Shown: one piece after another, positions 1-64,000 of the stretch
How positions within the stretch are numbered: position 1 is the stretch's first letter
Layout of the letters: each line of letters starts with the position of its first letter
NCBI GenBank assembly: GCA_038851325.1
Contig: JAWCKZ010000002.1
Location: 71,888-135,887 of the forward strand
Direction: 5' to 3'
From: Candidatus Bilamarchaeaceae archaeon
GTDB lineage: Archaea > Micrarchaeota > Micrarchaeia > Anstonellales > Bilamarchaeaceae
DNA length: 64,000 nucleotides
The notes under the pieces: generated by a model
What the model saw: the letters and a program-made list of their open reading frames with translations, nothing else
Told to the model about the DNA's origin: nothing
The model's database searches: none
Made by a program: the position numbers and the translations under genes

Positions 1-53
1 TTTTTCCCATATACTGTAAACAACAAGCAAATACCGAACGCTTAGTGAAGAGT

Positions 54-1400
54 ATGAAATATTTCAAAACATTTATGGTGGATGCTGCAAAGCAGAAGAG
101 TAAAGGCCCTACTGCTAACCATAAACTAAACAAATTGTATGTTCAGCACGAAGGGTTGCTTACCACTCAAAACAACGTACAACCATCGCCAAGGGGGCGT
201 AATGTAACCGTACATGGTCCACTAAAAATTGCTTTGGAGGAGTTTGCGCCAGACGCCGAAAGCTACGACTCTCTACGATGTATAACCAGGTTCGCAAGCG
301 AGGACTTTAGTAGTCTTTCGGAGTACCTATTTACAGTGCTCAAAAAAGCCTTTGAAGGCGTGGTGAGATGCTCCATCTATCTTGCCGAAGAGGTAGGAAC
401 CAGGAGCAGTTTCAAAACAATCCTCTCGCATTATCTGACTATTAACATGAATGGAAATGTAAGAACAAGTTCGTTGGACAAGGGAAGCAGAATATCAGAT
501 AAGAGCGATCCTATTTTGAAGGCTTATCTGGATAAAAAACCCAGGTTTATAGATTATCGCGCGGGCATGGACCTGATTTTCAAGAATCTTAATTATGAAA
601 ACAAAGACTGTGATGTGTACGTAAGAGAACCTAACATCCTTAAAGATGATGTTGCGTTGATACCATTTTATTACAGGGAAAGGGATAAACTTCGCGGTGT
701 GATGGTACTGGAAGGAAACCTCAAGTGTAAAAATTCGGCAAAATGTGGTTTTGGGAAAGCATTCTATTTTATGATGGCAGCTACAGCACTCGGCGCCCAA
801 GTTGGTTTTATATCAATGCAAAAATACGATCACACAACCGCGCTGTATAAAAAAAGCGATTTTGAGATAGACCTAAAAACATTAATTCGCAGATTGTTAA
901 AAGCACAAAAGCGTGGTGCGCAAAAGAACGCTATTATCCTTCTCGTAGACCTTGATAATTTTAAGGCGGTCAATGAGCATTATGGATATTTAGCTGGGGA
1001 CGCTCTTCTTAGTAATATAGCAAAAGCGATAAAGAACTCCGTGCGCAGGCCCACACAAAACAGAAAATCAGACATTATAGCCAGATGGGGCGGGGAGGAG
1101 TTCGCTATTCTTCTTGAGGATATAGATGAAGAAAATGCAATCAAAATAGCCAACCGAATCAGGGACGAGGTGGCCAAGGCAAAGATAAAAGTTGACGAAA
1201 AAGAGATAAGAGTAACATGCAGCATAGGCCTTCTTAATATCGAGAAAGCTTTGGCGACAGATAAGAGAACAGGTGTGGATGAAGCAGCAAAAAATGTTTT
1301 TAATAAATGCAACACCCTTCTCAAATCTGTTAAAAGCAACGGAAAGAATGGAATAGCGTTTGTTTCAGAGGGCAATGGTGTGGAGCTGATACGCGGATAG
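54..1400 (+). CDS. GAF-GGDEF diguanylate cyclase
   Basis: LLVDLDNFKAVNEHYGYLAGD motif; RKSD-IIARW-GGEEF (RxxD I-site plus active site, GGEEF at nt 1089-1103); VTCSIG and KSNGKN; upstream GAF-like segment (ALIPF...LRGVMVL). Start ATG 54 or GTG 45. Confidence 0.9.
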   Translation: MKYFKTFMVDAAKQKSKGPTANHKLNKLYVQHEGLLTTQNNVQPSPRGRNVTVHGPLKIALEEFAPDAESYDSLRCITRFASEDFSSLSEYLFTVLKKAFEGVVRCSIYLAEEVGTRSSFKTILSHYLTINMNGNVRTSSLDKGSRISDKSDPILKAYLDKKPRFIDYRAGMDLIFKNLNYENKDCDVYVREPNILKDDVALIPFYYRERDKLRGVMVLEGNLKCKNSAKCGFGKAFYFMMAATALGAQVGFISMQKYDHTTALYKKSDFEIDLKTLIRRLLKAQKRGAQKNAIILLVDLDNFKAVNEHYGYLAGDALLSNIAKAIKNSVRRPTQNRKSDIIARWGGEEFAILLEDIDEENAIKIANRIRDEVAKAKIKVDEKEIRVTCSIGLLNIEKALATDKRTGVDEAAKNVFNKCNTLLKSVKSNGKNGIAFVSEGNGVELIRG

Positions 1401-1445
1401 CGTAGAGTTTTTAAATTATCTTTCTATAGTTTTTTTGGTAATCGT

Positions 1446-2258
1446 ATGCCGAGAAATTTCTTTATAACCGGTTTGCCAAAATCCGGGAAAACAACAATTC
1501 TGAGGAAGCTTATAGAGGAATTTAAGAAGAGGGGACTTAAGGTCGGCGGGTTTATCTCCCCAGAAGAGAGAGAGCACGGCACTAGAGAAGGTTTTTATGT
1601 TCAGGATATAGACACAGGCCGGATCGGCAGGTTGGCATCCACAAAAGGTGACGGTCCAAAGGTGAGCAAGTATCACGTAGATATAAAATCCTTTGAGAGT
1701 ATTGCGGTGCCGATCATGAAAAAAGTTGACGAGTATGACGTTCTAATCATAGATGAGATAGGACGAATGGAGATGAAAAGCAAAAGGTTTGTGGAGCTCC
1801 TTGATGAAGTATTCGAGTCCCAAACACCAGTCATCGCATCTATTCATCAAGACTACGTGCTGACGTACGCCGTAAATGGTGAGATATTTGTTGTCACACC
1901 GACGACTCGCGAGGCCGTGTTTATTGATCTCCTTAATAAAGCAACTCAGGAATACTCACGGGTTCCACCCGAGGAGAAAATAAGGAAAAAGGAAAAGCCA
2001 CCCAGAAAAGAGAAGAAGAGAAAAAAGGAAAAAAGGAAAGGAAAGGAGAAGACAAAGAAGGGAAAAGGGTTGAAAGAAGAAAAGAAAACGGAGGAAAGAA
2101 AGGAGCTGAAGGAAGAACGAGAAAGGGCAAAGGAAGAGGAAAGGAAAGAGGAAGAGGAAAGGAAAGAAGAGGAAAAGGATAAAAAAGAGGAAAGAAGTGC
2201 TGAAAAACCAGCGCAAAGAGGAATAATAAGAAAATTTCGTGAGCTACTTGGTTTTTAG
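1446..2258 (+). CDS. Nucleoside triphosphatase (NTPase_1/THEP1 family) with long charged C-terminal tail
   Basis: FITGLPKSGKTT Walker A, VGGFIS, REGF, IIDEIGRME Walker B; K/E-rich tail ending GIIRKFRELLGF. Confidence 0.88.
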   Translation: MPRNFFITGLPKSGKTTILRKLIEEFKKRGLKVGGFISPEEREHGTREGFYVQDIDTGRIGRLASTKGDGPKVSKYHVDIKSFESIAVPIMKKVDEYDVLIIDEIGRMEMKSKRFVELLDEVFESQTPVIASIHQDYVLTYAVNGEIFVVTPTTREAVFIDLLNKATQEYSRVPPEEKIRKKEKPPRKEKKRKKEKRKGKEKTKKGKGLKEEKKTEERKELKEERERAKEEERKEEEERKEEEKDKKEERSAEKPAQRGIIRKFRELLGF

Positions 2259-2334
2259 TATATCTTACGACGTAGATTTTCAATTAACTCTTACTATCAA
2301 ATCTGCTTCATTCGGCCTACCACACTTTAGCTAT

Positions 2335-4041
2335 TCAGCTGCTCTCTTCCCACAGCTTCTTTATCAATTTCTTTAGCTCTTCTCGCTTTCTTAGGAATTC
2401 CATCTCTTCTTCTTTCGTTAGTCTCATCTGCTCTTTTATATATGCTTCTTTTTCCTTGATCTCTTCTTTTTCCTTCACCTTTCCCTCACCTATCCTGAGT
2501 TCAAGAAGTTTTGCTTGGTGCGAGAGCAGAGTAAGACGCTTGTTCAGGCCATCTGACATTTCTGAAAGTCGCGAGAGCGAGTTGTTTATCTCATCTAAAA
2601 GTTTCTTTTTTTCCTTTATTTCCTTTGCGGCCTCAAGTGCTTTTTTGAGTTCGCTTTCACCAACTTTCTCTGCGAATTTTTTTGCCTCTTTTTTGATTTC
2701 TGTTTCCTGCGCTGCAGCAATCCCCCTCATTCTTTCGAGCTCCTTCTCTATCTTATCTATTTCGGCATTATATCCTTTAAGCGACGGTACAATACGCTCT
2801 TTTATTTGCTGGAATGTGACATATCTGTTTTTATCCTCTTCGAGCGCTTCTGAAATCTTCAGTGATTCTTCTTTCAACTCTGCAAGTTTATCCTCTATGT
2901 TTTTGGCAAGCTCCTCTGCCTCAACTGCTGTGGTTCGTCTTCCGCCAGCAACTTCGAGCAGCCTTTTTAGCGCGCTCACCTTCTCTTCTATTTCCCTCTC
3001 TCGTCTTTCAAGTTCTTTCATTTCTTCATGGAGTTTGGCTTGAGATGGAAATCTTGTTACTATACCTTTTGCAACTTCCAGAGAATCCGAAAAGCGCTCT
3101 ATGGTGTCAAAATTCTCCTTTAGTTTTTCATCTACTCTCTTTATGTTCTCAAAGAGTTTGTCTGCCTCTTTAGTGAGCTCCTTTAATTCTTGTTTAAGCG
3201 TTGCGGATGTTTTTTCATATTCTTTTAGAGATCCTCCAACTGCTGAGACTATTTCGGCTCCTTCTTTAATGCTTACTATATCCTCCCTAAGTATTGCATT
3301 TCTTTTCTTCATCTCGTTGAAATCTCTTACAAGGGAATCAAATTTCTTGCGCATTTCCGCAGCAGACGGTATCTCAATCCCTGTTGGAACTTCTTCCTTA
3401 AGTTTTCTTTTTGTTTCCTTCAGTTCACTCATTAGACCAAAAATCTCATTTTGAAGAGTCTTAAACCGCTCAAACGCCTTTTCGCTTTCAGGTTTGGATA
3501 TCTGTGAGCTTAACGTGCTTACCTCTTTTTGGAGCTCTTTTATTTCATTCCTAATTCTGTTTATTTCAGAAACGGCGTTCGACAAGATCTTTAAACTATC
3601 ATCAAATCTTTTCTCCGAGAGCTCCTTCTCAGCTATAACTGGTGCGATATTCCGTTCTATATCGTCCAGACGCTTGTATATTCTTGCGTAAACCTCTGAG
3701 AATGATTCTTTAAGTTTTTCGATCTTTTCCATCTCAGGTAAAAGAGCTTCCCTTGTTTTTTCTATCTCTTTAGTAAGCTCTGCCTTTTCTTTTTCAAACG
3801 AGAGACGTTCCTCCTCTATCTGTTCGGCTGCTGGTTGAACCCATACAAGGTATATCTTGGCAAGTTTATACTCTACACGAATTATTCCTTCTTCCTCAAG
3901 AACTCGCGCCCACTCTTCGATGGTGTCAGAAGGAATGTTTAGGGTTGCAGCGCATTCATCCACTTCTATTTTTCCTTTTTGCTTCACAAGTTTAACGAGA
4001 GCATCAACTCCTGTTGTGATCAGTAATTCATCAAATTCCAT
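2335..4041 (-). CDS. Hypothetical protein, N-terminal winged-helix-like domain plus long coiled coil
   Basis: N-terminal TTGVDALVKLVK...EEWARVLEEEGIIRVEY HTH/wing pattern, then ~480 aa of E/K heptads; no Walker motifs. Confidence 0.75.
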   Translation of the reverse strand: MEFDELLITTGVDALVKLVKQKGKIEVDECAATLNIPSDTIEEWARVLEEEGIIRVEYKLAKIYLVWVQPAAEQIEEERLSFEKEKAELTKEIEKTREALLPEMEKIEKLKESFSEVYARIYKRLDDIERNIAPVIAEKELSEKRFDDSLKILSNAVSEINRIRNEIKELQKEVSTLSSQISKPESEKAFERFKTLQNEIFGLMSELKETKRKLKEEVPTGIEIPSAAEMRKKFDSLVRDFNEMKKRNAILREDIVSIKEGAEIVSAVGGSLKEYEKTSATLKQELKELTKEADKLFENIKRVDEKLKENFDTIERFSDSLEVAKGIVTRFPSQAKLHEEMKELERREREIEEKVSALKRLLEVAGGRRTTAVEAEELAKNIEDKLAELKEESLKISEALEEDKNRYVTFQQIKERIVPSLKGYNAEIDKIEKELERMRGIAAAQETEIKKEAKKFAEKVGESELKKALEAAKEIKEKKKLLDEINNSLSRLSEMSDGLNKRLTLLSHQAKLLELRIGEGKVKEKEEIKEKEAYIKEQMRLTKEEEMEFLRKREELKKLIKKLWEESS

Positions 4042-4094
4042 GGCAGAGTATTAAAAACATAAGATTTAAATATGGAATTCAGGATAATCACTCC

Positions 4095-6185
4095 ATGCGA
4101 TCCCATGCAATACTTTTTCTGGCTTTGATGGCAGGCCTGTTGTCAGCGTTTGTGCCATCGGATTATTTCTACGCCAACGAGGGAAATGTTACGGTTACAT
4201 ATACTAACTTCACACTCAATGGAACTCATTATTCCATAGTTTATTTTAATGACCAGGAAACATTTCTTATTAGAGAAGGAGAAATCGTGAATGATAGTGA
4301 GATAATAAAAAACGTAGTACGGTCATATTATAGAAGTGCGTTCTTACCTTCGGAATCTGAACTTGATGAAATACGCTCTTTGGTAACGGCATACAACGCA
4401 AGCAGAAATGACGGCTACGGCTACTACAAAAATAAAGAAGAGTACGAATGCAGAGGCGCACTACTAACTGATAAAAGAATAGAGATTTATATTAATGGAA
4501 CAAGACAAAAATTGTGGTGTCATGACGATGCAAGTTGTGAAATAAACGCCATGTTATTGTACCAGGCTTATGGCGAAGGGCTTGGGTGGTCAAGTTACAG
4601 AGTGATACTTCAGCCGTTGAAGGATTTCGCATATTCAAGTTACGGCACTGACGAAATTTTAGAAAACTTTACACGGATGCTAAACACCGACGATGCAACC
4701 GAGCTCTATAACGCTCTTAATTATATGAAGAATTCGATACCAACTTTGGAGTCTTACGCCACTAAGATAGAATCTACCATCTTTAGGTTGCCTCGTCCGG
4801 ATGATGCCGCGGACAAAGAAAGTTGCCATTTGATATGCTACTCAATATGTCCGCCTTTTGATCTTAATACAACTATCCTTGACAGGCTTGAGACAAGGAT
4901 AGATAGCATAAAGGCTAAGATACAGCCACTTGCTGAATACAATACCGTTGCAGAACACATAATCACGAGGACAAATGAGCGGGCGGCGTATAGATATACT
5001 TCAATGACAAGATCGCATTATAACAACATCTTTTCTCCTCTCGAGACAGAAGGAAGAGAAGTGGAAGAGTATGCTGCAAATGCCTATGGCCTTGTTGGGA
5101 ATACCTCTTTGATGATAAAGACAGAACAGCTAAAAGCCCTTCGTGAATCCATAAGAGGAAAAATAACCAACGCCTCATTTACCGGTTTGGATGACGAGAT
5201 AAGAATCTATAGAGCGATGCTTTCTTCTGTAAGGGAAGGCGCTGACTCCACATATTCGCTCTACAACGAGACTATGGATGCTAAGCGGAGAGTGGATGCT
5301 GTTCTATTTGAGCTTGGTACGAAAGATCTCTCTGATCCCGACCGAAGAGAGTACAACGAAATTAGGGAGCATGTTAATGAATTAAATCTTCAGTTTACTA
5401 AAGGCATAACGCCTGAAAAGTGTATAGAGTTAAAAAATGGTTACGATGCAGCAGAGAAGGATGCGCAGGGCCTTTTGAATAGGGTCACGATGAGTGCTGG
5501 GACAACTGCTGTTGATGCCTTTCGAATGTTTTCCATAAGGATGAACAACGGAATCGCAGACATCCTTAGGGCGACAAAAATGGCCGAGGTGAAATCAGTA
5601 CCGCACAACAAGCTTACTTTCTTCGGTGGTTTTAGCATTCTCGTGTTTATTTCATTTATGTCCATAGCATTTCTTTTGTTCCTGTATTCTGTTGGAGTGA
5701 ACAGAGACTCGCACCTTAAGTATATTCTAAGCGCTGGCCTTATGTTGGTCGCTATCCTTGCTGCTGTTTTTTCCGGTTTACTCTATTATTACATGGACAA
5801 GACAGCTACCGAAGCTACTATGGATGAGTTTCTTTTTGACCTAAACAAGAAAAGCACGGTTGCACTGGTAGCCAAGATAGACCTAGCAACTCCAGGGGAA
5901 GCCGAAAGCATAAAGCGGTGCATGGGTATAGTGGCAAATACAATCAGAGAAAAAAACAAGACGGTTGATGTTTATTATTTAGAATCAGGAAATGTTTGTA
6001 AAAAGAATAACGCAACCTACGAAAACTGCGCAGCTGATATAGAAAGCCACAATACCGCAATAATTTTCAGTCCCTCGACCACAGTGGAACCACCAACACT
6101 GTCTACGATATTCGTAAGCAAAGCGGAGATAAGAGGGCCAGCAGATTATTACGAAACATGCCCGCTTTCAGTTGTCTTTAAATAG
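4095..6185 (+). CDS. Secreted/membrane hypothetical protein
   Basis: Signal peptide, many N-x-S/T sequons, two TM helices near aa 510-565, C-terminal four-Cys domain. Confidence 0.8.
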   Translation: MRSHAILFLALMAGLLSAFVPSDYFYANEGNVTVTYTNFTLNGTHYSIVYFNDQETFLIREGEIVNDSEIIKNVVRSYYRSAFLPSESELDEIRSLVTAYNASRNDGYGYYKNKEEYECRGALLTDKRIEIYINGTRQKLWCHDDASCEINAMLLYQAYGEGLGWSSYRVILQPLKDFAYSSYGTDEILENFTRMLNTDDATELYNALNYMKNSIPTLESYATKIESTIFRLPRPDDAADKESCHLICYSICPPFDLNTTILDRLETRIDSIKAKIQPLAEYNTVAEHIITRTNERAAYRYTSMTRSHYNNIFSPLETEGREVEEYAANAYGLVGNTSLMIKTEQLKALRESIRGKITNASFTGLDDEIRIYRAMLSSVREGADSTYSLYNETMDAKRRVDAVLFELGTKDLSDPDRREYNEIREHVNELNLQFTKGITPEKCIELKNGYDAAEKDAQGLLNRVTMSAGTTAVDAFRMFSIRMNNGIADILRATKMAEVKSVPHNKLTFFGGFSILVFISFMSIAFLLFLYSVGVNRDSHLKYILSAGLMLVAILAAVFSGLLYYYMDKTATEATMDEFLFDLNKKSTVALVAKIDLATPGEAESIKRCMGIVANTIREKNKTVDVYYLESGNVCKKNNATYENCAADIESHNTAIIFSPSTTVEPPTLSTIFVSKAEIRGPADYYETCPLSVVFK

Positions 6186-6265
6186 TTTTCCTGAGTTTTA
6201 GATAAAGGTTCTTTTCAAGGGTTGAGCCACTGTAATGATCGAAGAACGCACAGGGTGAAACGCTA

Positions 6266-6757
6266 ATGAAAGGAGAAAATACATGGTTGGCCTTTTTAGT
6301 GATAGGGATAATCATCCTAGGGGTGGCGATAGTTTATCTCTATCAAGCAACGCCAAAGGAATTTAGAAAAGGGGTTAAGGTAAACGCTGAGACCTTTTCC
6401 GCAATTATCTCAGATGCAGATCAAGTTTACATTGTTATGGATGTTAGAGAGGTCTCAAACGAACTTACAAAAAGAAACATTCTTCAGTGCGGAGTTGATT
6501 TTGCTGGAAGCGCAGGGCTTATTGGGAGAAATGTTACTTATGTGTCCTTGGACAATCACGGTTGTACCGTTGCCTCGCTCGAAGGGCTCAATCAGAGCAG
6601 GAGTACAGGAGATTGCATCGAAATGTTAAATTCAGATGGAGTATCGTTATACATTCATGAAGGAACAGAAACCGAGTACTACACGCGTGCTGCTATTATT
6701 GGGGTCAGCGATACCTACGTTCTTGGAACATGCAGTGTAAACAGAAAGGTGCGATAG
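6266..6757 (+). CDS. Membrane-anchored hypothetical protein, resembles C-terminal domain of upstream gene
   Basis: N-terminal TM, four Cys with similar spacing; GGGTGA SD upstream. Confidence 0.75.
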   Translation: MKGENTWLAFLVIGIIILGVAIVYLYQATPKEFRKGVKVNAETFSAIISDADQVYIVMDVREVSNELTKRNILQCGVDFAGSAGLIGRNVTYVSLDNHGCTVASLEGLNQSRSTGDCIEMLNSDGVSLYIHEGTETEYYTRAAIIGVSDTYVLGTCSVNRKVR

Positions 6758-6805
6758 GTTTGAGCAATTAAAGAAAACGCAATAATAGGCGCTCAATGTG
6801 GTTGA

Positions 6806-7366
6806 ATGTTTGTCGTCCTTGAAGGAATAGACGGGTGCGGAAAGGATACGCAGATACAGTTGCTTAGGAATAATTTGCAGTTTGAGTATTTTAAATACCC
6901 TACATCAAAATTTACTATCCTTAACGATTACTTAAACGGAAAGGTGTCTCTCGATAAAAAAGGTCTATTTCTACTTTTTCTGGCTGATATTGCAGATGAA
7001 CAGGAAAAGATTGCAAATGCAAACTTTGCTATAGCAGACAGATATGTATACTCCACGATAGCTTATGAACTTGGCGCATTGAGTTTTGAAAAGTCAAAGG
7101 AGATAGTTGAAGCGATAGGCTTTATCAAGCCGGACCTTGTGCTTCTTCTTGACATCTCGCCAGAGACCGCACAAAAAAGAAAGGCAAAACAAAAAAAACC
7201 TGATATCTACGAAAGCAACACGAAGTATCTCAAAGAGGTTCGAGAGCGCTTCCTACGACTTGCAAAGGATTCCTTCCATGCAAGAAGGTGGATTGTGATA
7301 AATGCAGACGCACCGATTGATCAGGTTAATAAAGAGATAACAAAAGAAATTTCAAAATTATTATAA
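6806..7366 (+). CDS. tmk: Thymidylate kinase
   Basis: VLEGIDGCGKDTQ P-loop, DRYVYSTIAY, KPDLVLLLD. Confidence 0.93.
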   Translation: MFVVLEGIDGCGKDTQIQLLRNNLQFEYFKYPTSKFTILNDYLNGKVSLDKKGLFLLFLADIADEQEKIANANFAIADRYVYSTIAYELGALSFEKSKEIVEAIGFIKPDLVLLLDISPETAQKRKAKQKKPDIYESNTKYLKEVRERFLRLAKDSFHARRWIVINADAPIDQVNKEITKEISKLL

Positions 7367-7400
7367 ACGCTTATAAATTTCCTTATGCTTAGGTTTATCC

Positions 7401-7925
7401 ATGGAAGAGAGTAAAAAGTTGAAGCTTTATTTGTTAATCCTCAACAGATACAAAGAACTCATAAATGAGAAGGAGACAAGAACGATAGGTGAGATAAAGG
7501 AGAGGATAAAACCTCATCATCCGTTCATAGAAAACATGAAGAGTAGCCTTATCCCTAAGGACTACAAGTGTGATTTCGCAGTTGTGTTGAGTAAACTTCT
7601 TTCTTTTATGAGCAGAATAGAAACAGTGGAACTGGCGATAAATTTTTGGTTTGAGTTTGAGGAGATTGTAGAGATCGAAGCCGCTGACGCTGCTAATAAA
7701 GCCATTCTCTTCGTTTCTTTATTGAGGAGTCTAGGCTCCGACAGCGCCAAGGTAATTATAACAAAAAGCGGCGAGTATTATGCGAGTTTTGTCCACTCCG
7801 GGAAGACACACCTGTTCTCTCCTAAGACGAACTCTCTCTTAGTTGATGAGGATGCCTTGAGAGTCCTCTCTTCAGACCCGCCAAGACATGTATTTAACGA
7901 TGTAGAATACGAGAATCTGGAATAA
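7401..7925 (+). CDS. Transglutaminase-like fold protein, apparently inactive
   Basis: ADAANKAILFVSLLRSLG resembles GDCxDxAxLxxSLLRxLG with the catalytic Cys replaced. Confidence 0.5.
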   Translation: MEESKKLKLYLLILNRYKELINEKETRTIGEIKERIKPHHPFIENMKSSLIPKDYKCDFAVVLSKLLSFMSRIETVELAINFWFEFEEIVEIEAADAANKAILFVSLLRSLGSDSAKVIITKSGEYYASFVHSGKTHLFSPKTNSLLVDEDALRVLSSDPPRHVFNDVEYENLE

Positions 7926-7937
7926 CCTAAAACTTCT

Positions 7938-8240
7938 CTACAATCTTTTTTCAAATCCACATTTACGGCATTTTATTCTTAAACAATTATGCATCCTGTC
8001 GAACTTAACCGTAGCAGTTTCGCCAGGTATCCATGGTGTTAAGCATTTTCTACAGAACGCGTTTCTGTACTCCTTTGGCAAGCGCGTCTTATTTTTTTTC
8101 AACAGTTCCCAAGCCATTCTTATATAACGCGCCGCTCTTTCGATCTTCCCCGTTAGATACGCATCATGCGACTCGTCTATTAGATTTATAACTGATTGCG
8201 AAGCTACTCTTTTTATAAGCCTTTTCCGTTTAAACTTCAT
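7938..8240 (-). CDS. rnp4: Ribonuclease P protein component 4 (Rpp21)
   Basis: AARYIRMA, FCRKC...PG...CRKCG zinc ribbon. Confidence 0.9.
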   Translation of the reverse strand: MKFKRKRLIKRVASQSVINLIDESHDAYLTGKIERAARYIRMAWELLKKNKTRLPKEYRNAFCRKCLTPWIPGETATVKFDRMHNCLRIKCRKCGFEKRL

Positions 8241-8252
8241 GTAGTTGGTTCA

Positions 8253-9092
8253 ATGAAAAAATTTATATACGATTACTTTATCGATCCCATATGGTCAAGG
8301 ACAGGATACAATCTCGTTAATACTTCTGTTTATGTGGTAATGGCACTCGCTGCGGTCTACGCCATCTTTAAACTTTTCAAAAAAATTGATATAACCATTG
8401 ACAGGCGCTTCATGTTCGCCCTCCTGCCCTTTATCCTTTTTGGCTCGACCGTTAGGGTGATAACAGATTCTATAGACAGTGATGTTTTCAAACCGATAAC
8501 TCCAGTGCATGCTTTCGTGCTTCAGAGTCACATCTACGATTATGGCTATCTTACAGTAACTCCGGGTATATACATCGTGACTGCCCTGATCTTTCTCTTA
8601 TCTGTGTTGTTGCTCCGTTTTTTGGGCAGGATGGAGGATCTTTGGAAAGTTGGTGCAGCGCTGTGGCTGCCTCACCTTCTGCTTCTGCTGCCATTTATGG
8701 GTTATTGGTACCTTGCCTTCGTACCAATAGTCCTCGCAATCGTTCCGTGGGCTGTTGCAAAGAAAATTCTGAAAGATGATATTCTAGCCGGTATTGTGTT
8801 CGCGCATGCGCTTGATGGCTCCGCAACATTTTTTGCGTTGAGCGGCATATTCGAAAAACTTACGGGTATACGCTATTTTGAGCAGCATGTTGTCTCGAGT
8901 GCGCTAATAAACATCACGGGTGACCCGATTGCATTTTATTTCTTGAAAATTCTGCTCTCATTTGCTGCAGCGTATGCTCTAGCGCATGAAAAAATGCCAG
9001 AGGATGAGAAGGTTTATATTTCCGTTGTTTTAATAACGGTGGGGCTTGCACCAGGGATAAGAGACACTGCGCGGATAATGGTGGGTGCGTAA
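8253..9092 (+). CDS. DUF63 family archaeal membrane protein
   Basis: GYNLVNT, FGSTVRVITD, TPGIY, AHALDGSAT, YFEQHV, GLAPGIRD; probable start ATG 8253. Confidence 0.85.
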   Translation: MKKFIYDYFIDPIWSRTGYNLVNTSVYVVMALAAVYAIFKLFKKIDITIDRRFMFALLPFILFGSTVRVITDSIDSDVFKPITPVHAFVLQSHIYDYGYLTVTPGIYIVTALIFLLSVLLLRFLGRMEDLWKVGAALWLPHLLLLLPFMGYWYLAFVPIVLAIVPWAVAKKILKDDILAGIVFAHALDGSATFFALSGIFEKLTGIRYFEQHVVSSALINITGDPIAFYFLKILLSFAAAYALAHEKMPEDEKVYISVVLITVGLAPGIRDTARIMVGA

Positions 9093-9572
9093 ATGGATGA
9101 ACATTCTCTTGAGATTGGGTTAGGGTTTGGGGTTACGTCTGCAGTGATAACAACGGTTGGACTTATTGTGGGATTAGATTCAAGTACACATTCGCAGGCA
9201 ACTGTACTCGGCGGTATCATTGTAATCGCAATAGCAGATGCGCTCTCAGATGCTCTTGGTATTCACACATCAGAGGAATTCGAAGGTGTCCATACCACTA
9301 GGGAAATATGGGAGTCAACAGTTATGACATTCATAGCTAAATTCATATTTGCCCTAACCTTTGCGATACCAATCATACTTCTTCCACTTTCTCAAGCGGT
9401 AGTGGTTGATGTGGTATGGGGACTGCTTTTACTTGTACTTCTGGGCCACCTCATAGCAAAAAAGGAAAAGGAAAGTCGTATAAAAGTTATCGGCGAACAT
9501 CTTGTAGTTGCAATAGTTGTTATTGCGGCAGCGCGTTACCTAGGCAGTTGGGTGTCAGTAACTTTTGGGTGA
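9093..9572 (+). CDS. VIT1/CCC1 family iron/manganese transporter-like protein
   Basis: FGVTSAVITTVGLIVG, IAIADALSDALG, SEE; multiple TMs. Confidence 0.8.
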   Translation: MDEHSLEIGLGFGVTSAVITTVGLIVGLDSSTHSQATVLGGIIVIAIADALSDALGIHTSEEFEGVHTTREIWESTVMTFIAKFIFALTFAIPIILLPLSQAVVVDVVWGLLLLVLLGHLIAKKEKESRIKVIGEHLVVAIVVIAAARYLGSWVSVTFG

Positions 9573-9614
9573 CGATACAGAAAAGTTTTTTAAATTTCTT
9601 TTACTTATACACTT

Positions 9615-10502
9615 ATGCTAGATGCACCTCCCAAAAGCGAGAGACAACTTATTTTGGAGGCAGCAGTGGAGGTCATCAAAAAACAAGGACTTAGATCGGA
9701 ATTGATAGGGAGCAAGAAATTTTCAGAATACTTTTTTAAGGGTGTTATGCTATTCAATGTTCTTGGTGACGGATGCACAAGAAACTGCAGGTTCTGCGTT
9801 ATAAAGTACAAAAAAAAGCCTGATAAGCCTTCGCTTGATGAAGGAAAAAGAATAGCCGCTGTTTCTCAAAAACTTGGATTAAGGTATATTGTTCTTTCGC
9901 CCGTAGCAAGGGACGACCTTGCAGATGGCGGTGCATCCTACCTTGCATCCTACATAAGAGATATAAAAAAGATAAATCCGAATGTGAAGGTTGAGACGTT
10001 TATTCCAGATTACGGTAAAAAACACCTTATAAAAATGGTGGTCGACGCTGGGCCAGACGTAATATCATACAGTCTAGACACGATCAAGCGGCTATATTCT
10101 GTCGTGAAGGGAAGCGAGTTTGATTTTGAGAGGAGCATAAGGACAGTCCGCACGATTAGAGAGTTGAGCAAGGACATACCCATCAGGGCAACCATAATGG
10201 TTGGGTTTAGAGAAAGTTGGTTTGAGGTAATAGGCGCATTAAGACGATTGCGTAAGGCGGGCGTGGATATGATAACGATAAGCCAATACTATAGGCCAAC
10301 AAAGAACCATATTCAGGTTCTTGAGTATGTACCGGTGGAAAGGTTCGAGTTGTATGAAAGAGAGGCATATCAACTTGGTTATAAACATGTTAAGATTCAA
10401 TCTGGCAAGCCTATTGAGTATAGCGATTATATCCTACCAGAATTTATTTCTTCTGTACAACGAAAGCCTCTAGGACCTTTTCGTAAGGAGCATCAGTTTT
10501 AA
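9615..10502 (+). CDS. Lipoyl synthase (LipA)-like radical SAM protein lacking auxiliary-cluster motifs
   Basis: LGDGCTRNCRFC (CX3CX2C), VARDDLADGGA, VETFIPDY, IMVGFRES, ITISQYYRPT; no N-terminal CX4CX5C and no C-terminal RSSY. Confidence 0.85.
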   Translation: MLDAPPKSERQLILEAAVEVIKKQGLRSELIGSKKFSEYFFKGVMLFNVLGDGCTRNCRFCVIKYKKKPDKPSLDEGKRIAAVSQKLGLRYIVLSPVARDDLADGGASYLASYIRDIKKINPNVKVETFIPDYGKKHLIKMVVDAGPDVISYSLDTIKRLYSVVKGSEFDFERSIRTVRTIRELSKDIPIRATIMVGFRESWFEVIGALRRLRKAGVDMITISQYYRPTKNHIQVLEYVPVERFELYEREAYQLGYKHVKIQSGKPIEYSDYILPEFISSVQRKPLGPFRKEHQF

Positions 10503-11532
10503 CAGCAGTTGGAGAAAAATGGGTTCTTGCGGCTTTGTAGCCAATCGAATTTAAGAAATCAAGAACATCGTTCATCTTCGGCACGCTTCCTCGCGAAATA
10601 AACTTTGAGATTCTATGAAGATCATAAAAATATGGTGGCATCCCAATCTCTTGTTCCATAAGCTCTAATTTATTATGTATCTCTTCTCTGTGACCGTACC
10701 CTCTCTTTTCATTTAATTTTTTCATTTCTCTGAGAATATTTATATCGTGGAGCTCTCCGAGCCAAAGCGGTCCTGCGTACTCAATATTTTTATTGCAGAC
10801 CTTGCACCACTCCGTTGGAAAGCGCACTGCTCTCCTGAAGCCACAATGTGGGCAGTACTCGACATAACCAAGACGTGCAAGCGCGTTGTTTGCTTTCTCT
10901 GCCCCCCTTGTTACCTTTACTACAGTTTTTAAATAATGTCTATCAGAGATCGAAAGAAGAGGTATCGTTCCCATGTTAAATTCGGCACCTACTTCGGCTA
11001 TCTTTTTTATCAAAATCCTGAGACCGTTTTCGTGCGTGCATTCATTGTTCAGCGGCTTTGCATGATAGTTTTTCATACACGGCTTTGTTTTTCCGCCGCA
11101 CAGAACAGCAGTGTCTGTTGCTGTGACTGAAAGATATCCCTGCTTAAGGGGATTAAAGATTCTGAAAACATCATAGAGATACGGAGATGGTGTCCCAAAC
11201 GGGTCAACCTCGACAAAATCAGCGGTTATGTCGAAAACAAGTCTTGAGATGTTCCCATGGAGTACAGAGAATTTTATTTTGTTTTTCCTTGCATTTTTTC
11301 TTGCACATGCCACGGCCGCTTTATTCACATCAACAAATATAGTGCGCCTTACATTATCATTTTCGATGGCATATCGTATGCCCCGTATGCCAGTTGCTGC
11401 AAATCCGTCGCACACAATGATTTTTTCCGCCAATGCACCGATCAAAAGCGAAACAATGCTGCGACAGAACGTCATTTCTTTATTGTAAAAAACCCCCTTC
11501 GGTGCGTTAAACACCACTCCCTCCTCCATCAT
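10444..11532 (-). CDS. trm1: tRNA (guanine26-N2)-dimethyltransferase
   Basis: VFYN..M...R, ATGIRGIRY, DPFGTP, VTATD, GLRIL, GPLWLG, RTHF. Confidence 0.95.
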   Translation of the reverse strand: MMEEGVVFNAPKGVFYNKEMTFCRSIVSLLIGALAEKIIVCDGFAATGIRGIRYAIENDNVRRTIFVDVNKAAVACARKNARKNKIKFSVLHGNISRLVFDITADFVEVDPFGTPSPYLYDVFRIFNPLKQGYLSVTATDTAVLCGGKTKPCMKNYHAKPLNNECTHENGLRILIKKIAEVGAEFNMGTIPLLSISDRHYLKTVVKVTRGAEKANNALARLGYVEYCPHCGFRRAVRFPTEWCKVCNKNIEYAGPLWLGELHDINILREMKKLNEKRGYGHREEIHNKLELMEQEIGMPPYFYDLHRISKFISRGSVPKMNDVLDFLNSIGYKAARTHFSPTAVKTDAPYEKVLEAFVVQKK

Positions 11533-12754
11533 TTTTATCCCTATCCAAAAATTCTCTAAGAGCCGCGGTTGCATAGGCCCCTGATTGGAGCGAGAATGTG
11601 AATGTGTTGTTATAAAATGAGAAGTCTTTTAATGGTGAGAGCAGCGTACGGTGTGTTCCTTTTGAGGATATCTCTGGTATGGCCTTTATTTTGAAATCAC
11701 GCGGTTTTATATCAAACATCTCAAGAATTCTTTTTTCACGCTCGTTCACCTTTGTTTCATACCCTATCATCTTTCCTGCAATCCATCTTGAATGACTTTC
11801 CTGCTTCTTTATGTCAGGAAAGCCACCCGTCTCTCCGCAATAGTATTCTCCTTCTTCGAGTTTGTTGAGCGCTCCTTCAGCAATTCTTTCTGATAGGGCA
11901 AGGTTGAAGATGTGCGACTGGAATGCGTGAACGAACAAAAGAAGGATGCGTCTCGGTAGTTTTCTAAGAGCACCAGCATAGTCCCTTGGATAGACAGCAA
12001 GATGTGTAAGAAGCGCTCTCTCAAGGTGCAAATACTTTGGAAACTCCTTAAGTGCTTTCTTAAAGTCCCCTGTTTCTCGTAGATTTTTTCTTGCTAATAT
12101 TGCTAGTTCGTTTGTTTCCCCTTTGCATTCACAGAGAAATTCAAGTGCCGCCAAATCGTGCCTCCCCTTTGCAAGGTACTCTCCGAGTTTGTGAGTATTT
12201 CGCCTGCTTGAACCAAACCTTTGAGGCCCAAAATAGTTAGGGAAGACGCCATTCAATTCTTTATAAATCACTTCCACAGCGTTTTTTTCGTTAGGATTCT
12301 GTCCATGTACAACTATCTTGAAACGGTTTCCCAGAAGACTGCCCAATCTCGTTTTATCAGATGAGCTCCACGCGCCGAGTATCTTTATATCCTTGAGATT
12401 AAGCGAGAGCAATTTCTCCTTGCTAATTCCGAAAACAGAAACAAGTTGAGTAGAAATAGCATTCTTATCCTTCGTACCTGCATAACTGAATCGCTTTGCA
12501 CTGATGCGAAGTTCATCCGCTATTCTCCTTATTGCCCCCTCGCTTGTCCATTCCCTCTTTTGAAGTATGAAATGCGTGAAATTTCCTTCTGTCCCAGCGC
12601 GTGTGAAGGTCTTGTCCTTCTCCAGTATTGTTCCGTCTTCAAGTATTTCCTCAACTATGAAATCATCCGGTGTTTTCTTTATTCTTCCACCAATTCCAGG
12701 GGTCTTTGAAAGGTAAGAAAGAAAATGGTCTTTCTCTGGCAAATCCTCACTCAT
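11507..12754 (-). CDS. truD: tRNA pseudouridine(13) synthase
   Basis: DFIVEEI, AGTKDKNAISTQ, GNRFKI, PNYFGPQRFG, AFQSHIFN, GAYAT. Confidence 0.96.
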   Translation of the reverse strand: MSEDLPEKDHFLSYLSKTPGIGGRIKKTPDDFIVEEILEDGTILEKDKTFTRAGTEGNFTHFILQKREWTSEGAIRRIADELRISAKRFSYAGTKDKNAISTQLVSVFGISKEKLLSLNLKDIKILGAWSSSDKTRLGSLLGNRFKIVVHGQNPNEKNAVEVIYKELNGVFPNYFGPQRFGSSRRNTHKLGEYLAKGRHDLAALEFLCECKGETNELAILARKNLRETGDFKKALKEFPKYLHLERALLTHLAVYPRDYAGALRKLPRRILLLFVHAFQSHIFNLALSERIAEGALNKLEEGEYYCGETGGFPDIKKQESHSRWIAGKMIGYETKVNEREKRILEMFDIKPRDFKIKAIPEISSKGTHRTLLSPLKDFSFYNNTFTFSLQSGAYATAALREFLDRDKNDGGGSGV

Positions 12755-12872
12755 GACTGTTCACCGTACTGTAGTCTTATAGTACGGGCGTTATAATATT
12801 TAAATTACTATGAAAAATATGAAAACGCAATTAAAGATGGTCTCTCACAGTTCTGGACTTGCTATGGAGTTG

Positions 12873-14273
12873 CTATGACCCCATTTTTTCTGTCTTTGTT
12901 TTTCTGTCTTTGTTGCGGACCATGTGGATGATCGATTTATAAGACTGGAAGAGTGAATTAACAAGGGTTTGATTTCCGCCCAGATAGTAATGATGCGCCG
13001 CACCCCCCTCCTCAGCTATCTGATGCCACTCCTTTGTTTTCAGCTGCACTTCAAATCGCAGCAATCTCGAGGTGAGAACATCCTCGGGTTCGGTGTCGTA
13101 ATGGAACGCCTTATAACCATTTTCAGGTTTGACTTTGAACTCTGGAGTGCATTTTTTGTAAAGCACGCCAGGGGTTGTATTTAGTCCGCATAAATTTGAT
13201 TCTATTACTGCCTTTGCCAATTCCAGAGCTCTCCCCTTTGCGTCTTCTTCCATCTTGTCTACCTCAATCCCATGTAGTTTGTTGATGATAACGCGGAGCG
13301 CTACAAGGTCATTAAGTTTTGCAATGTCGTAGTATTGAATAATCGATCTTATATATTTGTTTAGTTTTTCTTCATTTTCCTCAGAACTCTCGTTATGACC
13401 AACATGTAGACGCTTAAACTCATCCACCAATCTTCTATATATCTTGCGCATTATTTTCCCTTCATGTTTTTTCATTCTTGGTGCAACAATCGCATCTGTG
13501 AAGCCTTGGACTCTTAACGTTTGCCTGATCCGTCTTGCAAGATCTTTGACAATGTTTTGCGTTGTATGCAGGCGTTCCGTAAGCCCGGTTTCATTCATTT
13601 TTTCCATTACATATTCGTATATCTCTCTGTGGTTTATCTTAAATGCGTGGAGAAGAATATCTCCTGCTAGGGATGGATATCCAAAAAATTCTGCCAGCGG
13701 GGCGTAGATTTTCTCCCCTGCTGTTGCGTCCCTTTTTAGAGAGTTTTCTGCATCCGATTGAGAATCGTAAAGCCTGAATATAGAACAACCATTGTTGTTA
13801 ATGACATCATTTGTTCTTTGGCTTGTTGTGTGCGTGACAGCGACATCAACTATTCGCGGCAGCAAAGCCAATGGAGCTGGTTTGTTATCATTAAGTAAAG
13901 GAATATAACTCTCCAGCGGAGCACCAGCGCGATCAAGATTTCTCAACTGACAGAATATTCTGAGTTCGTCGACTATTGCTCTTTCTTCTAGCATTTGAAG
14001 GATGGAAGGGTCCAAGCATTTAACCTTATCATAATCTATCATGTGATAAAGTACAATCTCTGTAATCCGGTGATTCAGTTCAGCCCTTTCTGGATCTTTT
14101 TTGTAGTGTTTTATTGCACTTCCATTCACCATCTTTACTTCTTCAGCCTTTTTCATGACTTCAAGGCAGTGTTGGTAGAGCTGCATAGCATTTTTTTTGA
14201 AATAAAAATTCCTAGCTGTTAGTATACTGGATTGAAGGGATGGTAATTTTTTTCTAGTTCGTATAAATTCCAT
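12873..14273 (-). CDS. RelA/SpoT homologue: degenerate HD domain plus (p)ppGpp-synthetase domain, no TGS/ACT
   Basis: IYAPLAEFFG, PRMKKHEGKIMRK, NDLVALRVII, KPENGYKAFH, FEVQLKTKEWHQIAEEGGAAHHYY. Confidence 0.88.
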   Translation of the reverse strand: MEFIRTRKKLPSLQSSILTARNFYFKKNAMQLYQHCLEVMKKAEEVKMVNGSAIKHYKKDPERAELNHRITEIVLYHMIDYDKVKCLDPSILQMLEERAIVDELRIFCQLRNLDRAGAPLESYIPLLNDNKPAPLALLPRIVDVAVTHTTSQRTNDVINNNGCSIFRLYDSQSDAENSLKRDATAGEKIYAPLAEFFGYPSLAGDILLHAFKINHREIYEYVMEKMNETGLTERLHTTQNIVKDLARRIRQTLRVQGFTDAIVAPRMKKHEGKIMRKIYRRLVDEFKRLHVGHNESSEENEEKLNKYIRSIIQYYDIAKLNDLVALRVIINKLHGIEVDKMEEDAKGRALELAKAVIESNLCGLNTTPGVLYKKCTPEFKVKPENGYKAFHYDTEPEDVLTSRLLRFEVQLKTKEWHQIAEEGGAAHHYYLGGNQTLVNSLFQSYKSIIHMVRNKDRKTKTEKMGS

Positions 14274-14330
14274 AATGATACATCGTTTAAAACATTTTAA
14301 AAAGATATCGGAATGTGCTGCGAAAGAGTA

Positions 14331-15311
14331 TTAATAGATAATACAACGCGCAGCCTTTAATTGCTCTATATTCCTACTTCCTGTGAGAAAGGCAGCTATG
14401 GCAAGTTGTTTTTTCCATTTCTCAATTTCTTCTTCAAGACATTTTTTTGTGAGGGCGATAAGAAACGGTTGTGCAGCGCCCCCCATCTCCGCACCAAGCG
14501 CTATTGCCTTTGCAACGTCTACTCCGCTTCTTACTCCGCCGCTGGCAATAAGCGGTAGAATTCCTTTACACATAAGAATGGAGTCTACAGTTTTTATCCC
14601 CCAATTTTCAAATCCCGGCACTCCTCCTTTTCGCATGTACTCTATTTTACTCCACGAAGTTCCTCCAGCGCCAGAAACATCCAACCATGAAACGCCGACA
14701 CCCTTAAGCTTCTCTGCTACCTCTGTGCTCATTCCGGCTCCTGTTTCCTTTGCAATAACAGGCACGCCAATTCTTTCTACTGTCTTTTCTATTGCTGCCA
14801 GGATACCTGAAAAATCGGTATCCCCTTCTGGTTGGATGACTTCTTGCAGAGGATTTAGGTGAATAGCGAGAGCGTCTGCCTCAACGGATGCTACGAGTGA
14901 TTCTATCTTCTCTATTGGGTATTTATTCAATTGGGCTGCCCCTATATTTGCGAGTAGAGGTATATCAGGCGCGACATCTCGCACTTTAAATGTATCCGCA
15001 GTGGCTGGATTCTCTATCATAGCGCGCTGCGAACCAAGTCCAAAGGCTATGCCTGCATTCTGCGCAGCAGCAGCAAGCATCCTGTTTATTTTTTTTGCCT
15101 TTGGATAGCCGCCGGTCAACGCGCATATCAAAAGAGGCGCGGATATTTTTTTACCTAAAAAATCTGTTGAAAGATCAACATCAGACAATGCGCATTCCGG
15201 CAAGGAATTGTGGATTAGCAGAATGCGCTCAAAACCTGCGGAAAAGGAATACTGGCTCTCTTTTTTTATGGAAAGAGCGATATGGTCTTGTTTTCTCTTA
15301 TAGATGCTCAC
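14331..15311 (-). CDS. fni: Type 2 isopentenyl-diphosphate delta-isomerase
   Basis: RKQDHI, LTGG, GLGSQR, IHLNPLQE, KETGAG, GAGGTSW, ASGGVRSG; probable GTG start 15311 after GGTGA. Confidence 0.95.
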   Translation of the reverse strand: MSIYKRKQDHIALSIKKESQYSFSAGFERILLIHNSLPECALSDVDLSTDFLGKKISAPLLICALTGGYPKAKKINRMLAAAAQNAGIAFGLGSQRAMIENPATADTFKVRDVAPDIPLLANIGAAQLNKYPIEKIESLVASVEADALAIHLNPLQEVIQPEGDTDFSGILAAIEKTVERIGVPVIAKETGAGMSTEVAEKLKGVGVSWLDVSGAGGTSWSKIEYMRKGGVPGFENWGIKTVDSILMCKGILPLIASGGVRSGVDVAKAIALGAEMGGAAQPFLIALTKKCLEEEIEKWKKQLAIAAFLTGSRNIEQLKAARCIIY

Positions 15312-15350
15312 AAATTCACCCGTTCGTGTCAACAATTTTACTCTATGATC

Positions 15351-16088
15351 TCACCTTGCCAACGGATACTTTTCCATGTACATCTGAGTCTGGAGAATAA
15401 TGAGAAATGGAAGAAGAACGATCGAGTTGACCAGCAAAGCAAAGTACTGCGAAAATACCCCCGAGAATAGAAAATCGCCCGATATCTTTGAAAGCACCAA
15501 AGTTAACGCGCCAATGGCCAGCCAGGAGATACAAAGGAGCGGTTTTCGTAGTGCAAGATCACCTGAGCGAATGATCGCGGTTCCTACATCTGAATCGTCT
15601 ATAACAATGGCCGGGGGAACGAATAACAGGAGATAAGAAAGGACAAAGGAAAATAGAGGGTAGATGACTGTTTGGCCATAGATATCGTGAAGAAGCAATT
15701 GTGCTATGAGGTGAAGTATAAATACAATAGTAAGAACGCAGAATATCCTTGTTGCATGCTTCGGGACTGCCGAAATCATCTCCTGCGTTGTTTCGGTTAG
15801 AGTACGTTTTGAGCGTACTATTATATTGATGTTCACAATCGTATCAGCTATTATAAACATTGCTATTAGATACGCAATGACGATTATGGATATGTCAAGA
15901 ATGGAGAAATCCGGAAGGCTTCCTGTTCTTGCAAATAGTGCCCCTGCTGCTAGATAGGTGGGTAGAGGAACAAGCACGGGAACGAGAGACGCAGCAAAGA
16001 ATGGAATAGAAAAGAGAGCCAGAAGTGCTATCTTCTTAAAGTAAAATTCCAGAGAATACGCAACAACCCTGTTCAATTCTTCCATCAT
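15351..16088 (-). CDS. Multi-pass membrane hypothetical protein
   Basis: About six hydrophobic helices; co-oriented with neighbours. Confidence 0.75.
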   Translation of the reverse strand: MMEELNRVVAYSLEFYFKKIALLALFSIPFFAASLVPVLVPLPTYLAAGALFARTGSLPDFSILDISIIVIAYLIAMFIIADTIVNINIIVRSKRTLTETTQEMISAVPKHATRIFCVLTIVFILHLIAQLLLHDIYGQTVIYPLFSFVLSYLLLFVPPAIVIDDSDVGTAIIRSGDLALRKPLLCISWLAIGALTLVLSKISGDFLFSGVFSQYFALLVNSIVLLPFLIILQTQMYMEKYPLAR

Positions 16089-16094
16089 TGTTAT

Positions 16095-16673
16095 TCACCT
16101 TTCTTTTTCGATCTTTGTTACAGTAACCTTGTTGTCCTTTAAAATTTCAACTACGTAATAATAACTTGCATTCGGCGAATCCCACACGACTCGCCATCCT
16201 ACCTTCGTTTCGCTTACTGAGTGCAATGTATTTGGATTATTTGAGATGTACCCGCTTACTAGCTCTGTCCCTGGAAATGTATGTGAGGCTATCACCGCTT
16301 CCTCAGGAAATATAAGAACACAGCCTGGCTCGTAGCAGACCGTACAATTTGAGGTTATGATTTCCTGAGGTTGAGGGACAAAGTTCTGAACTGGGTAGTT
16401 ATAGAATATATGCACCCTTTCTGGGCATGGGGTATGCGGTGACTTAGTCACTTTTGCCTTTATCTCAAAATACCTATTCCCCAACTCGTTCGTGAGTTCC
16501 TTGGTTGATATTATCTCTATATCTGCGTTTGGGTATCTAGAACGCAGATCCTCCAAGACAAACTTTGTTGCATCTCCTTCGACGATATTTATCTTGAAGA
16601 GTTCCGCTCCCTTTACAAGCGTAAATATAACAATAAGAAGTACGAATAGCAGCACCAACCCTTTTTTAAGCAT
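16095..16673 (-). CDS. Membrane-anchored hypothetical protein
   Basis: N-terminal TM, CPER and CTVC...C cysteines. Confidence 0.75.
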   Translation of the reverse strand: MLKKGLVLLFVLLIVIFTLVKGAELFKINIVEGDATKFVLEDLRSRYPNADIEIISTKELTNELGNRYFEIKAKVTKSPHTPCPERVHIFYNYPVQNFVPQPQEIITSNCTVCYEPGCVLIFPEEAVIASHTFPGTELVSGYISNNPNTLHSVSETKVGWRVVWDSPNASYYYVVEILKDNKVTVTKIEKER

Positions 16674-16700
16674 GATAACACAACTGCAGAAATTTTTATA

Positions 16701-17030
16701 TTACTTCCCCTTTAGCAGAAGGATGGCCTGGGCTATATCTCCTTTGGTTTTTTTTAGCGCGGTCCTTGCCTCTTCTTCTGAGCAGCCAGCTTGCTCCGCG
16801 ACCATCTTGGTATCCTCTTCGCTTATGTTATCTTCGAATACCATAGCGCCTGTTATTTGAAGAGATTTTTGGCCTTGCATATCTATCTCTATAACTTCAG
16901 GATTTTGCAGAATATAGCTACCTTCTTCTGTTTCTATCACGACTCGTTTTGCCTCTATCCTCTTTGATTTTATTCCCAGTTGACGCATCATCTGTTCCAT
17001 CTTTCTCGGGTCGATACCACCAGGCAACAT
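16701..17030 (-). CDS. nac: Nascent polypeptide-associated complex protein
   Basis: DPRKMEQMMRQLGI, C-terminal UBA (VAEQAGCSEEEARTAL...GDIAQAI). Confidence 0.95.
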   Translation of the reverse strand: MLPGGIDPRKMEQMMRQLGIKSKRIEAKRVVIETEEGSYILQNPEVIEIDMQGQKSLQITGAMVFEDNISEEDTKMVAEQAGCSEEEARTALKKTKGDIAQAILLLKGK

Positions 17031-17087
17031 ACGATCACAACTAAGCTTAAGGTAGGTATTTAAACGCGGTGGTGCGTTTTACAAAAT

Positions 17088-17684
17088 CTACTTAAACAGT
17101 TCCATCCGCTCCGATTTTCTTACTTCGACGCGTTTCATCATCGTTATCTGTTTTAAGCGATTAAACAACTTAGACGAAAAGCGACCATATACAAGGTCTT
17201 GCATAAGTTCATCAAAGTTAGCTCCTTCTGCGTTTTTCTTTGTCTCCTCTGCGATTGCTTTTCTCAAATTCTTTCTTGTATTTTCACTCACCTTCGCACC
17301 AGTAACAGCGATTATCTTTATTCTTATACTCTCGCCGTCTTTTGTCTTTGTATCCATAACTTGATGAATGAGGGACTTTCCTCTTCTTGCGAATGTTTTA
17401 ATATATGCGGGCGATATTTCATGGCCTATAAGTTTTGTGTAGGCATTTGTGCCCTTTACGTCAACTATCCTAAAATAAAGGTTCGTGAACATCGCAAGCT
17501 GAGAAGATGGATTAAGTCCAAGTTCCGTAAGGCTTCTGGTTATGATTCTGTTGAGAAGATTTTTCTCGTCACTCGATACAACTTCACCGAGTTCCCGATT
17601 GTCAAACGATGCTGGTGCGAGTACGGTGTACCATTTTTTTGATTTCCACTTATCAACTACCTTCATTGCCCTTTTTCCGGCCAT
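17088..17684 (-). CDS. rps3ae: 30S ribosomal protein S3Ae (eS1)
   Basis: DKWKSKKWYTVLAP, KTKDG, RVEVRKSE. Confidence 0.95.
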   Translation of the reverse strand: MAGKRAMKVVDKWKSKKWYTVLAPASFDNRELGEVVSSDEKNLLNRIITRSLTELGLNPSSQLAMFTNLYFRIVDVKGTNAYTKLIGHEISPAYIKTFARRGKSLIHQVMDTKTKDGESIRIKIIAVTGAKVSENTRKNLRKAIAEETKKNAEGANFDELMQDLVYGRFSSKLFNRLKQITMMKRVEVRKSERMELFK

Positions 17685-17692
17685 TATACCCC

Positions 17693-18148
17693 TCACTTAA
17701 CTAGTAACTCGGCTTGCTCAGGGTCGTATTTCCAATCCTCCGGAAGAATCCCCTTTGCCTTCAAATACTTTGCAAGCCTATTTATTTTAGATATTATATG
17801 AGCATACTTCGTTTTGTTATGGACATCCTTTTTGGCATTTTTTAGGTGTCTGTTCATTCTTACCGCTCGTTTTAAAAGAGCGAGGAAATCATCAGGATAG
17901 ACAGCGCCCACTTTGTTATTTCTCAAAAATACAGATAGCTTTGTACCAAGAAAAGGCTTTATTTCTGGTATTCCATGTTTATCTCTAAGAATAATTCCTA
18001 TTTTCGAGGGAGATGTTCCTTCCTTCGCGAGTTTTATTATCTCTTCCTCTATATATTTTTTATCGGCCTTGACCCATTCTGGCACGAGCTTGCTTTTTGG
18101 AGTTTTTCTCCCAGATTTTCCCTTCTTTTTCGAGTGAAGCCTTGCCAT
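17693..18148 (-). CDS. rps15: 30S ribosomal protein S15 (uS15)
   Basis: MARLHSKKKGKSG, PSKIGIILRD, SKINRLAKY, WKYDP. Confidence 0.96.
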   Translation of the reverse strand: MARLHSKKKGKSGRKTPKSKLVPEWVKADKKYIEEEIIKLAKEGTSPSKIGIILRDKHGIPEIKPFLGTKLSVFLRNNKVGAVYPDDFLALLKRAVRMNRHLKNAKKDVHNKTKYAHIISKINRLAKYLKAKGILPEDWKYDPEQAELLVK

Positions 18149-18161
18149 ACGCACACCTTTA

Positions 18162-18749
18162 TTATACCTTTCGTGTTGTGTAGTCATGCATCTTCTGGTT
18201 ATTTTTTAAATAATCGATAAGCAACGAGATAGCTTTATATCTATGAGAGAGTTTGTTTTTTAATTCTATGTTTTCAGCAAATGTCGTATCGTGCGCCTCT
18301 GGTATGAAGATGGGGTCATATCCAAAACCGCTTTTGCCACGTTCGGTTTCGGCTATTCTTCCCTCGCAGATGCCTTTAAATAACAAAATGCTGCTGCCGT
18401 TATGAAAGGCTATGCATGCCTCAAAACGTGCGGCTCTATTTTCTACGCCTTCAAGTAGTTTTAGTATGCCTTTACGTCCAATTTTTTCTTGCACCCATGC
18501 TGAGTAAGTTCCAGGAAAGCCATTAAGTGCATCCACAAAAAGCCCGGTGTCTTCTGTAAAAACTGGTTTTTGAAGTCGCCTGAAAGCTGCTTCGGTTGCC
18601 TCAGTTGCAATCTCCTCAAGACTGTCTGAACGAATTTCGCGATGCGTAAACTGAAAATGTTTCAGGGTAATGCGTGGCGCATTGACTACAAACACCTCTT
18701 GCGCCTCTCTAAATTTGTTTGTGTTGCTTGTGGCAAAATAAATCTCCAT
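18162..18749 (-). CDS. rdgB: Non-canonical purine NTP pyrophosphatase (RdgB/HAM1)
   Basis: FATSNTNKFRE, EDTGLFVDALNGFPGTYS, GFGYDPIF, KNKLSHR. Confidence 0.95.
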   Translation of the reverse strand: MEIYFATSNTNKFREAQEVFVVNAPRITLKHFQFTHREIRSDSLEEIATEATEAAFRRLQKPVFTEDTGLFVDALNGFPGTYSAWVQEKIGRKGILKLLEGVENRAARFEACIAFHNGSSILLFKGICEGRIAETERGKSGFGYDPIFIPEAHDTTFAENIELKNKLSHRYKAISLLIDYLKNNQKMHDYTTRKV

Positions 18750-18811
18750 AAAGCGTGAATGTTAACTGTTATTAAAAAGACTTCCGATGTATTTTTAAAT
18801 ATATTCACACG

Positions 18812-18866
18812 TATATATAACATACAACATTAGCATATATAACATATAACAATAACATATAACATT
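18812..18866. repeat. Degenerate (A)TAACAT low-complexity repeat upstream of the ankyrin gene
   Basis: tatataacatacaacattagcatatataacatataacaataacatataacatt. Confidence 0.6.
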
Positions 18867-18881
18867 AATGGAGAGATTAAC

Positions 18882-20471
18882 ATGAATGACCAAAAAAAGA
18901 TTGGAGAGAAATTCGTAGTCTTACAGGGCGGTGGTAAGAACAGGAAAAATTTATTCGATGGAGAGCTACCTGTTGTGGAAACAAGGCCGGATAACGAAGT
19001 CAACAAAATGCTCATAAGTGCTGTGCAGAATTTGGATGCAGATATGGTGGAGAGGGCACTGAAGGCAGGCGCGTATCCAGGGCTTATAGATTCAGATGGA
19101 AATACGTTACTTCATTTTTCTGGATATGAAGGTAATTATAAAATTTCAAAACTGCTTATCGATTACGCTTTGGCTAGAAAGATTGATATCATTAACGTAC
19201 ATAATAAACAGAACAAGACGCCGATGGACATGGTGCTGGATGGTCGAAGACCTGATTCCGAAGGACATGCTAAGGTCTTCGCACTTCTGAGAATAAATAA
19301 AGGAAAGTGGTTTAACCCTGAAATTCTTTCTCACATAGGAAATTTTGAAGAGACTAAACGAGTAATCGAGCGTATAGGAAGAGCTGCCATGTCGAGCGAA
19401 TTGATAATGGCTGCTGCAGCGCTTGATATTGATTACGCAAAAAAACTCCTCAGATGTGGTGCTAGTATTTTTTTTAATGATACGGCGACCACCGAGATCT
19501 ACACTTCTCCGCTTGCTGTTATCATAGGCAAAGCGCTTGAGAGCGGTCTTACCGATGAGATAGTAAATGCTGCCAAACTTTTTGTTGACTGGAACGCCAA
19601 GCTTAACGCCCCATTTATACCAGATTTAAACAACCCATATTTTAAGGTTACATTGATTGAGATGCAAGCAGCAGATGGCATTCCGCATGACATACGGGGT
19701 CTCCTGAAGGATCTTTATGATAAGCAGCTTGCGAACGAACAGCTTTTTGTTGCTGCGGATGAGAATGATAGGTATCGGGGCGAAAGTGCGATAAGAAAAG
19801 GCGCAAGCGTGGACGCGCGGGACGAATTTTTCGGTACTTCACTTCACACTGCTCTGGCCAAGGCGCATCTTGATTTTGCAGAGTTTATTGTCGAGCTCAA
19901 TACCGATTTAACAGCTGTAGATAGCATTGGCTCTACCCTAATTCATGCTGCTGCTTATTCGAAAGATCCTAGTGCGCTCACGCTTATAATAAGCGCTATG
20001 AGAAATGCAGGTATCGAGCCTGACCTTGATGCCAAGGACGATTTGGGGAATGCGCCAATACATGTCGCGGTTTTTAGAAGAGGGTATGAAATGGTAGAGG
20101 CGCTGGGAAAGGCAGGTGCTGACTTAAACGTGCGAAGCGATTCTGGTGAAACACCCCTTCACACTGCAGTCATGATGGATGATCCAGATATGGGCGGTTT
20201 GCTTTTGAATCTCGGAGCAGAGATTACAGAGGATGTTATTAAATTTGCAGAGGAGAGAGGCAGGGATGACATAGCAGATGCGCTAATGAAAATAAGAGAA
20301 AAACAGAAAGCAGCAGAGTCTCTTCATACTGCAATTAAAAATGAAGAGCATGGCGCAACGCTACCTGCAAAGAACGAAGAAAAAACTAAAGATGGGCCAG
20401 AGGAGGCAGGTAGAAAACTGCCCAACAACGTTGTGCCATTTCCTAACCTCGAGCGCAAAGGCAAATCCTGA
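18882..20471 (+). CDS. Ankyrin-repeat protein
   Basis: DSDGNTLLH, FGTSLHTA, GSTLIHAAA, GNAPIHVAV, GADLNVRSDSGETPLHTAV. Confidence 0.92.
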   Translation: MNDQKKIGEKFVVLQGGGKNRKNLFDGELPVVETRPDNEVNKMLISAVQNLDADMVERALKAGAYPGLIDSDGNTLLHFSGYEGNYKISKLLIDYALARKIDIINVHNKQNKTPMDMVLDGRRPDSEGHAKVFALLRINKGKWFNPEILSHIGNFEETKRVIERIGRAAMSSELIMAAAALDIDYAKKLLRCGASIFFNDTATTEIYTSPLAVIIGKALESGLTDEIVNAAKLFVDWNAKLNAPFIPDLNNPYFKVTLIEMQAADGIPHDIRGLLKDLYDKQLANEQLFVAADENDRYRGESAIRKGASVDARDEFFGTSLHTALAKAHLDFAEFIVELNTDLTAVDSIGSTLIHAAAYSKDPSALTLIISAMRNAGIEPDLDAKDDLGNAPIHVAVFRRGYEMVEALGKAGADLNVRSDSGETPLHTAVMMDDPDMGGLLLNLGAEITEDVIKFAEERGRDDIADALMKIREKQKAAESLHTAIKNEEHGATLPAKNEEKTKDGPEEAGRKLPNNVVPFPNLERKGKS

Positions 20472-22661
20472 CTAGTCCATGAAAAACTCTGCAGTCGGTG
20501 GCTCTGGAGGCTCCCCTTTTCTTTCTCTTATTTGCTTTACTATCTTGCCAACGAGATCTCTTGGCATTGGAAAGTATCCAGCGTACTCCTGATACCAGAT
20601 TGCACGTCCTTGCGTCACTCCTCTAAGGGAATTTGAGAAGCCAAACATTTCTGCAACTGGCATAAGATCGTTTATTGTTGTTGTCTCTCCTTCCTGCTCC
20701 ATACTAAGCAACTGACCGCGCTTTCCATTTAGGAGATTTATTACATCTCCGGCATACTCCTGCGGCGTCTGAATAAGAACCTTCTGCTTTGGTTCAAGAA
20801 GTGTTATTCCTGCCTTTATTAAGGCAGCGTATATGGGTCGTTTCGTAGCTGGAAGCATCTGTGCAGGACCACGATGAACGTTGTCCTCGTGCAACGTTGC
20901 ATCCACTAGAGTTACCTTAACACCGACTACTTTTTCCTTTGCAAGCGGTCCTTGGTCCATTGCTTCTTCGAATCCCTGAATGAGAAGCTCTTCCACTTCA
21001 TTAAGGTACTGAATACCTTTTGTACCATTTATGAATATGTTTTTATTGTGAACATCGTATACGTTTCGTGCTTCATCGCGTGTGAGCCCGTGCTCAACAA
21101 AAACCTCAACGAGCTCTTTTCCCTTTGGTCTTCCGTTTGGTATCAATCCTTCGTCCAGCGCCTTCATCATCTTTTCTGGGAGTGGTTCTACAACAAACTT
21201 CAACCGATTATGCTTATTGGGCGATTTTCCTTCTATCGGTCCTCCGCTTCCTGTTATCGTTTCCTGGTAGACCACAATTGGCGGAGAGGTTTCAATTGGT
21301 ATTTTCTTTTCGTTTCTTATCTTGTACTCTATAATCTCAAGATGGAGTTCTCCCATACCGGAGATTAAATGCTCTCCAGTCTCCTGATTAAGAGTAACAC
21401 GAAGGGTCGGATCCTCCTTTGAAAGTCCTCTGAGCACTTCTATAAGTTTTGCAAGGTCCTTGCTCTCTTTGGCTTCTATGGATTTTGTCATCACAGGTTC
21501 TGAATAATGCTTTATCTGCTCGAATGGCTCGACCGGTTCTGTACTTACTGTCTCGCCCACATACACATCTTTAAGGCCGATAAAGGCGCCTATATTTCCA
21601 GCCAGTACTCTATCTGTCGGAACCCGGTCTGGACCCATGTAGATAGCGACCTGCTGGACCTTTGAATACGCCTTCTTCGAGGCTACATAAAGTTGGTCTC
21701 CTTTAGTAACCTTTCCTGAAAAAAGACGCACAACCCCAACTTCTCCAGCGTGCTCGTCATACACAACACCAAAGCAGACACCGATTGTCTTTGCATTTGG
21801 ATCGCAGGCAAGCATTCCTTTTCCGGCATCGCTGTTTAGATCTCCCTTCCACAAAACAGGAATTCTGTATGCCTGAGCTGTTTTCGGATCAGGAAGATGT
21901 CTTACAACCATCTCAAGAAGAACATCATCCACTGGGGATCTTTCAACCAGATAAGCGTGGTCTCCAGTTGTGCATTTCTCGTAGATGTCCTTAAAACCAA
22001 TGTTGTATTTTTTCATGGAGCTGATGCTCACAGCCCATTTGTTGAACGCTGAGCCAAATGCTATGTTTCCTTTTTCGACAGATATCAGCCAATCAGATTT
22101 CCTTTCAGGTGGCGCATTTCCCTCGATTATCCTATTTATGCCGATTATTATCTTTATCAGTTTCTCCTGCATAGACTTTTGGTCCAGTTTCAACTCATTA
22201 ATAAGTCTATCTATCTTATTTATGAAGACAACAGGTTTTGCCCTTTCTTTAAGCGCTTGCCTTAGAACAGTTTCTGTCTGCGGCATTATTCCTTCTACAG
22301 AATCCACGACAAGGACAACGCCATCGACTGCTCTCATCGCTCGCGTTACATGCCCTCCAAAGTCAACATGACCTGGAGTGTCTATGAGATTGATGAGATA
22401 ATCCTTTCCTTCGTAGTTAAACCCAAGCGAGATGTTCGCTGCCTTTATCGTAATTCCTCTTGCCTGCTCCTGTTCGTCAAAATCCATAACGCGTTGGGTG
22501 CCGGCGAGTTCTTTTGAGATAAGACCAGCGCGCGCTACCAGACTATCAGTAAGCGTTGTCTTTCCGTGGTCAACATGCGCAACGATGGCAACATTTCTAA
22601 CCTGCTCTATCTTATCCATTATCTTTTGTACTTCTTCAACTACAAATTCCTTTCGTGCCAT
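20472..22661 (-). CDS. fusA: Translation elongation factor EF-2
   Basis: AHVDHGKTT, RGITIK, DTPGHVDF, NKID, HEDNVHRGPAQ with diphthamide His. Confidence 0.98.
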   Translation of the reverse strand: MARKEFVVEEVQKIMDKIEQVRNVAIVAHVDHGKTTLTDSLVARAGLISKELAGTQRVMDFDEQEQARGITIKAANISLGFNYEGKDYLINLIDTPGHVDFGGHVTRAMRAVDGVVLVVDSVEGIMPQTETVLRQALKERAKPVVFINKIDRLINELKLDQKSMQEKLIKIIIGINRIIEGNAPPERKSDWLISVEKGNIAFGSAFNKWAVSISSMKKYNIGFKDIYEKCTTGDHAYLVERSPVDDVLLEMVVRHLPDPKTAQAYRIPVLWKGDLNSDAGKGMLACDPNAKTIGVCFGVVYDEHAGEVGVVRLFSGKVTKGDQLYVASKKAYSKVQQVAIYMGPDRVPTDRVLAGNIGAFIGLKDVYVGETVSTEPVEPFEQIKHYSEPVMTKSIEAKESKDLAKLIEVLRGLSKEDPTLRVTLNQETGEHLISGMGELHLEIIEYKIRNEKKIPIETSPPIVVYQETITGSGGPIEGKSPNKHNRLKFVVEPLPEKMMKALDEGLIPNGRPKGKELVEVFVEHGLTRDEARNVYDVHNKNIFINGTKGIQYLNEVEELLIQGFEEAMDQGPLAKEKVVGVKVTLVDATLHEDNVHRGPAQMLPATKRPIYAALIKAGITLLEPKQKVLIQTPQEYAGDVINLLNGKRGQLLSMEQEGETTTINDLMPVAEMFGFSNSLRGVTQGRAIWYQEYAGYFPMPRDLVGKIVKQIRERKGEPPEPPTAEFFMD

Positions 22662-22691
22662 ATCCCACACCAAATGAGAAAAAATATGAGA

Positions 22692-23300
22692 CTATCTCGC
22701 GCTTCTTGCGATGCGCTCTATCTCGTCTTTCTTTTTCATTGCGTAACTGTTCTGTATATCCCCTTTTGCCGTGTAGATTATTTCATCTGCAAGCGCAGAA
22801 GCGAGAGACTTGTTCTTTCTGAATGTGCCCATGAGTGCTGCCAGTGCGATGTTTCTGAGCGCAAGATCAAGTCGTCTTGTCGCTGAGATGTCTACTGCGA
22901 TTTGGTAGCTTACTCCGCCGTATGAAACACGCGTTACGTCTTCATTGGGTGCAGAATTCTCAAGCGCTCTTATGAGCACCTGTACAGGATTTTCTTTTGT
23001 TTTTTCCTCCACCATCGCAAAGGCTTTTTCCACTGTTTTTATCATCTTTAGTTTTTTACCCTGAAGCCTTCCATGAGTTCGTATAACCTTTCCAGATGTC
23101 TTCTCACCGGTTCCGCCACGCATGAGCTTGTTTATAAGCCTTTCAACTACATTAACATCCATTTTACCCAAGTCTTTTTTCTTGTGTCTACCGAATGAGT
23201 GCGGAACAAGTATCGGTTTTAGTGTTATCACTTGCGCAAGACTTCTGTCAGTTATTTGGATTCCCTCAAGTGAGTATTTTCCAAAAAGTTTGTCGCTCAT
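22692..23300 (-). CDS. rps7: 30S ribosomal protein S7 (uS7)
   Basis: VERLINKLM, NPVQVLIRALENSAP, AVDIS, ERIARSAR. Confidence 0.97.
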   Translation of the reverse strand: MSDKLFGKYSLEGIQITDRSLAQVITLKPILVPHSFGRHKKKDLGKMDVNVVERLINKLMRGGTGEKTSGKVIRTHGRLQGKKLKMIKTVEKAFAMVEEKTKENPVQVLIRALENSAPNEDVTRVSYGGVSYQIAVDISATRRLDLALRNIALAALMGTFRKNKSLASALADEIIYTAKGDIQNSYAMKKKDEIERIARSAR

Positions 23301-23304
23301 AGTA

Positions 23305-23745
23305 TCATCTCTTTGGTTTCTCCTTTCTTCCCTTTCTTAACATCTGAATGTCAGCGCCGTTTACTGAAACAACCTTGTATCTAACACCGGGTATGGAACC
23401 CATCTGTCCGCGCTGAGAGCCGCCAAGCCCTGCTATTATAACCTCATCGTGTTCATCTATAAAAGTGATTGCCTTATCTCTCGGCGCGAATGCAGAGACA
23501 ATCTTACCATTCTTTACGAGTTGACATTTTATACATTTTATAAGTCCAGAATGAGGCTGCTTCTGCTCCAAAACTATCTTCTCAAGCACGATAGCCTTTG
23601 CCTGCGGCGCGCCTTCGAGAGGGTCGAATTTTTGCTTTAGTTTAAGCGCCTTTCTTTTCCATCTTTTTGATAACCACCTTCGTCTCTTTCTGTTTCTAAC
23701 TAGGTTGCGTCCAGCAAATTCTCCATTTTTGCCCTTCTTACTCAT
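23305..23745 (-). CDS. rps12: 30S ribosomal protein S12 (uS12)
   Basis: [38 protein letters not shown]; start ATG 23745 after AAGGTGG SD. Confidence 0.96.
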
Positions 23746-23940
23746 CCATCCACCTTGTTTCCATTTTTTATATCGTCCGCTCGGTTGAACCTGACTTCGC
23801 CGCTTGCATCTTGATGGGGCACCAGCCATGCTGATGTTCCCACCGACGCGGCTCATGCAAGCGTCTGTCTAAGGTAAGCGGCGAGATCAAGTTAGAACAT
23901 TAAAACTGGACAATTAGCCGTCCAAACTTTTAATCTTCTT
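23746..23940 (-). promoter_or_regulatory. Long structured 5' leader of rps12-rps7-fusA operon (candidate cis-regulatory RNA)
   Basis: TTTATAAA at 23954-23961; hairpin 23894-23939; 18-position helix 23876-23893/23788-23805 with 17 pairs; competing helix 23855-23863/23801-23809. Confidence 0.6.
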
Positions 23941-24130
23941 TTACTAAAATGGGTTTATAAATGTTATAGATCCCTTGGAACAATCTGTCCTCAGCCAACA
24001 ATTCCCCATATGTAAGGCGCATATTCTGGTCTAATGTGATAAGAAGGAAAAAAATTATCGATTTTTCGCTGAGGTTGGCAGTGGTATTTTTAAACTCTTA
24101 CGATGTGTTTAAAGGGTTAGTGGTGAGTCT

Positions 24131-24760
24131 ATGAAGGATAAATTTAGTATACCTGTCATTATGCTGTCGCTGTGTTTACTTTTGCTAGGTTGCATTACTC
24201 TTGGTGGAGTGGAAAAGCCAATAGAAACTCAACCTGAAACCATCCCGCAGCAGTGCAGGGTAGTGACGGAGCAAATACCATATCTTGAAGAGGTTTGCAG
24301 AGAGGAGATGCACGGAAGGGAGGAATGCGAATATAAAGAGCTTCCCTTTGTGGTAAGCCAAGTTGAGGAAATCGATTTGTGTATGGAAGGGGATTCCTGT
24401 TCCGGAAAGCCTCTTGGCGAATGCATCTCAAGATGCACCAAGGCAATGAAGAGATGCAAAATGAACATAACAAACTTGGATACCAGACATAGTGGGGTAT
24501 GGAGTGTTGGTGCTACATTTACGCAGGGAAAAAATTCTTTCATTAAAAATCCAGAGAGTGCAGAGATACTGCCGGGTAGAACGCATACATTTGATTTCAC
24601 ACAGATTTACTCTCTTGGAATTCCATCGACAAGCGCCACATGCTCGCTCTACGTCCTTACAAACGCATCTGTAAGAGACTGCAAGACTGTTAGTAGACCA
24701 GTGACCGTATGCGAAAATGTAACCAAAGTTAGAGAAGAGCAAAGAGTTGTTTGCGGATAG
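24131..24760 (+). CDS. Cys-rich lipoprotein-like secreted protein
   Basis: LLLLGC lipobox-like signal; many Cys in the mature part. Confidence 0.75.
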   Translation: MKDKFSIPVIMLSLCLLLLGCITLGGVEKPIETQPETIPQQCRVVTEQIPYLEEVCREEMHGREECEYKELPFVVSQVEEIDLCMEGDSCSGKPLGECISRCTKAMKRCKMNITNLDTRHSGVWSVGATFTQGKNSFIKNPESAEILPGRTHTFDFTQIYSLGIPSTSATCSLYVLTNASVRDCKTVSRPVTVCENVTKVREEQRVVCG

Positions 24761-24780
24761 GAAGCATGCAGGAGGAGCTG

Positions 24781-25926
24781 ATGGGGACTGGCACGATTGG
24801 ACAGGATGTGCTAACTATCCACATCGGTGAGGTTGCGCTCAAAGGAAAAAATAGAAGAGATTTTGAAAGGCAACTCTTCGCAAACATAAAAGCAAAAATA
24901 CCAGATGCGCATATGATACGAGCGGACGGGAGATTCATTCTTGAAACAAAGAACTTAGACGCTGCGCTTGGTAAATTGGGGAAGATATTTGGGATATCCT
25001 GGTTCTCTAAGTCAGTGGTGCTCCCACCTGATGTGGACGGTATTGCAAAAGAGATCGCAGAAAGAATCGGGAATGAGCGGGTAAAAATCGAAACAAGACG
25101 CGTGGATAAGAGATTTCCAAAAACGTCCGTGGAGATAAGTAAAGAGATTGCAGGTCGGATTGCCGCACTTGGAAAAAATCCGGTTGTGCGGGACTATGAG
25201 CGTATCGTTCTTATCGAGATTCTGCGCGATATGGCTATTATTACATTTGAGAGAAATGAAGGTGCAGGTGGGCTACCGTATGGCTCGAGCGGAAGACTTC
25301 TGTCGCTTCTCTCAGGTGGGATAGACTCGCCGGTTGCGGCATGGCTTATGATGAGTAGAGGTTGTGAGCTTGAATTTTTGCACGTTCACGCGCAGCCGTC
25401 CAGTGAGGCTGTGAAGAAATCTAAAATAACCGCGCTTGTCAGCCGCCTTGCGGAATATGCACCAAACGCTCTTACTCTACATCTTGCGCCATATGAGGAG
25501 TTTTACAACGCATCCTCCAAAGTGCCCTCCCGCGAGGAGCTTATAGTCTTCAGAAAATTTCTCTTCCGTTTAGCAGATAGGATTGCACAAAAATCAAACG
25601 CTCTCGGAATAGTTTCCGGAGACAGCGTTGGGCAGGTAGCTTCCCAAACACTTCACAATCTTGCTGCGGTCAATAGCGCCGCCCACCTGCCGATATACCG
25701 GCCGCTTGTTGGTATGGATAAGGAGCGGATAATCGAGATTGCAAAGAAAATAGGGACCTATGAAATCTCTGTTCAGCCATACAAGGATTGTTGTTCATTG
25801 GTCGCAGAGCGTCATCCAACAACGCGTGCAAGATCGGAGAGAATAGAGGTTATAGAAAAAAAGATAGATATTGAGAACATAATAGAGAAAACAGTAAAAA
25901 AGATTGAGACCATTCATATTGGTTAA
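24781..25926 (+). CDS. thiI: tRNA 4-thiouridine(8) synthase
   Basis: GEVALKGKNR, THUMP, GGLPYG, LLSGGIDSPVA, GDSVGQVASQT, DCC; start 24766 or 24781. Confidence 0.95.
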   Translation: MGTGTIGQDVLTIHIGEVALKGKNRRDFERQLFANIKAKIPDAHMIRADGRFILETKNLDAALGKLGKIFGISWFSKSVVLPPDVDGIAKEIAERIGNERVKIETRRVDKRFPKTSVEISKEIAGRIAALGKNPVVRDYERIVLIEILRDMAIITFERNEGAGGLPYGSSGRLLSLLSGGIDSPVAAWLMMSRGCELEFLHVHAQPSSEAVKKSKITALVSRLAEYAPNALTLHLAPYEEFYNASSKVPSREELIVFRKFLFRLADRIAQKSNALGIVSGDSVGQVASQTLHNLAAVNSAAHLPIYRPLVGMDKERIIEIAKKIGTYEISVQPYKDCCSLVAERHPTTRARSERIEVIEKKIDIENIIEKTVKKIETIHIG

Positions 25927-25947
25927 TAAAAAGTGGTTAATAAAAAG
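25920..25947. repeat. 14-bp tandem duplication spanning the thiI stop
   Basis: tggttaataaaaag x2. Confidence 0.85.
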
Positions 25948-25950
25948 TAG

Positions 25951-25984
25951 CAGAAAATCCCCGTGAGGGGATTTCTGGCTTTTT
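25951..25984. terminator. Stem-loop with T-tracts on both sides between convergent genes
   Basis: cagaaaatcccc-gtga-ggggatttctg followed by ttttt; aaaaa on the other side. Confidence 0.55.
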
Positions 25985-26099
25985 GGTGGGAGGATAGTGG
26001 AGAGAACGGGCGCTATACAATAAAAATGAGAGGGGGTTGAGAGGCGGGAGGTATAGCGAACCGTTCTCTACCTTGCCTTTTAAGCATAATTCCCTTTTG

Positions 26100-26546
26100 T
26101 CACAGAAAGAAGAAAACCTTCTTTCCGACCTGTTTTTTCCTGAGCAGGTTCATATCGCATAGGCGGTTGAGCCTCGCAGATGCCGCATTTTTTCCTTTAT
26201 AGTTGAACTTCGCGCGGACGTCGTCTGCTGTTACTTTTCCGCGTTCCCTGACAAACTCAAGTATGTTTTCGTCTATCTCAGGTATCAAAGGCTCTTCGAA
26301 TTGTTCCTTTTCAGTACTGCTGTTCAGTGCGCGCTCTATTTGTTCAATCCTCGCGAGTATGTTTTTCAGTATTCTGTTGGTATTCTCTCTTTCTTCGAGG
26401 AGCTTGTACATAAGTTCGCCGAGGATGACCGGGTCGCGAAATTTTTCTATGTTTGTCTGGATATCTCGTTCGATCTCGTATGAAAGTCCGCCCTGTGAGC
26501 CCTGCGTAGCGTTAGATTTATATATCTTATCCTTACTATCTTCCAC
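26100..26546 (-). CDS. Coiled-coil plus C-terminal winged-helix DNA-binding protein
   Basis: ILEFVRERGKVTADDV...AASARLNRL...LLRKKQVGKKVFF; probable GTG start 26546 after AGGTGA. Confidence 0.75.
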   Translation of the reverse strand: MEDSKDKIYKSNATQGSQGGLSYEIERDIQTNIEKFRDPVILGELMYKLLEERENTNRILKNILARIEQIERALNSSTEKEQFEEPLIPEIDENILEFVRERGKVTADDVRAKFNYKGKNAASARLNRLCDMNLLRKKQVGKKVFFFL

Positions 26547-26636
26547 AGCAATCACCTGCGATTGTAATGTCGCGCAAATATCGCGCAACTGTCATGATAT
26601 AATCATGATAATATTTATAAATCTTTCGGTGTTAAC

Positions 26637-27179
26637 TTGCAATTTACAGCTCTTATTTCCTCTTTATATAACTATTTCAGGCAAAAAAGGGAGAAGAAGC
26701 TTAGAAGACTCAAGGATGACCTGCTTGACGAAGCGATAATGAGAAACAGTAAACTTCTCTTTGAGCTTGCTGTTCTCTCTTATGTTTTCTCAAAAATACT
26801 TTCTAGACCAAGATTTCTTACTGAGCAATACGTGAAAGAACTAAACGAGATAGAACGGCTTCTTGGCCGTATCCTGGCAGGGATTGGTAAGAAGACAGAT
26901 GCAGAACTACTATCGATAATACATGAGATAGAGAATGTTATAAAGCACCTGGAGAGAGAGGATCAGAGGTATTTTCGCGACTTGATAACAAAAGGACGGC
27001 TTAAGATGGCTTCAACGATGTATGCAAAGGGCATTTCGCTGGGCACAGCGGCAAGCATGAGCGGTTTGGATAAGCAGGAAATACAAGAGTATGCAGGTAG
27101 CACACTGATGTTTGATAGGGTTAAGGAAGAGATAGATATAAAAGAAAGAATAAAAAGAGCCAGAAGGCTTCTGGAGTGA
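26637..27179 (+). CDS. Hypothetical protein with C-terminal HTH (antitoxin-like)
   Basis: GISLGTAASMSGLDKQEI resembles a UPF0175-type HTH; precedes PIN gene; start uncertain. Confidence 0.6.
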   Translation: MQFTALISSLYNYFRQKREKKLRRLKDDLLDEAIMRNSKLLFELAVLSYVFSKILSRPRFLTEQYVKELNEIERLLGRILAGIGKKTDAELLSIIHEIENVIKHLEREDQRYFRDLITKGRLKMASTMYAKGISLGTAASMSGLDKQEIQEYAGSTLMFDRVKEEIDIKERIKRARRLLE

Positions 27180-27183
27180 TTAG

Positions 27184-27867
27184 ATGCAAAAAACAATTGT
27201 TTGTGATTCCGGAGCCCTTATATCTCTCACAACCTCTTGTCTTACTGAAATTCTCTATATCTTTAAGAAAAAATATAATGTTTCGTTTATTATTCCGCCT
27301 GCGGTTGAAGAGGAAACCGTTCTCTACCCAATGCGAAGGCGCATAAAGGAGTTTTTGTTCTCCGCAGTGAAGATAAAGGATGCGATAAATGATGGTGTTA
27401 TAACCGTTATGACGACAGAGCGTCTTAAGCAAAACACCGAGAGACTGATAAAGCTTGCCAATAATATGTTTTATGCGCAGGGAAAATCGATAAATCTTCT
27501 TCATACGGGAGAGACGGAAGTGCTTGCGCTCGCGGGAGAGATCGGCACAGAAACTATTCTGGTCGATGAACGAACAACGAGATTACTCCTGGAAACGCCG
27601 TTTAGGTTAAAGGAGCATATGGAAGAAGAGTTTGGAGTAAATATTATGATTAACAGAAATAGTTTCGAGGAGTTCTCAAAATATGTTGCGGGCTTGGACG
27701 CCATACGAAGCAGCGAACTTGCGATGCTTGCATACGAAATAGGCTACTTCAATAAATATCAGGGAATGGAAAAGGAAGCAGCGGAAGCCGCGCTTTATAA
27801 AATAAGATTCGCCGGGTGCAGTATAAGGTTTGATGAGATAGCAACATATCTGAAGCTGGTAGAATGA
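27184..27867 (+). CDS. PIN-domain protein
   Basis: IVCDSGALISL, PPAVEEE, LHTGETEVLAL, ILVDERTTR. Confidence 0.8.
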   Translation: MQKTIVCDSGALISLTTSCLTEILYIFKKKYNVSFIIPPAVEEETVLYPMRRRIKEFLFSAVKIKDAINDGVITVMTTERLKQNTERLIKLANNMFYAQGKSINLLHTGETEVLALAGEIGTETILVDERTTRLLLETPFRLKEHMEEEFGVNIMINRNSFEEFSKYVAGLDAIRSSELAMLAYEIGYFNKYQGMEKEAAEAALYKIRFAGCSIRFDEIATYLKLVE

Positions 27868-28556
27868 CCCTGCCATCGGTGTTTTCAAATTATGATAGCG
27901 TAAGGATAGTGCTTGACCATCGTGAGTCTGAGGAGTTTGTGGATTTGCTCACAGAGTTTGGTGCGCACGTAGAGAAGGCGCAGCTTGATGTTGGAGACTT
28001 TGTCTGTTCTGAGCGCGTTGTAGTAGAAAGAAAGACGCGCGAGGATTTTGAGACATCTGTAATAGATGGCAGACTTTTTAGACAGTTGGAAAATCTTGTT
28101 CATAATTTTCCGCGGCCCGTTGTAATCGTGGAAGGCCAGGAAGAGCGCTCTAATAGAATAACTCGAGAAGCGCTCATGGGCGCCTACTCCGCGATAGTGT
28201 CGGATTACGGACTTCCACTTATCTTCACGAGAGATACAAGTGAAACAGCAGAGTTTATTTTCTTTTTGGCAAAGCACGAGCAACGCTCAAAGAAACATCC
28301 GTTAAGGATATTTGCAAAACGAAAGTCTCTAACACCATCGCAAAGCGCACGCGCAATTGTTGAAATGCTTCCAAGCGTTGGACCAAAACTCGCAAAAGCT
28401 ATCCTTCTTCACTTTGGTAATATAGAATCGTTCGTAAAAGCATCAGAGAATGAATTGGCTGAAGTTCCAGGACTTGGCGAGAAGCGTGCGCGCATTATAT
28501 TCTCTCTTATTCGATATCAGTACAAAGATGACGAGGATGAATTAACAGAGATTTGA
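27864..28556 (+). CDS. xpf: ERCC4/XPF structure-specific endonuclease with HhH motifs (short form)
   Basis: VLDHRE, VGDF, VERKTREDF..S..DGRL, LPSVGPKLA, VPGLGEKRA. Confidence 0.92.
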   Translation: MTLPSVFSNYDSVRIVLDHRESEEFVDLLTEFGAHVEKAQLDVGDFVCSERVVVERKTREDFETSVIDGRLFRQLENLVHNFPRPVVIVEGQEERSNRITREALMGAYSAIVSDYGLPLIFTRDTSETAEFIFFLAKHEQRSKKHPLRIFAKRKSLTPSQSARAIVEMLPSVGPKLAKAILLHFGNIESFVKASENELAEVPGLGEKRARIIFSLIRYQYKDDEDELTEI

Positions 28557-28584
28557 ATCTTAAGTTTGGCTGATTTTAAGAATT

Positions 28585-28760
28585 CGGGCCTGGCGCGATT
28601 AACAGCCTGCAATAGAAATAACGAAAAGAATTAATATCAGCAGGCTTTTGAACGCGCGACCTGCGGATTTCAGCGGTCTTCAGCAAATAAGCCGAAAACA
28701 TTAAAAGTCCGTCGCTCTACCAAGTTGCTCCAAGCGGGAGCTTGACTGAGCTACAGGCCC
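28585..28760 (-). tRNA. tRNA-Lys(UUU) with three introns (15/16, 37/38, 59/60)
   Basis: Spliced: GGGCCUG UA GCUC AGCUUGGUA GAGC G ACGGA CUUUUAA UCCGC AGGUC GCGCG UUCAAAU CGCGC CAGGCCC G. Introns 28725-28745 (21 nt), 28669-28701 (33 nt), 28599-28646 (48 nt). A27-C43 mismatch; CCA not encoded. Confidence 0.88.
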
Positions 28761-28818
28761 GATTTTTATTTTTAATTTTCATGATTACCTTTATATTTCT
28801 ATTCTTGGAAAACCCTAC

Positions 28819-29742
28819 ATGAACTCAACGAGCGCTAGAAGAAGATTGATATTTGGGACCATAGTTCTCCTTGTTGTAGGATTTTTGCTTGTAGTCATGG
28901 GATTTGTTCTCCTGAGCTATCTTGCACCGTTGATAACAGGGAAATGTGTGGCGGAGGTTGTTATAGATTATCCCCTCACGATAGACGGTAGCCCTGAGAC
29001 GCTCGTATCAAGTGGGTATCCTAGCTCTGAAGAACTCGCTGCACGCATAAGGGAACTCAATACGAGGGAGGATGTTGGGGCTGTTCTTTTTGTAATAAAC
29101 ACTGGAGGCGGATCTGTTATCGCTACAAGAGAGATATACGATGCTATTAAGGAGCTGAAAAAACCAAAGGTTGCCTATTTCAGAGAAACGGCTGCTTCTG
29201 GAGGATATTACATAGCAACCGGGACGGATTACATCGTCTCAGAACCATACGCGATTACCGGAAACATAGGGGTAGTCGCTACTGTTGTTAGCATGGAGAG
29301 TCTTTTTGAGAAGATCGGAGTGAACGTAACCTCTGTCACTTCTGGTGTTCACAAAGATATGGGCTCACCATACCGCAACATGACAGAAGAAGAGATAAAG
29401 ATAATGGAGTCCATCATCTTGGAGGTTTTTGAGGATTTCAAATCTGTTGTGCAGCATAACCGAGCAGGAAAGCTAAAGATTGCACGATTTAACGAAATTA
29501 CGGATGGTAGGATACTGAGTGGAAAACAAGCGCTAGAGGCCGGGCTCGTTGATCAACTGGGAAACAAGAACGATGCCATCATGAAGGCAGCTGAATTGGG
29601 AGGGATAACTGCAAAGAAGCCTGAGGACGTGCGGATCTGCAAGATTGAAGTGAAGCCTCAGGGAGCAACTCTTCTAAGCGCAGAGACAATGCTTAAGTCC
29701 ATAGGTGAGCATTACCAATCAATCGGGGTGTTCATGAGGTGA
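28819..29742 (+). CDS. sppA: Signal peptide peptidase
   Basis: INTGGGS, AASGGYYIA, TGNIGV, HKDMGSP, GLVDQLG. Confidence 0.93.
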   Translation: MNSTSARRRLIFGTIVLLVVGFLLVVMGFVLLSYLAPLITGKCVAEVVIDYPLTIDGSPETLVSSGYPSSEELAARIRELNTREDVGAVLFVINTGGGSVIATREIYDAIKELKKPKVAYFRETAASGGYYIATGTDYIVSEPYAITGNIGVVATVVSMESLFEKIGVNVTSVTSGVHKDMGSPYRNMTEEEIKIMESIILEVFEDFKSVVQHNRAGKLKIARFNEITDGRILSGKQALEAGLVDQLGNKNDAIMKAAELGGITAKKPEDVRICKIEVKPQGATLLSAETMLKSIGEHYQSIGVFMR

Positions 29743-30140
29743 AAAAAAGCAAACACCAGAAAAGGGAAAAGCAGGCTCAGCCTGCGCTACCCAAACATCC
29801 AGGGCTTTGCAGGGAGCCAGATATCCCCATTTTTCTTATCGGGGCGCTGATCGTTCTAGTTGTTCTCTATATCTTTTCCTTTTGGCAAGGACACGGCGCC
29901 GTGGGTGTGAACGAGCCCTATTTGCAACGAGAGTGTGAGGAAGGCACGACGAAACAATGTATGATTGATAACTGCACAGGTTTGGCAATTTGTCGCTCTG
30001 GAAAATGGGAGGGATGCAGATTAGAGTTAGTTTGCACTCCGGGCTCTATAATGCCTTGCATTGAGGACTACTGCGTTATTGGCTACAAAAGATGTAACGA
30101 ATGCGGAACGGGCTATGAGAATTGCACTAAGCGTACCTAA
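29739..30140 (+). CDS. Small membrane-anchored Cys-rich protein
   Basis: One TM, then two Cys-rich repeats (CEEGTTKQC...; CTPGSIMPC...). Confidence 0.7.
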   Translation: MKKSKHQKREKQAQPALPKHPGLCREPDIPIFLIGALIVLVVLYIFSFWQGHGAVGVNEPYLQRECEEGTTKQCMIDNCTGLAICRSGKWEGCRLELVCTPGSIMPCIEDYCVIGYKRCNECGTGYENCTKRT

Positions 30141-30690
30141 TTCTTTTCTTTATATCTTCAACTCGTGCCATAACAGCGCTAAAGCGTTTGCAAACTCTGT
30201 AGCCACTTAGAAAACTTTTTCTGCTTCTTCCATTGTTTATTGCCTTTAGCATTGTGAAAACATCTGTCGCCATATCCTCGATATCGGTTGAAAAAAAGCC
30301 AAGACCAAAATCTATGACAAAAAGCCTTTTTCCAGCTTTTATGAGATTCGCAGGTGTGTAATCTCCGTGAATTATACCGTGATTGTGAAGTCTTGCAAGA
30401 TAAATCCCAGCGATGCGCGCATTGCTCATGTTCATCGTAGGTCTTTTTCCGCTCAAAAGTGTCATTATGATAGAAAAATCATCAACATAGAGAACAGTGG
30501 GGCATGGCACATTTGCCATCTTAGCCCTGTGAAGGAGCCTGGCCTCGGCCTTTGTTCGCTGTCTTCTTAACAGAGTATCGATCTCCTTTAACCTGTATTT
30601 CTTTTCCATTCTTTTCTTTAGGATAGTCTTCTTTCCAAAAAAGCGTACCCTCTTCACAGTTGCCTCAGCGCCTCTGATTCGATCACCCAA
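30127..30690 (-). CDS. bud32: KEOPS complex kinase Bud32
   Basis: GAEA, KKYR, RTKAEARLL, IIHGDYTPAN, IDFGL. Confidence 0.93.
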   Translation of the reverse strand: MGDRIRGAEATVKRVRFFGKKTILKKRMEKKYRLKEIDTLLRRQRTKAEARLLHRAKMANVPCPTVLYVDDFSIIMTLLSGKRPTMNMSNARIAGIYLARLHNHGIIHGDYTPANLIKAGKRLFVIDFGLGFFSTDIEDMATDVFTMLKAINNGRSRKSFLSGYRVCKRFSAVMARVEDIKKRIRYA

Positions 30691-31404
30691 AAAAAAGTCT
30701 CGAGAATGCTAACATGGTAAATAGGATAAAGCACCAGAATACTATGTACCCTACTCCAATAAGATTGAGCGCGTATCCCATGGCAAACATTCCAACAATC
30801 GTGATAGCCCATGTTAGCTTGCTCCATTTAATTACCTTGCTGCCGTCGAGCGGAAACGCAGGCAGCATATTAAATAAGCCTAAAATGATATTTATGAAGG
30901 CACCGAACATCCAGACATTTATTAAGCCATTTTTAACAATCTCTCCGAAGTCAAGGTCTGCCAAAAACGATATGTAAATTCTTATCGGATTGGCGATTGC
31001 AAGAGAGAAAAAGAACATTACTAGCGCTATATTTACTATCGGGCCCGCTAGCGATATAATTCCATTCTCTCTTTTGCTTATCCTCTGTGCATAGATATAA
31101 ACTGCACCCGGGGCAGCAAATAGCATTCCGAATAACGAGACGATAAGCATTAAGATAAGCCCCTGCGTCCACATCTTGAATTTAGAATAGGCTCCATAAT
31201 ATATCGCCACCATTTTATGGCCCATCTCATGAAGCACAAAACCGCTTCCTATCGTTATTACAGATATCGCAACCATGAGCAAAAATTCTGCCGGATGCCT
31301 AAAAATACCTGAAATTCCTTCAAGTCCACCAGCAAACACGATGGAGAGCGCAAGGGATATTGCAATGACGCTTATCAGTATCTCCTTTATCTCGTCCTCT
31401 TCTA

Positions 31405-31417
<13 letters not shown>
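30683..31417 (-). CDS. Site-2 protease family (M50) membrane metalloprotease
   Basis: HEMGH, AAPGAV, AGPIVN, FNMLPAFPLDG. Confidence 0.92.
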
Positions 31418-34873
<3,456 letters not shown>

Positions 34874-34934
34874 AATATCTCCTGATCGCTATTAATCCTG
34901 ATTGCTATTAAAATACTTTATGCCTAAATAATTC

Positions 34935-35951
34935 ATGCGTGCGATGTGCGCTGTTGAGTATACCTGGATTGCTGCAGAACTAAAGGCGCTTGTCGGAAAG
35001 AGACTCTCAAAACTATCAAAGACCGCAAGTGGCTATCGTTTTCGTATCGGGGACTCCGATATTATCTGTCAGCCTCCGATCAGGATTCATACCACAAAAT
35101 ATATCGAGGAGAGTGAAGCGCCAGATCGATTTGTCGAGGAAGTCAGGAGAGAGCTTAGAGGGCGGATACTCAGAGGAGTCGAACAGATAAACAACGATCG
35201 TGTTCTAATGTTTGACTTCGGTGAGTACAAATTATACTTCGAGATGTTTGCAAAGGGGAACATAGTGCTTACAAAAGATGGGAAGACCATCGTGGCACTT
35301 AGGTACGAGCAGTGGGCTGATAGAGAAATAAGACCAAACCATTCCTACATCCCGCCAAAAGCCCCCCCACAGAAAATCAAGGATGTTATATCGGATAAAT
35401 ACATTATTGTTTCGCTCCTTCACCTTCCGCTGGGAAAGGAGTACGTTGAAGAGCTTCTGGCCGCAACTGGCGTTCAAGAGAAAACAGCGGGTATTTCTAT
35501 TACCGAAGGTCAAATTAAAAGTCTCGAAGGGCAACTCGAAAAAATGAAAATGAATTTCAAACCATATGGTTTCTACAAAGATGGAAAACTTGTTGATTTC
35601 GGCCTTTTGCAATTCTCAAAATATATCGGGCTCAGGGTGCAGCCCTTCGCCTCGCTTAGTGAGGCCGCGGATGAGTATTACTGGGAGAATCAGGTTGCAG
35701 AGGAGCCAGCTGAGATAAAGAAATTACAAATGCGCCTTGCAAAGCAGCAGGAATATTTGGAGGCTTTGAAAAGGGAGGAGGAAGAGCTTAGGAAAGCAGG
35801 TGACTGGTTTTATGCTAATTATCAATACGTCGAAACATTCCTTTCCGAAGCGCGTGCTGTCGGTTTAAAGAATCTTGATAGTCTGATGAAAAAATACAAA
35901 GAGATAAGAGCAATAAATAAAGGAAAAAAAGAGATAGAAATCGAGATTTGA
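34935..35951 (+). CDS. NFACT/Rqc2 (NEMF/RqcH) family protein, N-terminal portion only
   Basis: EQINNDRVL, YFEMFAKGNIVL, REIRPNHSYIPP, LGKEYVEE, SLSEAADEYY, coiled coil; only 338 aa. Confidence 0.8.
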   Translation: MRAMCAVEYTWIAAELKALVGKRLSKLSKTASGYRFRIGDSDIICQPPIRIHTTKYIEESEAPDRFVEEVRRELRGRILRGVEQINNDRVLMFDFGEYKLYFEMFAKGNIVLTKDGKTIVALRYEQWADREIRPNHSYIPPKAPPQKIKDVISDKYIIVSLLHLPLGKEYVEELLAATGVQEKTAGISITEGQIKSLEGQLEKMKMNFKPYGFYKDGKLVDFGLLQFSKYIGLRVQPFASLSEAADEYYWENQVAEEPAEIKKLQMRLAKQQEYLEALKREEEELRKAGDWFYANYQYVETFLSEARAVGLKNLDSLMKKYKEIRAINKGKKEIEIEI

Positions 35952-35976
35952 TGCTTATGCCTTCTCTTTTGGGTAT

Positions 35977-36384
35977 TTAGAAAACCTCTTCGGTGGTGAT
36001 TAAGTAGTCTCTGAGAATGTGTTCTGCCTTTCGTGGTTTATCGACCGTCATTGATATTACAGTATTTGTACCATCCCTTGAGACCATATGAACGCTTGTT
36101 ATGTTTATCCCCTCCTTTGAGAGCATGGATGTAATCTTGCTCAGCTCACCCGGTTTGTCAGCAAGCTTGAGCACAAGCCCTTCGAGCTCATTAACCTTAT
36201 AGGAGGATGCTTCCAGGATGCTCTTAGCTCTTTCTCTATCAGACACTGTCAAGCTTATTATTGCTTTTCCACCTACCACATCAACGTTTATGGATTCTAT
36301 GTTTATCTTTGCCTTTCCCAAAATGTAAGATATGTCCGCCAGCAAACCTACTTTATCATCAGCTACGATCACAAGTGGTTTCAC
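35977..36384 (-). CDS. Tandem ACT domain protein
   Basis: DDKVGLLADISYILGKAKINI and DKPGELSKITSMLSKEGINI. Confidence 0.9.
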   Translation of the reverse strand: MKPLVIVADDKVGLLADISYILGKAKINIESINVDVVGGKAIISLTVSDRERAKSILEASSYKVNELEGLVLKLADKPGELSKITSMLSKEGINITSVHMVSRDGTNTVISMTVDKPRKAEHILRDYLITTEEVF

Positions 36385-36413
36385 TCTCTACACCCCCATT
36401 CTTGTCTTATACC

Positions 36414-36713
36414 TTATACCCTATAGATTTGAATATGAGGGATACCATTTATATACCTTATGCATTCTTCGGAGACTATGCCCTCCTTGACTGCTATCTC
36501 CACAACATGTTTTCCCACGAGATTTGCAGACGAAAAACTCTTAAGTGCCTCCCTTATCTCATTTTCTGTTGCTATTCCCCCAACATAAAAATCCTTATAT
36601 GTCTTTAAATCGATACACTCGCCGTCAGTCCCTTCAAACACTTTTCCTACAAGTTCTTTGTCGCACGCAGCCACTATCTTTCCTCCTTTGGTTTCGTGAA
36701 TCTTGAGATACGT
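36414..36713 (-). CDS. DUF424 family protein (ACG start at 36713 or GTG at 36674)
   Basis: (T)YLKIHETKGGKIVAACDKELVGK...FYVG...NLVG...INGIPHIQIY. Confidence 0.8.
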   Translation of the reverse strand, partial: TYLKIHETKGGKIVAACDKELVGKVFEGTDGECIDLKTYKDFYVGGIATENEIREALKSFSSANLVGKHVVEIAVKEGIVSEECIRYINGIPHIQIYRV

Positions 36714-36725
36714 TTTATCACCCTT

Positions 36726-37649
36726 CTACCCGCTTGGACTTTTTATCCGCGCGCAGAGCGCAGATATCCTGTGCCGTTTGCTCAAAGCATTCACAACCTT
36801 TTCCCCATCTCCATCAAAGAACTCTACGCGTTTTGCACCGCTTTGTTCTGCATACGCAACTAGGTCATAGAAATCAGCATGGTTGCTGAGAGGGAAGGCA
36901 GCATCCACATTATAATTGCACCTTAACGCCCATCCTGTTGCGACCGCAACGAGCGTTTTTCTCTCAAAAGCGTTCGTGAGTTTTTCCGCAAATCTTCTCT
37001 TTGCGAGCCGCATGGGAACAATTCCGATAAAAGGATGTCTTAGTGCCTCCTCTGCTTCTGTGGTGCCGATAGCTACTCTATCAAGGTTATGACCAAATGA
37101 ATTGTATACCGACGAGAAAAAAGCTGTTCTTTCTGTTACTACGGGCGCTATGCCGCAGTACTCATTGAGAACTCGTATTATCTCCTGCGCTTTTCCAAGC
37201 TCATACGCACCTATAATAATGTTTTTGCTTTCGTTTTTTCTTACCCACTCTGCAATGGTATTGTAAATTTCGAAAGGTTCTCTGAACCTGTATTCTGGTG
37301 AGGCGTAGGTGGATTCCATTATAAGACGATCGCACTCTACGATTTCAGCGCTCATTCCGAATATGTTTGGCTTAACGGAAAAATCTCCAGTATAGACAGT
37401 TTTGCATCCATCCTCCTCAAGAACGAGTTGCCTCGCTCCGAGAATGTGTCCTGCATTTACAAGTTTTGTTCCATCTACATTGATTCGGAGCGAAGAAGCA
37501 TTTATCAGCGCAAGGGTCTCTTCGCTTGCGATGACCTTTTTTTCTTTTTTTATTCCGTTTGTGTGGTCGCTGTGCGCATGCGATATAAACGGAACATCGC
37601 CATAGCCATGGTCTAGTGCTATTGTCAATCCTTTATGTGGGAGGATCAT
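36726..37649 (-). CDS. Metallo-beta-lactamase/beta-CASP nuclease
   Basis: ISHAHSDH, AGHILGA, YTGDF, MESTY, GKAQE, LSNHADF. Confidence 0.9.
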   Translation of the reverse strand: MILPHKGLTIALDHGYGDVPFISHAHSDHTNGIKKEKKVIASEETLALINASSLRINVDGTKLVNAGHILGARQLVLEEDGCKTVYTGDFSVKPNIFGMSAEIVECDRLIMESTYASPEYRFREPFEIYNTIAEWVRKNESKNIIIGAYELGKAQEIIRVLNEYCGIAPVVTERTAFFSSVYNSFGHNLDRVAIGTTEAEEALRHPFIGIVPMRLAKRRFAEKLTNAFERKTLVAVATGWALRCNYNVDAAFPLSNHADFYDLVAYAEQSGAKRVEFFDGDGEKVVNALSKRHRISALCARIKSPSG

Positions 37650-37747
37650 GCCTCTTCTTCGAGAAGAAGAATTTTAAACATTCCTGGTCCTTCTTTTTTT
37701 TCTTTTTCTGTGATACTTTTTAAGGACTTGCTGAGAGATATCATCCG

Positions 37748-38482
37748 ATGTTAGCGAATTTTTCAAGGTTAAATGGAAGAGAATACATCTGCGACGAGTG
37801 CGGGAACCTCTATGTTAAAGAAGGAGAGATAATAAAGCGACTGTCAATTTTTGACAAACACTTTTATAATCTCCGTGTTTTCTCAGGTGTACCGGTGCTT
37901 GAAATAGATGGTTTGAGGATGCAACCTGTTAAGGATTTTGGAACTCCCCTTGATTACTCAAGGGAACTAATTCGTGCGTTGAAGATAAAAAGATCGTATA
38001 TCGTTATTGACACTTGCATGGGCCTTGGTTATACTGCGCTGGAGGCAGCAAGAAAAGCCGCATTAGTCCGCACGTTTGAGGTGAGCAAAGCAGTTATCAT
38101 GCTGGCCCAAATGAACCCTTTTAGTCAGAGGTTATTTGAGTTAAAAACTGTTCGTATAGAGCATGGAGACATAACTGAAAAAATCCTGAATGTGCCTGAT
38201 GGCAGCATTGATGTGATAATCCATGACCCACCACGCCTTTCCATCGCGCCCAGCCTTTATTCGCTCTCTTTCTACAGCCAGCTTGCACGCGTTCTTAGGC
38301 CTTTTGGAAAGATGTTTCATTACGTTGGGGCTATGGGTAGGAGAAGGCGCCGCGATGTTTCAAAAGAGGTTATGCTTCGCCTTTCTGCTGCTGGTTTTTC
38401 AGTTAGAAAAGCAAAGCGCCTTCAGGGCCTTTTTGCTTTCAAAAGGGCACCCTACATTAAAGATTTTAAACAATTACCTTGA
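37748..38482 (+). CDS. Archaeal SAM-dependent methyltransferase
   Basis: LEIDGLRM, DTCMGLGYTA, IIHDPPR, FHYVG. Confidence 0.88.
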   Translation: MLANFSRLNGREYICDECGNLYVKEGEIIKRLSIFDKHFYNLRVFSGVPVLEIDGLRMQPVKDFGTPLDYSRELIRALKIKRSYIVIDTCMGLGYTALEAARKAALVRTFEVSKAVIMLAQMNPFSQRLFELKTVRIEHGDITEKILNVPDGSIDVIIHDPPRLSIAPSLYSLSFYSQLARVLRPFGKMFHYVGAMGRRRRRDVSKEVMLRLSAAGFSVRKAKRLQGLFAFKRAPYIKDFKQLP

Positions 38483-38491
38483 ATATGCTTC

Positions 38492-39406
38492 ATGCAAAGG
38501 ATCGTTTCGATACTTATTCTCCTACTCTTTCTATTCAGCTGTGTGCCTGGCTGTGTGTCATTTGATAAGGGCAAGAATAGGACAATTGAGAATGCAAGTT
38601 CTATGATAGATAACTGCACAGGTTGTTACGTCGAAGAAGGCACATCTGGTGTTCCGCTGACTCTGAATCAATCAAACCAATCAGGTAGTAGCAGCGAGGA
38701 AAAAATCGCAACTGGCATGGAGACCGTAGGTCAGTCAAACGAGAGCGAGAATGGCATGGAGAAAATTGAGAATGTCAGTGAGAGCAGTGCGCAGGAGAAG
38801 GCATGCATTGGTTTGGAAACATACGATATATTTGTCGCGAATAGCGTTGTCTTCAACGGCGAGAACTACTCTGATATATGCGTTACTGCAGGTGTGGTTA
38901 AGAAATACTACTGTAGAAATGATACAGCAAAAGCAGATAATTTGAATTGCCCGTCCGGCTACTGGTGCAAGAATGGCGCGTGTGTGGAATTTCAGAAAAG
39001 ATGTATTGACCCTGATGGAAATGATACTGAAGCAAGCACCACAATCACAGTTATCCCAGCCCCTTTTGCATTCTACACAGAGTCAGACAGTTGTGAGGAT
39101 GATGCAGTTGTAAGAGAATGGCTTTGCAACGAGTCCGTGCCTTATTACATGCTGATACGATGTCCGTCCGGAAAAAAATGCAGCGAAGGAAGTTGCGTGA
39201 AAAGCCGTTGCAACGAGACAGATGGCGGCGATGTACCGGAAATATTTGGCGAGGTAAGAACAAGAAACGAGACCTACCGAGACGAATGTGTTGGTGATAA
39301 ACAGTTAAAAGAGTACTACTGTTATGGTGACGATGCGACCTTGACTTTATATCGGTGCGCAGATAAGTGTAGAGACGACAAATGCACCCCGGAAGAGGGC
39401 AGTTAG
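38492..39406 (+). CDS. Cys-rich repeat surface lipoprotein-like protein
   Basis: Signal/lipobox LFSC; three repeats of D-x-C...(K/E)YYC/EWLC...C-P-x-G-x-x-C-x-x-G-x-C (third looser). Confidence 0.8.
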   Translation: MQRIVSILILLLFLFSCVPGCVSFDKGKNRTIENASSMIDNCTGCYVEEGTSGVPLTLNQSNQSGSSSEEKIATGMETVGQSNESENGMEKIENVSESSAQEKACIGLETYDIFVANSVVFNGENYSDICVTAGVVKKYYCRNDTAKADNLNCPSGYWCKNGACVEFQKRCIDPDGNDTEASTTITVIPAPFAFYTESDSCEDDAVVREWLCNESVPYYMLIRCPSGKKCSEGSCVKSRCNETDGGDVPEIFGEVRTRNETYRDECVGDKQLKEYYCYGDDATLTLYRCADKCRDDKCTPEEGS

Positions 39407-40372
39407 ATGTCCAATAAACCCAAAAAATACACTGTAAGAATAATAGGTCGTGATGAGAAAGAGCGATTGATGACAAGATACCATAAAAAAGGTCTCTACG
39501 AGTTGAAGGCAGAGATATACGGTACATGTATCAAATTTTTTACAGATAGCACGCTTCTGAAGAAGATGTGGGAAGATAATTTTGAGAAAATGCCTGAAGG
39601 GATAAGACCGCATGCACGTTTGTTTGCCGTAAAGGATGGAAAGAGACTTCGGGTCCTATACGAACCTATATCTAAGACAGTTATAGTAAAGAATTGCGAT
39701 TATTATGGTTGGATAAAAAGTATAGCGCTGGCGCTCGTCGCAGATTTCATGGAGGATTTTACTTCAGAACACCGCCGCTATTCCATTCACGGTTCATTTG
39801 TGGACAAAGATGGGCGTGGACTTGCCATAGTTGGAACGCCGGGCTCTGGAAAAACAACCTTGACCTACGGTCTTCTTTTAGATAAAAGTTTCAATTTTCT
39901 TACGGACGATTGGTTTTTTGTAAGGCTTACTGACAAGAAGGTGGCAGTTTTTTCTTCTGAGAAGAATTCTTACGTTAGGCGCGACCTGGCCAAAAACTGG
40001 CCCCAATTGAATAGTAGATTAAGAGCACTCCACTTAGATAGCAATGAAAGGGCTATTGTGGATGTAAGAAAACTGTTTGGCAACCAGAGGATAAAGAAGG
40101 AATCAACCCTAAGATTGTTAGTTATTCTAACAAGGGAGAACGGAAAACCGCTCCTTCGGAGACTGACCAGAAAAGAAGCGCTGAATTTCATGATAAATAA
40201 CGATTTTTGCAATCCGCATCAACTTATAAGAACCAAGGCACGGATGGCGCAGAGAAAGAAGTTCTTTGATGAACTCTTTTCACGAGTACCTGTTTATTTG
40301 CTCAATACAATTGAAACACCAGAAGAGTCACTCGAAAGAGTTAAGCGGTTGGCTGATAGATATCTTTGTTAG
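39407..40372 (+). CDS. HPr-kinase-related P-loop protein
   Basis: IHGSFVD..GRGLAIVGTPGSGKTT, FLTDDW. Confidence 0.75.
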   Translation: MSNKPKKYTVRIIGRDEKERLMTRYHKKGLYELKAEIYGTCIKFFTDSTLLKKMWEDNFEKMPEGIRPHARLFAVKDGKRLRVLYEPISKTVIVKNCDYYGWIKSIALALVADFMEDFTSEHRRYSIHGSFVDKDGRGLAIVGTPGSGKTTLTYGLLLDKSFNFLTDDWFFVRLTDKKVAVFSSEKNSYVRRDLAKNWPQLNSRLRALHLDSNERAIVDVRKLFGNQRIKKESTLRLLVILTRENGKPLLRRLTRKEALNFMINNDFCNPHQLIRTKARMAQRKKFFDELFSRVPVYLLNTIETPEESLERVKRLADRYLC

Positions 40373-40386
40373 AACCACACTTCTTG

Positions 40387-43300
40387 CTAGCCTTTGTCCC
40401 TCTCGTTTTTCTCAAGAATCTTTATCTGCGGCTTTTTCTTCTTTTGCTGCGTCATGTATATTACTACAAGTGCTGCCAGTAGAATAGAGGCAATTATGAG
40501 ATATAGCGCCATATTCCCTTTCCCTTTTATACTATTTATGTAATCTATAAGTTTTGTTCCTTCGCTTATCGCCTTTACATAGTTTCCAGCGGCAGCAAGA
40601 GACTCAACATTTCTTTTCTTGCTTTCTATTTCAGATATCTGTTCTCCAGATAGTTCAGGTCTCCTTGCTGAAAGGTGCTCATCAATCTCATCCAATTTTC
40701 TGTAGGCATTTGTAGACAATAGCCTTAATGTTTCTTCCATCTTTTTAACTGCGGTTGGTATCTCCTTCTCAATCTTATTCTTTGCACTCCTCATGTCCCC
40801 TTTTTCCAGCAATCGTTCAGTTTCCGAGAGAAGGTTCCTGACTGAGTTTGGCTGTATTGGAAAGAGACTCTCCATACCTAGACCTTTTGCATCCTTGTGC
40901 TCTCTTTCATATTTTTGCAGGACCTTCTCAACACTCTCTCTTACTTCTTCTAGTTGTGCTCGCATTTCCTGAAGTTCTGCCTGTCTTTGGGAAATGAGAG
41001 AATCCTTCATTTTATTTAAGTTATCAAGGTCGGCGAGCACAGTAATCATATCTGTTGCCTTTTCAGTTGCGAGCAATACGTTTATGTCATCCTCAAGCTG
41101 TTTTAATGCCGATGATGCATTTTCATTGTCGTATTCTGCAAATTCTTTCTTAAGTGATTCAAACTCCTTTTTCGCTTGCCTGCTTACAGCGCTCACCTCT
41201 CCCTTTAACCAATTTAAATCGATCTTTTTCAATTCGTCAATTGCGAACCGTATCTCATTCTTCGTTGCGTTCTCTGATATAGATAGCCGTGATAACTCGC
41301 TTTCAAGAGCCTCCTTTCTTATCTGGAGTTTTCTCACTTCGGTATGATTTGCTATTCCTAGCTGATTCGCTTTTGCTATGGACTCATTCAGATCTTTTAA
41401 TTCGTTGGTCAATCTTCTCATGAGGTCGTGATATTCCTTTATAAGCGATGATTTTTCCTTCTCCAACTCAGCACATTTCTTTTTTAAATCTTCGAGCCTT
41501 TTTATTGCCTCTTCGTATCTCCCTTCGTTTAGCAATCTCTGTGTCTCTTGAGCAAGCTGGCGTATCTCAGGTTCTTCTGAATTAGCATATTTTCTTAGTT
41601 CTTCTTCTATGTACTTTGGCGGGTCTGTTATGGTGTAACTTATGTGTACTGTAGCCTCCTCCCCATTTTGAACATCATAGAGCGTTATGGTATGCGTTCC
41701 GAGGACGTTTTCCCGTGTGCATCTGTGCCTTCCGCATGATATCTGAACATTCGAGACATACCTTTCCTCTCCTATATCTGCAAACACTGGAACCTCATTC
41801 AGCTCTATGTTTGCCTTTACTTTTATGAAATAACTTACAGTGGCACTTGCACTTGATGCCGTTACGCTTGCGTCACTCTTTGTTTCTGTGTATGCATTCG
41901 GCACAGTACGTTGGTTCGTGAGCGTGTGGACGCCCTCTGAGAGCGGTCTTGAGGGCTCAAGGCCATCTATCAAGATGTTTGTTGCCCCCTCCGGAAGCGC
42001 AATCCTCGCGCCATCCACATCAAGTTTGAACACTACCTTTTCATTGATTCTTGCACTTCCGTCCCCGAGTCCGACTGCCTTTATCTCTTTACTTCTTGTT
42101 GTTGCGAGGAGAACGCTCTTCTCAAATGAGATCACTTTTCTCTCAAACGGCGCTATAGATGTAAAGAGTATCTTCATCGTTTTTCCTTGTGTGCTTACAC
42201 TAAGTATATCGGAAGTGTTAGAAACAATATTTGAATACATGAAATTAAAACTCCCCTCAAGAGGAACAGTTACCTCGATCTCTTCCCCACCATAGCTCTT
42301 TGGATTTATGATGGTAACGACGTATGTTACCTCCGTTGGAGCGTCTATGGCAACTGGCCCCATCAAAAACGACGTTTCCACAATAAGCTGATTTGCAAGA
42401 GCAGCATTTCTTTTTTCTTCGTCAGCCTCCAGGGCTTCTTCTATATCTCTATATTTTTCAGCGAGTGATTTAACGCCACAGACCGCCAGATAGTTTATAC
42501 GACCGCTTATTACAATGCCGCTCTCAGCACCTCTCATTTCATCCAGAAGTTCATCCGCATTTGCAGCAGTGAGTCTCTCATTAAGCTCCGTTCTTTTTTC
42601 TTCTACTGAGGCATATCTCAGTCGAACTGCACTCTCAATCTCTCTTTTTATCTCATTCAGCCTTTGGACAGCAGTGGGAGGCTTATTACTTTCTATGTAT
42701 CCGATTTCTGCCCGCCAACCTGCACCGCTTATCCCAGCACATCTCTCTGCATCACTGATGAGCTGTTTGAGCTCAGCAAGCAGCGTGTTGTACAACATTT
42801 CCTCCTCAGCACTTTTTCCAGAGACGCTTTTTGCGATCTCTGTTGCTTGGATGTACAACTGATACTTTGCACCCAATGTTGAGGCCCTACTTGCTTCGTC
42901 GTATTTCCTCCTTGCTTCATCTAAGATTGATTTTGCCTCGTTGCCAAGATTTTCTTTTGCTATCTTATTCTCAGCAGCCTTTATCGCTTCCTCAGCCTCG
43001 CCCCTTCTAACTTCCACTACCTTTTCAGCGTCTGCGATGATGGTGTCAGCGTTACCTATGGAAGAATAATCATCAACCGCTCTCTGCATCTCAGTGGTAG
43101 CCGTCAGGAAATAGTTATCTCCTTTGCGAGCGTAAGCACTCTCAGCGCTCTCATAGTGCCCCTCAGCGCTCTCTGTAGTTTTCTCGTATTCCTCGGCCCT
43201 CTCTGCAATTGTCCCCTCTGCGATATCGCTTCTCATCGCGCTTCCAGAGATCGGAACTGCCTCGGTTATTTTTTCTAGCTCTTCTTCTTCAATCTTGTAC

Positions 43301-44295
43301 AATCCCTCTTCTGCTTCTGATTTTTTTCTGCTTGCGTTCTCCCTAAGTTCATCGTATGTCCTTATTGCTTCCTCCTTGCTTTCATTTCCCATCTCTGCCA
43401 ATTCTGTGAATATCTTAACAACACCATCGTTTTTCTCATCTCCCCATATAAGAATCATAGTGCTATAGTATAGCGTAGAATTTGGTCCGCTCTCCAATTC
43501 AGTACTGAGATTTCGCATATTTCTTCGCACGAGATTTATCTTTCCATAAGTAGTCTCTTCGGCTCCGCTATCAACGAATGTAAATGCCCTTTCCATCTCT
43601 CTGCATTTTTCACCAGCAGTCCAGATATAGCCTCGCTCGCAAAGCCCAGTGCGTTTTAAGTCTTGGTACACCATTCGTGCATATAAGACTGTTTCCGTGG
43701 CGTTTTGTGCACTAAGCTCCAAGGCATCCAGCGCAGCATTCATCGTGTCTTTCCAATTGTTATTGTAATCCTTGACTGAACTTTCAAGCTCACCATAACC
43801 AAACAAATCCAAAAACATACCACCAGCGCATCCTGCGACACCAAAGACAATCGCGCCAGCTGCCGTACCAACTCCGGGAACAATGCTTCCAACTACAGCA
43901 CCAGCTCCTCCTCCAGCCAATGCCCCAGCAATGCATCTTCCAATGACCGAATCGGCTTCAGCTGCTCTGCGAAAACTTGAGAGCCTCTCGGTTACGACAT
44001 CGTATTTTTCGTCTGCATTTCTTTTGTTTCGTAGTGCCTCAGTGAGTTTGGAGTTTACCGCGTTGTTGTTCGTTCTTATTTTGCTTAGGTTCAGCGCCTC
44101 AAGTGTATAATGATAATCTGAATAACAAGGCGTTTTCCCATCAACCAGACAGGCGTGCTTTCTCTCCCAACCATAATCTTGCCATGGCCTATCTATTCTG
44201 TTTTCAGAATTAACAGCAGAATTAATAGCACCAACAAATCCGCAATAAAAAAGTAAAATTAACAATAAACTGGCAAAAATTTTGTTTATTTTCAC
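40387..44295 (-). CDS. Giant surface protein: signal peptide, glycine-zipper hairpin, coiled coils, Ig-like region, C-terminal TM
   Basis: CIAGALAGGGAGAVVGSIVPGVGTAAGAIVFGVAGC; heptad regions; beta-rich middle; LYLIIASILLAALVVIY-MTQQKKKK. Confidence 0.8.
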   Translation of the reverse strand: MKINKIFASLLLILLFYCGFVGAINSAVNSENRIDRPWQDYGWERKHACLVDGKTPCYSDYHYTLEALNLSKIRTNNNAVNSKLTEALRNKRNADEKYDVVTERLSSFRRAAEADSVIGRCIAGALAGGGAGAVVGSIVPGVGTAAGAIVFGVAGCAGGMFLDLFGYGELESSVKDYNNNWKDTMNAALDALELSAQNATETVLYARMVYQDLKRTGLCERGYIWTAGEKCREMERAFTFVDSGAEETTYGKINLVRRNMRNLSTELESGPNSTLYYSTMILIWGDEKNDGVVKIFTELAEMGNESKEEAIRTYDELRENASRKKSEAEEGLYKIEEEELEKITEAVPISGSAMRSDIAEGTIAERAEEYEKTTESAEGHYESAESAYARKGDNYFLTATTEMQRAVDDYSSIGNADTIIADAEKVVEVRRGEAEEAIKAAENKIAKENLGNEAKSILDEARRKYDEASRASTLGAKYQLYIQATEIAKSVSGKSAEEEMLYNTLLAELKQLISDAERCAGISGAGWRAEIGYIESNKPPTAVQRLNEIKREIESAVRLRYASVEEKRTELNERLTAANADELLDEMRGAESGIVISGRINYLAVCGVKSLAEKYRDIEEALEADEEKRNAALANQLIVETSFLMGPVAIDAPTEVTYVVTIINPKSYGGEEIEVTVPLEGSFNFMYSNIVSNTSDILSVSTQGKTMKILFTSIAPFERKVISFEKSVLLATTRSKEIKAVGLGDGSARINEKVVFKLDVDGARIALPEGATNILIDGLEPSRPLSEGVHTLTNQRTVPNAYTETKSDASVTASSASATVSYFIKVKANIELNEVPVFADIGEERYVSNVQISCGRHRCTRENVLGTHTITLYDVQNGEEATVHISYTITDPPKYIEEELRKYANSEEPEIRQLAQETQRLLNEGRYEEAIKRLEDLKKKCAELEKEKSSLIKEYHDLMRRLTNELKDLNESIAKANQLGIANHTEVRKLQIRKEALESELSRLSISENATKNEIRFAIDELKKIDLNWLKGEVSAVSRQAKKEFESLKKEFAEYDNENASSALKQLEDDINVLLATEKATDMITVLADLDNLNKMKDSLISQRQAELQEMRAQLEEVRESVEKVLQKYEREHKDAKGLGMESLFPIQPNSVRNLLSETERLLEKGDMRSAKNKIEKEIPTAVKKMEETLRLLSTNAYRKLDEIDEHLSARRPELSGEQISEIESKKRNVESLAAAGNYVKAISEGTKLIDYINSIKGKGNMALYLIIASILLAALVVIYMTQQKKKKPQIKILEKNERDKG

Positions 44296-44373
44296 ACTCT
44301 CAACCCTATTTATTGTTATGTGTAAAAAACTTTAAAAATATACGCACAAAAATCTGGGTGGCGTCTGTTGGCG

Positions 44374-47082
44374 CTATTCTTGACCACTAGTATGCGCCTG
44401 CGTCCATTCCAGATAGGACTCTGCGTTATATGGATTGTCTGTTGGGAACTGCGGTTGAACGCCATACTCGCTAAGCTTTTTCCATGATGGGCAGTAAGAG
44501 TTTTCACAATTTCTATTCAGCCAGGCGTAATAGCCCATCTTCTTAAATATCCCATACCTGTTATCATACTCTTTGCCTATCCTGCAATCAATAAACTCTA
44601 AGAAATCGTTTGCCTTGTTGTAGCAAAGGCTGCTTTTCGGTTTACATTTGCCACTCGCATCTTCTTCGCATCCTTCTGGGCATACCCCATTTTCATCAGG
44701 TTCGCATACAAGAGTCTTTGCTTTGCAGTATTCATCTACCCAACATTCAGAGGGAGAGGTGCCAGAGGGACACATATCAGGGGTATCTGTTTTGTCTTCC
44801 CATACGCCGGAATACTCATAGAGCGCAACAAAACCAATAAGAATATCTTTTTTTTGCTGGTTTCCTTCTATGCCAAACAAATCTTTCACCTTTTCACAAT
44901 CATCGTTATGCTCTTCCACCCATCTTTTTGCCCTTTTCATATCGTCTGAAAGATGAAGCGCACCCGCGCATATAGAATGGCTTGAGTTAAATGGATTATA
45001 CTCTTCTGAGCAGTAGATCTTCACTGAGGTTGGGTCTATTTTGTATCCTTCTTCATATATATCTTCATGCGGTCCGTCTGTACCATCTTCTCTGTACTCT
45101 GCTGGCCAATAGGTATACGGGGGTACCATTACCTGCATAAGCCCCATCCCACGGAAGGTATATCGAGGCGGTGTCGCTTCCGAGTTCTCAAAATAGCAGC
45201 CAGCGGTGCCTCCGCTTTCTTCATAGCGCGGGTCGTACATTTCAGGGTAGCCGAGCCTGTATGCTCTAGCGCTGCCAGGGATACACCATTTTGTTTTAGT
45301 GTTTCGTCCTTTTTCTTCCACCTCTTCTTCACGATCACCTTGATATACCTCAACATCCGTGATCTCTTTTGGAATGTCTACGCTTACCTCGAATTTACTC
45401 CTAGTTCCTGGTTTACATATGGCTGCAATTGCGCAGGAGTCAAAAGAGCTTTCACCGAGTGCAACAGCACGAAGGAGCATTGGATCAAGGTTAAACCTTG
45501 AAGCATAATATTCAAATTCAGGATAACCGGTGCATGCATAATCTGGAAGGCTACCGGGCATATGTTTTTTTAATACTGGGTAAACCACAGTTATATCCTC
45601 TGCTTCAGAAAGACAGGCATCGCATCTCCAAGGAGACTCTATTTCTGTTTGATACGTTGGCATTACTGGGTTGAGGAGATCTGTGTAACCGCCTTCTCTG
45701 GAGGTCAACAGGCTATAAAGCGCATCTGTTGAGGACTCTCCGACGTCGCATATTCCTCCTGGTACATTTGAAAAATGTATTGGTGGAATTGCTGTTCCGA
45801 TCTTTTCGACATTGGTACCCTCTCCCTTTTCAAATCCAACATAATTTTGGCAATTCCCAAACCACGCTACCTTTCGCTCATATTTCGTTGTCACGCCACA
45901 ATCTGTGCAGTGAAGCGGGTTGTTCCATGACCCGCCTTCTGTAGTATAAAGCGCTGCGCCTATAACCCCAACTCTACTCAACGCTTTTATTCCATATATA
46001 AAGAATGAGTTGTAAGCATCTGTGACAGCATTTTCGCTCCATGTGCATTTATTGTTAAGGTCGCTCCCTCCGGAGTCTATTAAGATGTATGGTATTATAG
46101 ACGGTAGACCGTATCGGTAGAGCGCATAGCTCGAGAACTGTCTTCCATCTTCTATTAATCTGTTGCCGTTGCAGTCATACTTGTTCGTTCCATTTATATA
46201 ATGCGAGTTTAGGCCATAGGCAACCAAATGGATATACCGCTTATATGCTCCTTCTCCATATCTTGCATCTATACTATTTATGACGGCATCGAGGGCAGCT
46301 TTGTCTCCGATCCTAGGCGCAACAGCAACCATGCAATATATCTTTGGTTCGTTTGGATTCCTGAAATCGTTGCAGTTTTCGTTTATCGCTATAACCTGAC
46401 CAGCAACGTTCTCGACAGCCTCTGGATCGCTGCTGTTGAACTCTAGTTCGGTAACTATTACTACTGGTCCGACTGGTCCTTCCACACTACCTTGTGTTAT
46501 TATGGGAAGACCTTCTTTTCCAAGTATTCTCGCAATCTCTCCAGCACGGTCGACGTCTATGTTTTTTCCTTCGCTGTAAAGAACATAGACTGGTAGGGTT
46601 TCCTTATCGAGCATGCAGATCGCGCGGCTAGCATCGGGCAAATCGTATGGTCTATACTCGTTTGCCGTGAGCCAATGGACAGCCATACGCAATCTGGCAT
46701 TACATAATCCGTTTGCTGTTCCAAAGTCCGCGAAACTTGGTCCTTGGCCTATCATTATTGGTCGCCAGACATACTCCTGACCTAGCTGAGAGCTTGTATT
46801 TCTGTATTCAGTTAACTTTGTTTCGTTACAGGCAGTATCGAATATGCATCTTCCACCAACAATGGAAGAGAAAAAGAATCTATAAAATGCCGGACCTCTC
46901 TCGCACACCATGCACGTGCAGTTTCCTAATGTGCACTCCCCTTCTGGAGAGAGAGCTGGTGTCCGGGACATTCGTATTAAATATTCATCGGCATAATTAT
47001 TGCCGCCAAGCGTTTTTATACATCCAAGGGTAATGAGAGCGCATATAAGAAGCGCTATCATGGTCGGTCTAGTTTTGTTCAT
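44374..47082 (-). CDS. Large Cys-rich lipoprotein-like protein with lytic transglycosylase (SLT/GH23-like) domain
   Basis: LITLGC lipobox; ASRFNLDPMLLRAVALGESSF, GMGLMQV, PFNSSHSICAGALHL, ALYEYSG. Confidence 0.75.
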   Translation of the reverse strand: MNKTRPTMIALLICALITLGCIKTLGGNNYADEYLIRMSRTPALSPEGECTLGNCTCMVCERGPAFYRFFFSSIVGGRCIFDTACNETKLTEYRNTSSQLGQEYVWRPIMIGQGPSFADFGTANGLCNARLRMAVHWLTANEYRPYDLPDASRAICMLDKETLPVYVLYSEGKNIDVDRAGEIARILGKEGLPIITQGSVEGPVGPVVIVTELEFNSSDPEAVENVAGQVIAINENCNDFRNPNEPKIYCMVAVAPRIGDKAALDAVINSIDARYGEGAYKRYIHLVAYGLNSHYINGTNKYDCNGNRLIEDGRQFSSYALYRYGLPSIIPYILIDSGGSDLNNKCTWSENAVTDAYNSFFIYGIKALSRVGVIGAALYTTEGGSWNNPLHCTDCGVTTKYERKVAWFGNCQNYVGFEKGEGTNVEKIGTAIPPIHFSNVPGGICDVGESSTDALYSLLTSREGGYTDLLNPVMPTYQTEIESPWRCDACLSEAEDITVVYPVLKKHMPGSLPDYACTGYPEFEYYASRFNLDPMLLRAVALGESSFDSCAIAAICKPGTRSKFEVSVDIPKEITDVEVYQGDREEEVEEKGRNTKTKWCIPGSARAYRLGYPEMYDPRYEESGGTAGCYFENSEATPPRYTFRGMGLMQVMVPPYTYWPAEYREDGTDGPHEDIYEEGYKIDPTSVKIYCSEEYNPFNSSHSICAGALHLSDDMKRAKRWVEEHNDDCEKVKDLFGIEGNQQKKDILIGFVALYEYSGVWEDKTDTPDMCPSGTSPSECWVDEYCKAKTLVCEPDENGVCPEGCEEDASGKCKPKSSLCYNKANDFLEFIDCRIGKEYDNRYGIFKKMGYYAWLNRNCENSYCPSWKKLSEYGVQPQFPTDNPYNAESYLEWTQAHTSGQE

Positions 47083-47166
47083 AAAACTACCCTATGTATA
47101 ATCATCAATTTATGCAATGGATCAGATAAGGGAAGAAAAAAAATAAAAAAGAGATGTACACTCAAA

Positions 47167-50100
47167 TTATGCTGCAGCCATGTAAGCCCATGTATGTTTG
47201 TTTATCTTATCTGAGTATATCGTAGCTCCGCATCTGCATCTTTCCCCTCTCATGTGCGGCGTGCCGCATCTGGCGCACCAGACATGAGAGCCTGCCTTAT
47301 GCGGTGTAGCTGCTCTCCATAGTCCATCCTTTATCTGCGTTGCCATGTCTGCAATTCTGACATCCCATGATGCGCTTACGCCATACTTTCTCTTCTCTGC
47401 GTATCTTCCGACTGCGTCCCTTATTGTCATGGATGTGGGGAACGCTGGAAGTGGCATGTGCCATGCGAACATGAATGGGTTGAACCAGCCATAGATTGGG
47501 TTTTGTGCTATCCCAAAGTGTCTTATCTCTTGATCAAATTTCATTGCAAGAGCCTCTGCAGCAACTGTTCTTCTTATTGTTGACCTCATAGCTTGTTCCT
47601 GTATTTCCCTGTCTGCAATATATGCTGCATCCCTGTTTCTCCATAGATAGCTTGCCAGTGCTTCGTCTAGCTTAAGTTCATATCTGTGCGTATAGTAGCT
47701 TGCACCTGGATTGGCTTCTCCCACCCTAGCATACGCATACACGCCTGTCCTTCTGAAGAAGAAGTCAGACGGGCTCTGTCTAAGACCACCCATTATCTCT
47801 GCCCCTGCTGTGTGGCGCTGCTCTGCGGTTGTTTGCCAGGTCTTTAGTTTTGCTAGTTTTCCATTTCCAACAATAAGGTGAAGAGGTGCACTCATCATTT
47901 CACGAAGTCTCGGCTCTGTGTATCTAAATGGTTCGTATGAGTCTGCAAGGTTGTCCCATCTAGATGGTGAACCATGCGCAGCAACCTGGAAGCTTCTGAA
48001 CATGTTCACGAACGGTTTATGTACCTTACTAGCAAGGTCCATAGGCCATCCATAGAGCGCGTAGAACCCTGCCCATTCCCCACCGGTCATTGTTGCTCTA
48101 ACATACTCCTTAATACCACCAAGAAGGTGTCCAGGTCCGTGGTGGAAAAAGTGCTCTGTGACCTGCAGCAAACCTTGCGAAGCTGTTGTTCTAACACCTC
48201 TGTCTATGCACCACTCCCAAGCATGGTGGTAAGGGAAGTGAGTTGCCACAACATTCCGATAAGCGCTTTTTTCAGCAGCACTCATATCCTTCCAATCCTC
48301 CCATTTCTTCGTGTAGAAGTTCGCGGCGAGTCTGTATGAGTGTTGTCTCAAATACTCTGTTTGTGGTACTATGTCATAAGATGCATCAAACACCGGCCCT
48401 GCACCCATAAGCGTTGTTTTTACTGCATAGGCGCCAAGGTCGGTCTTAAGATTCCTCCATGCAGTCATTAGCCATCTTGCTTTCTCGTTTTCATTCATTC
48501 CAAGCATTCTAAACGTTTGTGGGGCGATTTCCGTCACTTCTCTAACTGGCTTTATCTCAAGCGCAGTATCTCTCCAGTACTTCTGGTAGTCAGACGTACT
48601 TCTTCCATGTTGCATCACAAGTGCTGCGAATATCTTTTCCCTCTCATAGTCGTACCCGTTCTCTCCCTTCCATTTCTTTACGGCATTTATGAAAACATCC
48701 CAATCTGCACCTGGTCCCTTTTCTTTTAGTTTACTGAATTCAGCCTGAAGGTCAGGTCTTCCCTTGAACTGTATAACAACATCCTCTGGAACAAACTTTC
48801 TCCACTGCCCTTTATTGTCCCTCAGGGCAACGTCCCCATAAACCTTATCTGCTATACTAAGCGGCATTCCTTTTCTGTAGTATGCGAAGTCGCCTTCATA
48901 GAGTTGCACAAGTGGTCTTGAAGAAGTTAAGATGTCATCAAATGTTACCCCTTTCTTTAGTTCTGCCATAAATTCCTTTTTGTATTTCTGTACTATTTCT
49001 TCCCTGAAAATCTTGAGTTGTCCTACATCTGATGTACTCATGGCCTTTACACGATTTAGGTCTGGGTGATTCTCAAGCAACCCTTTGTCCTTCATTGCCT
49101 TTTCATAAAAGCCAAGCAATATCCCCACGTAGAAGTTTGCTCTTTCTCCGAATTTTCCATAGGCGTCTGGAGCAAACTGTGAATTAAACCTCTGCTCGCA
49201 GTCTTGTCTAATCTGCTCTAGCACCCACTCCCTCTTTGCGTTGTATGTCCTCTCCTCGACGCTCCACTTAGCTGAGCCTGGTCTTCTGTTGAGCTCTGCC
49301 TCTATCGATGCCTTGTAGGGTGAGATGTTAGATCTTGTGAATCTTGATTCCACCCACTGAGCTATTGCATATCCTTCTGCTGGTTTGAGCTCGCCAACCC
49401 ATGGTCTTTTCATATCAAGTTTAAACCACTCCTTCGCAGGTCCTACCTCCTTTGGTTCTCCGAAACACGCTACCCTTCCAAGTCGGTCCTCCTTCAATTT
49501 CTCAAAATCCTTTGGAACTCTTCCGATACCGTAGAGCATGTCTATTATCTGTTTTACAGAAGCAGACTCTGCCGGTCCATTTATACTCTTCGCAAGCGCT
49601 TTCTTTCCTGCATCTGTCATGAGTGCAAGGAGCATTGCTTTGTTGCTAGCTTCTATCTTTTTAAGCTCTGAGATGTTTGCTCTTATGAATTCTGGCAACT
49701 CGTTCGGGTTACTTGTAGGAATAAGACCAGTTACCCTGTTTCTTACTTCCAGGACTGTCCTCCATAGCGCCTCCTTAAGCCCTCCTTTCATATAACCATT
49801 TTCAGCATCCCACAGCAAGGTTCTAAGGACAGCTGTCTCCCAGATATCGCTGCCGCAAATAGAAGAGCGTCCAACTACTGTGTAGAATTTATCTGTTATC
49901 AATGCCTTGTTAACTGCGGCCGCTGGGACTGTTTTCTCGTGCTCTGCGAGTATCTCGCGCAGCATAAGGTATTTTATGTATCCATCTTCCTTTCCATACA
50001 TTTTGTCTATCTCGTTAAGCCTTTCGTTGAATTTAAAAAGCGAAGTATCTATGACTGCACCATGCGCTTTTGCAAGTGCTATGAGCGCAGCAAGCTTATC

Positions 50101-52005
50101 ATCAAGCGTTCCTTTACCCGTTAATATTGTTCTGAGTTCCTTTTCAATCGCTTCTATCTTTGCAGCTGCCTTGCTGTAACCGGACTTGTCGAGTATGTTA
50201 ACATCTTTGATGCACAATCCCAGCAGATCTTCCTCTGTTAGCGCGAAGTTAACACCAAGGGCTTTGTAGAGTTGTTTCATAACATACTTTATTTCATCCC
50301 TTTTGATCTCCTCTTTGATCATCTCGTACGCAGCGCTCATCTTCTCGTGTATCGCCACCTTTTGACCAAGTGGCATTCCAACAGGCGGTTTCTTAAGTTC
50401 CTTCGCAGCCCATGCCGCAAGCGTAGAGACCTTTCCTTTTTCCTCAAGCTTCTCTAGCGCTCTTGGTCCACCTACAAGTTCCATTGTTGTGCGTGCAACC
50501 CCTCTCGCTAATGTTGGGGCTTGTCTTACCATTTCCTTTGTTCCTCTAGCAAGCCATCTGCTACTTCTCACCATGGATTCGTATGAGCTCATTACAAGAG
50601 CGCTGTAAACAGTGTATCTATTTGAGCCAACGAATTTTGCAAGTCCGTTCTGCAATTTAGCATGCCACTTGCTTTTTACTCCTGGGGCCGGATGTCCTGA
50701 AAGAACATCCATTGTCTCAAGTGCTTTTTTAGTTAAAATATAATCTTTGATGTAGCCAGCCATCACTTCTTCTCTTCCACCCTTTGCTTTCATCGCAGAG
50801 AGTATCTGTTCTACTGCTTTTGCTTCGATTTCTCCGTGTGCTGACAGAGGCTTCTTGAGAACTGTGGCGAGCGCCTCTTTTTGGCCTGTCGCAGCTGCGC
50901 CATAGGCGAGCGCTTCCATTACGACGCTATCCTCCTTGCTCATCTTTGTGGCCAGTTTTCTTATTCCTGCGGCAGCCATCTGCCCAGTAGTTGTGTACCC
51001 TATCTTCTCCTTAAGCGTGCTACATGTTTTCTTTAAGAAATCTGCCGCTGCATCGCTCTTGTTTTTCATAGCCCTCTTCATCTCACCATAACCGTATGGA
51101 AGAAGAACCTGTCCACTGGCAACAAATCCTTTTGGTTGCGGCATCCTGGGCGTAGTAATGTCAAGAAGGCTCATCGGGGACTTTCCTGCAAAATACATTG
51201 AGGCAAGAAGAAGCCCTAATACCATAAATACGCCCAAGCAGAGGAAGGAATTCTCCCTAGCGGCTTTCTGAAGATGTCCTGAAACGGTGTTATATACTAT
51301 ATCAAATACACTCACAGAAACATCAGAAATCTCTACTACTTGCGGGGCTGCGGATATATAGTATCTCTGCCCGTCTATTTCAACCGCACCGCCGTTTTCT
51401 TCAGGGGGTTCGTATTCGATTAATACTCGAGCTCTTGTTCCTCTGTATACGCTCTCCGGCACTTTACATTCAGCATAATAAAGTATCGCATCTCCAGAGG
51501 CATCAGGAGTTATCAACTCTGGCTTCTGCATTTCCATGTTAGCCAACAATACTGGGATCGCTCGCGTTCCGCTATCACAACCAGGTATTGCCTGATACGT
51601 ATGCGCAATGGGGTTGTAGTAGGTAAATGCTATGGCTGCGTTCTTAACAGATTTGTAGATATACCTTTCAGGGCTTAGATAGCGCTTTGAGATGTTCATG
51701 TAGCATGCGTAGTAATCCGGATATCCAAGAGAAGCATAATCAGCGCATTCTGTTTTTATTTCGTTATACAATACATCTATCTCAACTGGTTGCATGTTAG
51801 TTGTATTCAGGATCGGAACAACAACTCCTGCCCTTATTACCTCGTTCTTTTCGCCGCTTTGCTCAACCCAGATATGTGCTCCGACTTGGACAGCACCTGT
51901 TTGCTGGTTAGTTTGCTGAGGAGTTACCTGTGCCCAAGATAGAGCGACCACTAACACAACGGCAAAAAGCCCGACAAGGGATAATATTTTTTTCATATTT
52001 ATCAA
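47167..52005 (-). CDS. Giant 1612-aa membrane protein with C-terminal zinc ribbon
   Basis: Signal peptide, TM at ~aa 254-273, long Lys/Ala-rich helical region, CARC...CRC at the C-terminus. Confidence 0.8.
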   Translation of the reverse strand: MINMKKILSLVGLFAVVLVVALSWAQVTPQQTNQQTGAVQVGAHIWVEQSGEKNEVIRAGVVVPILNTTNMQPVEIDVLYNEIKTECADYASLGYPDYYACYMNISKRYLSPERYIYKSVKNAAIAFTYYNPIAHTYQAIPGCDSGTRAIPVLLANMEMQKPELITPDASGDAILYYAECKVPESVYRGTRARVLIEYEPPEENGGAVEIDGQRYYISAAPQVVEISDVSVSVFDIVYNTVSGHLQKAARENSFLCLGVFMVLGLLLASMYFAGKSPMSLLDITTPRMPQPKGFVASGQVLLPYGYGEMKRAMKNKSDAAADFLKKTCSTLKEKIGYTTTGQMAAAGIRKLATKMSKEDSVVMEALAYGAAATGQKEALATVLKKPLSAHGEIEAKAVEQILSAMKAKGGREEVMAGYIKDYILTKKALETMDVLSGHPAPGVKSKWHAKLQNGLAKFVGSNRYTVYSALVMSSYESMVRSSRWLARGTKEMVRQAPTLARGVARTTMELVGGPRALEKLEEKGKVSTLAAWAAKELKKPPVGMPLGQKVAIHEKMSAAYEMIKEEIKRDEIKYVMKQLYKALGVNFALTEEDLLGLCIKDVNILDKSGYSKAAAKIEAIEKELRTILTGKGTLDDKLAALIALAKAHGAVIDTSLFKFNERLNEIDKMYGKEDGYIKYLMLREILAEHEKTVPAAAVNKALITDKFYTVVGRSSICGSDIWETAVLRTLLWDAENGYMKGGLKEALWRTVLEVRNRVTGLIPTSNPNELPEFIRANISELKKIEASNKAMLLALMTDAGKKALAKSINGPAESASVKQIIDMLYGIGRVPKDFEKLKEDRLGRVACFGEPKEVGPAKEWFKLDMKRPWVGELKPAEGYAIAQWVESRFTRSNISPYKASIEAELNRRPGSAKWSVEERTYNAKREWVLEQIRQDCEQRFNSQFAPDAYGKFGERANFYVGILLGFYEKAMKDKGLLENHPDLNRVKAMSTSDVGQLKIFREEIVQKYKKEFMAELKKGVTFDDILTSSRPLVQLYEGDFAYYRKGMPLSIADKVYGDVALRDNKGQWRKFVPEDVVIQFKGRPDLQAEFSKLKEKGPGADWDVFINAVKKWKGENGYDYEREKIFAALVMQHGRSTSDYQKYWRDTALEIKPVREVTEIAPQTFRMLGMNENEKARWLMTAWRNLKTDLGAYAVKTTLMGAGPVFDASYDIVPQTEYLRQHSYRLAANFYTKKWEDWKDMSAAEKSAYRNVVATHFPYHHAWEWCIDRGVRTTASQGLLQVTEHFFHHGPGHLLGGIKEYVRATMTGGEWAGFYALYGWPMDLASKVHKPFVNMFRSFQVAAHGSPSRWDNLADSYEPFRYTEPRLREMMSAPLHLIVGNGKLAKLKTWQTTAEQRHTAGAEIMGGLRQSPSDFFFRRTGVYAYARVGEANPGASYYTHRYELKLDEALASYLWRNRDAAYIADREIQEQAMRSTIRRTVAAEALAMKFDQEIRHFGIAQNPIYGWFNPFMFAWHMPLPAFPTSMTIRDAVGRYAEKRKYGVSASWDVRIADMATQIKDGLWRAATPHKAGSHVWCARCGTPHMRGERCRCGATIYSDKINKHTWAYMAAA

Positions 52006-52097
52006 CTCTGAAAATATTCGCCCCTCAAGTCCTTTTTAAATATTTCGATTTTAGAAAGATTTAAAACTACAAATACTACAATATATGTAGTGATTAC

Positions 52098-53123
52098 ATG
52101 AAGAATAACCCTTTCTTACCATGGAAAATAACAGAAAATATCATAGGGATGAGGGAAGAGCGTAGACTTTTGTCAGTTTTTCTTGATAGACTTTTCAGCG
52201 GAAAGGCAGGTATTGCGGTATGCAGGGGACCACCCGGTACAGGGAAAACTACTCTTCTCAAACTTGCACAAGCACAGGGAAAAGGGGCAGGAGCCCTTTC
52301 TGCATTCGTTAAGGCAGGAAAAAGAGAAAAGGAGAGTAGTATAGTGCGGGCCCTTAAGGCGGAATTCGAGAGCGAATTATCAAAGCTTTCAGAAGGCGGC
52401 GATCTTGCGCCTTCAAAAGTGCGGTTGTTTTCGCAGGAGGGTGTTGGTACATTCAATCAGTTGTTCTCTGCTATAGGAAAAATAGTTGGTAGAATGCCCA
52501 TACTCATTATAGTAGACGACATAGATCTTGCGCAACATCCAATCGAGATTTTGAGAAGTATAGCTAAAGATACAGAAAAGTACTCAGCGGCCGTAATCGT
52601 TTCAACGACAAAGAGCATAATCCTTCCGCCAGGAGCGTTTCTCATCGAACTTAGGCCAGTTCGCGAGGAGGAATTTAGAGTTTATGTTGAAGAAAACACG
52701 AGAAAAGGTATCAGGCTCGGGGAGGAGTGCCTAAAGGCGATCTACGCAGACAGCGGTGGAAATCCAAAAGTGATACAGTTTGTGTTGTGGCAACTTTATG
52801 ACGCGGCAAAGGAGACCGATAAGGTAATAACGCGTGCGCATTACACAGCAAACATCCGGAATGCGCTTGCGCTTCTTTCACACGAGTGGTTTAGTAAGCA
52901 ATATTTTGAGGCGTCAGACGAGGAGAAGCGCATCTTAAGACGGCTTGCGCAGGTTGGAGAAGCAAGCGTGACAGAGCTTGCTATTGCGCTCAGGAAAAGG
53001 CCAGGGCCTGTTGCCACGTTATTGCTTCGGCTGGAGGCGCGTGGGGACATCTTGAAAGTGGCGCGTGGGCGATATAAGGTCTTCTGTCCTTTGTATGCGA
53101 AGTTTATTCTGGAAAGGAGTTAG
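52098..53123 (+). CDS. Archaeal AAA ATPase with C-terminal winged helix
   Basis: [22 protein letters not shown]-terminal HTH. Confidence 0.85.
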   Translation: MKNNPFLPWKITENIIGMREERRLLSVFLDRLFSGKAGIAVCRGPPGTGKTTLLKLAQAQGKGAGALSAFVKAGKREKESSIVRALKAEFESELSKLSEGGDLAPSKVRLFSQEGVGTFNQLFSAIGKIVGRMPILIIVDDIDLAQHPIEILRSIAKDTEKYSAAVIVSTTKSIILPPGAFLIELRPVREEEFRVYVEENTRKGIRLGEECLKAIYADSGGNPKVIQFVLWQLYDAAKETDKVITRAHYTANIRNALALLSHEWFSKQYFEASDEEKRILRRLAQVGEASVTELAIALRKRPGPVATLLLRLEARGDILKVARGRYKVFCPLYAKFILERS

Positions 53124-53649
53124 AAATAGATGCGTACACTCCTTCCTGCCAATCTTCCTCAAAAATTTTCATAAATTCATCAGCAAGAGTATTACGAAGG
53201 ATAAGGGAGACCTCTCTATTCTGATAAAGTGCAGAATGGCTGAGGTTGTGTGAACCAACTAGCACGTCAGTGCCATCTCGGATTATGAATTTTGTGTGAT
53301 AGGTTTTGCACCCTACCCCGAATTTCACAGGAATGCCGGCAGCCGAAAGTCTTTCCAGAACCCAAGTATTTTCTTCTTTGTAAGGGCCACGATCAACGAT
53401 TACCCTAACATCAACTCCCCTTCTCTTTGCTTCTATGAGCGCATTCGTCACCTCCGTTGAGGAGATGAAGTATACCTCAACATCGAGCGATTGCCGTGCG
53501 CCATCTATGAAGTCAAGTATTTCCCTTCCGTTTTCCGGAGATACAACAATATGCAGAGAGTAAAATGCACCGTGGGCGAAAAAACCGAGAATGAATCCAA
53601 GCGCTATGCAGAACGGAATGAGGAGGTACAGGAATTGTCTTCTGTTCAA
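53104..53649 (-). CDS. Phospholipase D/Nuc-family protein (single HKD), exported or membrane-anchored
   Basis: HTKFIIRD...VGSHN...NRE; N-terminal RRQFL plus hydrophobic helix. Confidence 0.88.
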   Translation of the reverse strand: MNRRQFLYLLIPFCIALGFILGFFAHGAFYSLHIVVSPENGREILDFIDGARQSLDVEVYFISSTEVTNALIEAKRRGVDVRVIVDRGPYKEENTWVLERLSAAGIPVKFGVGCKTYHTKFIIRDGTDVLVGSHNLSHSALYQNREVSLILRNTLADEFMKIFEEDWQEGVYASISNSFPE

Positions 53650-54977
53650 AGGACTACCTCCTTCAGTTCTCTTTCAATCTCGCCGTTATCTTTCAGGCTG
53701 TACGTAATGTGAAGAACAGGGGTATCTATGGTTATAACCCGCTTGAGATTCACCGGTGTTCCTGAAACAACAATCTCAGCCCCGCTTCTTCTTATGGTTT
53801 CTTCGAGGTCTTTTAATTGTTCACCGTAATATCCCATTGCAGGAAGAACATCTTTCAGATGCGTGTACTTCTCAAAGGTTTCCTTTATGCTTCCCACTGC
53901 GTGATCCTTTGGGCTTATTATAGCAGCACCATGCTCTTTTGCGTACTTGTACGCTGCACCAAAACCCATCTCACCGTGCGTCACCGTCGGTCCGTCTTCC
54001 ACCGCGATGACCTTCTTTCCTGAGATATCGATTTCCTCGTCAGGAGTAAGCACAAGCTCGGTTTGCACAATTCGTGCATTTGGATTCGCTTTCTCTGCAT
54101 TTTCCATTATCGATTTTGCTCCTTCGGGATTTTCGCTGGCTTTGTTGACGACGAGCACATCCGCCATCCTGAAATTCGTTTCGCCAGGATAGTACTTCAT
54201 CTCATGTCCTGCACGAAGCGCATCTGCGACTACAAAAAGTAAATCTGGCCTATAAAACGGGAAATCGTTGTTTCCTCCATCCCAAATGATGATATCTGCT
54301 TCTTTTTCAGCCTTACGAAGAATTTTTTCGTAGTCGATACCGGCGTAAACAACAACACCATTGCTTATATGCGGCTCGTACTCCTCGCGCTCCTCGATAG
54401 TGCACTGATGCCTGTCAAGGTCCTCGAGCCTTGCAAATCGCTGGACTCTTTGCTTTGCAAGGTCGCCGTAGGGCATTGGATGACGAACAACGACAACCCG
54501 CTTTCCCATTCCTTTCAGCGTGGTTGCTATCTTTTTTGTGAGTGGACTTTTTCCGCTACCGGTCCGAACTGCGCATACTGCTATCACGGGCTTATTGCTT
54601 TTCAGCATCGTATCGTTTGGACCAAGGAGCACAAATGATGCACCACTTGCTTGCACACGCGATGCAAGGTGCATTACGTGCTCGTGCGAGACGTCGGAGT
54701 ATGAAAAATACACCTCATCAACTTTATACTCATCAATCAAACTTTCGAGTTCTTTTTCATCGTAAATCTCGATGCCGTTAGGATAAAATCGACCTGAAAG
54801 ACTCTGTGGATACTTCCTTTCAGCAATGTTTGGTATCTGTGTAGCAGTGAATCCAACTACGTTATATCTCTTGTTTTTTCTAAAGAAAACATTGAAGTTA
54901 TGAAAATCGCGTCCTGCGGCTCCAAGTATAAGAACATTCCTTCTTCTAATGCGCTTGGTTGCTTGCTCCTTAGCCAT
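53646..54977 (-). CDS. COG2403-type P-loop protein (cDPG-synthetase/arginine synthetase ArcE-like)
   Basis: ILGAAGRDFHNFN, AVRTGSGKS, RHPMPYG, TIEEREEYEPH, WDGGNND, VEDGPT, LPAMGY. Confidence 0.8.
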   Translation of the reverse strand: MAKEQATKRIRRRNVLILGAAGRDFHNFNVFFRKNKRYNVVGFTATQIPNIAERKYPQSLSGRFYPNGIEIYDEKELESLIDEYKVDEVYFSYSDVSHEHVMHLASRVQASGASFVLLGPNDTMLKSNKPVIAVCAVRTGSGKSPLTKKIATTLKGMGKRVVVVRHPMPYGDLAKQRVQRFARLEDLDRHQCTIEEREEYEPHISNGVVVYAGIDYEKILRKAEKEADIIIWDGGNNDFPFYRPDLLFVVADALRAGHEMKYYPGETNFRMADVLVVNKASENPEGAKSIMENAEKANPNARIVQTELVLTPDEEIDISGKKVIAVEDGPTVTHGEMGFGAAYKYAKEHGAAIISPKDHAVGSIKETFEKYTHLKDVLPAMGYYGEQLKDLEETIRRSGAEIVVSGTPVNLKRVITIDTPVLHITYSLKDNGEIERELKEVVL

Positions 54978-54980
54978 TTC

Positions 54981-55718
54981 TTATTCCCCTCCATAGACCT
55001 TTAGAATATACATGAATGCGAGTGCTACAAAGAAAACTATCAGACCGACTAACTTTTTTACACCTTTCTCTTTGTGTAACTCTGGAATGAGATCAGACGC
55101 AGCTATGTAAACAAAACCTCCTGCTGCAAACGGTAGAGTGTATGTTACCAGCCACTCCGCGCTTTCTACAAATATATACCCGATGACTCCACCAATTAAG
55201 CAGGTAGCTTGGGCAAAGAGCGCGCGAGTGAGAGCGATTTCTTTCTTTACGCCCCCATGGACTTGTACACCAAATATGCCAAGCTCCTGCGGCAGTTCGT
55301 GCGCAAGGACTGCAAGGGTAGTTGCGATGCCAAGCGGAATGCTTGCAATGAATGTGACTGCGACAACAACACCATCTATAATGTTATGGATGCCATCACC
55401 TATCAGCACAAGTTGTGTGAATGGGTGAATATCGCATCTTTCGCAAGAGTGCCAATGGAGATAGGTTTCAAGAATGAGAAATACAACGAATCCACAGATG
55501 ATCAATATCGAGGCCTCAAAGATAGGGAGATTCGCCATTGCCTCCGGTAGCAGATGAAGAAATCCACCGCCGATGAGTGCGCCTGCTGAGAATGCAACGA
55601 GAAGATAGGATAGTGCTCTGAGTCTTTCTTCGTTTTTTATCCAGAGCGCAAGCAAACCTGCCGCGCCTAAGACAGAATTCAAAAGAAGTGCACCCATTAT
55701 CCAAAAAAACACATCCAT
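54981..55718 (-). CDS. ZIP family metal transporter
   Basis: HLLPEA, HWH, GDGIHNIIDG, HELPQELG, DLIPE. Confidence 0.93.
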   Translation of the reverse strand: MDVFFWIMGALLLNSVLGAAGLLALWIKNEERLRALSYLLVAFSAGALIGGGFLHLLPEAMANLPIFEASILIICGFVVFLILETYLHWHSCERCDIHPFTQLVLIGDGIHNIIDGVVVAVTFIASIPLGIATTLAVLAHELPQELGIFGVQVHGGVKKEIALTRALFAQATCLIGGVIGYIFVESAEWLVTYTLPFAAGGFVYIAASDLIPELHKEKGVKKLVGLIVFFVALAFMYILKVYGGE

Positions 55719-55776
55719 GCTTCGTCACCTTTGGTCTTTAAAATGCATTATTTGAAATACACATATGTATTAAAGT

Positions 55777-56856
55777 CTAATCGATTACTCCCTTTCCCTC
55801 ATATAACATCCTTAGCATTTTTGTAGTCTTTTTGTATACTTTTGAAAATCTTATCCTTACTCTGTTTCTCTCTTTTCTTTTGAATATGACCTTAACCTCG
55901 ACCTCTTTTCCGATATGTGCGCGAATTCTATCAAAGATGCTTTCATCACTCACTACTATTTCAAATTCCTCTTCTACATCTCTTCCCTCAGAGACATCCT
56001 TTATCGCTCTACTAAGCCCAGAATAAAAGGCATTCCCAAGCAGTTCAGCGTGTTTCCTTTGCTCGAGTTTGAATTCATTAATAAAATATGCTGAGCGAAG
56101 AATCCTTTGGTAGAAAAAGCCACCGGGCATGTCAAAGAATGTGTATGCGCATTTCTCGATATCCTCTACATCAGCGAATGGGGTTACGAACTTTACTACA
56201 TCTGTCCTATCAGCGCTCTTTATCACGATTCCCTCTCTCTTTCCTCTATTCAGGTTCTCTGCTATTTTTTTTACGATGGCTATCTGACTTTTATCAAAGC
56301 GACCAAGCAATGAAGCCGGTTTTAATCCAAACTTCTTTAAGATAGAATACTTTTGAAGAGGTGGCAGATATCCATTTCCGTTATCCACATCGAATATAAA
56401 AAGCGCAATATCAAACTTCTCTGTTGGTGGAGTGTAAGGCGTATTTCCTATCATCTCTGCGCAGAGCACATAGTCCGGGTATGTCTCAAAAAAAGCGCAG
56501 ATAGTCGGCATCTCTCTAACCTTTTCTGTTGCAAAGGGATCGAGATATCCTCCTCTTGTAAAGGCGAAAGGCTTTCCAGATACCGATGCTATTCTCAGAT
56601 TATATCCATCTATCTTTTCTTCGACATAAAAAATATTAGACCGTATATTTCTGGTTATTCCTGTCTCAAGCCTAAATATTCTTTTTATGTGCGGGTATCC
56701 CCATATGATTGCCCCACGGGTTATTACCGTACCTCGTTCTATTCCTTTGTGTGGCTTTGCAAATCTTATATATTCTATTTCTTCATTACGTTTCTCTGCT
56801 CGTCCACGCGCTATAGCCTTTTCAACTTCCTCCTTTTTTATTTCACCACGGAACAT
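55777..56856 (-). CDS. ATP-dependent RNA ligase (archaeal Rnl3/Pab1020 family)
   Basis: GYPHIKRI, EEKIDGYNLR, TRGGYLDPF, FIFD, REGIVIK. Confidence 0.9.
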   Translation of the reverse strand: MFRGEIKKEEVEKAIARGRAEKRNEEIEYIRFAKPHKGIERGTVITRGAIIWGYPHIKRIFRLETGITRNIRSNIFYVEEKIDGYNLRIASVSGKPFAFTRGGYLDPFATEKVREMPTICAFFETYPDYVLCAEMIGNTPYTPPTEKFDIALFIFDVDNGNGYLPPLQKYSILKKFGLKPASLLGRFDKSQIAIVKKIAENLNRGKREGIVIKSADRTDVVKFVTPFADVEDIEKCAYTFFDMPGGFFYQRILRSAYFINEFKLEQRKHAELLGNAFYSGLSRAIKDVSEGRDVEEEFEIVVSDESIFDRIRAHIGKEVEVKVIFKRKERNRVRIRFSKVYKKTTKMLRMLYEGKGVID

Positions 56857-57355
56857 TTTTCAACCCCAGTTTATTTGCAATAAAGTTTGTTGCAGGATGA
56901 AGAAGGATTGTCAGGACGAACATGAATGCCAGGTTTTCAAATGCGTAAAGTGCACTGTTGACGAATGGATAGACAAATAGAAGTGCAAGCGCGAGGAACA
57001 CTATACTGTCAAGCAAGAACGGTTTTCCACTGTCCACTCCGAACCTTCTTTTTACAAAACTTCCAAGTGAATCCCCAGCCATCGTACCAAACGAAAGCGC
57101 AAGGGCACCGAACATCTGCGCCTCTTTTGTGGAGAAGAACTCGAGAGAGTGAAAATCTGCTATGAGTATCCCGGCGAGCGTGCCGCAAACGATACCAGCG
57201 ATAAATCCCCTTATTGTCTTTCCGTTGCCGAGAAGTCTTTTTCCATCAATGAAATTTTTTCCAAGGTCAAGCGGAGTTCCGCCTCCGAGTAGCACGGGAC
57301 TACTGTTTGCTATATAAATCGGGATGAGAAATACAAGAAGCGATATAACATTCAT
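56843..57355 (-). CDS. carS: CDP-archaeol synthase
   Basis: PIYIANS, PLDLG, GKTIRG, GDSLGSFVKRR, KNVPW. Confidence 0.93.
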   Translation of the reverse strand: MNVISLLVFLIPIYIANSSPVLLGGGTPLDLGKNFIDGKRLLGNGKTIRGFIAGIVCGTLAGILIADFHSLEFFSTKEAQMFGALALSFGTMAGDSLGSFVKRRFGVDSGKPFLLDSIVFLALALLFVYPFVNSALYAFENLAFMFVLTILLHPATNFIANKLGLKNVPW

Positions 57356-57356
57356 G

Positions 57357-58322
57357 CTAACTCTTTGCAGAATATATTTTTAATGCCTCTGGCACTGCCG
57401 GCAGATGAAGGAGCGTTGTCTTGAATCTTGTGACAAGCGCGAACAGCATGGCAGTTGCTGGTTCCACGCCGAAAACGGAGAGCACGAATACGTTCGCACC
57501 TTCACTCAGGCCGAGTCCTGCGATGGTCGTCGAAGGCACGAATTCAAGCATTGTTACGAGCGGCTGAAGAAAGAAATAGAAAATCAATTCTGGAAAGTCG
57601 ATTTGTAACGTTATTCCAACCGCCTTTGCAACAGCATACCATGAAAGTGCCTTGAAAGTCCAACTGAATGCTATCATAAAAATTATGAATCCGCTTTTTC
57701 TCACAATAGTTGACGAATTTTGTTGCATTCTTGTTGTTATTCCGTAGAGTTTTGATAGAAACGGAACTTTTTCCAGAAATGAAAAAGCGCTCACAAAACG
57801 TTTTGAAAAGAGCGCGAGGAGCATCACAGCGATGAAGCAGACCATAACAACAGCGCCAAGCATGAGCATCCATGGATTCTCCGTTCTAAGGACGTAAAAC
57901 GCGATGTAAAAGATTGCGATTGTTCCGCCGATAAGTTTCGTGGCAAAATCAAAAATCTGCGGGCCGAATATGGAAAGCATTGCCTTCTCTGACTTTATTC
58001 CATAATTCAGCCTCATGGTTGCAGCAGTTGCAAAGTATCCTGTCCTTGCAGGCGTAAAATCAGCTGCGAGCATGCCAACAAAATGGCATTTAAGAATGTC
58101 GACAAAGCTGGGGTTTTCGCCCATATCTTTCAGCAGCACCTCTATTCTATACGCCATTACCAAATCCATAAGAAAAAGGAATAGAATGGCAAGAAACAGA
58201 TAAAATAAATCTATCCTCGCTGCCTGCTCAAGCACCTTCCACACATCGACGAGGTACAGCAGCGCTGCTACCAGCACTGCGGAAATTATTATATTAGCGA
58301 TAATAAACGTTTGTTTTTTCAT
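57357..58322 (-). CDS. Lysylphosphatidylglycerol-synthase TM / UPF0104 flippase-like membrane protein
   Basis: TPARTG, IFD, PSTTIAGLGLSE; multiple TMs. Confidence 0.75.
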   Translation of the reverse strand: MKKQTFIIANIIISAVLVAALLYLVDVWKVLEQAARIDLFYLFLAILFLFLMDLVMAYRIEVLLKDMGENPSFVDILKCHFVGMLAADFTPARTGYFATAATMRLNYGIKSEKAMLSIFGPQIFDFATKLIGGTIAIFYIAFYVLRTENPWMLMLGAVVMVCFIAVMLLALFSKRFVSAFSFLEKVPFLSKLYGITTRMQQNSSTIVRKSGFIIFMIAFSWTFKALSWYAVAKAVGITLQIDFPELIFYFFLQPLVTMLEFVPSTTIAGLGLSEGANVFVLSVFGVEPATAMLFALVTRFKTTLLHLPAVPEALKIYSAKS

Positions 58323-58325
58323 CTT

Positions 58326-59222
58326 CTAACTCTTTAAAGTGTAGGCCATGAGAGGAGCAAATGCCATAGAAAGAAGACCGATGTAGAACGCCACGTATAA
58401 GCCTACTACCAGACCGATTATTACTATAATCGGTGAAAATACGGTTATTATTGCCTGTGGCATGTCGATGCCATGTGCGAGCCTGATTGCCTTATACTGC
58501 AGGTATAAACAGTAGAAGCCTATCAGCGTTCTTATCGGCCCTGCGATTATGTTAAGGCAGGGGACAAACCCCAGGAAGACGAACGGGATCCCCGCGGCAG
58601 TTGCGGATGCAGATGCAAGTGCTATCAGGTATGCATGCGCTCTGAAATCCGCTTTTCCGCCAAGCAGTTTCGCAACCACGTACTGCACTCCAGAAACAAA
58701 GAGCCACGATATTATTGGGAGTGCGAAGTACAGGACAAGTCCTATGATAATTGCAACTATACTCATTGCTATTAGTATTGGGAGCCCAAGCCCCTTCGTT
58801 GCCATGGTGAGAAGAATGGTGAGCGGCAGCGTCATGAGCCAGAAGTATGCCAGGATTATCAGAATCACGATAAATTCGAGCAGCAGCGGGATAAGGGCAG
58901 CAACAAAAACATCCTTCGCGCCCCTCTTCACACTTTTGTTTTTTATTTCCTCGGCAAGCGTCTTTGTCGGATGGAAGAAGACCTCTTTCCAAATTTTCAG
59001 TCGATCATACCCGATAGACGCTACGATTCTGTCAGCATATTCTTCAAGCTGGTCCTGGAAGTTTTTCTCTTTCTTAACTTCACCAGGATCAGCACTTTCA
59101 TGCGTACTTTCGTGCGTCTCCAGTTTGCTCTCCTCGTGCATAGTTTTTTTCTCGTTAGCAATATTCCCCTTCTCAATATTTATTCTCCTTGGCATATTAA
59201 TCATCTTCTTTAAGCGATTCAA
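58326..59222 (-). CDS. Yip1 family membrane protein
   Basis: VFFHPTKT, AKLLGGKADF, AIRLAHG; about five TMs; start uncertain. Confidence 0.8.
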   Translation of the reverse strand: MNRLKKMINMPRRINIEKGNIANEKKTMHEESKLETHESTHESADPGEVKKEKNFQDQLEEYADRIVASIGYDRLKIWKEVFFHPTKTLAEEIKNKSVKRGAKDVFVAALIPLLLEFIVILIILAYFWLMTLPLTILLTMATKGLGLPILIAMSIVAIIIGLVLYFALPIISWLFVSGVQYVVAKLLGGKADFRAHAYLIALASASATAAGIPFVFLGFVPCLNIIAGPIRTLIGFYCLYLQYKAIRLAHGIDMPQAIITVFSPIIVIIGLVVGLYVAFYIGLLSMAFAPLMAYTLKS

Positions 59223-59241
59223 AATCGCTCAGGTCTAAAAA

Positions 59242-59502
59242 TGGACTCGGAGGGATTTGAACCCCCGGCCTCCCGCGCTCTTTCAAGCCACGAGGATTTT
59301 CTCACGGCTTTTTCCAAACGGTATTTAGCTCCTGAGACAATCCTCAGGTCATAAGCACCTGCTTAGGAGCCAAATACCGTTTCCAGGGTTTTTGCCATCG
59401 GAACGACCGACGACAAAAAGCCTTGCAAGGCGGACGCTCTACCACTGCTTACCCCGAGCAAGCAAATCATAAGCTTGCTCAGGAGCTCTGAGCTACGAGC
59501 CC
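59242..59502 (-). tRNA. tRNA-Ala(UGC) with two introns (15/16, 43 nt; 37/38, 146 nt)
   Basis: Spliced: GGGCUCG UA GCUC AGUGGUA GAGC G UCCGC CUUGCAC GCGGG AGGCC GGGGG UUCAAAU CCCUC CGAGUCC A. G3-U70 pair and A73. Introns 59445-59487 and 59278-59423. Confidence 0.9.
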
Positions 59503-59723
59503 TTCGAATCTCTGCGTTAAATTAAACAAGTTTAATATTTTAACATTTTTCACTTTACTTTTCAGCTTAGCCTTAAATCCAAGACTCTTCTTCAAAGAAA
59601 TTTTTGATTTAACCAAGGCCTCCTTAAGGTGCATTCTCTTATTCTCAGTCTGCTGGGTCGGTATACCCCTGGCCTCATTTTTGCTGATTTCTCTCATGGA
59701 CCCCCTCTTCTATTTTTACTACC

Positions 59724-59755
59724 TTAACGTGATAGAAGATTAACGTGATAGAAGA
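59724..59755. repeat. 16-bp perfect tandem repeat downstream of the Sm gene
   Basis: ttaacgtgatagaaga x2. Confidence 0.9.
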
Positions 59756-59773
59756 CAGAAGTTGCAGATAAGA

Positions 59774-59998
59774 TCACGAAGGGGAAATGAAAGTTACTGA
59801 ATCTCCTCTTAAAAGGATGGTCCCTATGCCTCTCTTCACTTCTCCTTTCTCTATTTGCTCTGCCTTCTCAAGGACAATGTTCATGTGGACATCGTAAGCT
59901 ACCATCACTCCTCTGAATTCATATCCTCCTTTCATTCCAACGATTACTGTGTTATTCAGGGCGTTGTTCAAGATATCAAATGGTCTTTTTTCTGGCAT
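59774..59998 (-). CDS. Sm-like archaeal protein (SmAP/Lsm)
   Basis: RPFDIL, FRGVMVAYDVHMNIVL, LLRGDSV. Confidence 0.95.
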   Translation of the reverse strand: MPEKRPFDILNNALNNTVIVGMKGGYEFRGVMVAYDVHMNIVLEKAEQIEKGEVKRGIGTILLRGDSVTFISPS

Positions 59999-60039
59999 GT
60001 CTTTTCACCTCTCAAAATTATACTAAGATAAATAACTTT

Positions 60040-61779
60040 TTAAAATGAATAGTAGTACTCGCCCTTTTCTTTTTGCTCCCTATCAAGAACACTTCCAGGT
60101 TTGTTTATTCTTGGTCTTTTAGAGTCCTTATCCCGCCGTAATGTTATTCCAACGCCCTTTAGAAATACGTTCATTCCATCTCTTTTTGAATACGGATAAG
60201 AGGCGTGCCCGCTTACAGATGGTTTTCCATCAAATACGATTAGGCGACTTGCGACAGCATCTATGAAGACTAAGTCGTGGTCGACAACAAAAGCAGTTTT
60301 CTCCTTTTCAGCTATGATCTTTCTAAGTAAGGCTGCAAACTCAAATCGTTGTTCGATATCAAGGAACGCCGTTGGTTCATCAAAAAGGTACGCATCTGCT
60401 TCTGAGCTGAGCGCGAGCGTGATAGCGACCCGCTGTAGTTCTCCACCTGAGATTTCAGTGAGAAGTTTATCCATAAGCGGAGTTAGAGCAAGTTTTCTCT
60501 TGCATTCCTCTAGCACCTCTGTATTTAGCTTTCTTGCAGAGATAACGTCAGCCACTGTTTTTTCCTCAGGTGTTATATACTGCGGTTTATAGGATACGGA
60601 TATCTGAAGATGTTCCCCTTCATCAGGCTTTTCAACTCCTGCGAGCATCTTTACAAAAAGTGATTTACCCATTGCATTTTTTCCAACCAGCCCTATGACC
60701 TCTCCTTTTCTAACCTCACCGCCTTCGCTTGAAAACGAAAATCCCTCAAAGGATTTTTTAAGCGGTCCATATTTAAAAGCGATCGACGCCTTTGTTTCAC
60801 TTTGGCTGTGGGTTGCGAATTCGATTTCATGCTCTCTGAAGCGTACATTCTCCTCTTTAAGATAACCTCCGAGGTATTCGTTTATTCCTGCCCTGGTGCT
60901 TTTTATCTGCGATACTATACCATATGCATTTTCAGTACCATAGATAATGTAAATATAATCGCTAACATAATCAAGGATTACAAGATCATGCTCTGCGACA
61001 AGGACGCTTTTCTTCTCTGCGAGTTCTTTTACAAGTATGCCAACGCGCAATCGCTCTTCTATATCAAGATAATTCGTTACTTCGTCAAAATAATATAAAT
61101 CAGCATCCTTTGCCCATGCGACAGCGATTGCAAGTTTCTGAAGCTCCCCTCCGCTGAGGTGTACCACTTTTCTATCGAGAATCTCGCTTATCGCAAATCT
61201 TTCAGCGACAGGTTTGATGTCGTTTGTGACGGTTTTGAGTAGTTCTCCTGCCGTTCCTTTAAACACCTCGCGAATTTTGTCTATATTCTGCGGTTTTGAA
61301 CTTATTCTCAGTTTCTCTCTCGTTTCTGCGAAGTATCTTTTAATCTCTATAGGTAGTTCTTCAAACAGTTCCCCGAATACCTCGAATCTGCCAAGATTAG
61401 GCTTTAGCTGTCCGCTCAGGAGTCGTATTGCAGTCGTCTTTCCAATTCCATTCTTCCCTATTATTGATGTTGCACTTGTGCTTTTTGGCAACGGTAACCC
61501 ATAAAGTCTGAAGGCATTTACGCCATACTGAAAAAGAGGCTTATCAAGCTCTGCCGCGAGATTTATTATTTTAATTGCGTTAACAGGGCATTTTTTCACG
61601 CACAGAGCACATCCTATGCAGAGCAATTCCGAGATTACTGGAAACTCGCTATCCTTCTCCTTAACTACGCATTCCTGCGCCATCCTGTTTACAGGGCAGA
61701 CCTTTATGCAGCGGTAGCCGCACTCCTCTTTTGTGCATAAATCTCTGTCCACTATGGCGATCCTTGTTACCGATTTCAT
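60040..61779 (-). CDS. Ribosome recycling ATPase ABCE1/RLI
   Basis: RIAIVDRDLC, CPVNR, CIGCALCVKKCP Fe-S domain, two ABC cassettes, RPRINK. Confidence 0.97.
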   Translation of the reverse strand: MKSVTRIAIVDRDLCTKEECGYRCIKVCPVNRMAQECVVKEKDSEFPVISELLCIGCALCVKKCPVNAIKIINLAAELDKPLFQYGVNAFRLYGLPLPKSTSATSIIGKNGIGKTTAIRLLSGQLKPNLGRFEVFGELFEELPIEIKRYFAETREKLRISSKPQNIDKIREVFKGTAGELLKTVTNDIKPVAERFAISEILDRKVVHLSGGELQKLAIAVAWAKDADLYYFDEVTNYLDIEERLRVGILVKELAEKKSVLVAEHDLVILDYVSDYIYIIYGTENAYGIVSQIKSTRAGINEYLGGYLKEENVRFREHEIEFATHSQSETKASIAFKYGPLKKSFEGFSFSSEGGEVRKGEVIGLVGKNAMGKSLFVKMLAGVEKPDEGEHLQISVSYKPQYITPEEKTVADVISARKLNTEVLEECKRKLALTPLMDKLLTEISGGELQRVAITLALSSEADAYLFDEPTAFLDIEQRFEFAALLRKIIAEKEKTAFVVDHDLVFIDAVASRLIVFDGKPSVSGHASYPYSKRDGMNVFLKGVGITLRRDKDSKRPRINKPGSVLDREQKEKGEYYYSF

Positions 61780-61795
61780 AGGGATAACCTACTTA

Positions 61796-61831
61796 TTCGA
61801 TTCAAATTTAATCTTTCGATTCAAATTTAAT
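61796..61831. repeat. 17-bp direct repeat (19-bp period) just upstream of the ABCE1 start
   Basis: ttcgattcaaatttaat at 61796-61812 and 61815-61831. Confidence 0.85.
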
Positions 61832-62004
61832 ATCACAATATTGTTTATAAGGCGTTTCGTTGTTACGGCCATATTAAATGATCTGCTTTAACACGAGCTA
61901 CCTTAATCCATTGTTCTATTTTTTGTTGGTTTTGATGGTTTTACTGTTGCAGGTTCAAACGAAGAAGCGCATCGCGGCAGCAGACATTTATTCAAATTGC
62001 GCCG

Positions 62005-64000
62005 TTACTCAAGCTCAATCCAGAATTTGACTACACCGCTGGTGCCTTTGTACGTGCTCAGATTGGCAGGTACCCTTATTTCATAATCGTAGGTTGCACT
62101 AGAGTTTATCTCAGTCACGAATGCAACATCCTGATTCAGCGCTGTGCTGAACTCTGGTCCTCCTTGCGAAGCATCCCACACTATGCCAGTCGTAAATGTG
62201 CTATTATATGTGGTCGAGTTTGCCTGCGGAACATAGGGCACGAATCTTTTATGCAGGGTCATATCCTTTGTTTCTTTTGGGTTGCTTCCATCAGTACTGT
62301 ACGTTGCGTTAATGTTGTCAGACTCAGCAGAATAGCCAAGGAGCGTGTCGAGCTCAGTGAAATCATTTGTTGAGTTTCCGCCTGTTGTATTCCTGCCTAG
62401 CGCGGTCAGGTTCGCCCACTGTATGCTTGCATCGCCGTTTATTGCATACACCTTTCCCTTCTGGCCATTCCAGAGCCACGAGTAGAATATATCAGCCTGA
62501 TTTGGCGCAAGCAATAGTGAACCGTTGACATAGCCATAAAAGTAATGCCATACCTCTGTGCACCTAAACGTGCACCCTTCATGCCCGCTTTCGTTCCAGT
62601 TATTCCAACTATCGCATTTGTCATACTCGCCAATGTTTGTACTGTTTGTGTTATTAATATCGAATATACTATTGAAGCAAACATAGTTTTGCGTTAGATT
62701 GTTGTTTCCGGAATCTGGATTTAATTGCATACCTATCTTTAAATTATTTCTAACGATGTTTGATGATAGTGTGTTATTAAATGTTGACCACAACGTAATG
62801 CCCGATTGCGTATTATTGTATAAAGTATTATTTATCAAAATGTTAGTGTCACCAAATTCTATGTTGAATCCATGCTGCCAGTTATTATAGGCAGTATTAT
62901 TATATAAGGTATTATTATAACTCGTCCATAGGTAGAAACCATATTTGTTATCATATGCAGTATTATTGGCTACGTAATTGTTATTAGAATCCTGCCAGAA
63001 GTAGAAACCGGTGAGAGAGTTGTTATAAGCGATGTTATGGATGAATGTGTTATCAGAACTCGACGCCAAAACAAAACCCATCTCTGAGTTATCGTAAGCA
63101 ATATTATCATAAAAAGTGTTATTACGCGGGTTCACGTAGAGATAGAAACCACGCCCATTATTGTAGGCCGTATTGTTATAAACTTTATTGTTTCTAGCCG
63201 TTAAACCATACAAACGAAAGCCACAGTGGTCTGACCCTATTTGATTGTATGCGGTGTTGTTGAAAATGATATTGTTGGAGGAGGATATCCAAAAACCATC
63301 ATCTGAATTATTATTTGCCACATTATCAAAAATTAGCGTATCGTTTGCGCTGCTTGATAAAACAAATCCATAATACGTATTATTGTACGCTGCATTCCCA
63401 AATATTTTATTATACGGTGAAATGATATGAAAACCCCATAGAGAATTGTTATACGCTGTATTATTTGATATATTATTGAAACTTGAATACACATAGAAGC
63501 CAGAGTTAGCGTTGCTGTGGGCGGTGTTATTATACACTAAGTTGTTAGTGGAGTTCGTGAAAAGCCAAAAGCCATTGTCGTTTTTATAAGCAGTATTATT
63601 AAATACGCTATTGCCATGAGAGTTCTCTGCAATGCGGAATCCGCCATTCGGGTTATTATACGCAATGTTATTATAAATAGTATTATTTTCTGACTCTAAA
63701 AGATAAAAGCCAGCCCAAGAGTTATTGTATGCCGTGCTATTTGCAATAATGCTTTTTGAACTTAAACGAAGGTGAATACCATCTTGTGTGTTATTATGTG
63801 TAGTTACATTCAGAATAAAAGTTTCATTGGAGGCATAGACATAAACACCATATGTGTAGTTCGATATGCTCTGGCAATTTTTGATAGTTACGTTAAGTAG
63901 GGAGCCGTTTAGTAGAACGCCGTACGTATTCCCAGAAGTTCCATTATTAGTTATGTTATAGCCATTGCAGTCGTAGAGCACGTTTGAGGCAGCTATCTTT
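62005..64000 (-). CDS. Parallel beta-helix (NosD/CASH-type) repeat surface protein, 5' end beyond window
   Basis: Many NNTAYNN-x-x-GF repeats, very high N-glycosylation sequon density; frame open to the window edge. Confidence 0.88.
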   Translation of the reverse strand, partial: KIAASNVLYDCNGYNITNNGTSGNTYGVLLNGSLLNVTIKNCQSISNYTYGVYVYASNETFILNVTTHNNTQDGIHLRLSSKSIIANSTAYNNSWAGFYLLESENNTIYNNIAYNNPNGGFRIAENSHGNSVFNNTAYKNDNGFWLFTNSTNNLVYNNTAHSNANSGFYVYSSFNNISNNTAYNNSLWGFHIISPYNKIFGNAAYNNTYYGFVLSSSANDTLIFDNVANNNSDDGFWISSSNNIIFNNTAYNQIGSDHCGFRLYGLTARNNKVYNNTAYNNGRGFYLYVNPRNNTFYDNIAYDNSEMGFVLASSSDNTFIHNIAYNNSLTGFYFWQDSNNNYVANNTAYDNKYGFYLWTSYNNTLYNNTAYNNWQHGFNIEFGDTNILINNTLYNNTQSGITLWSTFNNTLSSNIVRNNLKIGMQLNPDSGNNNLTQNYVCFNSIFDINNTNSTNIGEYDKCDSWNNWNESGHEGCTFRCTEVWHYFYGYVNGSLLLAPNQADIFYSWLWNGQKGKVYAINGDASIQWANLTALGRNTTGGNSTNDFTELDTLLGYSAESDNINATYSTDGSNPKETKDMTLHKRFVPYVPQANSTTYNSTFTTGIVWDASQGGPEFSTALNQDVAFVTEINSSATYDYEIRVPANLSTYKGTSGVVKFWIELE

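Follow-up and report, generated by a model that had tools for sequence, protein, structure and literature searches.

Does a stretch of archaeal DNA that holds four bacterial-type genes encode one toolkit directed at bacteria, or does the archaeon use these genes for itself? The stretch (64,000 nucleotides, hereafter the window) comes from a hot-spring Micrarchaeia archaeon with a 0.9 Mb genome, 91% complete. The original prediction proposed that a surface protein with an SLT-like domain could breach a bacterial wall, with a GGDEF protein, a RelA/SpoT homologue (RSH) and an ankyrin protein as possible delivered effectors, and named the archaeon's own use of the messengers as the alternative. 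All four open reading frames were found where they had been predicted, spread across 47 kb and interspersed with housekeeping genes. A Pfam profile search identified S3Ae, S13/S15, EF-2, S7, S12 and NAC, as well as Trm1, TruD, CDP-archaeol synthase and ABCE1, as archaeal neighbours in the window.

The GC content, GC3 and codon usage of all four genes fell inside the housekeeping-gene range. Public contigs from 4 runs of a single study spanned, with even coverage (4-9x), the four junctions GGDEF/NTPase, TruD/RSH, RSH/IPP isomerase and Ham1/ankyrin; independent contigs of 3 further samples spanned every junction tested. Orthologues of the GGDEF, RSH and lipoprotein (SLT-like) genes were present in 5/5 genomes of the same genus, and gene order was conserved in relatives. 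Together, the bridging contigs, the synteny and the native composition indicate that the contig is not chimeric. Given these results and a contamination estimate of 0.02% for the genome, it is scarcely conceivable that contamination during assembly or binning brought in the bacterial-type genes, and we reject that reading for gene content, even though a 29-base sequencing adapter within the ankyrin reading frame reveals at least one local error in the deposited contig. The artefact is limited to 19476-19504:

18882..20471, forward strand: ankyrin-repeat protein, 529 aa as assembled (Ank_2, E 2.7e-22)
19476..19504, forward strand: Illumina P5 adapter within the ankyrin reading frame, local assembly artefact (exact sequence match)
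19941-20228, forward strand: ankyrin repeats

At the site of this sequence, which we take to be the Illumina P5 adapter, depth spiked to 950-8000x with adapter-like loose ends, and the contigs of all 4 runs differed from the window by 13 letters and 2 gaps. No full-length orthologue of the ankyrin protein was found in 41 genomes of the family, where the repeat region alone gave matches, and no hydrophobic segment was found in the protein. Gene distributions were taken from phylum samples of 301 genomes (GGDEF, RSH subfamily and lipoprotein), 191 genomes (RelA_SpoT) and 151 genomes (Ank_2). Ank_2 occurred in 81/151, and the ankyrin protein probably belongs to a repeat family with fast turnover that is expanded in the phylum. 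The description of the four genes as atypical holds for archaea in general but not for Micrarchaeota, where all four kinds are common.

The GGDEF protein has the following features:

54..1400, forward strand: GAF-like sensor region and GGDEF diguanylate cyclase, 448 aa (PF00990, TIGR00254)
822..1271, forward strand: GGDEF domain (PF00990, match to 4urg, motif positions)
948-965, forward strand: DLDNFK motif
990-1001, forward strand: xxGD motif
1062-1073, forward strand: I-site RKSD
1089-1103, forward strand: A-site GGEEF

It matched PF00990 with 104.4 bits (E 6.6e-30) and TIGR00254 with 101.7 bits, its closest solved structure was T. maritima tDGC (4urg; E 7.5e-18), and the GGEEF, RxxD and guanine-contact residues were all intact. 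RxxD was retained in 19 of the 23 GG[DE]EF-type ORFs at relatives' loci. Residues 18-285 appeared GAF-like from language-model features, a lead only, and this N-terminal region (260 aa) was conserved only within its own family, at 27-53% identity. No transmembrane segment, signal peptide or other hydrophobic segment was found in the protein. GGDEF matches occurred in 129/301 phylum genomes sampled (113 above cut-off), including 5/5 of the genus. A product-inhibition I-site combined with a GAF-like sensor region suggests that the protein is a regulated enzyme. The catalytic and I-site residues are observed, whereas product, compartment and receptors are what we infer: the cytoplasmic enzyme would make c-di-GMP within the archaeon, its activity would be switched via the sensor region and throttled by product bound at the RxxD I-site, and its output would run via receptors not of bacterial kinds. 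The original prediction held that absence of c-di-GMP receptors and phosphodiesterases would favour export, and PilZ, EAL, HD_5 (HD-GYP) and MshEN indeed gave 0 matches each in the 91%-complete genome, with no riboswitch found across the whole assembly. Within the phylum, PilZ occurred in 1/301 genomes, EAL in 1/201 and HD_5 in 31/201 (0/3 sampled genomes of the genus). This absence is weak evidence for export, because the c-di-GMP receptors of archaea are unknown according to the available text of PMC13725321 and a bacterial-type search cannot exclude archaeal ones.

The RSH is encoded on the other strand, next to an isomerase gene:

12873..14273, reverse strand: RelA/SpoT homologue, 466 aa, with HD-like degenerate N-terminus, Rel-like linker and synthetase (PF04607, profile vs PDB, hhalign)
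13410-13745, reverse strand: Rel-like linker
12981-13328, reverse strand: synthetase domain
14331..15335, reverse strand: type 2 isopentenyl-diphosphate (IPP) isomerase, conserved housekeeping neighbour (TIGR02151, 390 bits, cut-off 281)

The protein scored 33.7 bits against PF04607 (cut-off 27), a profile of 9 homologues matched E. coli RelA (5iqr; E 4.9e-8) and Rel_Seq (1vj7; E 1.1e-7) in the PDB, and hhalign aligned residues 180-421 to a long RSH (probability 97.3, E 2.4e-11). All synthetase motifs were retained, with R266, K269, K273, K277, D322, Y387, E408, Q410, H427 and Y430 invariant in 9/9 sequences. The hydrolase part was degenerate: the HD-dyad Asp was missing in 9/9 sequences, HD_4 was not found, and the first 180 aa could not be aligned to it. 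The TGS/ACT tail was absent, the protein showed no hydrophobic segment, and no RSH-type hydrolase was found elsewhere in the 91%-complete genome. Homologues are labelled 'hypothetical protein' at NCBI; the subfamily occurred in 31/301 phylum genomes, all in family f1, and the RelA_SpoT domain overall in 49/191. Outside the family, the closest relatives were long RSHs with HD_4 and TGS, and the RSH probably descends from a long RelA/SpoT enzyme that lost its hydrolase dyad and the tail by which it sensed the ribosome. Judged by its motifs, it would move pyrophosphate from ATP onto a purine nucleotide, most likely GDP/GTP, yielding an alarmone, a substrate and role that we regard as probable. 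Since neither the bacterial receptor kinds, nor the riboswitch, nor an RSH hydrolase was found, an endogenous circuit is something that we infer rather than observe.

The SLT-like domain belongs to a lipoprotein flanked by two large proteins:

44374..47082, reverse strand: Cys-rich surface lipoprotein, 902 aa (39 Cys, N-terminal hydrophobic segment, signal peptide)
47020-47037, reverse strand: lipobox-like LITLGC (G20 and C21 invariant)
about 45673-46935, reverse strand: GH-A-type (beta/alpha)8 barrel (model pLDDT 85, Foldseek)
about 44494-45582, reverse strand: GH23/SLT-like domain (AF2 model pLDDT 79.8, fold match)
45439..45456, reverse strand: GESSFD of the GH23-like domain, candidate catalytic Glu544-Ser545 (conservation)
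45133-45150, reverse strand: GMGLMQ motif of the GH23-like domain
44977-45000, reverse strand: YNPFNSSH motif of the GH23-like domain
47167..52005, reverse strand: membrane protein, 1612 aa, no known family, conserved neighbour of the lipoprotein gene
40387..44295, reverse strand: coiled-coil surface protein, 1302 aa, downstream of the lipoprotein gene

The lipoprotein scored 16.1 bits against Pfam SLT, under the cut-off of 21.3; SLT was the sole recurrent Pfam match in its relatives (12/26, 2 above cut-off). Among relatives, NPF was present throughout (23/23) and the MQ of GLMQ was missing only once (22/23); the catalytic E and the S of GESSFD were retained in 19/23 and were invariant in a set of 5/5 sequences. 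The E-S of goose-type lysozyme aligned with that of GESSFD in a non-significant profile match against the PDB (E 1.3). The eight best structural matches of the AF2 model of the C-terminal domain were family-1 lytic transglycosylases or g-type lysozyme (MltF, Slt, MltC, Slt70, MltE, g-type lysozyme; Z 8.2-10.8), and Foldseek returned no match for it at E<=1e-3. The SLT identity rests on predicted structure and motifs, as the window's own Pfam, Foldseek and profile-against-PDB scores are all below significance. The relatives' matches, the conserved E-S, GLMQ and NPF motifs and the fold match bear out the SLT call, and we regard the predicted C-terminal domain as GH23-like. The barrel model resembled GH53, GH26, GH39 and GH5 in Foldseek (E 4e-7 to 1e-5); of its candidate catalytic pair E212 was conserved, and the nucleophile seat was a poorly conserved Asp. 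This membrane-anchored protein would hold two glycan-cutting folds outside the cell, the GH23-like one with its catalytic Glu, and would cut a GlcNAc/MurNAc-type polymer. No match to the murein polymerase FtsW/RodA was found in this archaeon, so murein of its own is unlikely. Among candidate substrates bacterial murein comes first, whether the purpose is attack, attachment or scavenging, and the predicted extracellular wall-cutting enzyme stands as a live hypothesis with only a candidate substrate.

A possible, though unlikely, alternative is that the dual-glycanase lipoprotein targets an archaeal glycan, either seating the neighbouring giant membrane proteins or contacting an archaeal host, with host S-layer N-glycans with a chitobiose core, exopolysaccharide or the archaeon's own envelope as candidates. 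The known partners of cultivated Micrarchaeota are archaea. The lipoprotein family (124/301 phylum genomes; 62/64 in f1, 21/23 in f2, 14/14 in f6, 0/129 in f10 and f11) is near-universal in the order, which suits a core role in cell biology, and a homologue of the 1612-aa protein adjoins its gene in 8/11 relatives' loci. That neighbour carries two N-terminal hydrophobic segments and a C-terminal CxxC...CxC, with no match in Pfam, NCBIfam or the PDB. The 1302-aa protein (signal peptide, Gly-rich hydrophobic stretch, C-terminal membrane anchor; no Pfam or NCBIfam match above curated cut-off) has a homologue adjoining in only 1/11. The members of GH23 also include a chitinase (3w6b, Z 7.4), and the barrel is similar to PslG, which hydrolyses exopolysaccharide (E 1.9e-6). 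Against this reading, murein enzymes and g-type lysozyme fill all eight top places among the structural matches, and the E-S/GLMQ motifs are the set of family-1 lytic transglycosylases. Murein attack has also been proposed for other DPANN in the available part of PMC8204110. For the RSH, a conflict function in place of a stringent response appears improbable: a toxin or abortive-infection pyrophosphokinase of nucleotides or tRNA, like toxSAS, or a counter-defence. The IPP isomerase adjoins RSH homologues in 5/9 relatives' loci, across three genera, with 60-71% identity vs 35-45% for the RSH, which within one genus keeps 32-46% and so evolves much faster than its neighbour; this pace fits both conflict-driven function and relaxed constraint. 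Some relatives have tandem or multiple RSH copies (G283:C35, G179:C48), and the lack of a detected hydrolase would suit such a function, yet the flanking gaps (57 and 118 nt) are too short for an antitoxin ORF, and the conserved place beside a housekeeping gene and the kinship to long RSHs also argue against it.

The distributions of the genes bear on whether they form one system. In families f10 and f11, GGDEF was present in 57/129 genomes and the lipoprotein in 0/129; in f2 and f6, the lipoprotein was present in 35/37 and GGDEF in 2/37. The GGDEF, lipoprotein and f1-restricted RSH distributions are therefore decoupled, and the co-occurrence test named in the original prediction came out negative. 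A toolkit in which the SLT-like protein opens the bacterial wall, and the three other proteins (GGDEF, RSH, ankyrin) are passed into the bacterium to disturb its c-di-GMP and (p)ppGpp physiology, is very improbable on this evidence. Its model would be Tas1, reportedly a secreted toxin of the RSH family. The surface position of the GH23-like domain would serve such a toolkit, and the missing bacterial receptors, riboswitch and RSH hydrolase, the fast RSH evolution and the dyad lost in 9/9 sequences agree with it, but the genes lie scattered amid housekeeping genes, the GGDEF protein has the I-site and sensor region of a regulated enzyme, and the RSH, which has a Rel-like linker, looks like a long RSH and unlike the single-domain toxin forms. 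No secretion signal was recognised in the cytoplasmic-type proteins, archaeal effector signals being unknown, and characterised members of the group have no known bacterial partner, as stated in the original prediction and the accessible text of PMC8204110. The linked toolkit with delivered effectors is thus unsupported, given the decoupled distributions and the regulated-enzyme features of the GGDEF protein. We favour the archaeon's own use of the messengers, and the four genes probably represent unrelated, vertically inherited families typical of Micrarchaeia.

Structural kin of the GGDEF protein are T. maritima tDGC (PDB 4urg), PleD and WspR, which share GG(D/E)EF, RxxD and the guanine contacts. 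GGDEF cyclases of DPANN archaea are already published (Sidorov et al., Mol Microbiol 2026, PMC13725321): in the available text, archaeal GGDEF proteins, DPANN included, make c-di-GMP in bacterial test hosts, and like ours they have GG(D/E)EF, the RxxD I-site and guanine contacts, lie amid unambiguous archaeal genes in single copy per genome, and have no known archaeal receptor. That text calls archaeal GGDEF sporadic, in contrast to the 129 of 301 genomes here, and Micrarchaeota go unmentioned in it. With family-1 lytic transglycosylases/GH23 (Slt70 1qsa, MltF 5aa1, MltC 4c5f, MltE 4hjy; g-type lysozyme 4g9s) the lipoprotein domain shares a lysozyme-like fold (150-165 residues aligned, 2.6-4.0 A, Z 8.2-10.8), the order of the E-S, GLMQ and N-P-F-N-type motifs and an extracellular place. 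It differs in ~90 residues inserted between E-S and GLMQ, in being Cys-rich, fused to a GH-A-type barrel and lipoprotein-anchored with sequence similarity below the Pfam cut-off, and in a host archaeon without detectable murein polymerase. DPANN surface proteins with a lytic transglycosylase-like domain, and their reading as a possible means of attacking the walls of bacteria, were published in 2021 (PMC8204110); as far as its available text goes, those are from another phylum, reach up to 3000 aa and are mostly absent from other lineages, and the likeness to ours is one of description. Long RSHs (Rel_Seq 1vj7, E. coli RelA 5iqr) share with the window's RSH the synthetase motifs RxKxxxxK, DxxAxR, GY, ExQ and AAHxxY, a helical linker whose homologous part in Rel is residues 165-258, and a layout in which the HD-like region precedes SYNTH, and differ in having TGS/ACT and the HD-dyad Asp (lost here in 9/9). 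In the portions available, the survey of Atkinson et al. 2011 (PMC3153485) reports no long RSH in archaea, and Li et al. 2021 (PMC8407392) list RelA/SpoT for four other DPANN phyla, Micrarchaeota not among them. Of the four, the RSH family, divergent and fast-evolving, offers the most that is new.

The genes considered here are the following four, with one neighbour of the last:

54-1400, plus strand: GGDEF-domain protein
12873-14273, minus strand: RelA/SpoT homologue (RSH)
18882-20471, plus strand: ankyrin-repeat protein
44374-47082, minus strand: lipoprotein with a domain resembling the SLT family of lytic transglycosylases (LTs)
47167-52005, minus strand: 1612-aa protein of no known family, with a pair of hydrophobic segments at the N-terminus and a zinc-ribbon-like CxxC...CxC end at the C-terminus

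The original prediction, that the four genes form one linked toolkit directed at bacteria, presupposed an intact contig, and the window proved to be non-chimeric, with gene junctions bridged by independently assembled contigs and a native composition, except for one local error at 19476-19504. Contigs from four public sequencing runs of one study (X1, possibly the source sample, and the independent runs X2-X4), labelled as hot springs metagenome, tile positions 1-20000 at an even depth of 4-9x and span the GGDEF/NTPase, TruD/RSH, RSH/IPP isomerase and Ham1/ankyrin junctions. The GC, GC3 and codon usage of all four genes fall within the spread of 13 neighbouring genes, which are mostly housekeeping genes, and the window (G000:C2:71888-135887) also encodes the archaeal ribosomal proteins S3Ae, S13/S15, S7 and S12, as well as EF-2, NAC, Trm1, TruD, CDP-archaeol synthase, Cdc48 and ABCE1. 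The assembly as a whole (G000; 899,799 bases in 18 contigs, 90.9% complete, 0.02% contamination) carries SSU rRNA, LSU rRNA and RNase P, all of archaeal type. The exception at 19476-19504 lies inside the ankyrin ORF and consists of 29 bases of exact adapter sequence, which we take to be Illumina P5. Here the contigs of all four runs depart from the window by 13 letters and 2 gaps, and the bin containing the adapter displays a depth spike of 950-8000x together with adapter-like loose ends; the site is a local assembly error in the deposited contig.

Some further features of the assembly were recorded. The NTPase_1 gene contains an 18-base length variant in a short repeat (window 2131 and 2021-2059), with the X1 and X4 contigs lacking the 18 bases. 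The SSU rRNA match (L112:7002-9069, on G000:C17) covers 2068 bases against a model of 1478 positions and the LSU match (L108:5569-9220, on G000:C13) covers 3652 bases against 2987, lengths that suggest that both rRNA genes contain insertions or introns. A large right-handed beta-helix/NosD-like protein (62005-63999, minus strand) runs off the contig end.

The ankyrin protein matches Ank_2 at 79.6 bits against a cut-off of 27.3, and its repeats (19941-20228) lie downstream of the adapter and are unaffected by it. Continuity of the ORF across the adapter is not assured; no full-length orthologue was found in the 41 genomes searched for this purpose. Ank_2 is present in 81 of 151 genomes of the phylum (77 above cut-off; the unpublished genome G029 is among the positives), with 10 matches in G000 and 38-49 in each of five genomes of about 1 Mb (G099, G054, G061, G082 and G106). 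A tandem ankyrin array of about 30 kb occupies G099:C1:689857-722610. Expansion of this kind, as seen in these genomes, recalls host-associated bacteria.

The lipoprotein begins with a hydrophobic segment followed by LITLGC, in which G20 and C21 are invariant, and contains 39 cysteines. Its match to Pfam SLT (PF01464) scores 16.1 bits, below the curated cut-off of 21.3; SLT was nevertheless the sole recurrent Pfam match among relatives (12 of 26 at E<=0.05, 2 of 26 above cut-off). Searches against the PDB gave nothing meaningful with phmmer and, for a profile of 23 C-domains, only g-type lysozyme at E 1.3; Foldseek with the C-domain model (residues 480-902; pLDDT 79.8, pTM 0.81) returned no match at E<=1e-3, the best being MltF at E 0.32. 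VIA-align placed the same model closest to MltF (Z 10.8 over 162 residues, 3.1 A), followed by 5o2n, MltC, Slt70, MltE, P. aeruginosa Slt, salmon g-type lysozyme and Cj0843c (Z 8.2), so that the eight best matches were all LTs or g-type lysozyme, with the GH23 chitinase 3w6b at Z 7.4. Since best Z values of 7-8 are common for unmatched models, we placed weight on the consistency of this list and on motifs: among 23 sequences the glutamate and the serine are each conserved in 19, the glycine in 23, the methionine and glutamine in 22 and an NPF motif in 23. The C-domain is therefore predicted to fold like lysozyme, with Glu-Ser as its catalytic residues and a GLMQ motif.

The N-domain, which is the widely conserved part of the family, was modelled as a (beta/alpha)8 barrel (pLDDT 85, pTM 0.86) of clan GH-A fold, and Foldseek matched it to GH53, GH26, GH39 (PslG), GH2 and GH5 (E 4e-7 to 1e-5, probability 1.0). 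Enzymes of this clan have catalytic glutamates in two places, after strands 4 and 7. With strands numbered by eye, E212 after the fourth strand is at least 90% conserved in 36 sequences, and the seat after the seventh strand is D336, invariant in 5 close homologues and outside the columns conserved at 90% or more. A profile of five homologues retrieved 243 proteins among 1.84 billion representatives, including stand-alone N-domain and C-domain forms. The family occurs in 124 of 301 genomes, namely 62/64 in family f1 (to which the RSH subfamily of the window is confined), 21/23 in f2, 14/14 in f6, 0/75 in f10 and 0/54 in f11. In 8 of 11 relatives' loci a membrane protein homologous to the 1612-aa one is encoded next to the gene. 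The 1612-aa protein itself gave only chance-level matches in the PDB; NCBIfam had no match for it or for a 1302-aa surface protein nearby. Convergent with the latter gene, and ending 14 bases ahead of it, is the gene for an HPr-kinase-like P-loop protein (39407-40372, plus strand) with weak matches, below cut-offs, to HprK-related kinase A/B. Pace- and Woesearchaeota have large proteins with LT domains, which have been proposed to act on bacterial walls (Castelle et al., 2021; PMC8204110). FtsW/RodA was not found in G000; the one Mur-ligase-family match, considered as a sign of the cell's own murein, was uninformative, as the same model matches wall-less archaeal controls. Should murein prove to be what the dual glycanase cuts, Micrarchaeia would for the first time show a hint of interacting with bacteria.

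The GGDEF protein scores 104.4 bits with PF00990 (cut-off 23.8) and 101.7 with TIGR00254 (cut-off 37.4), and its closest solved structure is Thermotoga tDGC (4urg; E 7.5e-18), to which its A-site GGEEF, DLDNFK, the N of VNEHYG and LAGD (the Asp of xxGD) align. The roles of these residues (metal-binding acidic residues, guanine contacts) are presumed from PleD. An I-site, RKSD, is present, residues 18-285 appear GAF-like by language-model features (a lead only), and no hydrophobic segment was seen in the protein. Full-length orthologues share 53% and 44% identity within the genus and 27-35% in a sister genus. GGDEF matches were found in 129 of the 301 sampled genomes of the phylum, a count that includes the unpublished G029 (113 above cut-off; 80 of the 176 genomes that are at least 90% complete): 5/5 in the own genus, 38/64 in f1, 31/75 in f10, 26/54 in f11, 1/23 in f2 and 1/14 in f6. 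Among 23 loci examined, 21 contained ORFs bearing a GG[DE]EF-type motif; of these ORFs, 23 in total, 19 keep RxxD. The neighbourhood with the NTPase gene was not conserved in 10 relatives' loci.

Absence of receptors and phosphodiesterases for c-di-GMP had been proposed as a sign that the messenger enzymes are exported. The absence itself was confirmed: PilZ, EAL, HD_5 (the Pfam model used for HD-GYP), MshEN and HD_4 (that for the RSH-type hydrolase domain) each gave 0 matches in G000 at its completeness of 90.9%, which thus yielded no bacterial-type c-di-GMP network, and a scan of the entire assembly with Rfam at gathering scores turned up no riboswitch, GEMM included; its matches were confined to tRNA (14), RNase P, 5S, SSU and LSU rRNA and SRP RNA. 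We give this absence little weight as support for export, since archaeal receptors for c-di-GMP are not known and those of bacterial type may not apply. Across the phylum, PilZ occurs in 1 of 301 genomes (G230, 3% contamination, with matches on C3, C5 and C39) and EAL in 1 of 201, as an 868-aa GGDEF-EAL protein on a 4.7 kb contig (G014:C44:698-4399, L040); both may be bin contamination. HD_5 is found in 31 of 201 genomes (24 above cut-off), with 8/10 in f14, 3/3 in f15, 0/3 in the own genus, 0/56 in f10 and 0/36 in f11, and 16 of these 31 genomes are also GGDEF-positive. By these counts the majority of genomes with a cyclase have none of its known bacterial partners. With PilZ and EAL each confined to one sampled genome, any reader of the signal in Micrarchaeia must be a new one; about a thousand genes, in a genome of 0.9 Mb, offer a small space in which to search for it.

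The RSH matches RelA_SpoT (PF04607) at 33.7 and 35.1 bits (cut-off 27) with the catalytic motifs of a synthetase, and R266, K269, K273, K277, D322, Y387, E408, Q410, H427 and Y430 are invariant in an alignment of 9 sequences. Used alone, the protein matches 1vj7 (Rel_Seq; E 1.9e-4) both in the linker, where its residues 181-288 correspond to Rel 165-258, and in the synthetase core, and the 9-sequence profile matches E. coli RelA at E 4.9e-8 and 1vj7 at E 1.1e-7. Comparison by hhalign with a long RSH bearing HD_4 and TGS gave a probability of 97.3 (E 2.4e-11) over residues 180-421, with the first 180 aa left unaligned. In that N-terminus H35, H77 and D143 are kept, and none of the 9 sequences has the Asp of the HD dyad, which would follow H77; HD_4 gave no match in the window protein at E<=0.1. 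Pfam likewise detected no TGS or ACT/RRM domain, the chain stopping about 35 aa past the synthetase domain, and 10 full-length homologues matched PF04607 alone. The gaps on either side of the gene, 57 nt and 118 nt long, contain no ORF, leaving no adjacent antitoxin gene such as a toxSAS has. A search of genome contigs for related loci with the single protein found no relative. The subfamily is present in 31 of 301 genomes, all in f1 (genus g1 5/5, g5 18/22), and two homologues bear the NCBI names Candidatus Micrarchaeota and Candidatus Bilamarchaeaceae archaeon, the latter family being assigned by NCBI to Anstonellales, Micrarchaeia; a RelA_SpoT domain of any kind occurs in 49 of 191 phylum genomes, among them forms in f18 with ORFs of about 650 aa that score 138 bits. 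The gene adjoins a type 2 IPP isomerase (TIGR02151, 390 bits), as do its homologues in 5 of the 9 loci from relatives; the isomerase shares 60-71% identity with its counterparts there, and the RSH 35-45%. Two or three RSH-like copies lie side by side in some relatives (G283:C35:4413-7116; G179:C48:20494-23192).

Taken together, the idea of one linked toolkit was not borne out, as the four families differ in distribution, rate of change and neighbours, and for this reason we read the four genes as separate native features. Within f1, a hand count puts GGDEF in 22 of the 30 genomes that have the RSH subfamily and in 16 of the 34 that lack it, a mild association that is carried by two genera, and related genomes do not count as independent. 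For GGDEF and RSH, the two signalling enzymes, an endogenous role is most likely; the glycanase is read as acting outside the cell. One could instead picture the dual glycanase and its giant membrane neighbours as a contact apparatus that would breach bacterial walls, with a fast-evolving, hydrolase-dead RSH and the GGDEF protein passed into a partner bacterium in order to take over how it controls alarmones and c-di-GMP. Such a passage would pair with a genome devoid of receptor and degrading enzyme, and would amount to cross-domain parasitism via the host's own second messengers; we consider it very improbable. The reading as separate native features carries a practical lesson, namely that the four genes be studied separately.

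Archaeal GGDEF cyclases, DPANN included, are already in print: GGDEF proteins of archaeal isolates are described together with 20 from MAGs, mainly DPANN, archaeal members are active as cyclases when placed in Salmonella and in E. coli (i.e., c-di-GMP is made), their occurrence is termed sporadic and receptors are left open (Sidorov et al., 2026; PMC13725321). The paper contains neither 'Micrarchae' nor 'PilZ'. In contrast to the sporadic occurrence given there, the cyclase is present in about four of every ten sampled Micrarchaeia genomes and is thus common in this group. For RSH, earlier surveys report archaea as without long RSH and with only sporadic small forms (Atkinson et al., 2011; PMC3153485), and list RelA/SpoT as bacterial acquisitions in Diapherotrites, Woese-, Pace- and Nanoarchaeota, Micrarchaeota not being listed (Li et al., 2021; PMC8407392); beyond the latter, the literature as accessible to our search held nothing pairing Micrarchaeota with ppGpp. 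Unlike small alarmone synthetases and toxSAS, the window RSH has 300 aa ahead of the synthetase, including a Rel-like linker, and unlike Rel, RelA and SpoT, which are RSHs of the long type, it lacks the His-Asp dyad and TGS/ACT; with this family, the range of enzymes derived from long RSHs would reach into the archaea, in a pared-down form.

Follow-up and report, generated by a model that had tools for sequence, protein, structure and literature searches.

GGDEF domains are overwhelmingly bacterial. Reviews before 2026 held that cyclic di-GMP (c-di-GMP) signalling is absent from archaea (PMC10249747), a view that changed, at the level of the enzyme, with a paper in which GGDEF proteins of archaea, most of them DPANN members, acted as cyclases in Salmonella and E. 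coli reporters (Sidorov et al., September 2026, PMC13725321, here and below as far as the parts of its text available to us go). The set described there comprised GGDEF_MRE50 of Methanocella arvoryzae and 20 proteins whose MAGs were mainly those of DPANN and class II archaea. Of seven MAG proteins, not one was consistent in all three assays, the riboswitch assay being positive for three of the seven, and archaeal GGDEF proteins also gave phenotypes in Salmonella that were independent of catalysis. Section 3.3 of the paper leaves open the frequency of the cyclases, their co-occurrence with phosphodiesterases and the nature of the receptors, and c-di-GMP itself had not been detected in any archaeon according to both sources (PMC13725321; PMC10249747).

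Here we analysed a GGDEF gene at the start of a 64-kb stretch of archaeal DNA (the window). A preliminary description of the gene had found it novel on the ground that archaea have no established c-di-GMP signalling; that ground has been overtaken by PMC13725321, even though the molecule is still undetected in archaea. Because archaeal GGDEF cyclases have been in print since 2026, the gene is a useful further example rather than the first. It is likely to reside in the genome of a tiny symbiont of the Micrarchaeota (DPANN) and to encode a cytoplasmic protein made of a GAF-fold sensor and a c-di-GMP-making GGDEF enzyme, for which we infer catalysis, dimerisation, ligand and feedback from sequence and predicted structure.

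Domains and motifs of the predicted protein

The gene occupies positions 54..1400 of the + strand and runs without interruption from an ATG at 54 to a TAG at 1398-1400, giving a frame of 448 amino acids (stop codon included in the coordinates). A GTG at 45 offers an alternative start, and the ATG agrees with where the orthologues begin in our alignment. The frame, a match to PF00990 and the recovery of every listed motif bore out the preliminary description's wording, 'apparently intact'. The intergenic spacer 5′ of the gene (1..53, + strand, as read from the sequence) extends ~12 nt past the start of the window, to the stop codon of a gene for a GGPP-type polyprenyl synthase; a TTTTAAA box lies ~60 nt 5′ of the ATG, which only by inference from its letters might be an archaeal TATA box.

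The protein opens with a lysine-rich N-terminal tail (residues 1-47; 54..194, +) that is poorly conserved and predicted to be disordered, with pLDDT < 50 over residues 1-47 in the full model and 1-41 in the N-terminal model. The sensor domain follows at residues about 58-231 (225..746, +; predicted fold). It had been called GAF-like beforehand, a label that held for the predicted fold (residues about 65-256) and failed for the sequence: the Pfam GAF models (PF01590, PF13185 and PF13492) matched the N-terminal part in 0/20 family members at E<=1, and the whole window protein searched against Pfam gave no GAF match at E<=0.01. The N-terminal model (pLDDT 83.1, pTM 0.78) was aligned by VIA-align to 3trc with Z 12.0 (rmsd 3.3, 142/168 residues), to 4g3v with Z 11.9 and to 6oza with Z 11.2; the best 30 matches among 48,161 chains were nearly all GAF, as were all of the top 10 in Foldseek (E 2.5e-4 to 1e-3). 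When 1.84 billion proteins were searched with a profile of the sensor, 41 representatives were recovered, and 36 of them had a GGDEF domain attached. The N-terminal sensor is thus predicted to be a GAF fold belonging to a lineage-restricted sequence family. Three of its cysteines, Cys106, Cys186 and Cys225, are conserved. A signalling-helix-like linker (residues 232-257; 747..824, +; predicted helix) leads from the sensor to the cyclase; it starts at residue 232 in both models and ends at 257 in the full one and at 255 in the N-terminal one.

The GGDEF (diguanylate cyclase) domain covers residues about 258-437 (825..1364, +) as judged from Pfam and TIGR matches and from the fold. The profile search proposed in the preliminary description gave a PF00990 match far above chance (104.6 bits against a cut-off of 23.8, E 5.9e-30, residues 257-407), and TIGR00254 matched residues 258-434 with 101.7 bits (cut-off 37.4). 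The Pfam match stops at profile position 143 of 161 because a family-specific insert separates the SIG strand from the last helix of the domain. A profile of the protein family retrieved the solved, active cyclases 5xgb, 3ign, DosC (4zve) and PleD (1w25) with E 1e-30 to 1e-35. The full model (pLDDT 81.3) had 121 PDB matches at E<=0.001, a list headed by diguanylate cyclases; its top full-length match was the diguanylate cyclase Dcsbis (4zmu; E 1.1e-13, 408 columns), and in Foldseek it superimposed on 3ign with a target-normalised TM of 0.91 (rmsd 2.0, 183 columns).

Translation of the coordinates, all on the + strand, placed the motifs as follows. The wide-turn motif DHTT (828-839) opens the domain and is followed by DLDNFKAVN (948..974; D299, D301, K304 and N307) and GD (996..1001; G315-D316). 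The RxxD I-site motif reads RKSD (1062..1073; R337-D340) and ends five residues before the active-site hairpin motif GGEEF (1089..1103; residues 346-350), with R344 in between. SIG (1221-1229) and, in the last helix, KSNGKN (1332..1349; K427...K431-N) complete the set. The motifs given beforehand (GGEEF, D-x-D-x-F-K-x-x-N and GD) were thereby all located, the spacing RKSD-IIARW-GGEEF proved exact, and NE..GY does replace ND..GH (N307 E308 ... G311 Y312). We take D299 to be the metal-binding Asp, and K427 and position 431 to be the Lys/Arg pair of the last helix, with the roles known from the PleD literature. In the account of PMC6456294 that we could draw on, Asn at the N307 position contacts the sugar face, Asp at the D316 position reads the Watson-Crick face of guanine, and the combination of Asn, Asp and GGEEF makes an active, GTP-specific, strict diguanylate cyclase. 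With N307, D316 and GGEEF, the window protein carries the canonical GTP-specific set, and it seems to retain the residues on which the chemistry of a diguanylate cyclase depends, from which catalysis would follow.

Conservation, predicted catalysis and probable product

Full-length orthologues, 31-56% identical, were found in 19 other genomes of the host's family. In the phylogeny that the preliminary description had suggested, the window GGDEF domain grouped with these host-family orthologues in a single group of 42 rows (SH-aLRT 98), separate from the 75 database matches, which were mostly bacterial; some other GGDEF paralogues of the related genomes (L002, L008, L040, L032/L033) were placed among bacterial sequences. 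The closest relatives carry the name Candidatus Micrarchaeota, and a related-locus search with a 4-sequence alignment returned three named Micrarchaeota loci, where the same search with the single window protein returned none. Two orthologue pairs with unsaturated dS had dN/dS of 0.137 and 0.130 (dS was saturated in the pairs that included the window gene), and by this measure, about 0.13, the family is under purifying selection. In a strain variant of the window gene, the 11 listed coding differences comprised 7 synonymous and 4 non-synonymous ones, and no motif was altered by any of them. Judged by these sequences, this is a narrow and conserved, Micrarchaeota-specific GAF-fold/GGDEF family.

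Across 47 non-redundant members of the family, K304 and N307 are present in all 47, D299, D301, E349 and K427 in 46 each, G347 and S390 in 45 each and G346 in 44. At position 316, 25 members have D and 22 have N; at position 431, 31 have K and 15 have R. The pattern RxxD-x3-R-x-GG[DE]E[FLI] occurs in 20/20 orthologues from related genomes; in the wider family 30/47 members have the strict I-site pattern and 17/47 do not. Since the RxxD motif has canonical spacing and is kept in 20/20 orthologues, reading it as a working product-inhibition site is fair.

The mechanism that we favour would begin at the GAF-fold domain (residues about 58-231), which may bind a small ligand or sense redox state, and the long helix (residues 232-257) would relay this signal to the GGDEF domain. 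By analogy with bacterial GAF/PAS-GGDEF cyclases, two subunits would pair their GGDEF domains, each with GTP and Mg, and the paired domains would form c-di-GMP and two pyrophosphates. The c-di-GMP could then bind the RxxD site (R337-D340), damping the enzyme.

Several departures from the textbook GGDEF sequence weigh against the cyclase reading. Most bacterial cyclases have Arg at the last-helix position held here by Lys431. Glu308 and Tyr312 stand for Asp and His, the insert precedes the last helix, and the wide turn reads DHTT, in which the D and T of the DxLT motif (named in section 2.4 of PMC13725321) are kept and L is replaced by T. Lys431, DHTT and the insert are what might be expected if the domain were non-catalytic, a receptor that binds c-di-GMP or GTP, or a scaffold, like degenerate bacterial GGDEF proteins. 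Precedents for this can be cited, namely the catalysis-independent phenotypes of archaeal GGDEF proteins in Salmonella (PMC13725321, sections 2.13 and 3.1) and, in the part of PMC5847659 at hand, a REC-GGDEF regulator of Ca. Micrarchaeum acidiphilum with an inactivated GGDEF domain. We nevertheless consider a non-catalytic protein unlikely: all of the residues usually lost in dead GGDEF domains are kept, in 44-47 of 47 members, and as the source genome contains no other GGDEF match, a receptor would have no endogenous source of its ligand.

A second alternative accepts an active enzyme and changes its product, to 3′,3′-cGAMP, c-di-AMP or a linear dinucleotide, like Hypr GGDEF enzymes. The Asn that replaces the guanine-reading Asp in 22/47 family members means that base choice may vary inside the family, and the source genome yielded no partner domain specific to c-di-GMP. 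The window protein, however, has Asn307, Asp316 and GGEEF, the set of a strict diguanylate cyclase in the available passages of PMC6456294, and at position 316 it lacks the Hypr Ser/Thr (a criterion taken from the available parts of PMC6456294 and PMC13725321), which makes a different product from this protein very improbable. Elsewhere in the family, the Asn present in about half of the members may represent a second, undescribed base specificity; the passages of PMC6456294 available to us contain no description of this Asn variant.

The partners of a c-di-GMP enzyme were sought in the source genome, which is 90.9% complete, so that a gene not found may still exist in it. The window protein is its sole GGDEF match, and the genome gave 0 matches to EAL (PF00563), HD-GYP (PF13487, HD_5), PilZ, MshEN and the c-di-GMP-II riboswitch (RF01786), so no complete signalling circuit can be drawn. 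EAL and HD-GYP were likewise found in 0/7 genomes of the genus, source genome included. A stand-alone DHH-DHHA1 protein of 319 aa encoded on contig C15 might be considered as a candidate hydrolase of c-di-GMP or pGpG. GGDEF genes are present in 37/61 related genomes of the order, which numbers 176 genomes, several with 2-3 matches; among these 37, neither EAL nor HD-GYP was seen in 25, and PilZ was not seen in 36. Beyond the enzyme, we tentatively entertain, as a possibility rather than an expectation, a Micrarchaeota pathway for c-di-GMP or a related dinucleotide with readers and erasers outside the known kinds, or else a signal or decoy that the symbiont directs toward its host cell. A conserved family, purifying selection, GGDEF genes in 37/61 genomes of the order, classical partners that are mostly unseen and the Asn carried by half of the family at the guanine-reading position together sit well with an unusual pathway. 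As GGDEF is frequent in the lineage and the classical partners are mostly unseen, the family offers a good entry to archaeal c-di-GMP receptors.

Archaeal residence and neighbouring genes

The source genome (~0.9 Mb, a size that corresponds to roughly 900 proteins), which comes from a hot-spring organism, is 0.02% contaminated. The contig with the cyclase gene is 135.9 kb long and has it at 71.9 kb, i.e. mid-contig. The genes 5′ of it encode Topo VI-B, fibrillarin, SBDS, aRF1, a GHMP kinase, UbiA, a beta-carbonic anhydrase and, directly upstream, the polyprenyl synthase (PF00348, 233.8 bits); 3′ of it come an NTPase (NF010248) and then two ORFs without clear family, and the contig runs on for 62 kb within the window. 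By the rule described in PMC13725321, at least two unambiguous archaeal flanking genes were scored on each side. The gene has a GC content of 0.412, where the genome has 0.429 (z -0.81), and in codon-usage distance it ranks at the 21.7th percentile among 240 ORFs of comparable length. Both junctions of the gene are bridged by contigs from 4 runs, all from a single study, possibly with the source sample among them and with no RNA run listed; one such contig spans 12816-16773 of locus L010, and that of a variant strain spans 14029-19000. The preliminary description had named a misjoined bacterial fragment upstream as what would speak against it, and we found instead archaeal genes upstream and junctions bridged in all 4 runs. 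The cyclase gene is not a misjoin; it is intact, long-resident and truly archaeal.

That the gene is bacterial DNA, whether misbinned, misassembled or transferred very recently and not integrated into the biology of the archaeon, is scarcely credible despite the bacterial predominance of GGDEF domains and the placement of the paralogues L002, L008, L040 and L032/L033 among bacteria, given its position mid-contig between archaeal markers, the bridging of both junctions in 4 runs of one study (diverged strain included), GC and codon usage typical of the genome, the single group formed with orthologues of 19 other host-family genomes and a sensor that occurs almost exclusively with GGDEF (36/41 representatives). 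Doubts about archaeal GGDEF contigs had been raised in earlier censuses (PMC5847659, in the part available to us). An ancient bacterial transfer into the ancestor of the family is compatible with the explanation that we prefer, a resident Micrarchaeota cyclase gene.

The gene that follows on the same strand starts at 1446, 45 bp past the cyclase stop codon, and encodes a 270-aa NTPase with a Lys/Glu-rich tail (1446..2258, +; PF03266, 150.5 bits; NF010248, 158.1 bits with a cut-off of 156), which agrees in coordinates and in family with what had been noted beforehand. As meaningful context this neighbour did not hold up, the adjacency being found only in the source genome. Apart from the two loci of the genome itself, no GGDEF locus has a homologue of the NTPase, polyprenyl synthase or carbonic anhydrase beside it (0/37 loci of other genomes, ~1.5 kb examined), and the genes that neighbour GGDEF in a congener map to contigs C5, C9 and C1 of the source genome, not to C2. 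The cyclase gene thus persists while its neighbourhood differs between the source genome and its congeners. A functional link between cyclase and NTPase was rejected, as the adjacency is not conserved; the NTPase is a context marker outside the system. The 45-bp spacer between the two genes (1401..1445, +, as read from the sequence) contains TTTTTAAATTAT and a T7 run and may hold a terminator of the cyclase gene and a promoter of the NTPase gene's own.

A 103-118-aa CxxC...CxxC protein sits 3′ of the GGDEF gene in three congeners. It was also rejected as a fixed partner in the source genome, since its homologue there is on contig C9. Searches of the 64-kb window with Rfam gave no match and for tRNA genes none, and the PADLOC defence models did not match the GGDEF protein.

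Comparison with described GGDEF proteins

The locus adds one cleanly archaeal, motif-complete predicted cyclase, set within a conserved Micrarchaeota-specific GAF-fold/GGDEF family, to the proteins of PMC13725321. Like them, as far as the available text describes them, it has archaeal genes on both flanks and keeps GG(D/E)EF and the signature residues; they too have N-terminal sensors, with GAF among those named, and RxxD was tested in one. Unlike them, its sensor escapes the GAF sequence models, and accessions of its family (NYZ77375.1, MFH0737893.1 and MFH0950453.1) are absent from the main text of the paper. Archaeal GGDEF genes were judged there to occur occasionally and not in multiple copies, in contrast to the 37/61 genomes recorded here, several with 2-3 matches.

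The bacterial GAF-GGDEF proteins Dcsbis of Pseudomonas aeruginosa (4zmu) and the phytochrome-linked protein of Idiomarina (5llw) share the layout of sensor, long helix and GGDEF domain. Dcsbis is 16% identical across the structural alignment, and the GAF part of the window protein forms a separate, lineage-restricted sequence family in an archaeal host.

The class I I-site cyclases PleD (1w25, 2v0n), WspR (3bre, 3i5a) and Marinobacter 3ign (c-di-GMP-bound) agree with the window protein in the metal Asp, the guanine Asn and Asp, GGEEF, an RxxD five residues before GGEEF and the fold. The window protein differs from this class by a GAF-fold sensor in place of REC, Lys for Arg, DHTT and the insert. 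The Hypr cGAMP synthase GacA of Geobacter (5VS9), as presented in the available passages of PMC6456294, has the same domain and the same sugar-face Asn; the window protein lacks the signature Ser of Hypr enzymes and has Asp316 and GGEEF.

Within the phylum, the WspR-like regulators of Ca. Micrarchaeum acidiphilum (Galperin et al. 2018, PMC5847659, in the part available to us) share the type of output domain. They are linked to REC, and their GGDEF domain is described as inactivated, whereas the window protein combines a predicted GAF-fold sensor with an active site that appears intact.

Residence of the gene in an archaeal genome

The cyclase gene is a single open frame of 448 codons on the forward strand (window 54–1400), running from an ATG at position 54 to a TAG at 1398–1400, with a GTG at window 45 as an alternative start. 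Because the orthologue alignment begins at ATG 54, and because a variant strain carries two changes at window 48–49, immediately 5′ of this codon, we took ATG 54 as the start.

The preliminary description had raised the possibility that a bacterial fragment had been misjoined to archaeal sequence, and several observations argue against it. The gene sits within a contig of 135.9 kb (C2), 71.9 kb from its beginning, and the window corresponds to C2:71888–135887; the assembly, of 0.90 Mb in 18 contigs, is rated 90.9% complete and 0.02% contaminated. The 15 kb upstream contain genes for topoisomerase VI-B, a UbiA prenyltransferase, a GHMP kinase, SBDS, fibrillarin, PyrI and PyrB, as well as aRF1, a beta-carbonic anhydrase and a polyprenyl synthase. 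The composition of the gene is typical of its host genome, with a GC content of 0.412 (genome, 0.429; z = −0.81 relative to 569 long ORFs) and a codon-usage distance that ranks at the 21.7th percentile among 240 ORFs comparable in length. The stretch was also present in four DNA runs, all from a single study and designated hot springs metagenome, contigs of which bridged both gene junctions. This support is only partly independent, since the sample of origin may be among the runs. One record spanned positions 12816–16773 of L010 (the stretch around the gene), from aRF1 to the NTPase gene, and a contig of a diverged strain spanned L010 14029–19000 with 37 differences. Finally, the nearest relatives bear the name Candidatus Micrarchaeota archaeon. 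The gene is thus a resident archaeal gene.

As the preliminary description had stated, an NTPase gene (window 1446–2258; PF03266, 150.5 bits; NF010248, 158.1 bits) follows in the same orientation after a gap of 45 bp. We rejected a conserved link between the two genes: at none of 37 loci of other genomes did we find a homologue of the NTPase, the polyprenyl synthase or the carbonic anhydrase near the cyclase gene (0 of 37). The spacer 5′ of the NTPase gene contains a separate A/T box as well as a T7 run, and we infer that this gene is transcribed separately. The flanks of a congener's orthologue map to three other contigs of the source genome (C5, C9 and C1); the cyclase gene has come through rearrangement intact. 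In three congeners a small protein of 103–118 amino acids, with two CxxC pairs, an acidic tail and no Pfam family, is encoded directly 3′ of the cyclase gene (L012:2838–3179, L013:2841–3197 and L014:1111–1422); its homologue in the source genome is on another contig (C9:12165–12326, reverse strand). In eight loci from another genus of the family (L015, L017, L020, L021, L022, L025, L026 and L029), a triosephosphate isomerase gene lies upstream, on the same strand and 0.3–0.7 kb away in the five loci inspected (L015, L017 and L020–L022), an adjacency that probably reflects shared descent.

Other features of this DNA were recorded in passing. The NTPase has a Lys/Glu-rich tail of ~100 residues (about window 1950–2258), within which there is an in-frame length polymorphism at window 2131, with 18 bases missing from the contigs of two runs. 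Farther downstream are genes for a 568-amino-acid coiled-coil protein (window 2335–4041, reverse strand), whose Pfam and PADLOC matches were weak and typical of coiled coils and whose N terminus gave a weak hint of an HTH, and for a 696-amino-acid protein (window 4095–6185, forward strand) with hydrophobic segments, many N-x-S/T sites and no Pfam or PADLOC family. Elsewhere in the genome (G000:C17:7002–9069, locus L054), the archaeal SSU rRNA model of 1478 positions matched over 2068 bases (984.5 bits), so this rRNA gene seems to exceed the model by about 590 bases, which may represent an intron or insertion.

A GAF-fold sensor joined to a GGDEF domain

GGDEF (PF00990) was the sole Pfam family in the protein (104.6 bits, residues 257–407), and the NCBIfam model TIGR00254 matched residues 258–434 with 101.7 bits. 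Each motif reported earlier was found in its place: DLDNFKAVN (D299 to N307), G315-D316 (window 996–1001), RKSD (residues 337–340), R344, GGEEF (346–350), SIG (from 390) and KSNGKN (427–432). Judged by these motifs, the GGDEF domain is complete and bears an I-site (RxxD). Across 47 non-redundant family members, K304 and N307 were invariant, and D299, D301, E349 and K427 were each retained in 46, G347 and S390 in 45, and G346 in 44. Position 431 was Lys in 31 and Arg in 15, position 308 Asp in 34 and Glu in 8, and position 312, at which the preliminary description had remarked on Tyr in place of His, Tyr in 23 and His in 22. The pattern RxxD-x3-R-x-GG[DE]E occurred in 20/20 orthologues of related genomes and in 30/47 of the wider set. 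The family profile matched solved cyclases with E values of 1e-30 to 1e-35, and the full-length model (pLDDT 81.3) aligned to 3ign with a TM score of 0.91 and an rmsd of 2.0; its best full-length structural match was the diguanylate cyclase Dcsbis (4zmu).

The proposal of a GAF-like sensor held for the fold but not for the sequence, in that none of 20 family members matched GAF sequence models in the N-terminal part at E ≤ 1. The model of this part (pLDDT 83.1, pTM 0.78; residues 1–41 disordered) matched 3trc with a Z score of 12.0 (142 residues, rmsd 3.3), 4g3v with 11.9 and 6oza with 11.2. Nearly all of its best 30 structural matches among 48,161 chains were GAF domains, as were all of the best 10 Foldseek matches (E 2.5e-4 to 1e-3), and for this reason we consider 'GAF-like' correct for the fold. 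Three cysteines of the sensor, C106, C186 and C225 (window 369–371, 609–611 and 726–728), are conserved in 38, 27 and 30 of the 47 members, respectively, and hint at redox or metal sensing. A search of 1.84 billion representatives with a profile built from the first 256 residues retrieved 41 proteins at E ≤ 0.001 (38 at E ≤ 1e-10), of which 36 carried Pfam GGDEF (32 among 37 scanned and four established separately). The remaining five comprised three short pieces (121–245 amino acids), a 367-amino-acid protein without a Pfam family, and a TPR protein whose match is probably due to chance. These numbers point to a narrow, lineage-restricted domain that is nearly always attached to the family's GGDEF cyclase.

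When the order was searched with the protein, 65 of 176 genomes had matches at E ≤ 1e-5, many of them confined to the GGDEF part; for the alignment we used the full-length matches (31–56% identity), which came from 19 further genomes of the archaeal family. For the phylogeny, 132 GGDEF domains, chosen with a family-built HMM at ≥75% coverage after removal of identical sequences, were placed in a quick maximum-likelihood tree, rooted at its midpoint and with SH-aLRT values as the only measure of support. One group contained 42 family rows at a support of 98 (45 rows at 89), was joined by six more paralogues of the same archaeal family (52 rows at 91), and stood apart from 75 database hits that were mostly bacterial by name. 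Other paralogues from related genomes (L002, L008, L040 and L032/L033) fell on the bacterial side. dN/dS was 0.137 and 0.130 in the two pairs with unsaturated dS; pairs that included the window gene were saturated. The central observation was borne out: the gene is resident in an archaeal genome, encodes a GAF-fold sensor coupled to a motif-complete, I-site GGDEF domain, and has been conserved within a family of Micrarchaeota. In the mechanism we propose, the sensor would respond to a signal and be coupled to a dimeric cyclase whose c-di-GMP synthesis would be inhibited by its product, a reading that we regard as fairly probable.

Cyclic-dinucleotide partners in the genome and the order

The single GGDEF gene was the only cyclic-dinucleotide synthase domain found in the assembled genome; a search for a diadenylate cyclase domain (PF02457), which gave control hits in three archaeal model genomes, found none here. 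EAL, HD_5, PilZ and MshEN domains and the c-di-GMP-II riboswitch were likewise not found in this 90.9%-complete assembly. It encodes three DHH-family proteins, one of which, a stand-alone 319-amino-acid DHH-DHHA1 protein, is a possible candidate for a dinucleotide hydrolase.

Among 61 sampled genomes of the order, which are related and incomplete, so that the counts serve as a description of the sample rather than a statistical test, GGDEF (PF00990) occurred in 37 (16 of the 32 high-quality ones), HD_5 (HD-GYP) in 14 (12 above cut-off), EAL in two and PilZ in one. All six other genomes of the genus had GGDEF. EAL or HD_5 accompanied GGDEF in 12 of the 37 positive genomes and neither did in 25; of the 24 genomes with no GGDEF match, 4 had HD_5. 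The sole EAL domains found were those of two GGDEF-EAL fusions of 863 and 868 amino acids (L002/L041, G036:C42; L005/L042, G008:C44), and the GGDEF domain of the L002 fusion grouped with bacterial sequences.

Comparison with described GGDEF enzymes

The consulted part of a 2023 review states that no c-di-GMP has been found in archaea and that its cyclases occur almost exclusively in bacteria (PMC10249747), and a 2018 census describes, in the section available, one archaeal GGDEF and a REC-GGDEF with an inactivated GGDEF in Ca. Micrarchaeum, both of doubted origin (PMC5847659). In the portion consulted of a study of ultra-small microbes, diguanylate cyclase genes are only counted (PMC9938205). 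A September 2026 paper, as far as its main text goes, describes GGDEF proteins of archaeal isolates together with 20 encoded by MAGs (mostly DPANN and class II), with reporter cyclase activity for some; a riboswitch assay was positive for three of seven MAG proteins, none of the seven was consistent across all three assays, and phosphodiesterase co-occurrence, receptors and origin are left open (PMC13725321). Named accessions of our family are absent from that main text. Archaeal GGDEF cyclases are a kind now in print, of which the gene under study is a new example.

What is of moderate interest is the picture in this lineage, where the cyclase is frequent, its classical partners were mostly not found, and base-reading position 316 is split between Asp (25/47) and Asn (22/47). 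In the part of the text consulted, Asp at this position together with GGEEF is described as marking an active, GTP-specific diguanylate cyclase (PMC6456294), and the window protein, with Asp316 and GGEEF, matches that combination. The split was noted with the orthologues at L015, L017, L019–L026, L029 and L030. Because Asn is neither the canonical Asp nor the Ser/Thr found at the equivalent position of Hypr enzymes, the members with Asn might differ in their choice of base.

What the first reader, a model, noticed from the sequence alone, without database searches (positions are those of the whole stretch)
12873..14273. RelA/SpoT homologue in an archaeon: dead hydrolase, intact-looking synthetase, no ribosome-sensing C-terminus
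Seen: all four synthetase motifs (R-x-K..., DLVALR, NGYKAFH, EVQLKT) and the long-RSH hallmarks IYAPLA..G and AE-x-G-x-AAH-x-x-Y. The HD motif reads LYHMID. The protein ends where TGS would start. It sits between archaeal fni and truD, which argues against contamination. Known: long RSH and the (p)ppGpp stringent response are generally absent from archaea, and unregulated synthetases are toxic (some make (p)ppApp or pyrophosphorylate tRNA). No antitoxin or hydrolase gene is adjacent. Inference: a novel archaeal alarmone synthetase or an exported toxin/effector.
Basis: partly seen in the sequence, partly recalled or inferred. Interest (0 to 1): 0.82.

Follow-up and report, generated by a model that had tools for sequence, protein, structure and literature searches.

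The report
Sensor-less alarmone synthetase, DPANN archaeon
A tiny-genome archaeon carries a cut-down relative of the bacterial stress enzyme RelA whose alarm-nucleotide-making site looks intact, whose breaking site looks dead and whose tRNA-sensing tail is gone; it is an interesting variant, because similar archaeal genes were already noted in 2021.

Summary
ORF 12873-14273 (-) encodes a 466-aa protein that passes Pfam RelA_SpoT. Its predicted structure (pLDDT 92) superposes on the two-domain catalytic half of Rel/RelA/SpoT (Z 20-22). ATP-binding, Mg and acceptor-stacking residues are invariant or nearly so across 64 relatives. The Asp of the HD dyad is present in 1 of 64. The chain ends where TGS begins.

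It is native: normal GC, all 7 of 7 genus genomes carry it, and contigs of four runs bridge both junctions. It belongs to a lineage-specific family found in 63 of 251 genomes of its DPANN phylum. Sister genera carry a longer form with a TGS-like beta-grasp domain. On a tree the short form is one clade nested inside the long forms, so the sensor was probably lost once.

Half of the sampled family genomes encode separate canonical small alarmone hydrolases; the window's genus has none (0 of 7).

Best reading: an active, hydrolase-dead, sensor-less RSH pyrophosphokinase, probably making (p)ppGpp. The acceptor cannot be read from sequence.

The toxin/exported-effector idea has no support. RelA/SpoT genes in DPANN were reported in 2021, so this is a new variant, not a new kind.

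The parts
12873..14273 (-). CDS of the 466-aa RSH-like protein (stop codon 12873-12875)
   Evidence: The start is confirmed by the ME.. N-termini of 8 homologues.
13734..14255 (-). Residues about 7-180: pseudo-hydrolase (HD-fold) domain. H35, H77 and D143 are conserved; the Asp of the HD dyad is replaced by M78.
   Evidence: The fold is seen only through the structure model (VIA-align model 7/8.. against chain 21/28.., Z 20-22). There is no sequence-level match.
13494..13733 (-). Residues 181-260: helical linker between the domains, with the IYAPLA motif
   Evidence: HMMER and hhalign alignments to RelSeq, RelA and canonical Rel
12978..13493 (-). Residues 261-432: synthetase (SYNTH) domain with R266, K269, K277, D322, Y387, H391, E408, Q410, H427
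   Evidence: Pfam PF04607; residue map to 1vj7; invariance in 64 sequences
13329..13427 (-). Residues 283-315: lineage-specific insertion 1 in SYNTH, fast-evolving
   Evidence: Gap in the hhalign alignment to canonical Rel; mean pairwise identity 16% in the short class
13149..13274 (-). Residues 334-375: lineage-specific insertion 2 (helix 343-364), fast-evolving
   Evidence: mean pairwise identity 19%
12876..12977 (-). Residues 433-466: terminal helix and disordered tail. The chain ends where TGS starts in long RSHs.
   Evidence: pLDDT under 50 for 458-466; aligned range ends at RelSeq about 372; a strain variant carries an in-frame 15-nt deletion at 12884
14295..14303 (-). TTTTTAAAA, a TATA-box-like element centred about 26 nt upstream of the ATG (inferred own promoter, leaderless or short-leader mRNA)
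   Evidence: Read directly from the sequence. This is inference only; there are no RNA data.
14331..15335 (-). fni, type 2 isopentenyl-diphosphate isomerase, directly upstream. The linkage is conserved in part of the family.
   Evidence: TIGR02151 390 bits. fni is next to the RSH gene in 10 of 16 family-f1 loci examined.
15351..16088 (-). 245-aa membrane protein with no family match, upstream of fni in the same conserved block
11507..12754 (-). truD, downstream neighbour. This position is not conserved in relatives.

Best explanation
The gene encodes an active, monofunctional RSH-type pyrophosphokinase with the architecture [pseudo-HD]-[SYNTH] and nothing after it. It most likely transfers the beta,gamma-pyrophosphate of ATP to the 3'-OH of GDP/GTP to make (p)ppGpp, as the catalytic half of RelA does. 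It cannot hydrolyse the product through the canonical Mn-dependent HD mechanism, and it cannot sense uncharged tRNA or the ribosome, because the TGS-like domain kept by sister genera has been lost. Control is therefore inferred to be transcriptional (own TATA-like element) and/or through the retained pseudo-HD domain and the two lineage-specific insertions. Removal of the product is inferred to fall to non-RSH enzymes (two Nudix hydrolases) or to dilution. Shown here: homology, fold, conservation of catalytic residues, loss of the sensor, native and vertical inheritance, and absence of an RSH hydrolase in the genus. Inferred: activity, identity of the acceptor, regulation and turnover.
For: Homology and fold:
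- Pfam RelA_SpoT passes its cut-off.
- hhalign to canonical Rel gives probability 98.4%.
- The AF2 model aligns to Rel/RelA/SpoT catalytic halves at Z 17.6-21.8, against Z 9-11 for single-domain SAS.

Active site:
- By the HMMER alignments to 1vj7, R266/K269/K277 = R241/K243/K251, Y387 = Y308, H391 = H312, E408 = E323 and Q410 = Q325.
- D322 aligns to the Asp of the canonical DLxAxR motif.
- R266, K269, K277, D322, E408 and H427 are invariant in 64 of 64 relatives that share only 20-49% identity. Y387 is present in 63 of 64.
- The SYNTH core is the best conserved part (41-46% mean identity, against 16-19% in the insertions).
- In a strain variant, D322 and N321 carry only synonymous changes.

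Native gene:
- GC is 0.416, inside the window's range.
- 7 of 7 genus genomes carry an intact copy.
- Contigs of 4 runs bridge truD-RSH and RSH-fni.

An alarmone make-and-break context exists in the family:
- 31 of 60 other family genomes have HD_4 genes.
- The two of these read in full are 181- and 190-aa proteins with intact HP, LHD..ED and (A/G)D(R/K)L.N motifs.

Sensor loss:
- The long class has a beta-grasp domain at the TGS position.
- The short class is one clade of 42 rows (SH-aLRT 98) nested among long forms.
Against: - No activity or expression data exist.
- TIGR00691 (spoT_relA) scores 22.9 bits against a cut-off of 499, so this is not an ordinary Rel/RelA/SpoT.
- The acceptor cannot be read from sequence. 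The toxSAS literature states that tRNA-modifying RSHs have no clear sequence signature and share the stacking Tyr (bioRxiv 10.1101/2021.04.30.441581, passages).
- An unregulated synthetase without a hydrolase is expected to be harmful, yet no HD_4 or Ppx-GppA gene was found in the genome (90.9% complete) or in the 6 other genus genomes.
- The protein evolves fast: 31-46% identity within the genus, against 62-71% for TruD and fni. The strain variant shows 8 nonsynonymous against 6 synonymous changes, where the neighbours show 1 against 21 (Fisher p = 7e-4). This could mean relaxed constraint or a conflict role.
- S247 of RelSeq is replaced by K273.
Confidence: 0.55

Rival explanations
1. It is an active RSH pyrophosphokinase with another acceptor. 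[quoted passage not shown]
For: The stacking Tyr and the catalytic residues are shared by all RSH chemistries, and tRNA-targeting enzymes have no sequence signature. pI is 9.0. The divergence from canonical Rel is very large (13-19% identity in structural alignments). No RSH hydrolase occurs in the genus. The non-catalytic parts evolve fast. Elsewhere in the phylum the homologue sits next to AlaRS (4 loci) or ThrRS (1 locus).
Against: The two-domain long-RSH architecture and the TGS-bearing ancestors point to the housekeeping lineage, whose characterised members use GDP/GTP. CapRel and Tas1 align much less well (Z 7.5-9.2) than Rel/RelA (Z 20-22). There is no antitoxin or immunity gene and no PADLOC match.
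Confidence: 0.2
2. It is a pseudoenzyme or a decaying gene: a scaffold or regulator that no longer catalyses pyrophosphate transfer.
For: It evolves fast relative to its neighbours and shows an excess of nonsynonymous strain differences. It has two large insertions in SYNTH. K273 replaces the phosphate-contacting Ser.
Against: Six catalytic and binding residues are invariant in 64 of 64 sequences at 20-49% identity. The ORF is intact in 7 of 7 genus genomes. The nonsynonymous differences lie in codons 10, 84, 283, 336, 439, 442 and 464, all outside the catalytic motifs. K273 is itself conserved (37 of 38 in the short class).
Confidence: 0.1
3. It is bifunctional after all: the N-terminal domain still hydrolyses the product using the conserved His35-His77-Asp143 triad. 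That would explain why the genus needs no separate hydrolase.
For: H35 is present in 35 of 35 non-gap short-class rows, and H77 and D143 in 38 of 38. Short-class-specific conserved polar residues also occur (E103, R115, N128, T147, H148, R167). The domain keeps 33% mean identity, which is not decay. HD_4 hydrolase genes are found in 0 of 7 genus genomes.
Against: The Asp of the HD dyad is present in only 1 of 64 sequences. The ED motif seen in the relatives' own SAHs is not conserved. There is no HD_4 match at all and no sequence-level match to any PDB chain. That the triad clusters in space was not verified, because model coordinates could not be inspected.
Confidence: 0.07
4. It is a toxin of a defence or toxin-antitoxin system, or an exported effector aimed at a host cell.
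For: Unregulated synthetases are toxic in bacteria (PMC3153485, passage). The protein evolves fast. DPANN archaea are mostly host-associated (PMC8407392, abstract).
Against: There is no neighbouring antitoxin or immunity gene. The gene lies in a housekeeping block (fni, truD, trm1, ribosomal proteins). It is syntenic and vertically inherited, has normal GC and no PADLOC match. The N-terminus is hydrophilic and folded, with no hydrophobic signal segment (no signal-peptide predictor was run).
Confidence: 0.05

Closest known systems
E. coli RelA, and specifically its constitutively active N-terminal fragment (RelA[hS]; PDB 5iqr, 5kpv)
   Same: Pseudo-hydrolase domain plus active-looking synthetase domain. 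Structural alignment gives Z 20.4, 312 residues, model 7..428 against chain 26..353. The length is almost that of the catalytic half alone. (That the RelA fragment is constitutively active is recalled, not from a call.)
   Different: Natural RelA carries TGS, helical, zinc-finger and RRM/ACT domains for ribosome and tRNA sensing; this protein has none. Sequence identity is about 15%. Orthology with proteobacterial RelA was not tested and is unlikely, since the pseudo-HD state probably arose independently. There are two lineage-specific insertions in SYNTH.
Bifunctional Rel catalytic halves (S. equisimilis RelSeq 1vj7/24io, S. aureus Rel 7oiw, B. subtilis Rel 6yxa)
   Same: Best structural matches (Z 20-21.8). 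Same linker motif and same synthetase residues.
   Different: Rel has an intact HD dyad and hydrolyses (p)ppGpp; here the Asp is M78, and the N-terminal domain has no sequence-level similarity. No C-terminal domain region.
Long-class homologues in sister genera of the same archaeal family (e.g. P0067, 584 aa, NCBI 'hypothetical protein [Candidatus Micrarchaeota archaeon]')
   Same: Same family, and in some loci the same fni-linked position (L011, L012, L031). Same pseudo-HD and SYNTH features.
   Different: They keep about 100-120 extra C-terminal residues. In the one long form modelled (P0067) these fold as a beta-grasp at the TGS position plus helices: model 15..568 aligns to B. subtilis Rel 17..483, and ubiquitin-like hits give Z about 9. 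The window protein lacks this.
RelA/SpoT genes reported in DPANN archaea (Li et al. 2021, mSystems, PMC8407392)
   Same: Same general observation. RelA/SpoT was annotated in 69% of Diapherotrites, 41.7% of Woesearchaeota, 21.3% of Pacearchaeota and 19% of Nanoarchaeota, and was proposed to be of bacterial origin (passage read).
   Different: That paper gives one sentence and a supplementary figure I could not see. It offers no domain analysis, no short/long distinction, no hydrolase census, and Micrarchaeota are not in its list.
Small alarmone synthetases and toxSAS (RelQ 5ded, RelP 6ewz, CapRel 7ztb, Tas1 6ox6)
   Same: Share the SYNTH fold (Z 7.5-10.8 over model residues about 210-443) and lack ribosome-sensing domains.
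   Different: These are single-domain (or SYNTH plus antitoxin-like domain) proteins without the HD-fold domain and linker. toxSAS come with antitoxin or immunity genes; none is present here.

Membership tests
RSH superfamily (RelA/SpoT homologues), synthetase domain | Match to the SYNTH domain model (Pfam PF04607) above its curated cut-off | tested here: met
   33.7 bits against cut-off 27, residues 316-431; 35.1 bits in the genome scan
RSH superfamily (RelA/SpoT homologues), synthetase domain | Catalytic and substrate residues: Arg/Lys for the ATP phosphates, Mg-binding Asp and Glu, stacking Tyr | tested here: met
   R266, K269, K277, D322 and E408 are invariant in 64 of 64; Y387 is present in 63 of 64. 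They were mapped to RelSeq R241, K243, K251, E323 and Y308 and to the canonical DLxAxR Asp.
Long RSH (Rel/RelA/SpoT) | HD-fold domain, helical linker and SYNTH in one chain | tested here: met
   The predicted structure aligns to 15 long-RSH entries at Z 14-21.8, from model residue 6-8 to 418-466. This rests on a model, not on an experimental structure.
Long RSH (Rel/RelA/SpoT) | C-terminal regulatory region (TGS, helical, ZFD, ACT/RRM) | tested here: not met
   The protein ends 39 residues after H427. There are no TGS or ACT Pfam matches. The downstream gene is truD.
Long RSH (Rel/RelA/SpoT) | Score above the cut-off of NCBIfam TIGR00691 spoT_relA | tested here: not met
   22.9 bits against cut-off 499.2
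Long RSH (Rel/RelA/SpoT) | Functional hydrolase site (H..HD..D metal ligands, ED motif) | tested here: not met
   The site reads H77-M78. The Asp of the dyad is present in 1 of 64 relatives. There is no HD_4 match. H35, H77 and D143 are retained.
RelA[hS] subgroup (beta/gamma-proteobacterial stringent factor) | Orthology to RelA and ribosome-dependent activation | not tested
   No RelA or SpoT sequences were in my tree. The sensor domains are absent, so ribosome-dependent activation of the RelA kind is not expected.
Small alarmone synthetase (SAS) | SYNTH domain alone, no HD-fold domain | tested here: not met
   About 180 residues of HD-fold domain plus the linker precede SYNTH.
toxSAS toxin-antitoxin module | Conserved bicistronic partner (antitoxin or SAH) next to the synthetase | tested here: not met
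   The neighbours are fni and truD. No small partner ORF lies in the 57-nt and 118-nt gaps.
Known anti-phage defence proteins (PADLOC-DB 2.0) | Match to a defence-system model | tested here: inconclusive
   No family at E <= 0.01 for the protein, its long-class relative or two neighbours. The library dates from 2023.
RSH subfamilies of Atkinson 2011 / Jimmy 2020 | Best hit to a subfamily HMM | not testable with these tools
   The subfamily HMMs are not held here, and the supplementary tables of the bioRxiv version are closed. The main text of the preprint has no occurrence of DPANN, Candidatus or Woese.

The most novel reading that the evidence does not exclude
The short-class enzyme is not a (p)ppGpp synthetase but a pyrophosphokinase with a new acceptor. 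The near-invariant His35-His77-Asp143 pocket of its ex-hydrolase domain, together with short-class-specific conserved residues (E103, R115, N128, T147, H148, R167), would then be a new metal or ligand site that took over the regulatory input when the tRNA-sensing TGS-like domain was lost. This would explain how a genus with no RSH hydrolase tolerates the enzyme.
Probability: 0.12. Interest if true: 0.85.

Novelty: new variant of a known kind. Interest (0 to 1): 0.55.

Why it matters
[quoted passage not shown] Here is a catalytically conserved, vertically inherited synthetase family in about a quarter of the sampled genomes of a DPANN phylum. Relatives carry matching canonical hydrolases and a TGS-like sensor. 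That makes an archaeal alarmone system directly testable with ordinary expression and nucleotide assays. The window's genus is the natural minimal case: synthetase only, no sensor and no RSH hydrolase. It therefore asks how such an enzyme is kept in check in a 0.9-Mb genome. The specific gene is one more member of a type already seen repeatedly, which tempers the score.

Tried and rejected
- Expression: no RNA holder was listed for the gene. There are 4 DNA runs from one hot-springs study, so nothing can be said about expression.
- Sequence-level detection of the N-terminal domain found nothing. A profile of 8 N-terminal halves against PDB gave no match at E <= 10. hhalign against canonical Rel gave probability 0.2%.
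- The search for related loci with the 64-sequence alignment failed because no conserved stretch was available. With A1 it returned only 2 loci.
- PADLOC gave no match.
- I looked for published determinants of guanine versus adenine/tRNA acceptor choice. The passages I found say there is no clear signature for tRNA users, and a review gave no residues. The acceptor was therefore left open.
- I tried to map the RXKD/EXDD motif of Rel/RelA onto E378-F-K-V. MAFFT and hhalign disagree on the register, so I make no claim.
- The weak non-family hits of the representative search (P0074-P0104) gave an odd, possibly eukaryote-like RSH alignment (A3) that was not useful as a reference. Two hits (P0071, P0075) appear spurious: P0071 is an ankyrin-repeat protein, and P0075 (2899 aa, 9 matched stretches) was not scanned.
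- My simple ORF picker missed the G002 gene; translation shows it is intact.
- The taxonomic name could not be settled. Relatives' records are titled Candidatus Micrarchaeota/Micrarchaeia and Candidatus Iainarchaeum.
- Complex prediction, the protein atlas and a third homology search were not used.
Full report
**1. The observation.** The minus-strand ORF 12873-14273 starts with ATG and encodes 466 residues.
- PRMKKHEGKIMRK (R266, K269, K277)
- NDLVALRVI (D322)
- ENGYKAFHYD (Y387, H391)
- FEVQLKT (E408, Q410)
- KIYAPLAEFFG
- AEEGGAAHHYY
- LYHMID, where an HD dyad would be

The similarity is statistically sound:
- Pfam RelA_SpoT scores 33.7 bits against a cut-off of 27.
- phmmer and a 9-sequence profile align both motif blocks to RelSeq (1vj7) and E. 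coli RelA.
- hhalign against a profile of 14 canonical Rel proteins gives probability 98.4%, E 9e-15, over residues 183-432.
- NCBIfam's whole-protein model spoT_relA is far from met (22.9 against 499.2 bits).

**2. Structure.** An AlphaFold2 model built on a 64-sequence alignment has pLDDT 92.1 and pTM 0.91. The model was made from P0001, which differs from the window ORF by N439D.
- Foldseek's best PDB matches are all long-RSH catalytic halves.
- VIA-align gives Z 21.8 to S. aureus Rel (301 residues, model 8..429 against chain 28..351). It gives Z 20-21 to B. subtilis Rel, E. coli RelA and RelSeq, and Z 17.6 to SpoT.
- Single-domain SAS enzymes reach only Z 9-11, over model residues about 210-443.

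The N-terminal 180 residues therefore have the HD fold. They have no sequence-level similarity to anything solved. The chain ends after a helix that aligns to RelSeq up to about residue 372, which is just before TGS.

**3. Residues.** From the HMMER alignments to 1vj7:

| Window protein | RelSeq |
|---|---|
| R266 | R241 |
| K269 | K243 |
| K277 | K251 |
| Y387 | Y308 |
| H391 | H312 |
| E408 | E323 |
| Q410 | Q325 |

- D322 aligns to the Asp of the canonical DLxAxR strand.
- In a 64-sequence alignment at 20-49% identity, R266, K269, K277, D322, E408 and H427 are invariant. H77, G272, A325, G386, Y387, H391, G423, A425, A426 and Y430 are at least 90% conserved.
- The roles of the RelSeq residues are recalled from the literature, not taken from a call.
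- In the N-terminal domain the residue after H77 is Asp in 1 of 64 sequences, so the HD dyad is gone across the family.
- H35 (35 of 35 non-gap short-class rows; 21 of 26 long), H77 (38 of 38; 25 of 26) and D143 (38 of 38; 19 D and 4 E of 26) remain.
- Relatives' own small hydrolases show the motifs Y.(I/V)HP, LHD..ED and (A/G)D(R/K)L.N. By comparison with these, the three residues probably correspond to three of the four metal ligands. I could not check this on coordinates.

**4. Native or foreign.**
- GC of the region is 0.416, against a window range of 0.386-0.454.
- The genome is 0.90 Mb in 18 contigs, 90.9% complete and 0.02% contaminated. It has one RelA_SpoT match.
- All 6 other genomes of the genus have an intact orthologue.
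- Contigs assembled from four runs of one hot-springs study bridge truD-RSH and RSH-fni at 99% identity or more. These runs may include the source sample, so they are not independent proof.
- The flanking genes are type 2 IPP isomerase, TruD and Trm1.

**5. The family.**
- The word-indexed search found only 9 proteins.
- The exhaustive search of 1.84 billion representatives found 98 at E <= 1e-3 and 33 at E <= 1e-30.
- Of the 49 I scanned, 45 match RelA_SpoT. Only five of the 49 show HD_4 and one of these a weak TGS match (P0074, P0078, P0084, P0086, P0087), all among the weakest hits (E 6.5e-07 to 5e-05).
- Public records call members 'hypothetical protein [Candidatus Micrarchaeota archaeon]'. 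A syntenic relative is titled Candidatus Iainarchaeum sp..
- In a sample of 251 genomes of the phylum, 63 have a RelA_SpoT match, including 33 of 45 other genomes in the window's family.
- Three genomes of another family carry a fully canonical 650-aa Rel (HD_4, RelA_SpoT, TGS, ACT_4). Its nearest bacterial relatives are Clostridia at about 48% identity. This is a separate and probably recent acquisition.

**6. Short and long forms.** Members fall into two length classes: 23-59 residues after H427 (38 sequences) or 134-212 residues (26 sequences).
- I modelled a long form (P0067, 584 aa, fni-linked; pLDDT 83.8).
- Residues 458-536 form a beta-grasp (ubiquitin-like hits, Z about 9, rmsd 1.6-1.8 over about 69 residues).
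- The whole model aligns to B. subtilis Rel over 15..568 against 17..483, and to RelA over 15..575 against 22..501. That reaches through TGS into the helical domain.
- I built a tree of 97 rows with IQ-TREE (quick search, LG+C20 PMSF, SH-aLRT only). The rows were 64 family proteins, 25 locus-encoded proteins and 8 canonical Rel as outgroup. Five exact duplicates were dropped. Fragments under about 400 aa and most of the weaker hits were left out.
- The tree places the window protein in a clade of 42 rows, all 420-513 aa, with support 98. This clade is nested inside long-form groups through nodes of 86, 88 and 95.
- Deep nodes are poorly resolved and many branches are long.
- With that caveat, the short form arose once by loss of the TGS-like module.

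**7. Neighbourhood.**
- The block membrane protein - fni - RSH is conserved. fni lies next to the RSH gene in 10 of 16 family-f1 loci examined, 5 of them in the genus.
- In L015 fni is followed by two tandem RSH paralogues.
- The gaps are as small as 1-13 nt in four loci.
- Outside the family the neighbours differ: AlaRS in 4 loci, ThrRS in 1, PEP synthase-like in 3 and Cdc48-like in 2.
- I read the fni linkage as inherited gene order, possibly with co-transcription. It is not evidence of a shared pathway.
- In the window a TTTTTAAAA element lies about 26 nt upstream of the ATG. This suggests an own promoter, but it is inference only.

**8. Turnover.**
- The genome has no HD_4 match (E <= 1) and no Ppx-GppA match.
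- It has two Nudix hydrolases of no specific subfamily and one dNTP-triphosphohydrolase-like HD protein.
- Across 60 other genomes of the family, 31 have HD_4 genes, in 16 of 23 genera. The window's genus has 0 of 6, or 0 of 7 with the window's genome.
- Two of the relatives' genes were read and are classical small alarmone hydrolases.
- Among the 38 genomes present in both samples, I tallied by hand from the tables:

| | HD_4 present | HD_4 absent |
|---|---|---|
| Synthetase present | 13 | 14 |
| Synthetase absent | 5 | 6 |

The two genes are therefore not strictly coupled.

**9. Rate of change.**
- Within the genus, identity to the window protein is 31-46% for the RSH, 65-71% for fni, 50-57% for the membrane protein and 62-65% for TruD.
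- Within the short class, mean pairwise identity is 41-46% in the SYNTH core, 38% in the linker, 33% in the pseudo-HD domain, 16-19% in the two insertions and 24% in the tail.
- A strain variant (run X4) differs in the RSH gene by 6 synonymous and 8 nonsynonymous nucleotide changes (7 codons, none in a catalytic motif), plus an in-frame 15-nt deletion in the tail.
- Four neighbouring genes together show 21 synonymous changes and 1 nonsynonymous (Fisher p = 7e-4). The table omitted 3 further differences, and this is a single strain comparison.
- The enzyme core is under purifying selection. The periphery is relaxed or diversifying.

**10. Literature.**
- Atkinson et al. 2011 (PMC3153485, passages) found no long RSH in archaea, only scattered SAS and SAH.
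- The Jimmy et al. preprint (passages) lists 13 long-RSH subfamilies and does not mention DPANN in its main text.
- Li et al. 2021 (PMC8407392, passage) report RelA/SpoT in 69% of Diapherotrites and in three other DPANN phyla, and propose bacterial origin.
- A search for 'Micrarchae' with 'ppGpp' returned only that paper. A search for 'ppGpp' with 'DPANN' returned 8 papers, and none of the 7 listed analyses these proteins, judged from titles and abstracts.
- Braun et al. [quoted passage not shown]
- Earlier notes of this scan describe the same type of gene in other DPANN genomes and reach similar verdicts. I treat these as leads only.

**11. Verdict.** The protein is a real, native, catalytically conserved RSH pyrophosphokinase of a DPANN-specific family. 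In this lineage it is reduced to pseudo-HD plus SYNTH.
- It most likely makes (p)ppGpp (0.55). Another acceptor (0.20), loss of activity (0.10), residual hydrolase activity (0.07) and a toxin role (0.05) remain possible.
- It works like the catalytic half of RelA. It is not a member of Rel, RelA, SpoT, SAS or toxSAS as those groups are defined.
- It is a new variant of a known kind. The scientific interest lies in the testable prospect of alarmone signalling in Archaea, and in the puzzle of a sensor-less, hydrolase-less synthetase.

Noticed in passing
L019:4104-6062 (-), L020:4107-6050 (-); genomes G128, G098, G195: Three genomes of another family in the same class carry a fully canonical 650-aa Rel (HD_4 146 bits, RelA_SpoT 133 bits, TGS, ACT_4). 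NCBI names it RelA/SpoT family protein [Candidatus Micrarchaeia archaeon]. Its nearest bacterial relatives are Clostridia at about 48% identity. This is a separate, apparently recent transfer into DPANN archaea.
   Followed up: partly
L039:1444-1989 (+), L041:1318-1890 (-): Relatives in the same family encode stand-alone small alarmone hydrolases (181 and 190 aa) with intact HP, LHD..ED and (A/G)D(R/K)L.N motifs. HD_4 genes occur in 31 of 60 sampled family genomes but in none of the window's genus.
   Followed up: partly
L015:4296-5630 (+) and L015:5731-7125 (+): A contig titled Candidatus Iainarchaeum sp. has fni followed by two tandem RSH paralogues (444 and 464 aa, 22% identical to each other's family) and then glutamine synthetase.
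   Followed up: no
L029, L032, L033, L035 (AlaRS); L030 (ThrRS); L025, L026, L038 (PEP synthase-like): In other families of the phylum the RSH homologue sits directly beside alanyl-tRNA synthetase (4 loci), threonyl-tRNA synthetase (1) or a PEP-utilising enzyme (3). The tRNA-synthetase adjacency may be meaningful for a tRNA-sensing enzyme, but it may also be lineage synteny.
   Followed up: no
G001:C14:10239-10550 and G005:C1:119214-119492: Two genomes of the window's genus have a second, shorter RelA_SpoT match (open frames of 354 and 175 aa) that the window's genome lacks.
   Followed up: no
window 18882-20471 (+): A 529-aa protein with several ankyrin repeats (Ank_2 79.6 bits) in a 0.9-Mb archaeal genome. 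Ankyrin proteins are unusual in archaea and often mediate host interaction.
   Followed up: no
window 12884-12898 and 12959: A co-occurring strain (run X4) has an in-frame 15-nt deletion in the disordered C-terminal tail of the RSH gene. All four runs read D instead of the window's N at codon 439.
   Followed up: partly
window 10444-11574 (-) and 11507-12754 (-): The longest ORFs of trm1 and truD overlap by 68 nt. The true trm1 start is probably further downstream, since the TRM1 model match begins at residue 22.
   Followed up: no
window 15351-16088 (-) and 16095-16673 (-): These are a 245-aa multi-pass membrane protein and a 192-aa protein with an N-terminal hydrophobic segment. Neither matches Pfam or NCBIfam. 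The membrane protein is conserved upstream of fni across the family.
   Followed up: no

Follow-up and report, generated by a model that had tools for sequence, protein, structure and literature searches.

Three large exported proteins are encoded side by side in a 64,000-nucleotide stretch of a Micrarchaeota genome (hereafter the window), and we can ask: Do they work together, and do they serve contact with another cell? No apparatus has been identified genetically by which DPANN archaea would fasten onto other cells and trade material with them. The first-pass annotation of the window had proposed such an apparatus, built from all three proteins. Its description of the genes was accurate. 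The open reading frames of P1, P2 and P3 (1612, 902 and 1302 aa) are co-oriented, with gaps of 84 nt (P1/P2) and 78 nt (P2/P3), both under the 90 bp that had been noted. Export signals are predicted on all three alike, from hydrophobic segments and, on P2, a lipobox. Each protein has full-length homologues in related genomes, so these are not chance open reading frames. Coordinates are collected in Table 1.

Table 1. Features of the three-gene locus and its flanks, in window coordinates.
Feature	Position	Strand	Remarks
P1	47167..52005	-	1612 aa, TTG start (ORF list and translation)
P1 ectodomain, residues 26-253	51247..51930	-	predicted outside; invariant Cys143, Cys180 (alignment)
P1 TM 254-272 and conserved tail motif	51130..51246	-	most conserved P1 stretch
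P1 inner domain, residues 293-1612	47170..51129	-	mostly helical; without fold match
P1 C-terminal zinc ribbon, C1577/C1580/C1590/C1592	47230..47277	-	four-Cys
P1-P2 spacer	47083..47166	-	oligo-T run right after P1 stop, then A/T-rich box before P2 start
P2	44374..47082	-	902 aa, ATG start (ORF list and translation)
P2 signal peptide and lipobox (Gly20-Cys21)	47020..47082	-	hydrophobic segment 8-26
P2 (beta/alpha)8 barrel, clan GH-A type, about residues 60-480	45643..46905	-	Glu212 after strand 4, Asp336 after strand 7
P2 SLT/GH23 lysozyme-like domain, about residues 510-760	44803..45555	-	split by beta-rich insert; Glu544-Ser545, G-L-M-Q 647-650
P2 Cys-rich C-terminal region	44377..44802	-	conserved Cys columns in alignments
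P2-P3 spacer	44296..44373	-	short T run, TATA-like box before P3 start
P3	40387..44295	-	1302 aa, GTG start (ORF list and translation)
P3 Gly/Ala-rich hydrophobic stretch, residues 119-166	43798..43941	-	lineage-variable; weak DUF6861 match, E 7e-4, below cut-off
AAA/STAND-like ATPase	52098..53123	+	341 aa; AAA_16 E 2.7e-9, AAA_22 E 6.1e-9
PLD/NucT-like nuclease, membrane-anchored	53104..53649	-	181 aa; PLDc_2 E 4.4e-27; NucT models E 6.5e-11; TM 6-24

P1 is probably translated from the ATG of residue 4 (window 51996) onward. Here the ESM Atlas record of this protein begins, and about 35 nt upstream lies a TATA-like box. The T runs and boxes of the two spacers may be terminators and promoters, and their position between the genes suggests separate transcripts. 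A scan with sigma-70-type promoter and terminator models, uninformative for an archaeon, found 13 where 20.6 were expected. Among sequencing runs, four DNA entries were listed, all belonging to a single hot-springs metagenome study; RNA entries were absent.

Does the third gene belong to the unit? P3 begins with a signal segment (residues 6-24) and the Gly/Ala-rich hydrophobic stretch, continues through coiled coils or long helical regions with a central beta-rich region, and ends in a C-terminal TM (1262-1280) followed by a basic tail. The membrane-anchored coiled coil described earlier was thus confirmed, and the hydrophobic stretch described as a hairpin is present in the P3 of the window; it is not conserved in the family. 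Such an outline, together with the short gaps and common orientation of P1, P2 and P3 in the window, in G001 and probably in G003, would suit one host-attachment or injection apparatus in which P3 is a spike and its hairpin engages the host membrane. We regard this as very unlikely. Most of the family is without the hydrophobic stretch, and so are the closest orthologues, in G003 and G005. Among 15 members inspected only that of G004 has a comparable Gly/Ala-rich stretch; in the homologues of G012 and G023 residues about 100-130 form a hydrophobic segment. P3 does not qualify as a membrane-fusion-type spike (fusion peptide, heptad repeats and TM), no conserved hydrophobic fusion segment being found.

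The gene neighbourhood also speaks against a unit of three. Of the 24 genomes in which a P3 homologue was found, only 3 have it next to P2. Elsewhere it stands beside housekeeping genes: the other homologues are on different contigs or, in G032, at a distance of about 150 kb, with a helicase as neighbour, and a paralogue lies beside PolD DP2. Family f1 holds 21 of the 24 genomes, f9 is the only other family represented, and most families having P1 and P2 gave no P3. The promoter-like box before each gene likewise counts against one apparatus. A homologous-protein search with P3 gave 2 proteins, coiled-coil words having swamped the candidate list.

With its signal peptide, long coiled coils, beta-rich region and C-terminal TM with short basic tail, P3 is like S-layer stalk proteins, which we take to include SlaB of Sulfolobales and tetrabrachion of Staphylothermus, but it has no sequence or profile similarity to S-layer families. 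S_layer_N (PF05123) and other S-layer domains had no match in P3 or in 20 members of its family, and PF05123 had none at E <= 0.1 in the genome of the window (G000, 91% complete). That there may be a second stalk protein, anchored by a TM, is suggested in the consulted sections of a paper on the Micrarchaeota S-layer. P3 is a separate coiled-coil surface protein, a chance neighbour of the other two in this genus.

Linkage in relatives, which had been expected of all three genes, fails for P3 and holds for P1 and P2. Of 14 related genomes inspected gene by gene, 13 have P2 immediately after P1. In a phylum sample of 151 genomes P1 was found in 57 and P2 in 55; of the 53 genomes having both, 47 (a count by eye) carry P2 downstream of P1, with contig and strand shared. 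They are on different contigs in 6/53, and the separation looks genuine in G001 and G051. Both proteins are present in families f1, f2, f6-f10, f12, f18, f19 and f21; neither was found in the two largest families sampled, f13 (0/46) and f14 (0/25). From the adjacency and the shared families we infer that P1 and P2 form a conserved functional pair of an undescribed Micrarchaeota cell-envelope system, and to this extent the first-pass annotation was right. The main-text sections consulted in the literature, including PMC8204110, PMC5498576, PMC8784108 and PMC12892359, hold no description of P1, of the pair or of a Micrarchaeota SLT protein.

Housekeeping genes (Topo VI, LeuRS) surround the pair. 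In many relatives P2 is adjoined by Topo VI A and B, as read from the sequence, and these were dismissed as components of the system. The divergent AAA ATPase and the PLD/Nuc gene reported beside the cluster are present. The ATPase is STAND/Orc-like (AAA_16/AAA_22) and not a secretion motor, its C-terminus possibly being a winged helix, and no ATPase of the VirB4 family was found in the window region. Its gene neighbours P1 in 5 of the 14 further genomes, a position conserved only within the window's own family, and the PLD/NucT-like gene lies near P1 in 4 of 14. For a 443-aa neighbour the relationship is to cyclic 2,3-diphosphoglycerate synthetase (E 3.3e-9), and it was rejected as a secretion ATPase. 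Two DUF87/AAA_10 ATPases of the same genome (G000:C1:115212-116645 and C5:15609-17189) are unlinked to the pair or to the membrane arrays described below. In the P1-P2 cluster no VirB4-type ATPase, VirD4 or pilin gene was recognised, and P1 has no known secretion-system counterpart.

What could P2 contribute to the pair? Its lipobox is well kept (Gly20 in 27/29 homologues, Cys21 in 28/29), and P2 is predicted to be a lipid-anchored surface protein. In the AF2 model (pLDDT 81.3, pTM 0.83) its most conserved part is a (beta/alpha)8 barrel, the fold of clan GH-A. Strand and acid positions were taken from DSSP strands, not from superposition: Glu212, kept in 26/29, follows the strand 207-210, and Asp336, at a position that is D in 13/29 and E in 6/29 homologues, follows the strand 328-334. 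In clan GH-A the acid/base Glu follows strand 4 and the nucleophile, also Glu, strand 7. The barrel is comparable to the clan references GH26 lichenase/mannanase 2bv9, GH53 galactanase 6gpa, GH5, GH10, GH113 and PslG, and differs from them by the Asp after strand 7, by many conserved Cys (P2 has 39 Cys in all) and by the lack of a sequence-family match: no Pfam or NCBIfam glycosidase family was found at E <= 0.01 in P2 and 29 homologues.

The second module had led the first-pass annotation to call P2 a lipoprotein-like SLT protein. The lipoprotein part stands as a prediction. The SLT part is under the cut-off for the P2 of the window (PF01464, E 0.0082, 16.1 bits against 21.3), and PF01464 matches 11 of the 29 homologues at E <= 0.01, the best at E 2.1e-12 (47.1 bits) and another at 24.5 bits. 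The homologues all align as one family, and the SLT assignment, weak for the window's P2 alone, appears solid for the family. In sequences with the domain E544 (25/25), S545 (21/25), G647 (24/25) and Q650 (25/25) are kept, residues of what we take to be the E-S catalytic and G-L-M-Q motifs. The domain is missing from 4/29 sequences, three of which are short P2 forms. The model gives this region as helical with a beta insert; fold searches with whole P2 (902 aa) were filled by the barrel. A PDB profile search put EtgA and MltC in its top three places, weakly (E 0.2-1), and the P2 homologue in G026 also has Peptidase_M23 (E 4.2e-25).

Judging from these domains, the substrate of P2 is most likely a murein-type polymer of beta-1,4-linked amino sugars. 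Hydrolysis may not be its conserved core function, because only 19/29 homologues have D or E at the strand-7 position and the three short forms are without SLT. Host attachment or injection is at most a conjecture from the wall-cutting domains.

Wall-cutting proteins in a comparable position are known from other systems. VirB1 (T4SS) and EtgA (T3SS; the top PDB profile match of P2, weak at E 0.2) are, like P2, membrane-tethered SLT/GH23 proteins with Glu-Ser, encoded beside membrane components of a multi-subunit system. Gram-positive conjugation hydrolases (PrgK, TraG of pIP501) combine SLT with a peptidase domain, as the M23-bearing P2 homologue does. P2 differs from secretion-system SLTs by its occurrence in a murein-less archaeon, its additional GH-A-type barrel, its lipobox anchor and its approximately 39 Cys. 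Large extracellular SLT proteins have also been described in Woesearchaeota and Pacearchaeota (fam00969 in PMC8204110; GH23 in PMC9723730), where the sections consulted read them as tools for binding or degrading bacterial walls. P2 is likewise a large exported DPANN protein with a murein-type lytic transglycosylase domain. However, those proteins, of up to 3,000 aa, belong to other phyla and were, according to the same sections, detected directly by domain searches. By these descriptions P2 is set apart through its diverged, split SLT domain, its fused barrel and its pairing with P1.

P1 had been described as a single-pass protein with a very large internal domain, and the predicted topology agrees. 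Hydrophobic segments at residues 7-25 (N-terminal) and 254-272 give a layout of signal peptide, 230-aa ectodomain, one TM and about 1,340 aa behind it, in which the ectodomain would lie outside the cell and the large domain inside. The homologues are full-length, 1,400-2,000 aa. The TM and the tail that follows, with invariant A268, G274, P277, D282, P286 and P289 in the alignment, are the sole part of P1 that matches in distant genomes. At the C-terminal end each of the four ribbon Cys is kept in at least 85% of 51 sequences, and the ribbon fits a cytoplasmic location of this end.

For the inner domain we found no known family or fold. P1 belongs to no family in Pfam and NCBIfam; PDB searches by sequence and profile gave chance-level rows and a weak match of the ribbon to the bL32-type ribbon only; and the ESM Atlas search gave neither a usable match nor a model. 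The AF2 model of residues 413-1612, a confident one (pLDDT 85.6, pTM 0.87), had no fold match in the PDB by Foldseek (best E 0.077, TM < 0.1) and no meaningful match in the BFVD viral structure library (best E 1.6e-3, TM 0.06). These fold searches used the 1,200-aa model as one piece, and a single domain of known fold may lie within it. Neither Walker A nor HExxH was found in the inner domain, and Pfam, NCBIfam and motif searches of P1 recognised no signalling, kinase or DNA-binding domain apart from the zinc ribbon. The family is small: a search with the 1,200-aa sequence found 84 cluster representatives among 1.84 billion. The inner domain would be a new fold family worth solving.

VirB6-like genes had been suggested as a thing to look for beside homologous loci. 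In five genomes, all of other families than that of the window, an array of six paralogous polytopic membrane proteins stands next to P1, either adjoining it (G032, G037, G029) or separated from it by LeuRS only (G031, G035). A polytopic array is there, and its likeness to VirB6 may be one of form only. These proteins resemble VirB6/TrbL and archaeal CedA-type channel subunits in being polytopic, in tandem and accompanied by a wall hydrolase, and differ in that PF04610 has no match in G000 at E <= 10; the lead to CedA1 is weak, an ESM Atlas cluster with CedA1 in 23% of its members (score 0.88, rank 18). What is compared here are the neighbours that P1-P2 have elsewhere; the three-gene locus itself is not concerned. 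Array proteins have no Pfam match, and in the PDB their profile drew nothing better than an unrelated entry at E 0.64. The Ced/Ted DNA-import systems are treated in PMC9905601. The post-TM motif of P1 gives an impression, and only that, of the C-terminal tails of the array proteins; hhalign comparisons of the six-paralog alignment with the N-terminal or TM region of P1 did not support it (E 0.18 and 0.52).

The genome of the window has the orthologous array on another contig (G000:C6:9005-16658), with the P1-adjacent arrays as position-by-position orthologues in 16/16 best matches. In the window's own family this array is unlinked to P1-P2, and therefore the link between array and pair rests on the other families. 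There is also a second, paralogous system, in which a six-gene array is followed by a Cys-rich lipoprotein of 1131-1640 aa and a P1-like bitopic protein, co-oriented in 6/7 loci fetched. In G000 it consists of the C11 array, the lipoprotein C11:4159-7986 (P2 profile E 4.6e-10) and G000:C10:587-3496, which shares the TM and tail motif of P1 (P1 profile E 3.8e-8). The second-system arrays are orthologous to the C11 array in 12/12 best matches. Arrays of six genes occur in 135/151 sampled genomes (the unpublished genome G063 counted in). Families f13 and f14 have them and gave no P1-P2, so the pair is dispensable for the core role of the arrays.

The second array has a tyrosine integrase gene as a neighbour (G000:C11:17390-18199, Phage_integrase E 2.2e-45).

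Could the locus then be the remnant of an integrated plasmid or virus, such as a conjugative element, rather than a cellular system? Conjugative elements and phages often carry SLT-type hydrolases and giant proteins, and the integrase just mentioned would fit. We give this next to no credence, given the flat GC content over the region, a chromosomal neighbourhood and phyletic pattern conserved across an order, the lack of relaxase, VirB4 and capsid genes in the window region, and the negative viral-library result for the P1 model.

The reading that we put forward, with about an even chance of being right, is that Micrarchaeota have two paralogous envelope systems, both lineage-specific, and that P1 and P2 are accessory subunits of one of them, P2 serving for wall cutting and P1 for coupling, with P3 separate. 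The six paralogous polytopic proteins would be the membrane core of each system, and for P1-P2 in G000 this core would be the C6 array. P2 would be exported and tethered by lipid to the outer face of the membrane, where its presumed glycan-cutting modules, the GH-A-type barrel and the SLT/GH23 domain with intact catalytic residues, could act. To our knowledge murein synthesis is not expected in these archaea. Because the archaeon is not expected to make a polymer of this type, the target of P2 would be the wall of another cell or wall debris. P1, which may associate physically with P2, would hold a small ectodomain of disulfide type outside and a helical platform of about 1,340 aa with its zinc ribbon inside, and through it a process in the cytoplasm is probably coupled to the enzyme outside and to the membrane complex of six subunits.

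The same parts can be read as nutritional scavenging, with P2 digesting wall debris or environmental glycans for uptake, P1 acting as sensor or signal transducer, and no contact machine at all. The SLT and M23 domains in the family point to a murein substrate, the barrel resembles endo-glycanases in fold searches, the anchored PLD/NucT-type nuclease nearby would fit polymer uptake, and the ectodomain-TM-large inner domain layout of P1 is receptor-like. Murein degradation by other DPANN lineages is also proposed in the sections consulted of PMC9723730 and PMC8204110. We nevertheless find this role rather unlikely: it leaves the tight, twice-duplicated association with six-subunit arrays unexplained, apart from the zinc ribbon no signalling, kinase or DNA-binding domain was recognised in P1, and the conserved neighbourhood includes no gene for a sugar or muropeptide transporter.

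It is also conceivable, though in our view improbable, that pair and arrays build, remodel or divide the cell's own envelope, with P2 trimming an endogenous glycan and P1 linking envelope to cytoplasm. The genes are single-copy and vertically conserved among housekeeping genes (Topo VI, LeuRS, RuBisCO, AspRS), the wide distribution of the arrays is typical of a core function, and the make-up of the envelope is uncertain, since no S_layer_N protein was found in G000. However, SLT and M23 are murein-directed domains in a lineage not expected to synthesise murein, and P1-P2 were not found in f13 and f14 despite the arrays there. An own-envelope or nutritional role stays under consideration because of the housekeeping setting, the biosynthesis genes of the window's genome (purine synthesis, RuBisCO, PEP carboxylase) and PMC12892359, whose consulted sections describe related orders as possibly less host-dependent.

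Our preferred reading of P1-P2 as accessory subunits can be extended, tentatively and with a small chance of being true, to a Micrarchaeota-specific trans-envelope contact machine in two paralogous copies, either a distant derivative of conjugation-type (T4SS/Ced-like) systems or of independent origin. The six paralogues would form its hetero-oligomeric channel platform, P2 would open the murein wall of a bacterial partner, and P1, by means of its inner domain (1,340 aa, novel fold) and zinc ribbon, would gate or load cargo. Cultivated Micrarchaeota so far all have archaeal hosts, according to the sources in the parts consulted. The presence of SLT, and of M23 in one homologue, in a murein-less archaeon suggests that a part of Micrarchaeota deals with bacteria. 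A parts list is now available for testing: a putative wall-cutting lipoprotein, its bitopic partner of unmatched fold and two six-subunit arrays. If the contact-machine reading is true, this lineage would depend physically on bacteria or prey on them, where other archaea would have been the expected partners.

The three large envelope genes, P1, P2 and P3, were found exactly where the first-pass annotation had put them, in one orientation and with gaps of 84 nt (P1-P2) and 78 nt (P2-P3), in the 0.9-Mb, 91% complete assembly G000. The true start of P1 is probably an ATG three codons inside the called ORF. Hydropathy scanning gave an N-terminal segment in each protein, in agreement with the export signals claimed for them. 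The AAA gene, described as divergent, and the nearby PLD/Nuc gene are also both present, the latter as a TM-anchored PLD/NucT-like gene. This gene and the 3' end of the AAA gene overlap, P1 is close by in 4 of 14 other genomes, and the product may scavenge extracellular nucleic acid. The neighbouring relative of cyclic 2,3-diphosphoglycerate synthetase is a surprising find for a small hot-spring DPANN genome. Both spacers between the large genes have a T run immediately after the preceding stop codon and an A/T-rich TATA-like box 30-45 nt ahead of the next start, so P1, P2 and P3 may be transcribed separately. GC content is flat over the region and the P1 homologues carry the label Candidatus Micrarchaeota in source records; that the genes belong to a mobile element is highly unlikely.

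Coordinates of the features discussed (plain numbers refer to the window; C1 to C11 are contigs of G000, and L numbers are individual loci)
Feature	Location	Strand	Remarks
P1	47167-52005	minus	ORF, 1612 aa
P1-P2 spacer	47083-47166
P2	44374-47082	minus	ORF, 902 aa
P2-P3 spacer	44296-44373
P3	40387-44295	minus	ORF, 1302 aa
Methyltransferase, exported 304-aa protein, HprK-like kinase	37748-40372	plus	convergent on P3
PLD/NucT-like nuclease, TM-anchored	53104-53649	minus	PLDc_2 E 4.4e-27
443-aa P-loop protein	53646-54977	minus	cyclic 2,3-diphosphoglycerate synthetase relative (PDB 9sxb, E 3.3e-9)
Array 1 of G000	C6:9005-16658
Array 2 of G000	C11:7988-15452
System-2 locus of G000	C11:4159-17263 (L038)
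System-2 lipoprotein of G000	C11:4159-7986		P2 profile E 4.6e-10
P1-like system-2 protein of G000	C10:587-3496 (L039)		P1 profile E 3.8e-8
Solitary array-family member of G000	C1:111496-112506		array profile E 7.4e-30
HerA/VirB4-like ATPase loci of G000 (flanking genes included)	C1:114429-117359 (L078); C5:14740-18422 (L079)		DUF87, AAA_10
P2 homologue of G026	L055:613-3711		1032 aa
593-aa protein of G005	L062:9821-11602

P1 and P2 form a conserved pair. When 15 loci from 14 related genomes were compared gene by gene with their ORFs clustered, 13 of the 14 genomes had P2 as the next gene downstream of P1; G001 has them on different contigs. Profile searches of a phylum sample of 151 genomes (G000 included) matched P1 in 57 and P2 in 55, with almost identical family patterns. 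Both profiles matched each of the 26 other f1 genomes and nearly every genome in the order's other families and in families f18, f19 and f21; neither matched in f13 (0/46) or f14 (0/25). Among the 53 genomes with both genes, 47 have them on one contig and one strand with P2 downstream (tables counted by eye). The six exceptions are G001, G051, G024, G013, G082 and G040, several of which are fragmented assemblies.

The first-pass annotation regarded the three genes as one unit. Synteny and co-occurrence across Micrarchaeota bear this out for P1 and P2, which co-occur and adjoin, but not for P3, which lies mostly elsewhere. A P3 homologue is present in 24 of 41 genomes, with P2 as its neighbour in just three, G000, G001 and, over a contig end, G003; the fragmented assemblies G002 and G006 could also have this adjacency. 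At other loci P3 has a helicase as neighbour, and one paralogue adjoins PolD DP2. Its constant neighbours in the genus are the convergent trio of a methyltransferase, a Cys-rich exported 304-aa protein and an HprK-like kinase. P3 is thus not part of the conserved pair, and an undescribed host-contact or injection apparatus made of all three proteins, as first proposed, is improbable: the observation is confirmed, and the interpretation is supported in part, with the link of P1 with P2 retained and P3 excluded. In the hydropathy scan P3 itself shows a signal segment, a C-terminal TM helix (1262-1280) and, between them at 119-166, a hydrophobic stretch rich in Gly and Ala. The trio is kept beside P3 in all four genus genomes with the region assembled, and its exported protein has 22 Cys and 13 N-glycosylation sequons. 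In G005 the position beside P3 that P2 holds in the window is taken by a protein of 593 aa, which matches the TrwB/VirD4-type family PF10412 weakly (E 0.0011, below cut-off).

The N-terminal segment of P2 ends at Gly20-Cys21 (hydropathy scan), and 28 of 29 homologues share this lipobox Cys. In the AF2 model built from the 29 homologues (pLDDT 81.3, pTM 0.83), residues ~60-480 form eight beta-alpha units. Foldseek identified a clan GH-A-type barrel, with GH53 6gpa_B as best PDB match (E 2.1e-6, TMt 0.55), followed by GH26, PslG, GH5 and GH113. Glu212, directly past strand 4, is kept in 26/29 homologues. The position past strand 7, Asp336 here, is D or E in just 19/29, which leaves the catalytic competence of the barrel in doubt. 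The SLT domain announced by the first-pass annotation falls below the Pfam cut-off in the window P2, and PF01464 was matched by 11 of the 29 homologues (best E 2.1e-12). Every one of the 25 sequences with the domain retains the catalytic Glu544 as well as Gln650 of the G-L-M-Q motif; three short homologues have no SLT domain. The top three PDB profile matches, all weak, are the lytic transglycosylases EtgA and two MltC entries. The G026 homologue combines SLT (E 2.1e-12) with a C-terminal Peptidase_M23 domain (E 4.2e-25). Judged from the barrel, the SLT domain, the M23 homologue and the lipobox, P2 is an outward-facing, lipid-anchored protein with predicted murein-type wall-cutting equipment.

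P1 has a signal segment (7-25) and one more TM helix (254-272) in the hydropathy scan, and no match in Pfam, NCBIfam or PDB sequences. Its family is small: of 1.84 billion cluster representatives, 84 match at E <= 1e-3, of which 63 reach E <= 1e-10. Members of full length run to 1,400-2,000 aa. In the alignments the TM helix and the next ~20 residues are most conserved, ectodomain Cys143 and Cys180 are invariant, a four-Cys ribbon is conserved at the extreme C-terminus, and neither a Walker A nor an HExxH motif occurs. The signal peptide, extracellular-type cysteines and zinc ribbon suggest that the ectodomain lies outside and the large domain inside.

An array of six tandem paralogous polytopic membrane proteins precedes P1 in five genomes from other families, directly in G032, G037 and G029 and with LeuRS intervening in G031 and G035. 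The array family was matched in 135 of the 151 genomes (a count that takes in unpublished G063). The P1-linked arrays are collinear orthologues of the G000 C6 array (16/16 best hits), and in the window's own family the pair is separated from its array. Behind a second array type, orthologous to the C11 array (12/12 best hits), come two co-oriented genes, first for a giant lipoprotein rich in Cys (1131-1640 aa) and then for a bitopic protein with the TM-plus-tail module of P1. This order was found in 6 of 7 loci, the seventh being truncated by a contig end. The trio of array, lipoprotein and bitopic protein therefore exists twice, and no other observation speaks as strongly for P1 and P2 working with the array.

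In G000 the lipoprotein of this second, paralogous system (system 2) has 1275 aa, 49 Cys and a lipobox. Upstream of its array lie a 583-aa protein of no assigned family and a tyrosine integrase. The 969-aa P1-like bitopic protein opens contig C10, apart from the C11 array; six other genomes carry the array and the genes for the lipoprotein and the P1-like protein in one uninterrupted stretch. A thirteenth array-family member is solitary. The two HerA/VirB4-like ATPases, equal in number to the arrays, lipoproteins and P1-type proteins, are each flanked by a 260-289-aa protein of no assigned family and a 236-250-aa coiled-coil protein, and the C5 copy also matches P-loop_TraG (E 8.2e-11).

If P1 and P2 work together, then we can ask: What would they act on? 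Tethered outside, P2 would cut a beta-1,4 amino-sugar glycan, and the SLT domain, with M23 in one homologue, points to a murein-type substrate. P1 would connect both the membrane complex and the cell's exterior with the cytoplasm, the pair taking the role that specialised lytic transglycosylases have for bacterial envelope-spanning machines. To our knowledge murein is not expected in this archaeon, so the wall of another cell, or debris from it, would be the target. We infer every step from domains to substrate, complex and contact, and give this reading as a whole about an even chance.

Against a wall-cutting pair of an envelope machine stand the oligo-T runs and promoter-like boxes in the spacers, the variable strand-7 acid and the short P2 forms lacking SLT. 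The neighbours are housekeeping genes, which also counts against it. The considerable biosynthetic gene content of G000 weighs the same way, as does the suggestion, in sections of PMC12892359, that orders related to this lineage are possibly less host-dependent. A role in maintaining the cell's own envelope is unlikely, slightly more so than nutritional scavenging, itself rather unlikely. As to that envelope, the surface coat of the G000 lineage is without an assigned protein, S_layer_N (PF05123) having no match in the genome at E <= 0.1; a preprint reports this domain in the Ca. Micrarchaeum harzensis S-layer protein and in 38 of its BLAST hits across 51 Micrarchaeota genomes.

VirB4/VirB6-type genes had been suggested as something to look for beside the cluster. 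The P1-P2 cluster contains no VirB4, and T4SS-type membership fails on this feature; TrbL gave no match at sequence-profile level. P1-P2 resemble VirB1, EtgA and PrgK-type hydrolases in logic, but not in family. Large SLT proteins of Woesearchaeota and Pacearchaeota are read as tools against bacterial walls in sections of two papers (PMC8204110, PMC9723730). For Micrarchaeota, the main-text literature searched yielded no large SLT protein, P1 or P1-P2 pair. No described system corresponds to this pair with its arrays, and the function of the pair is testable.
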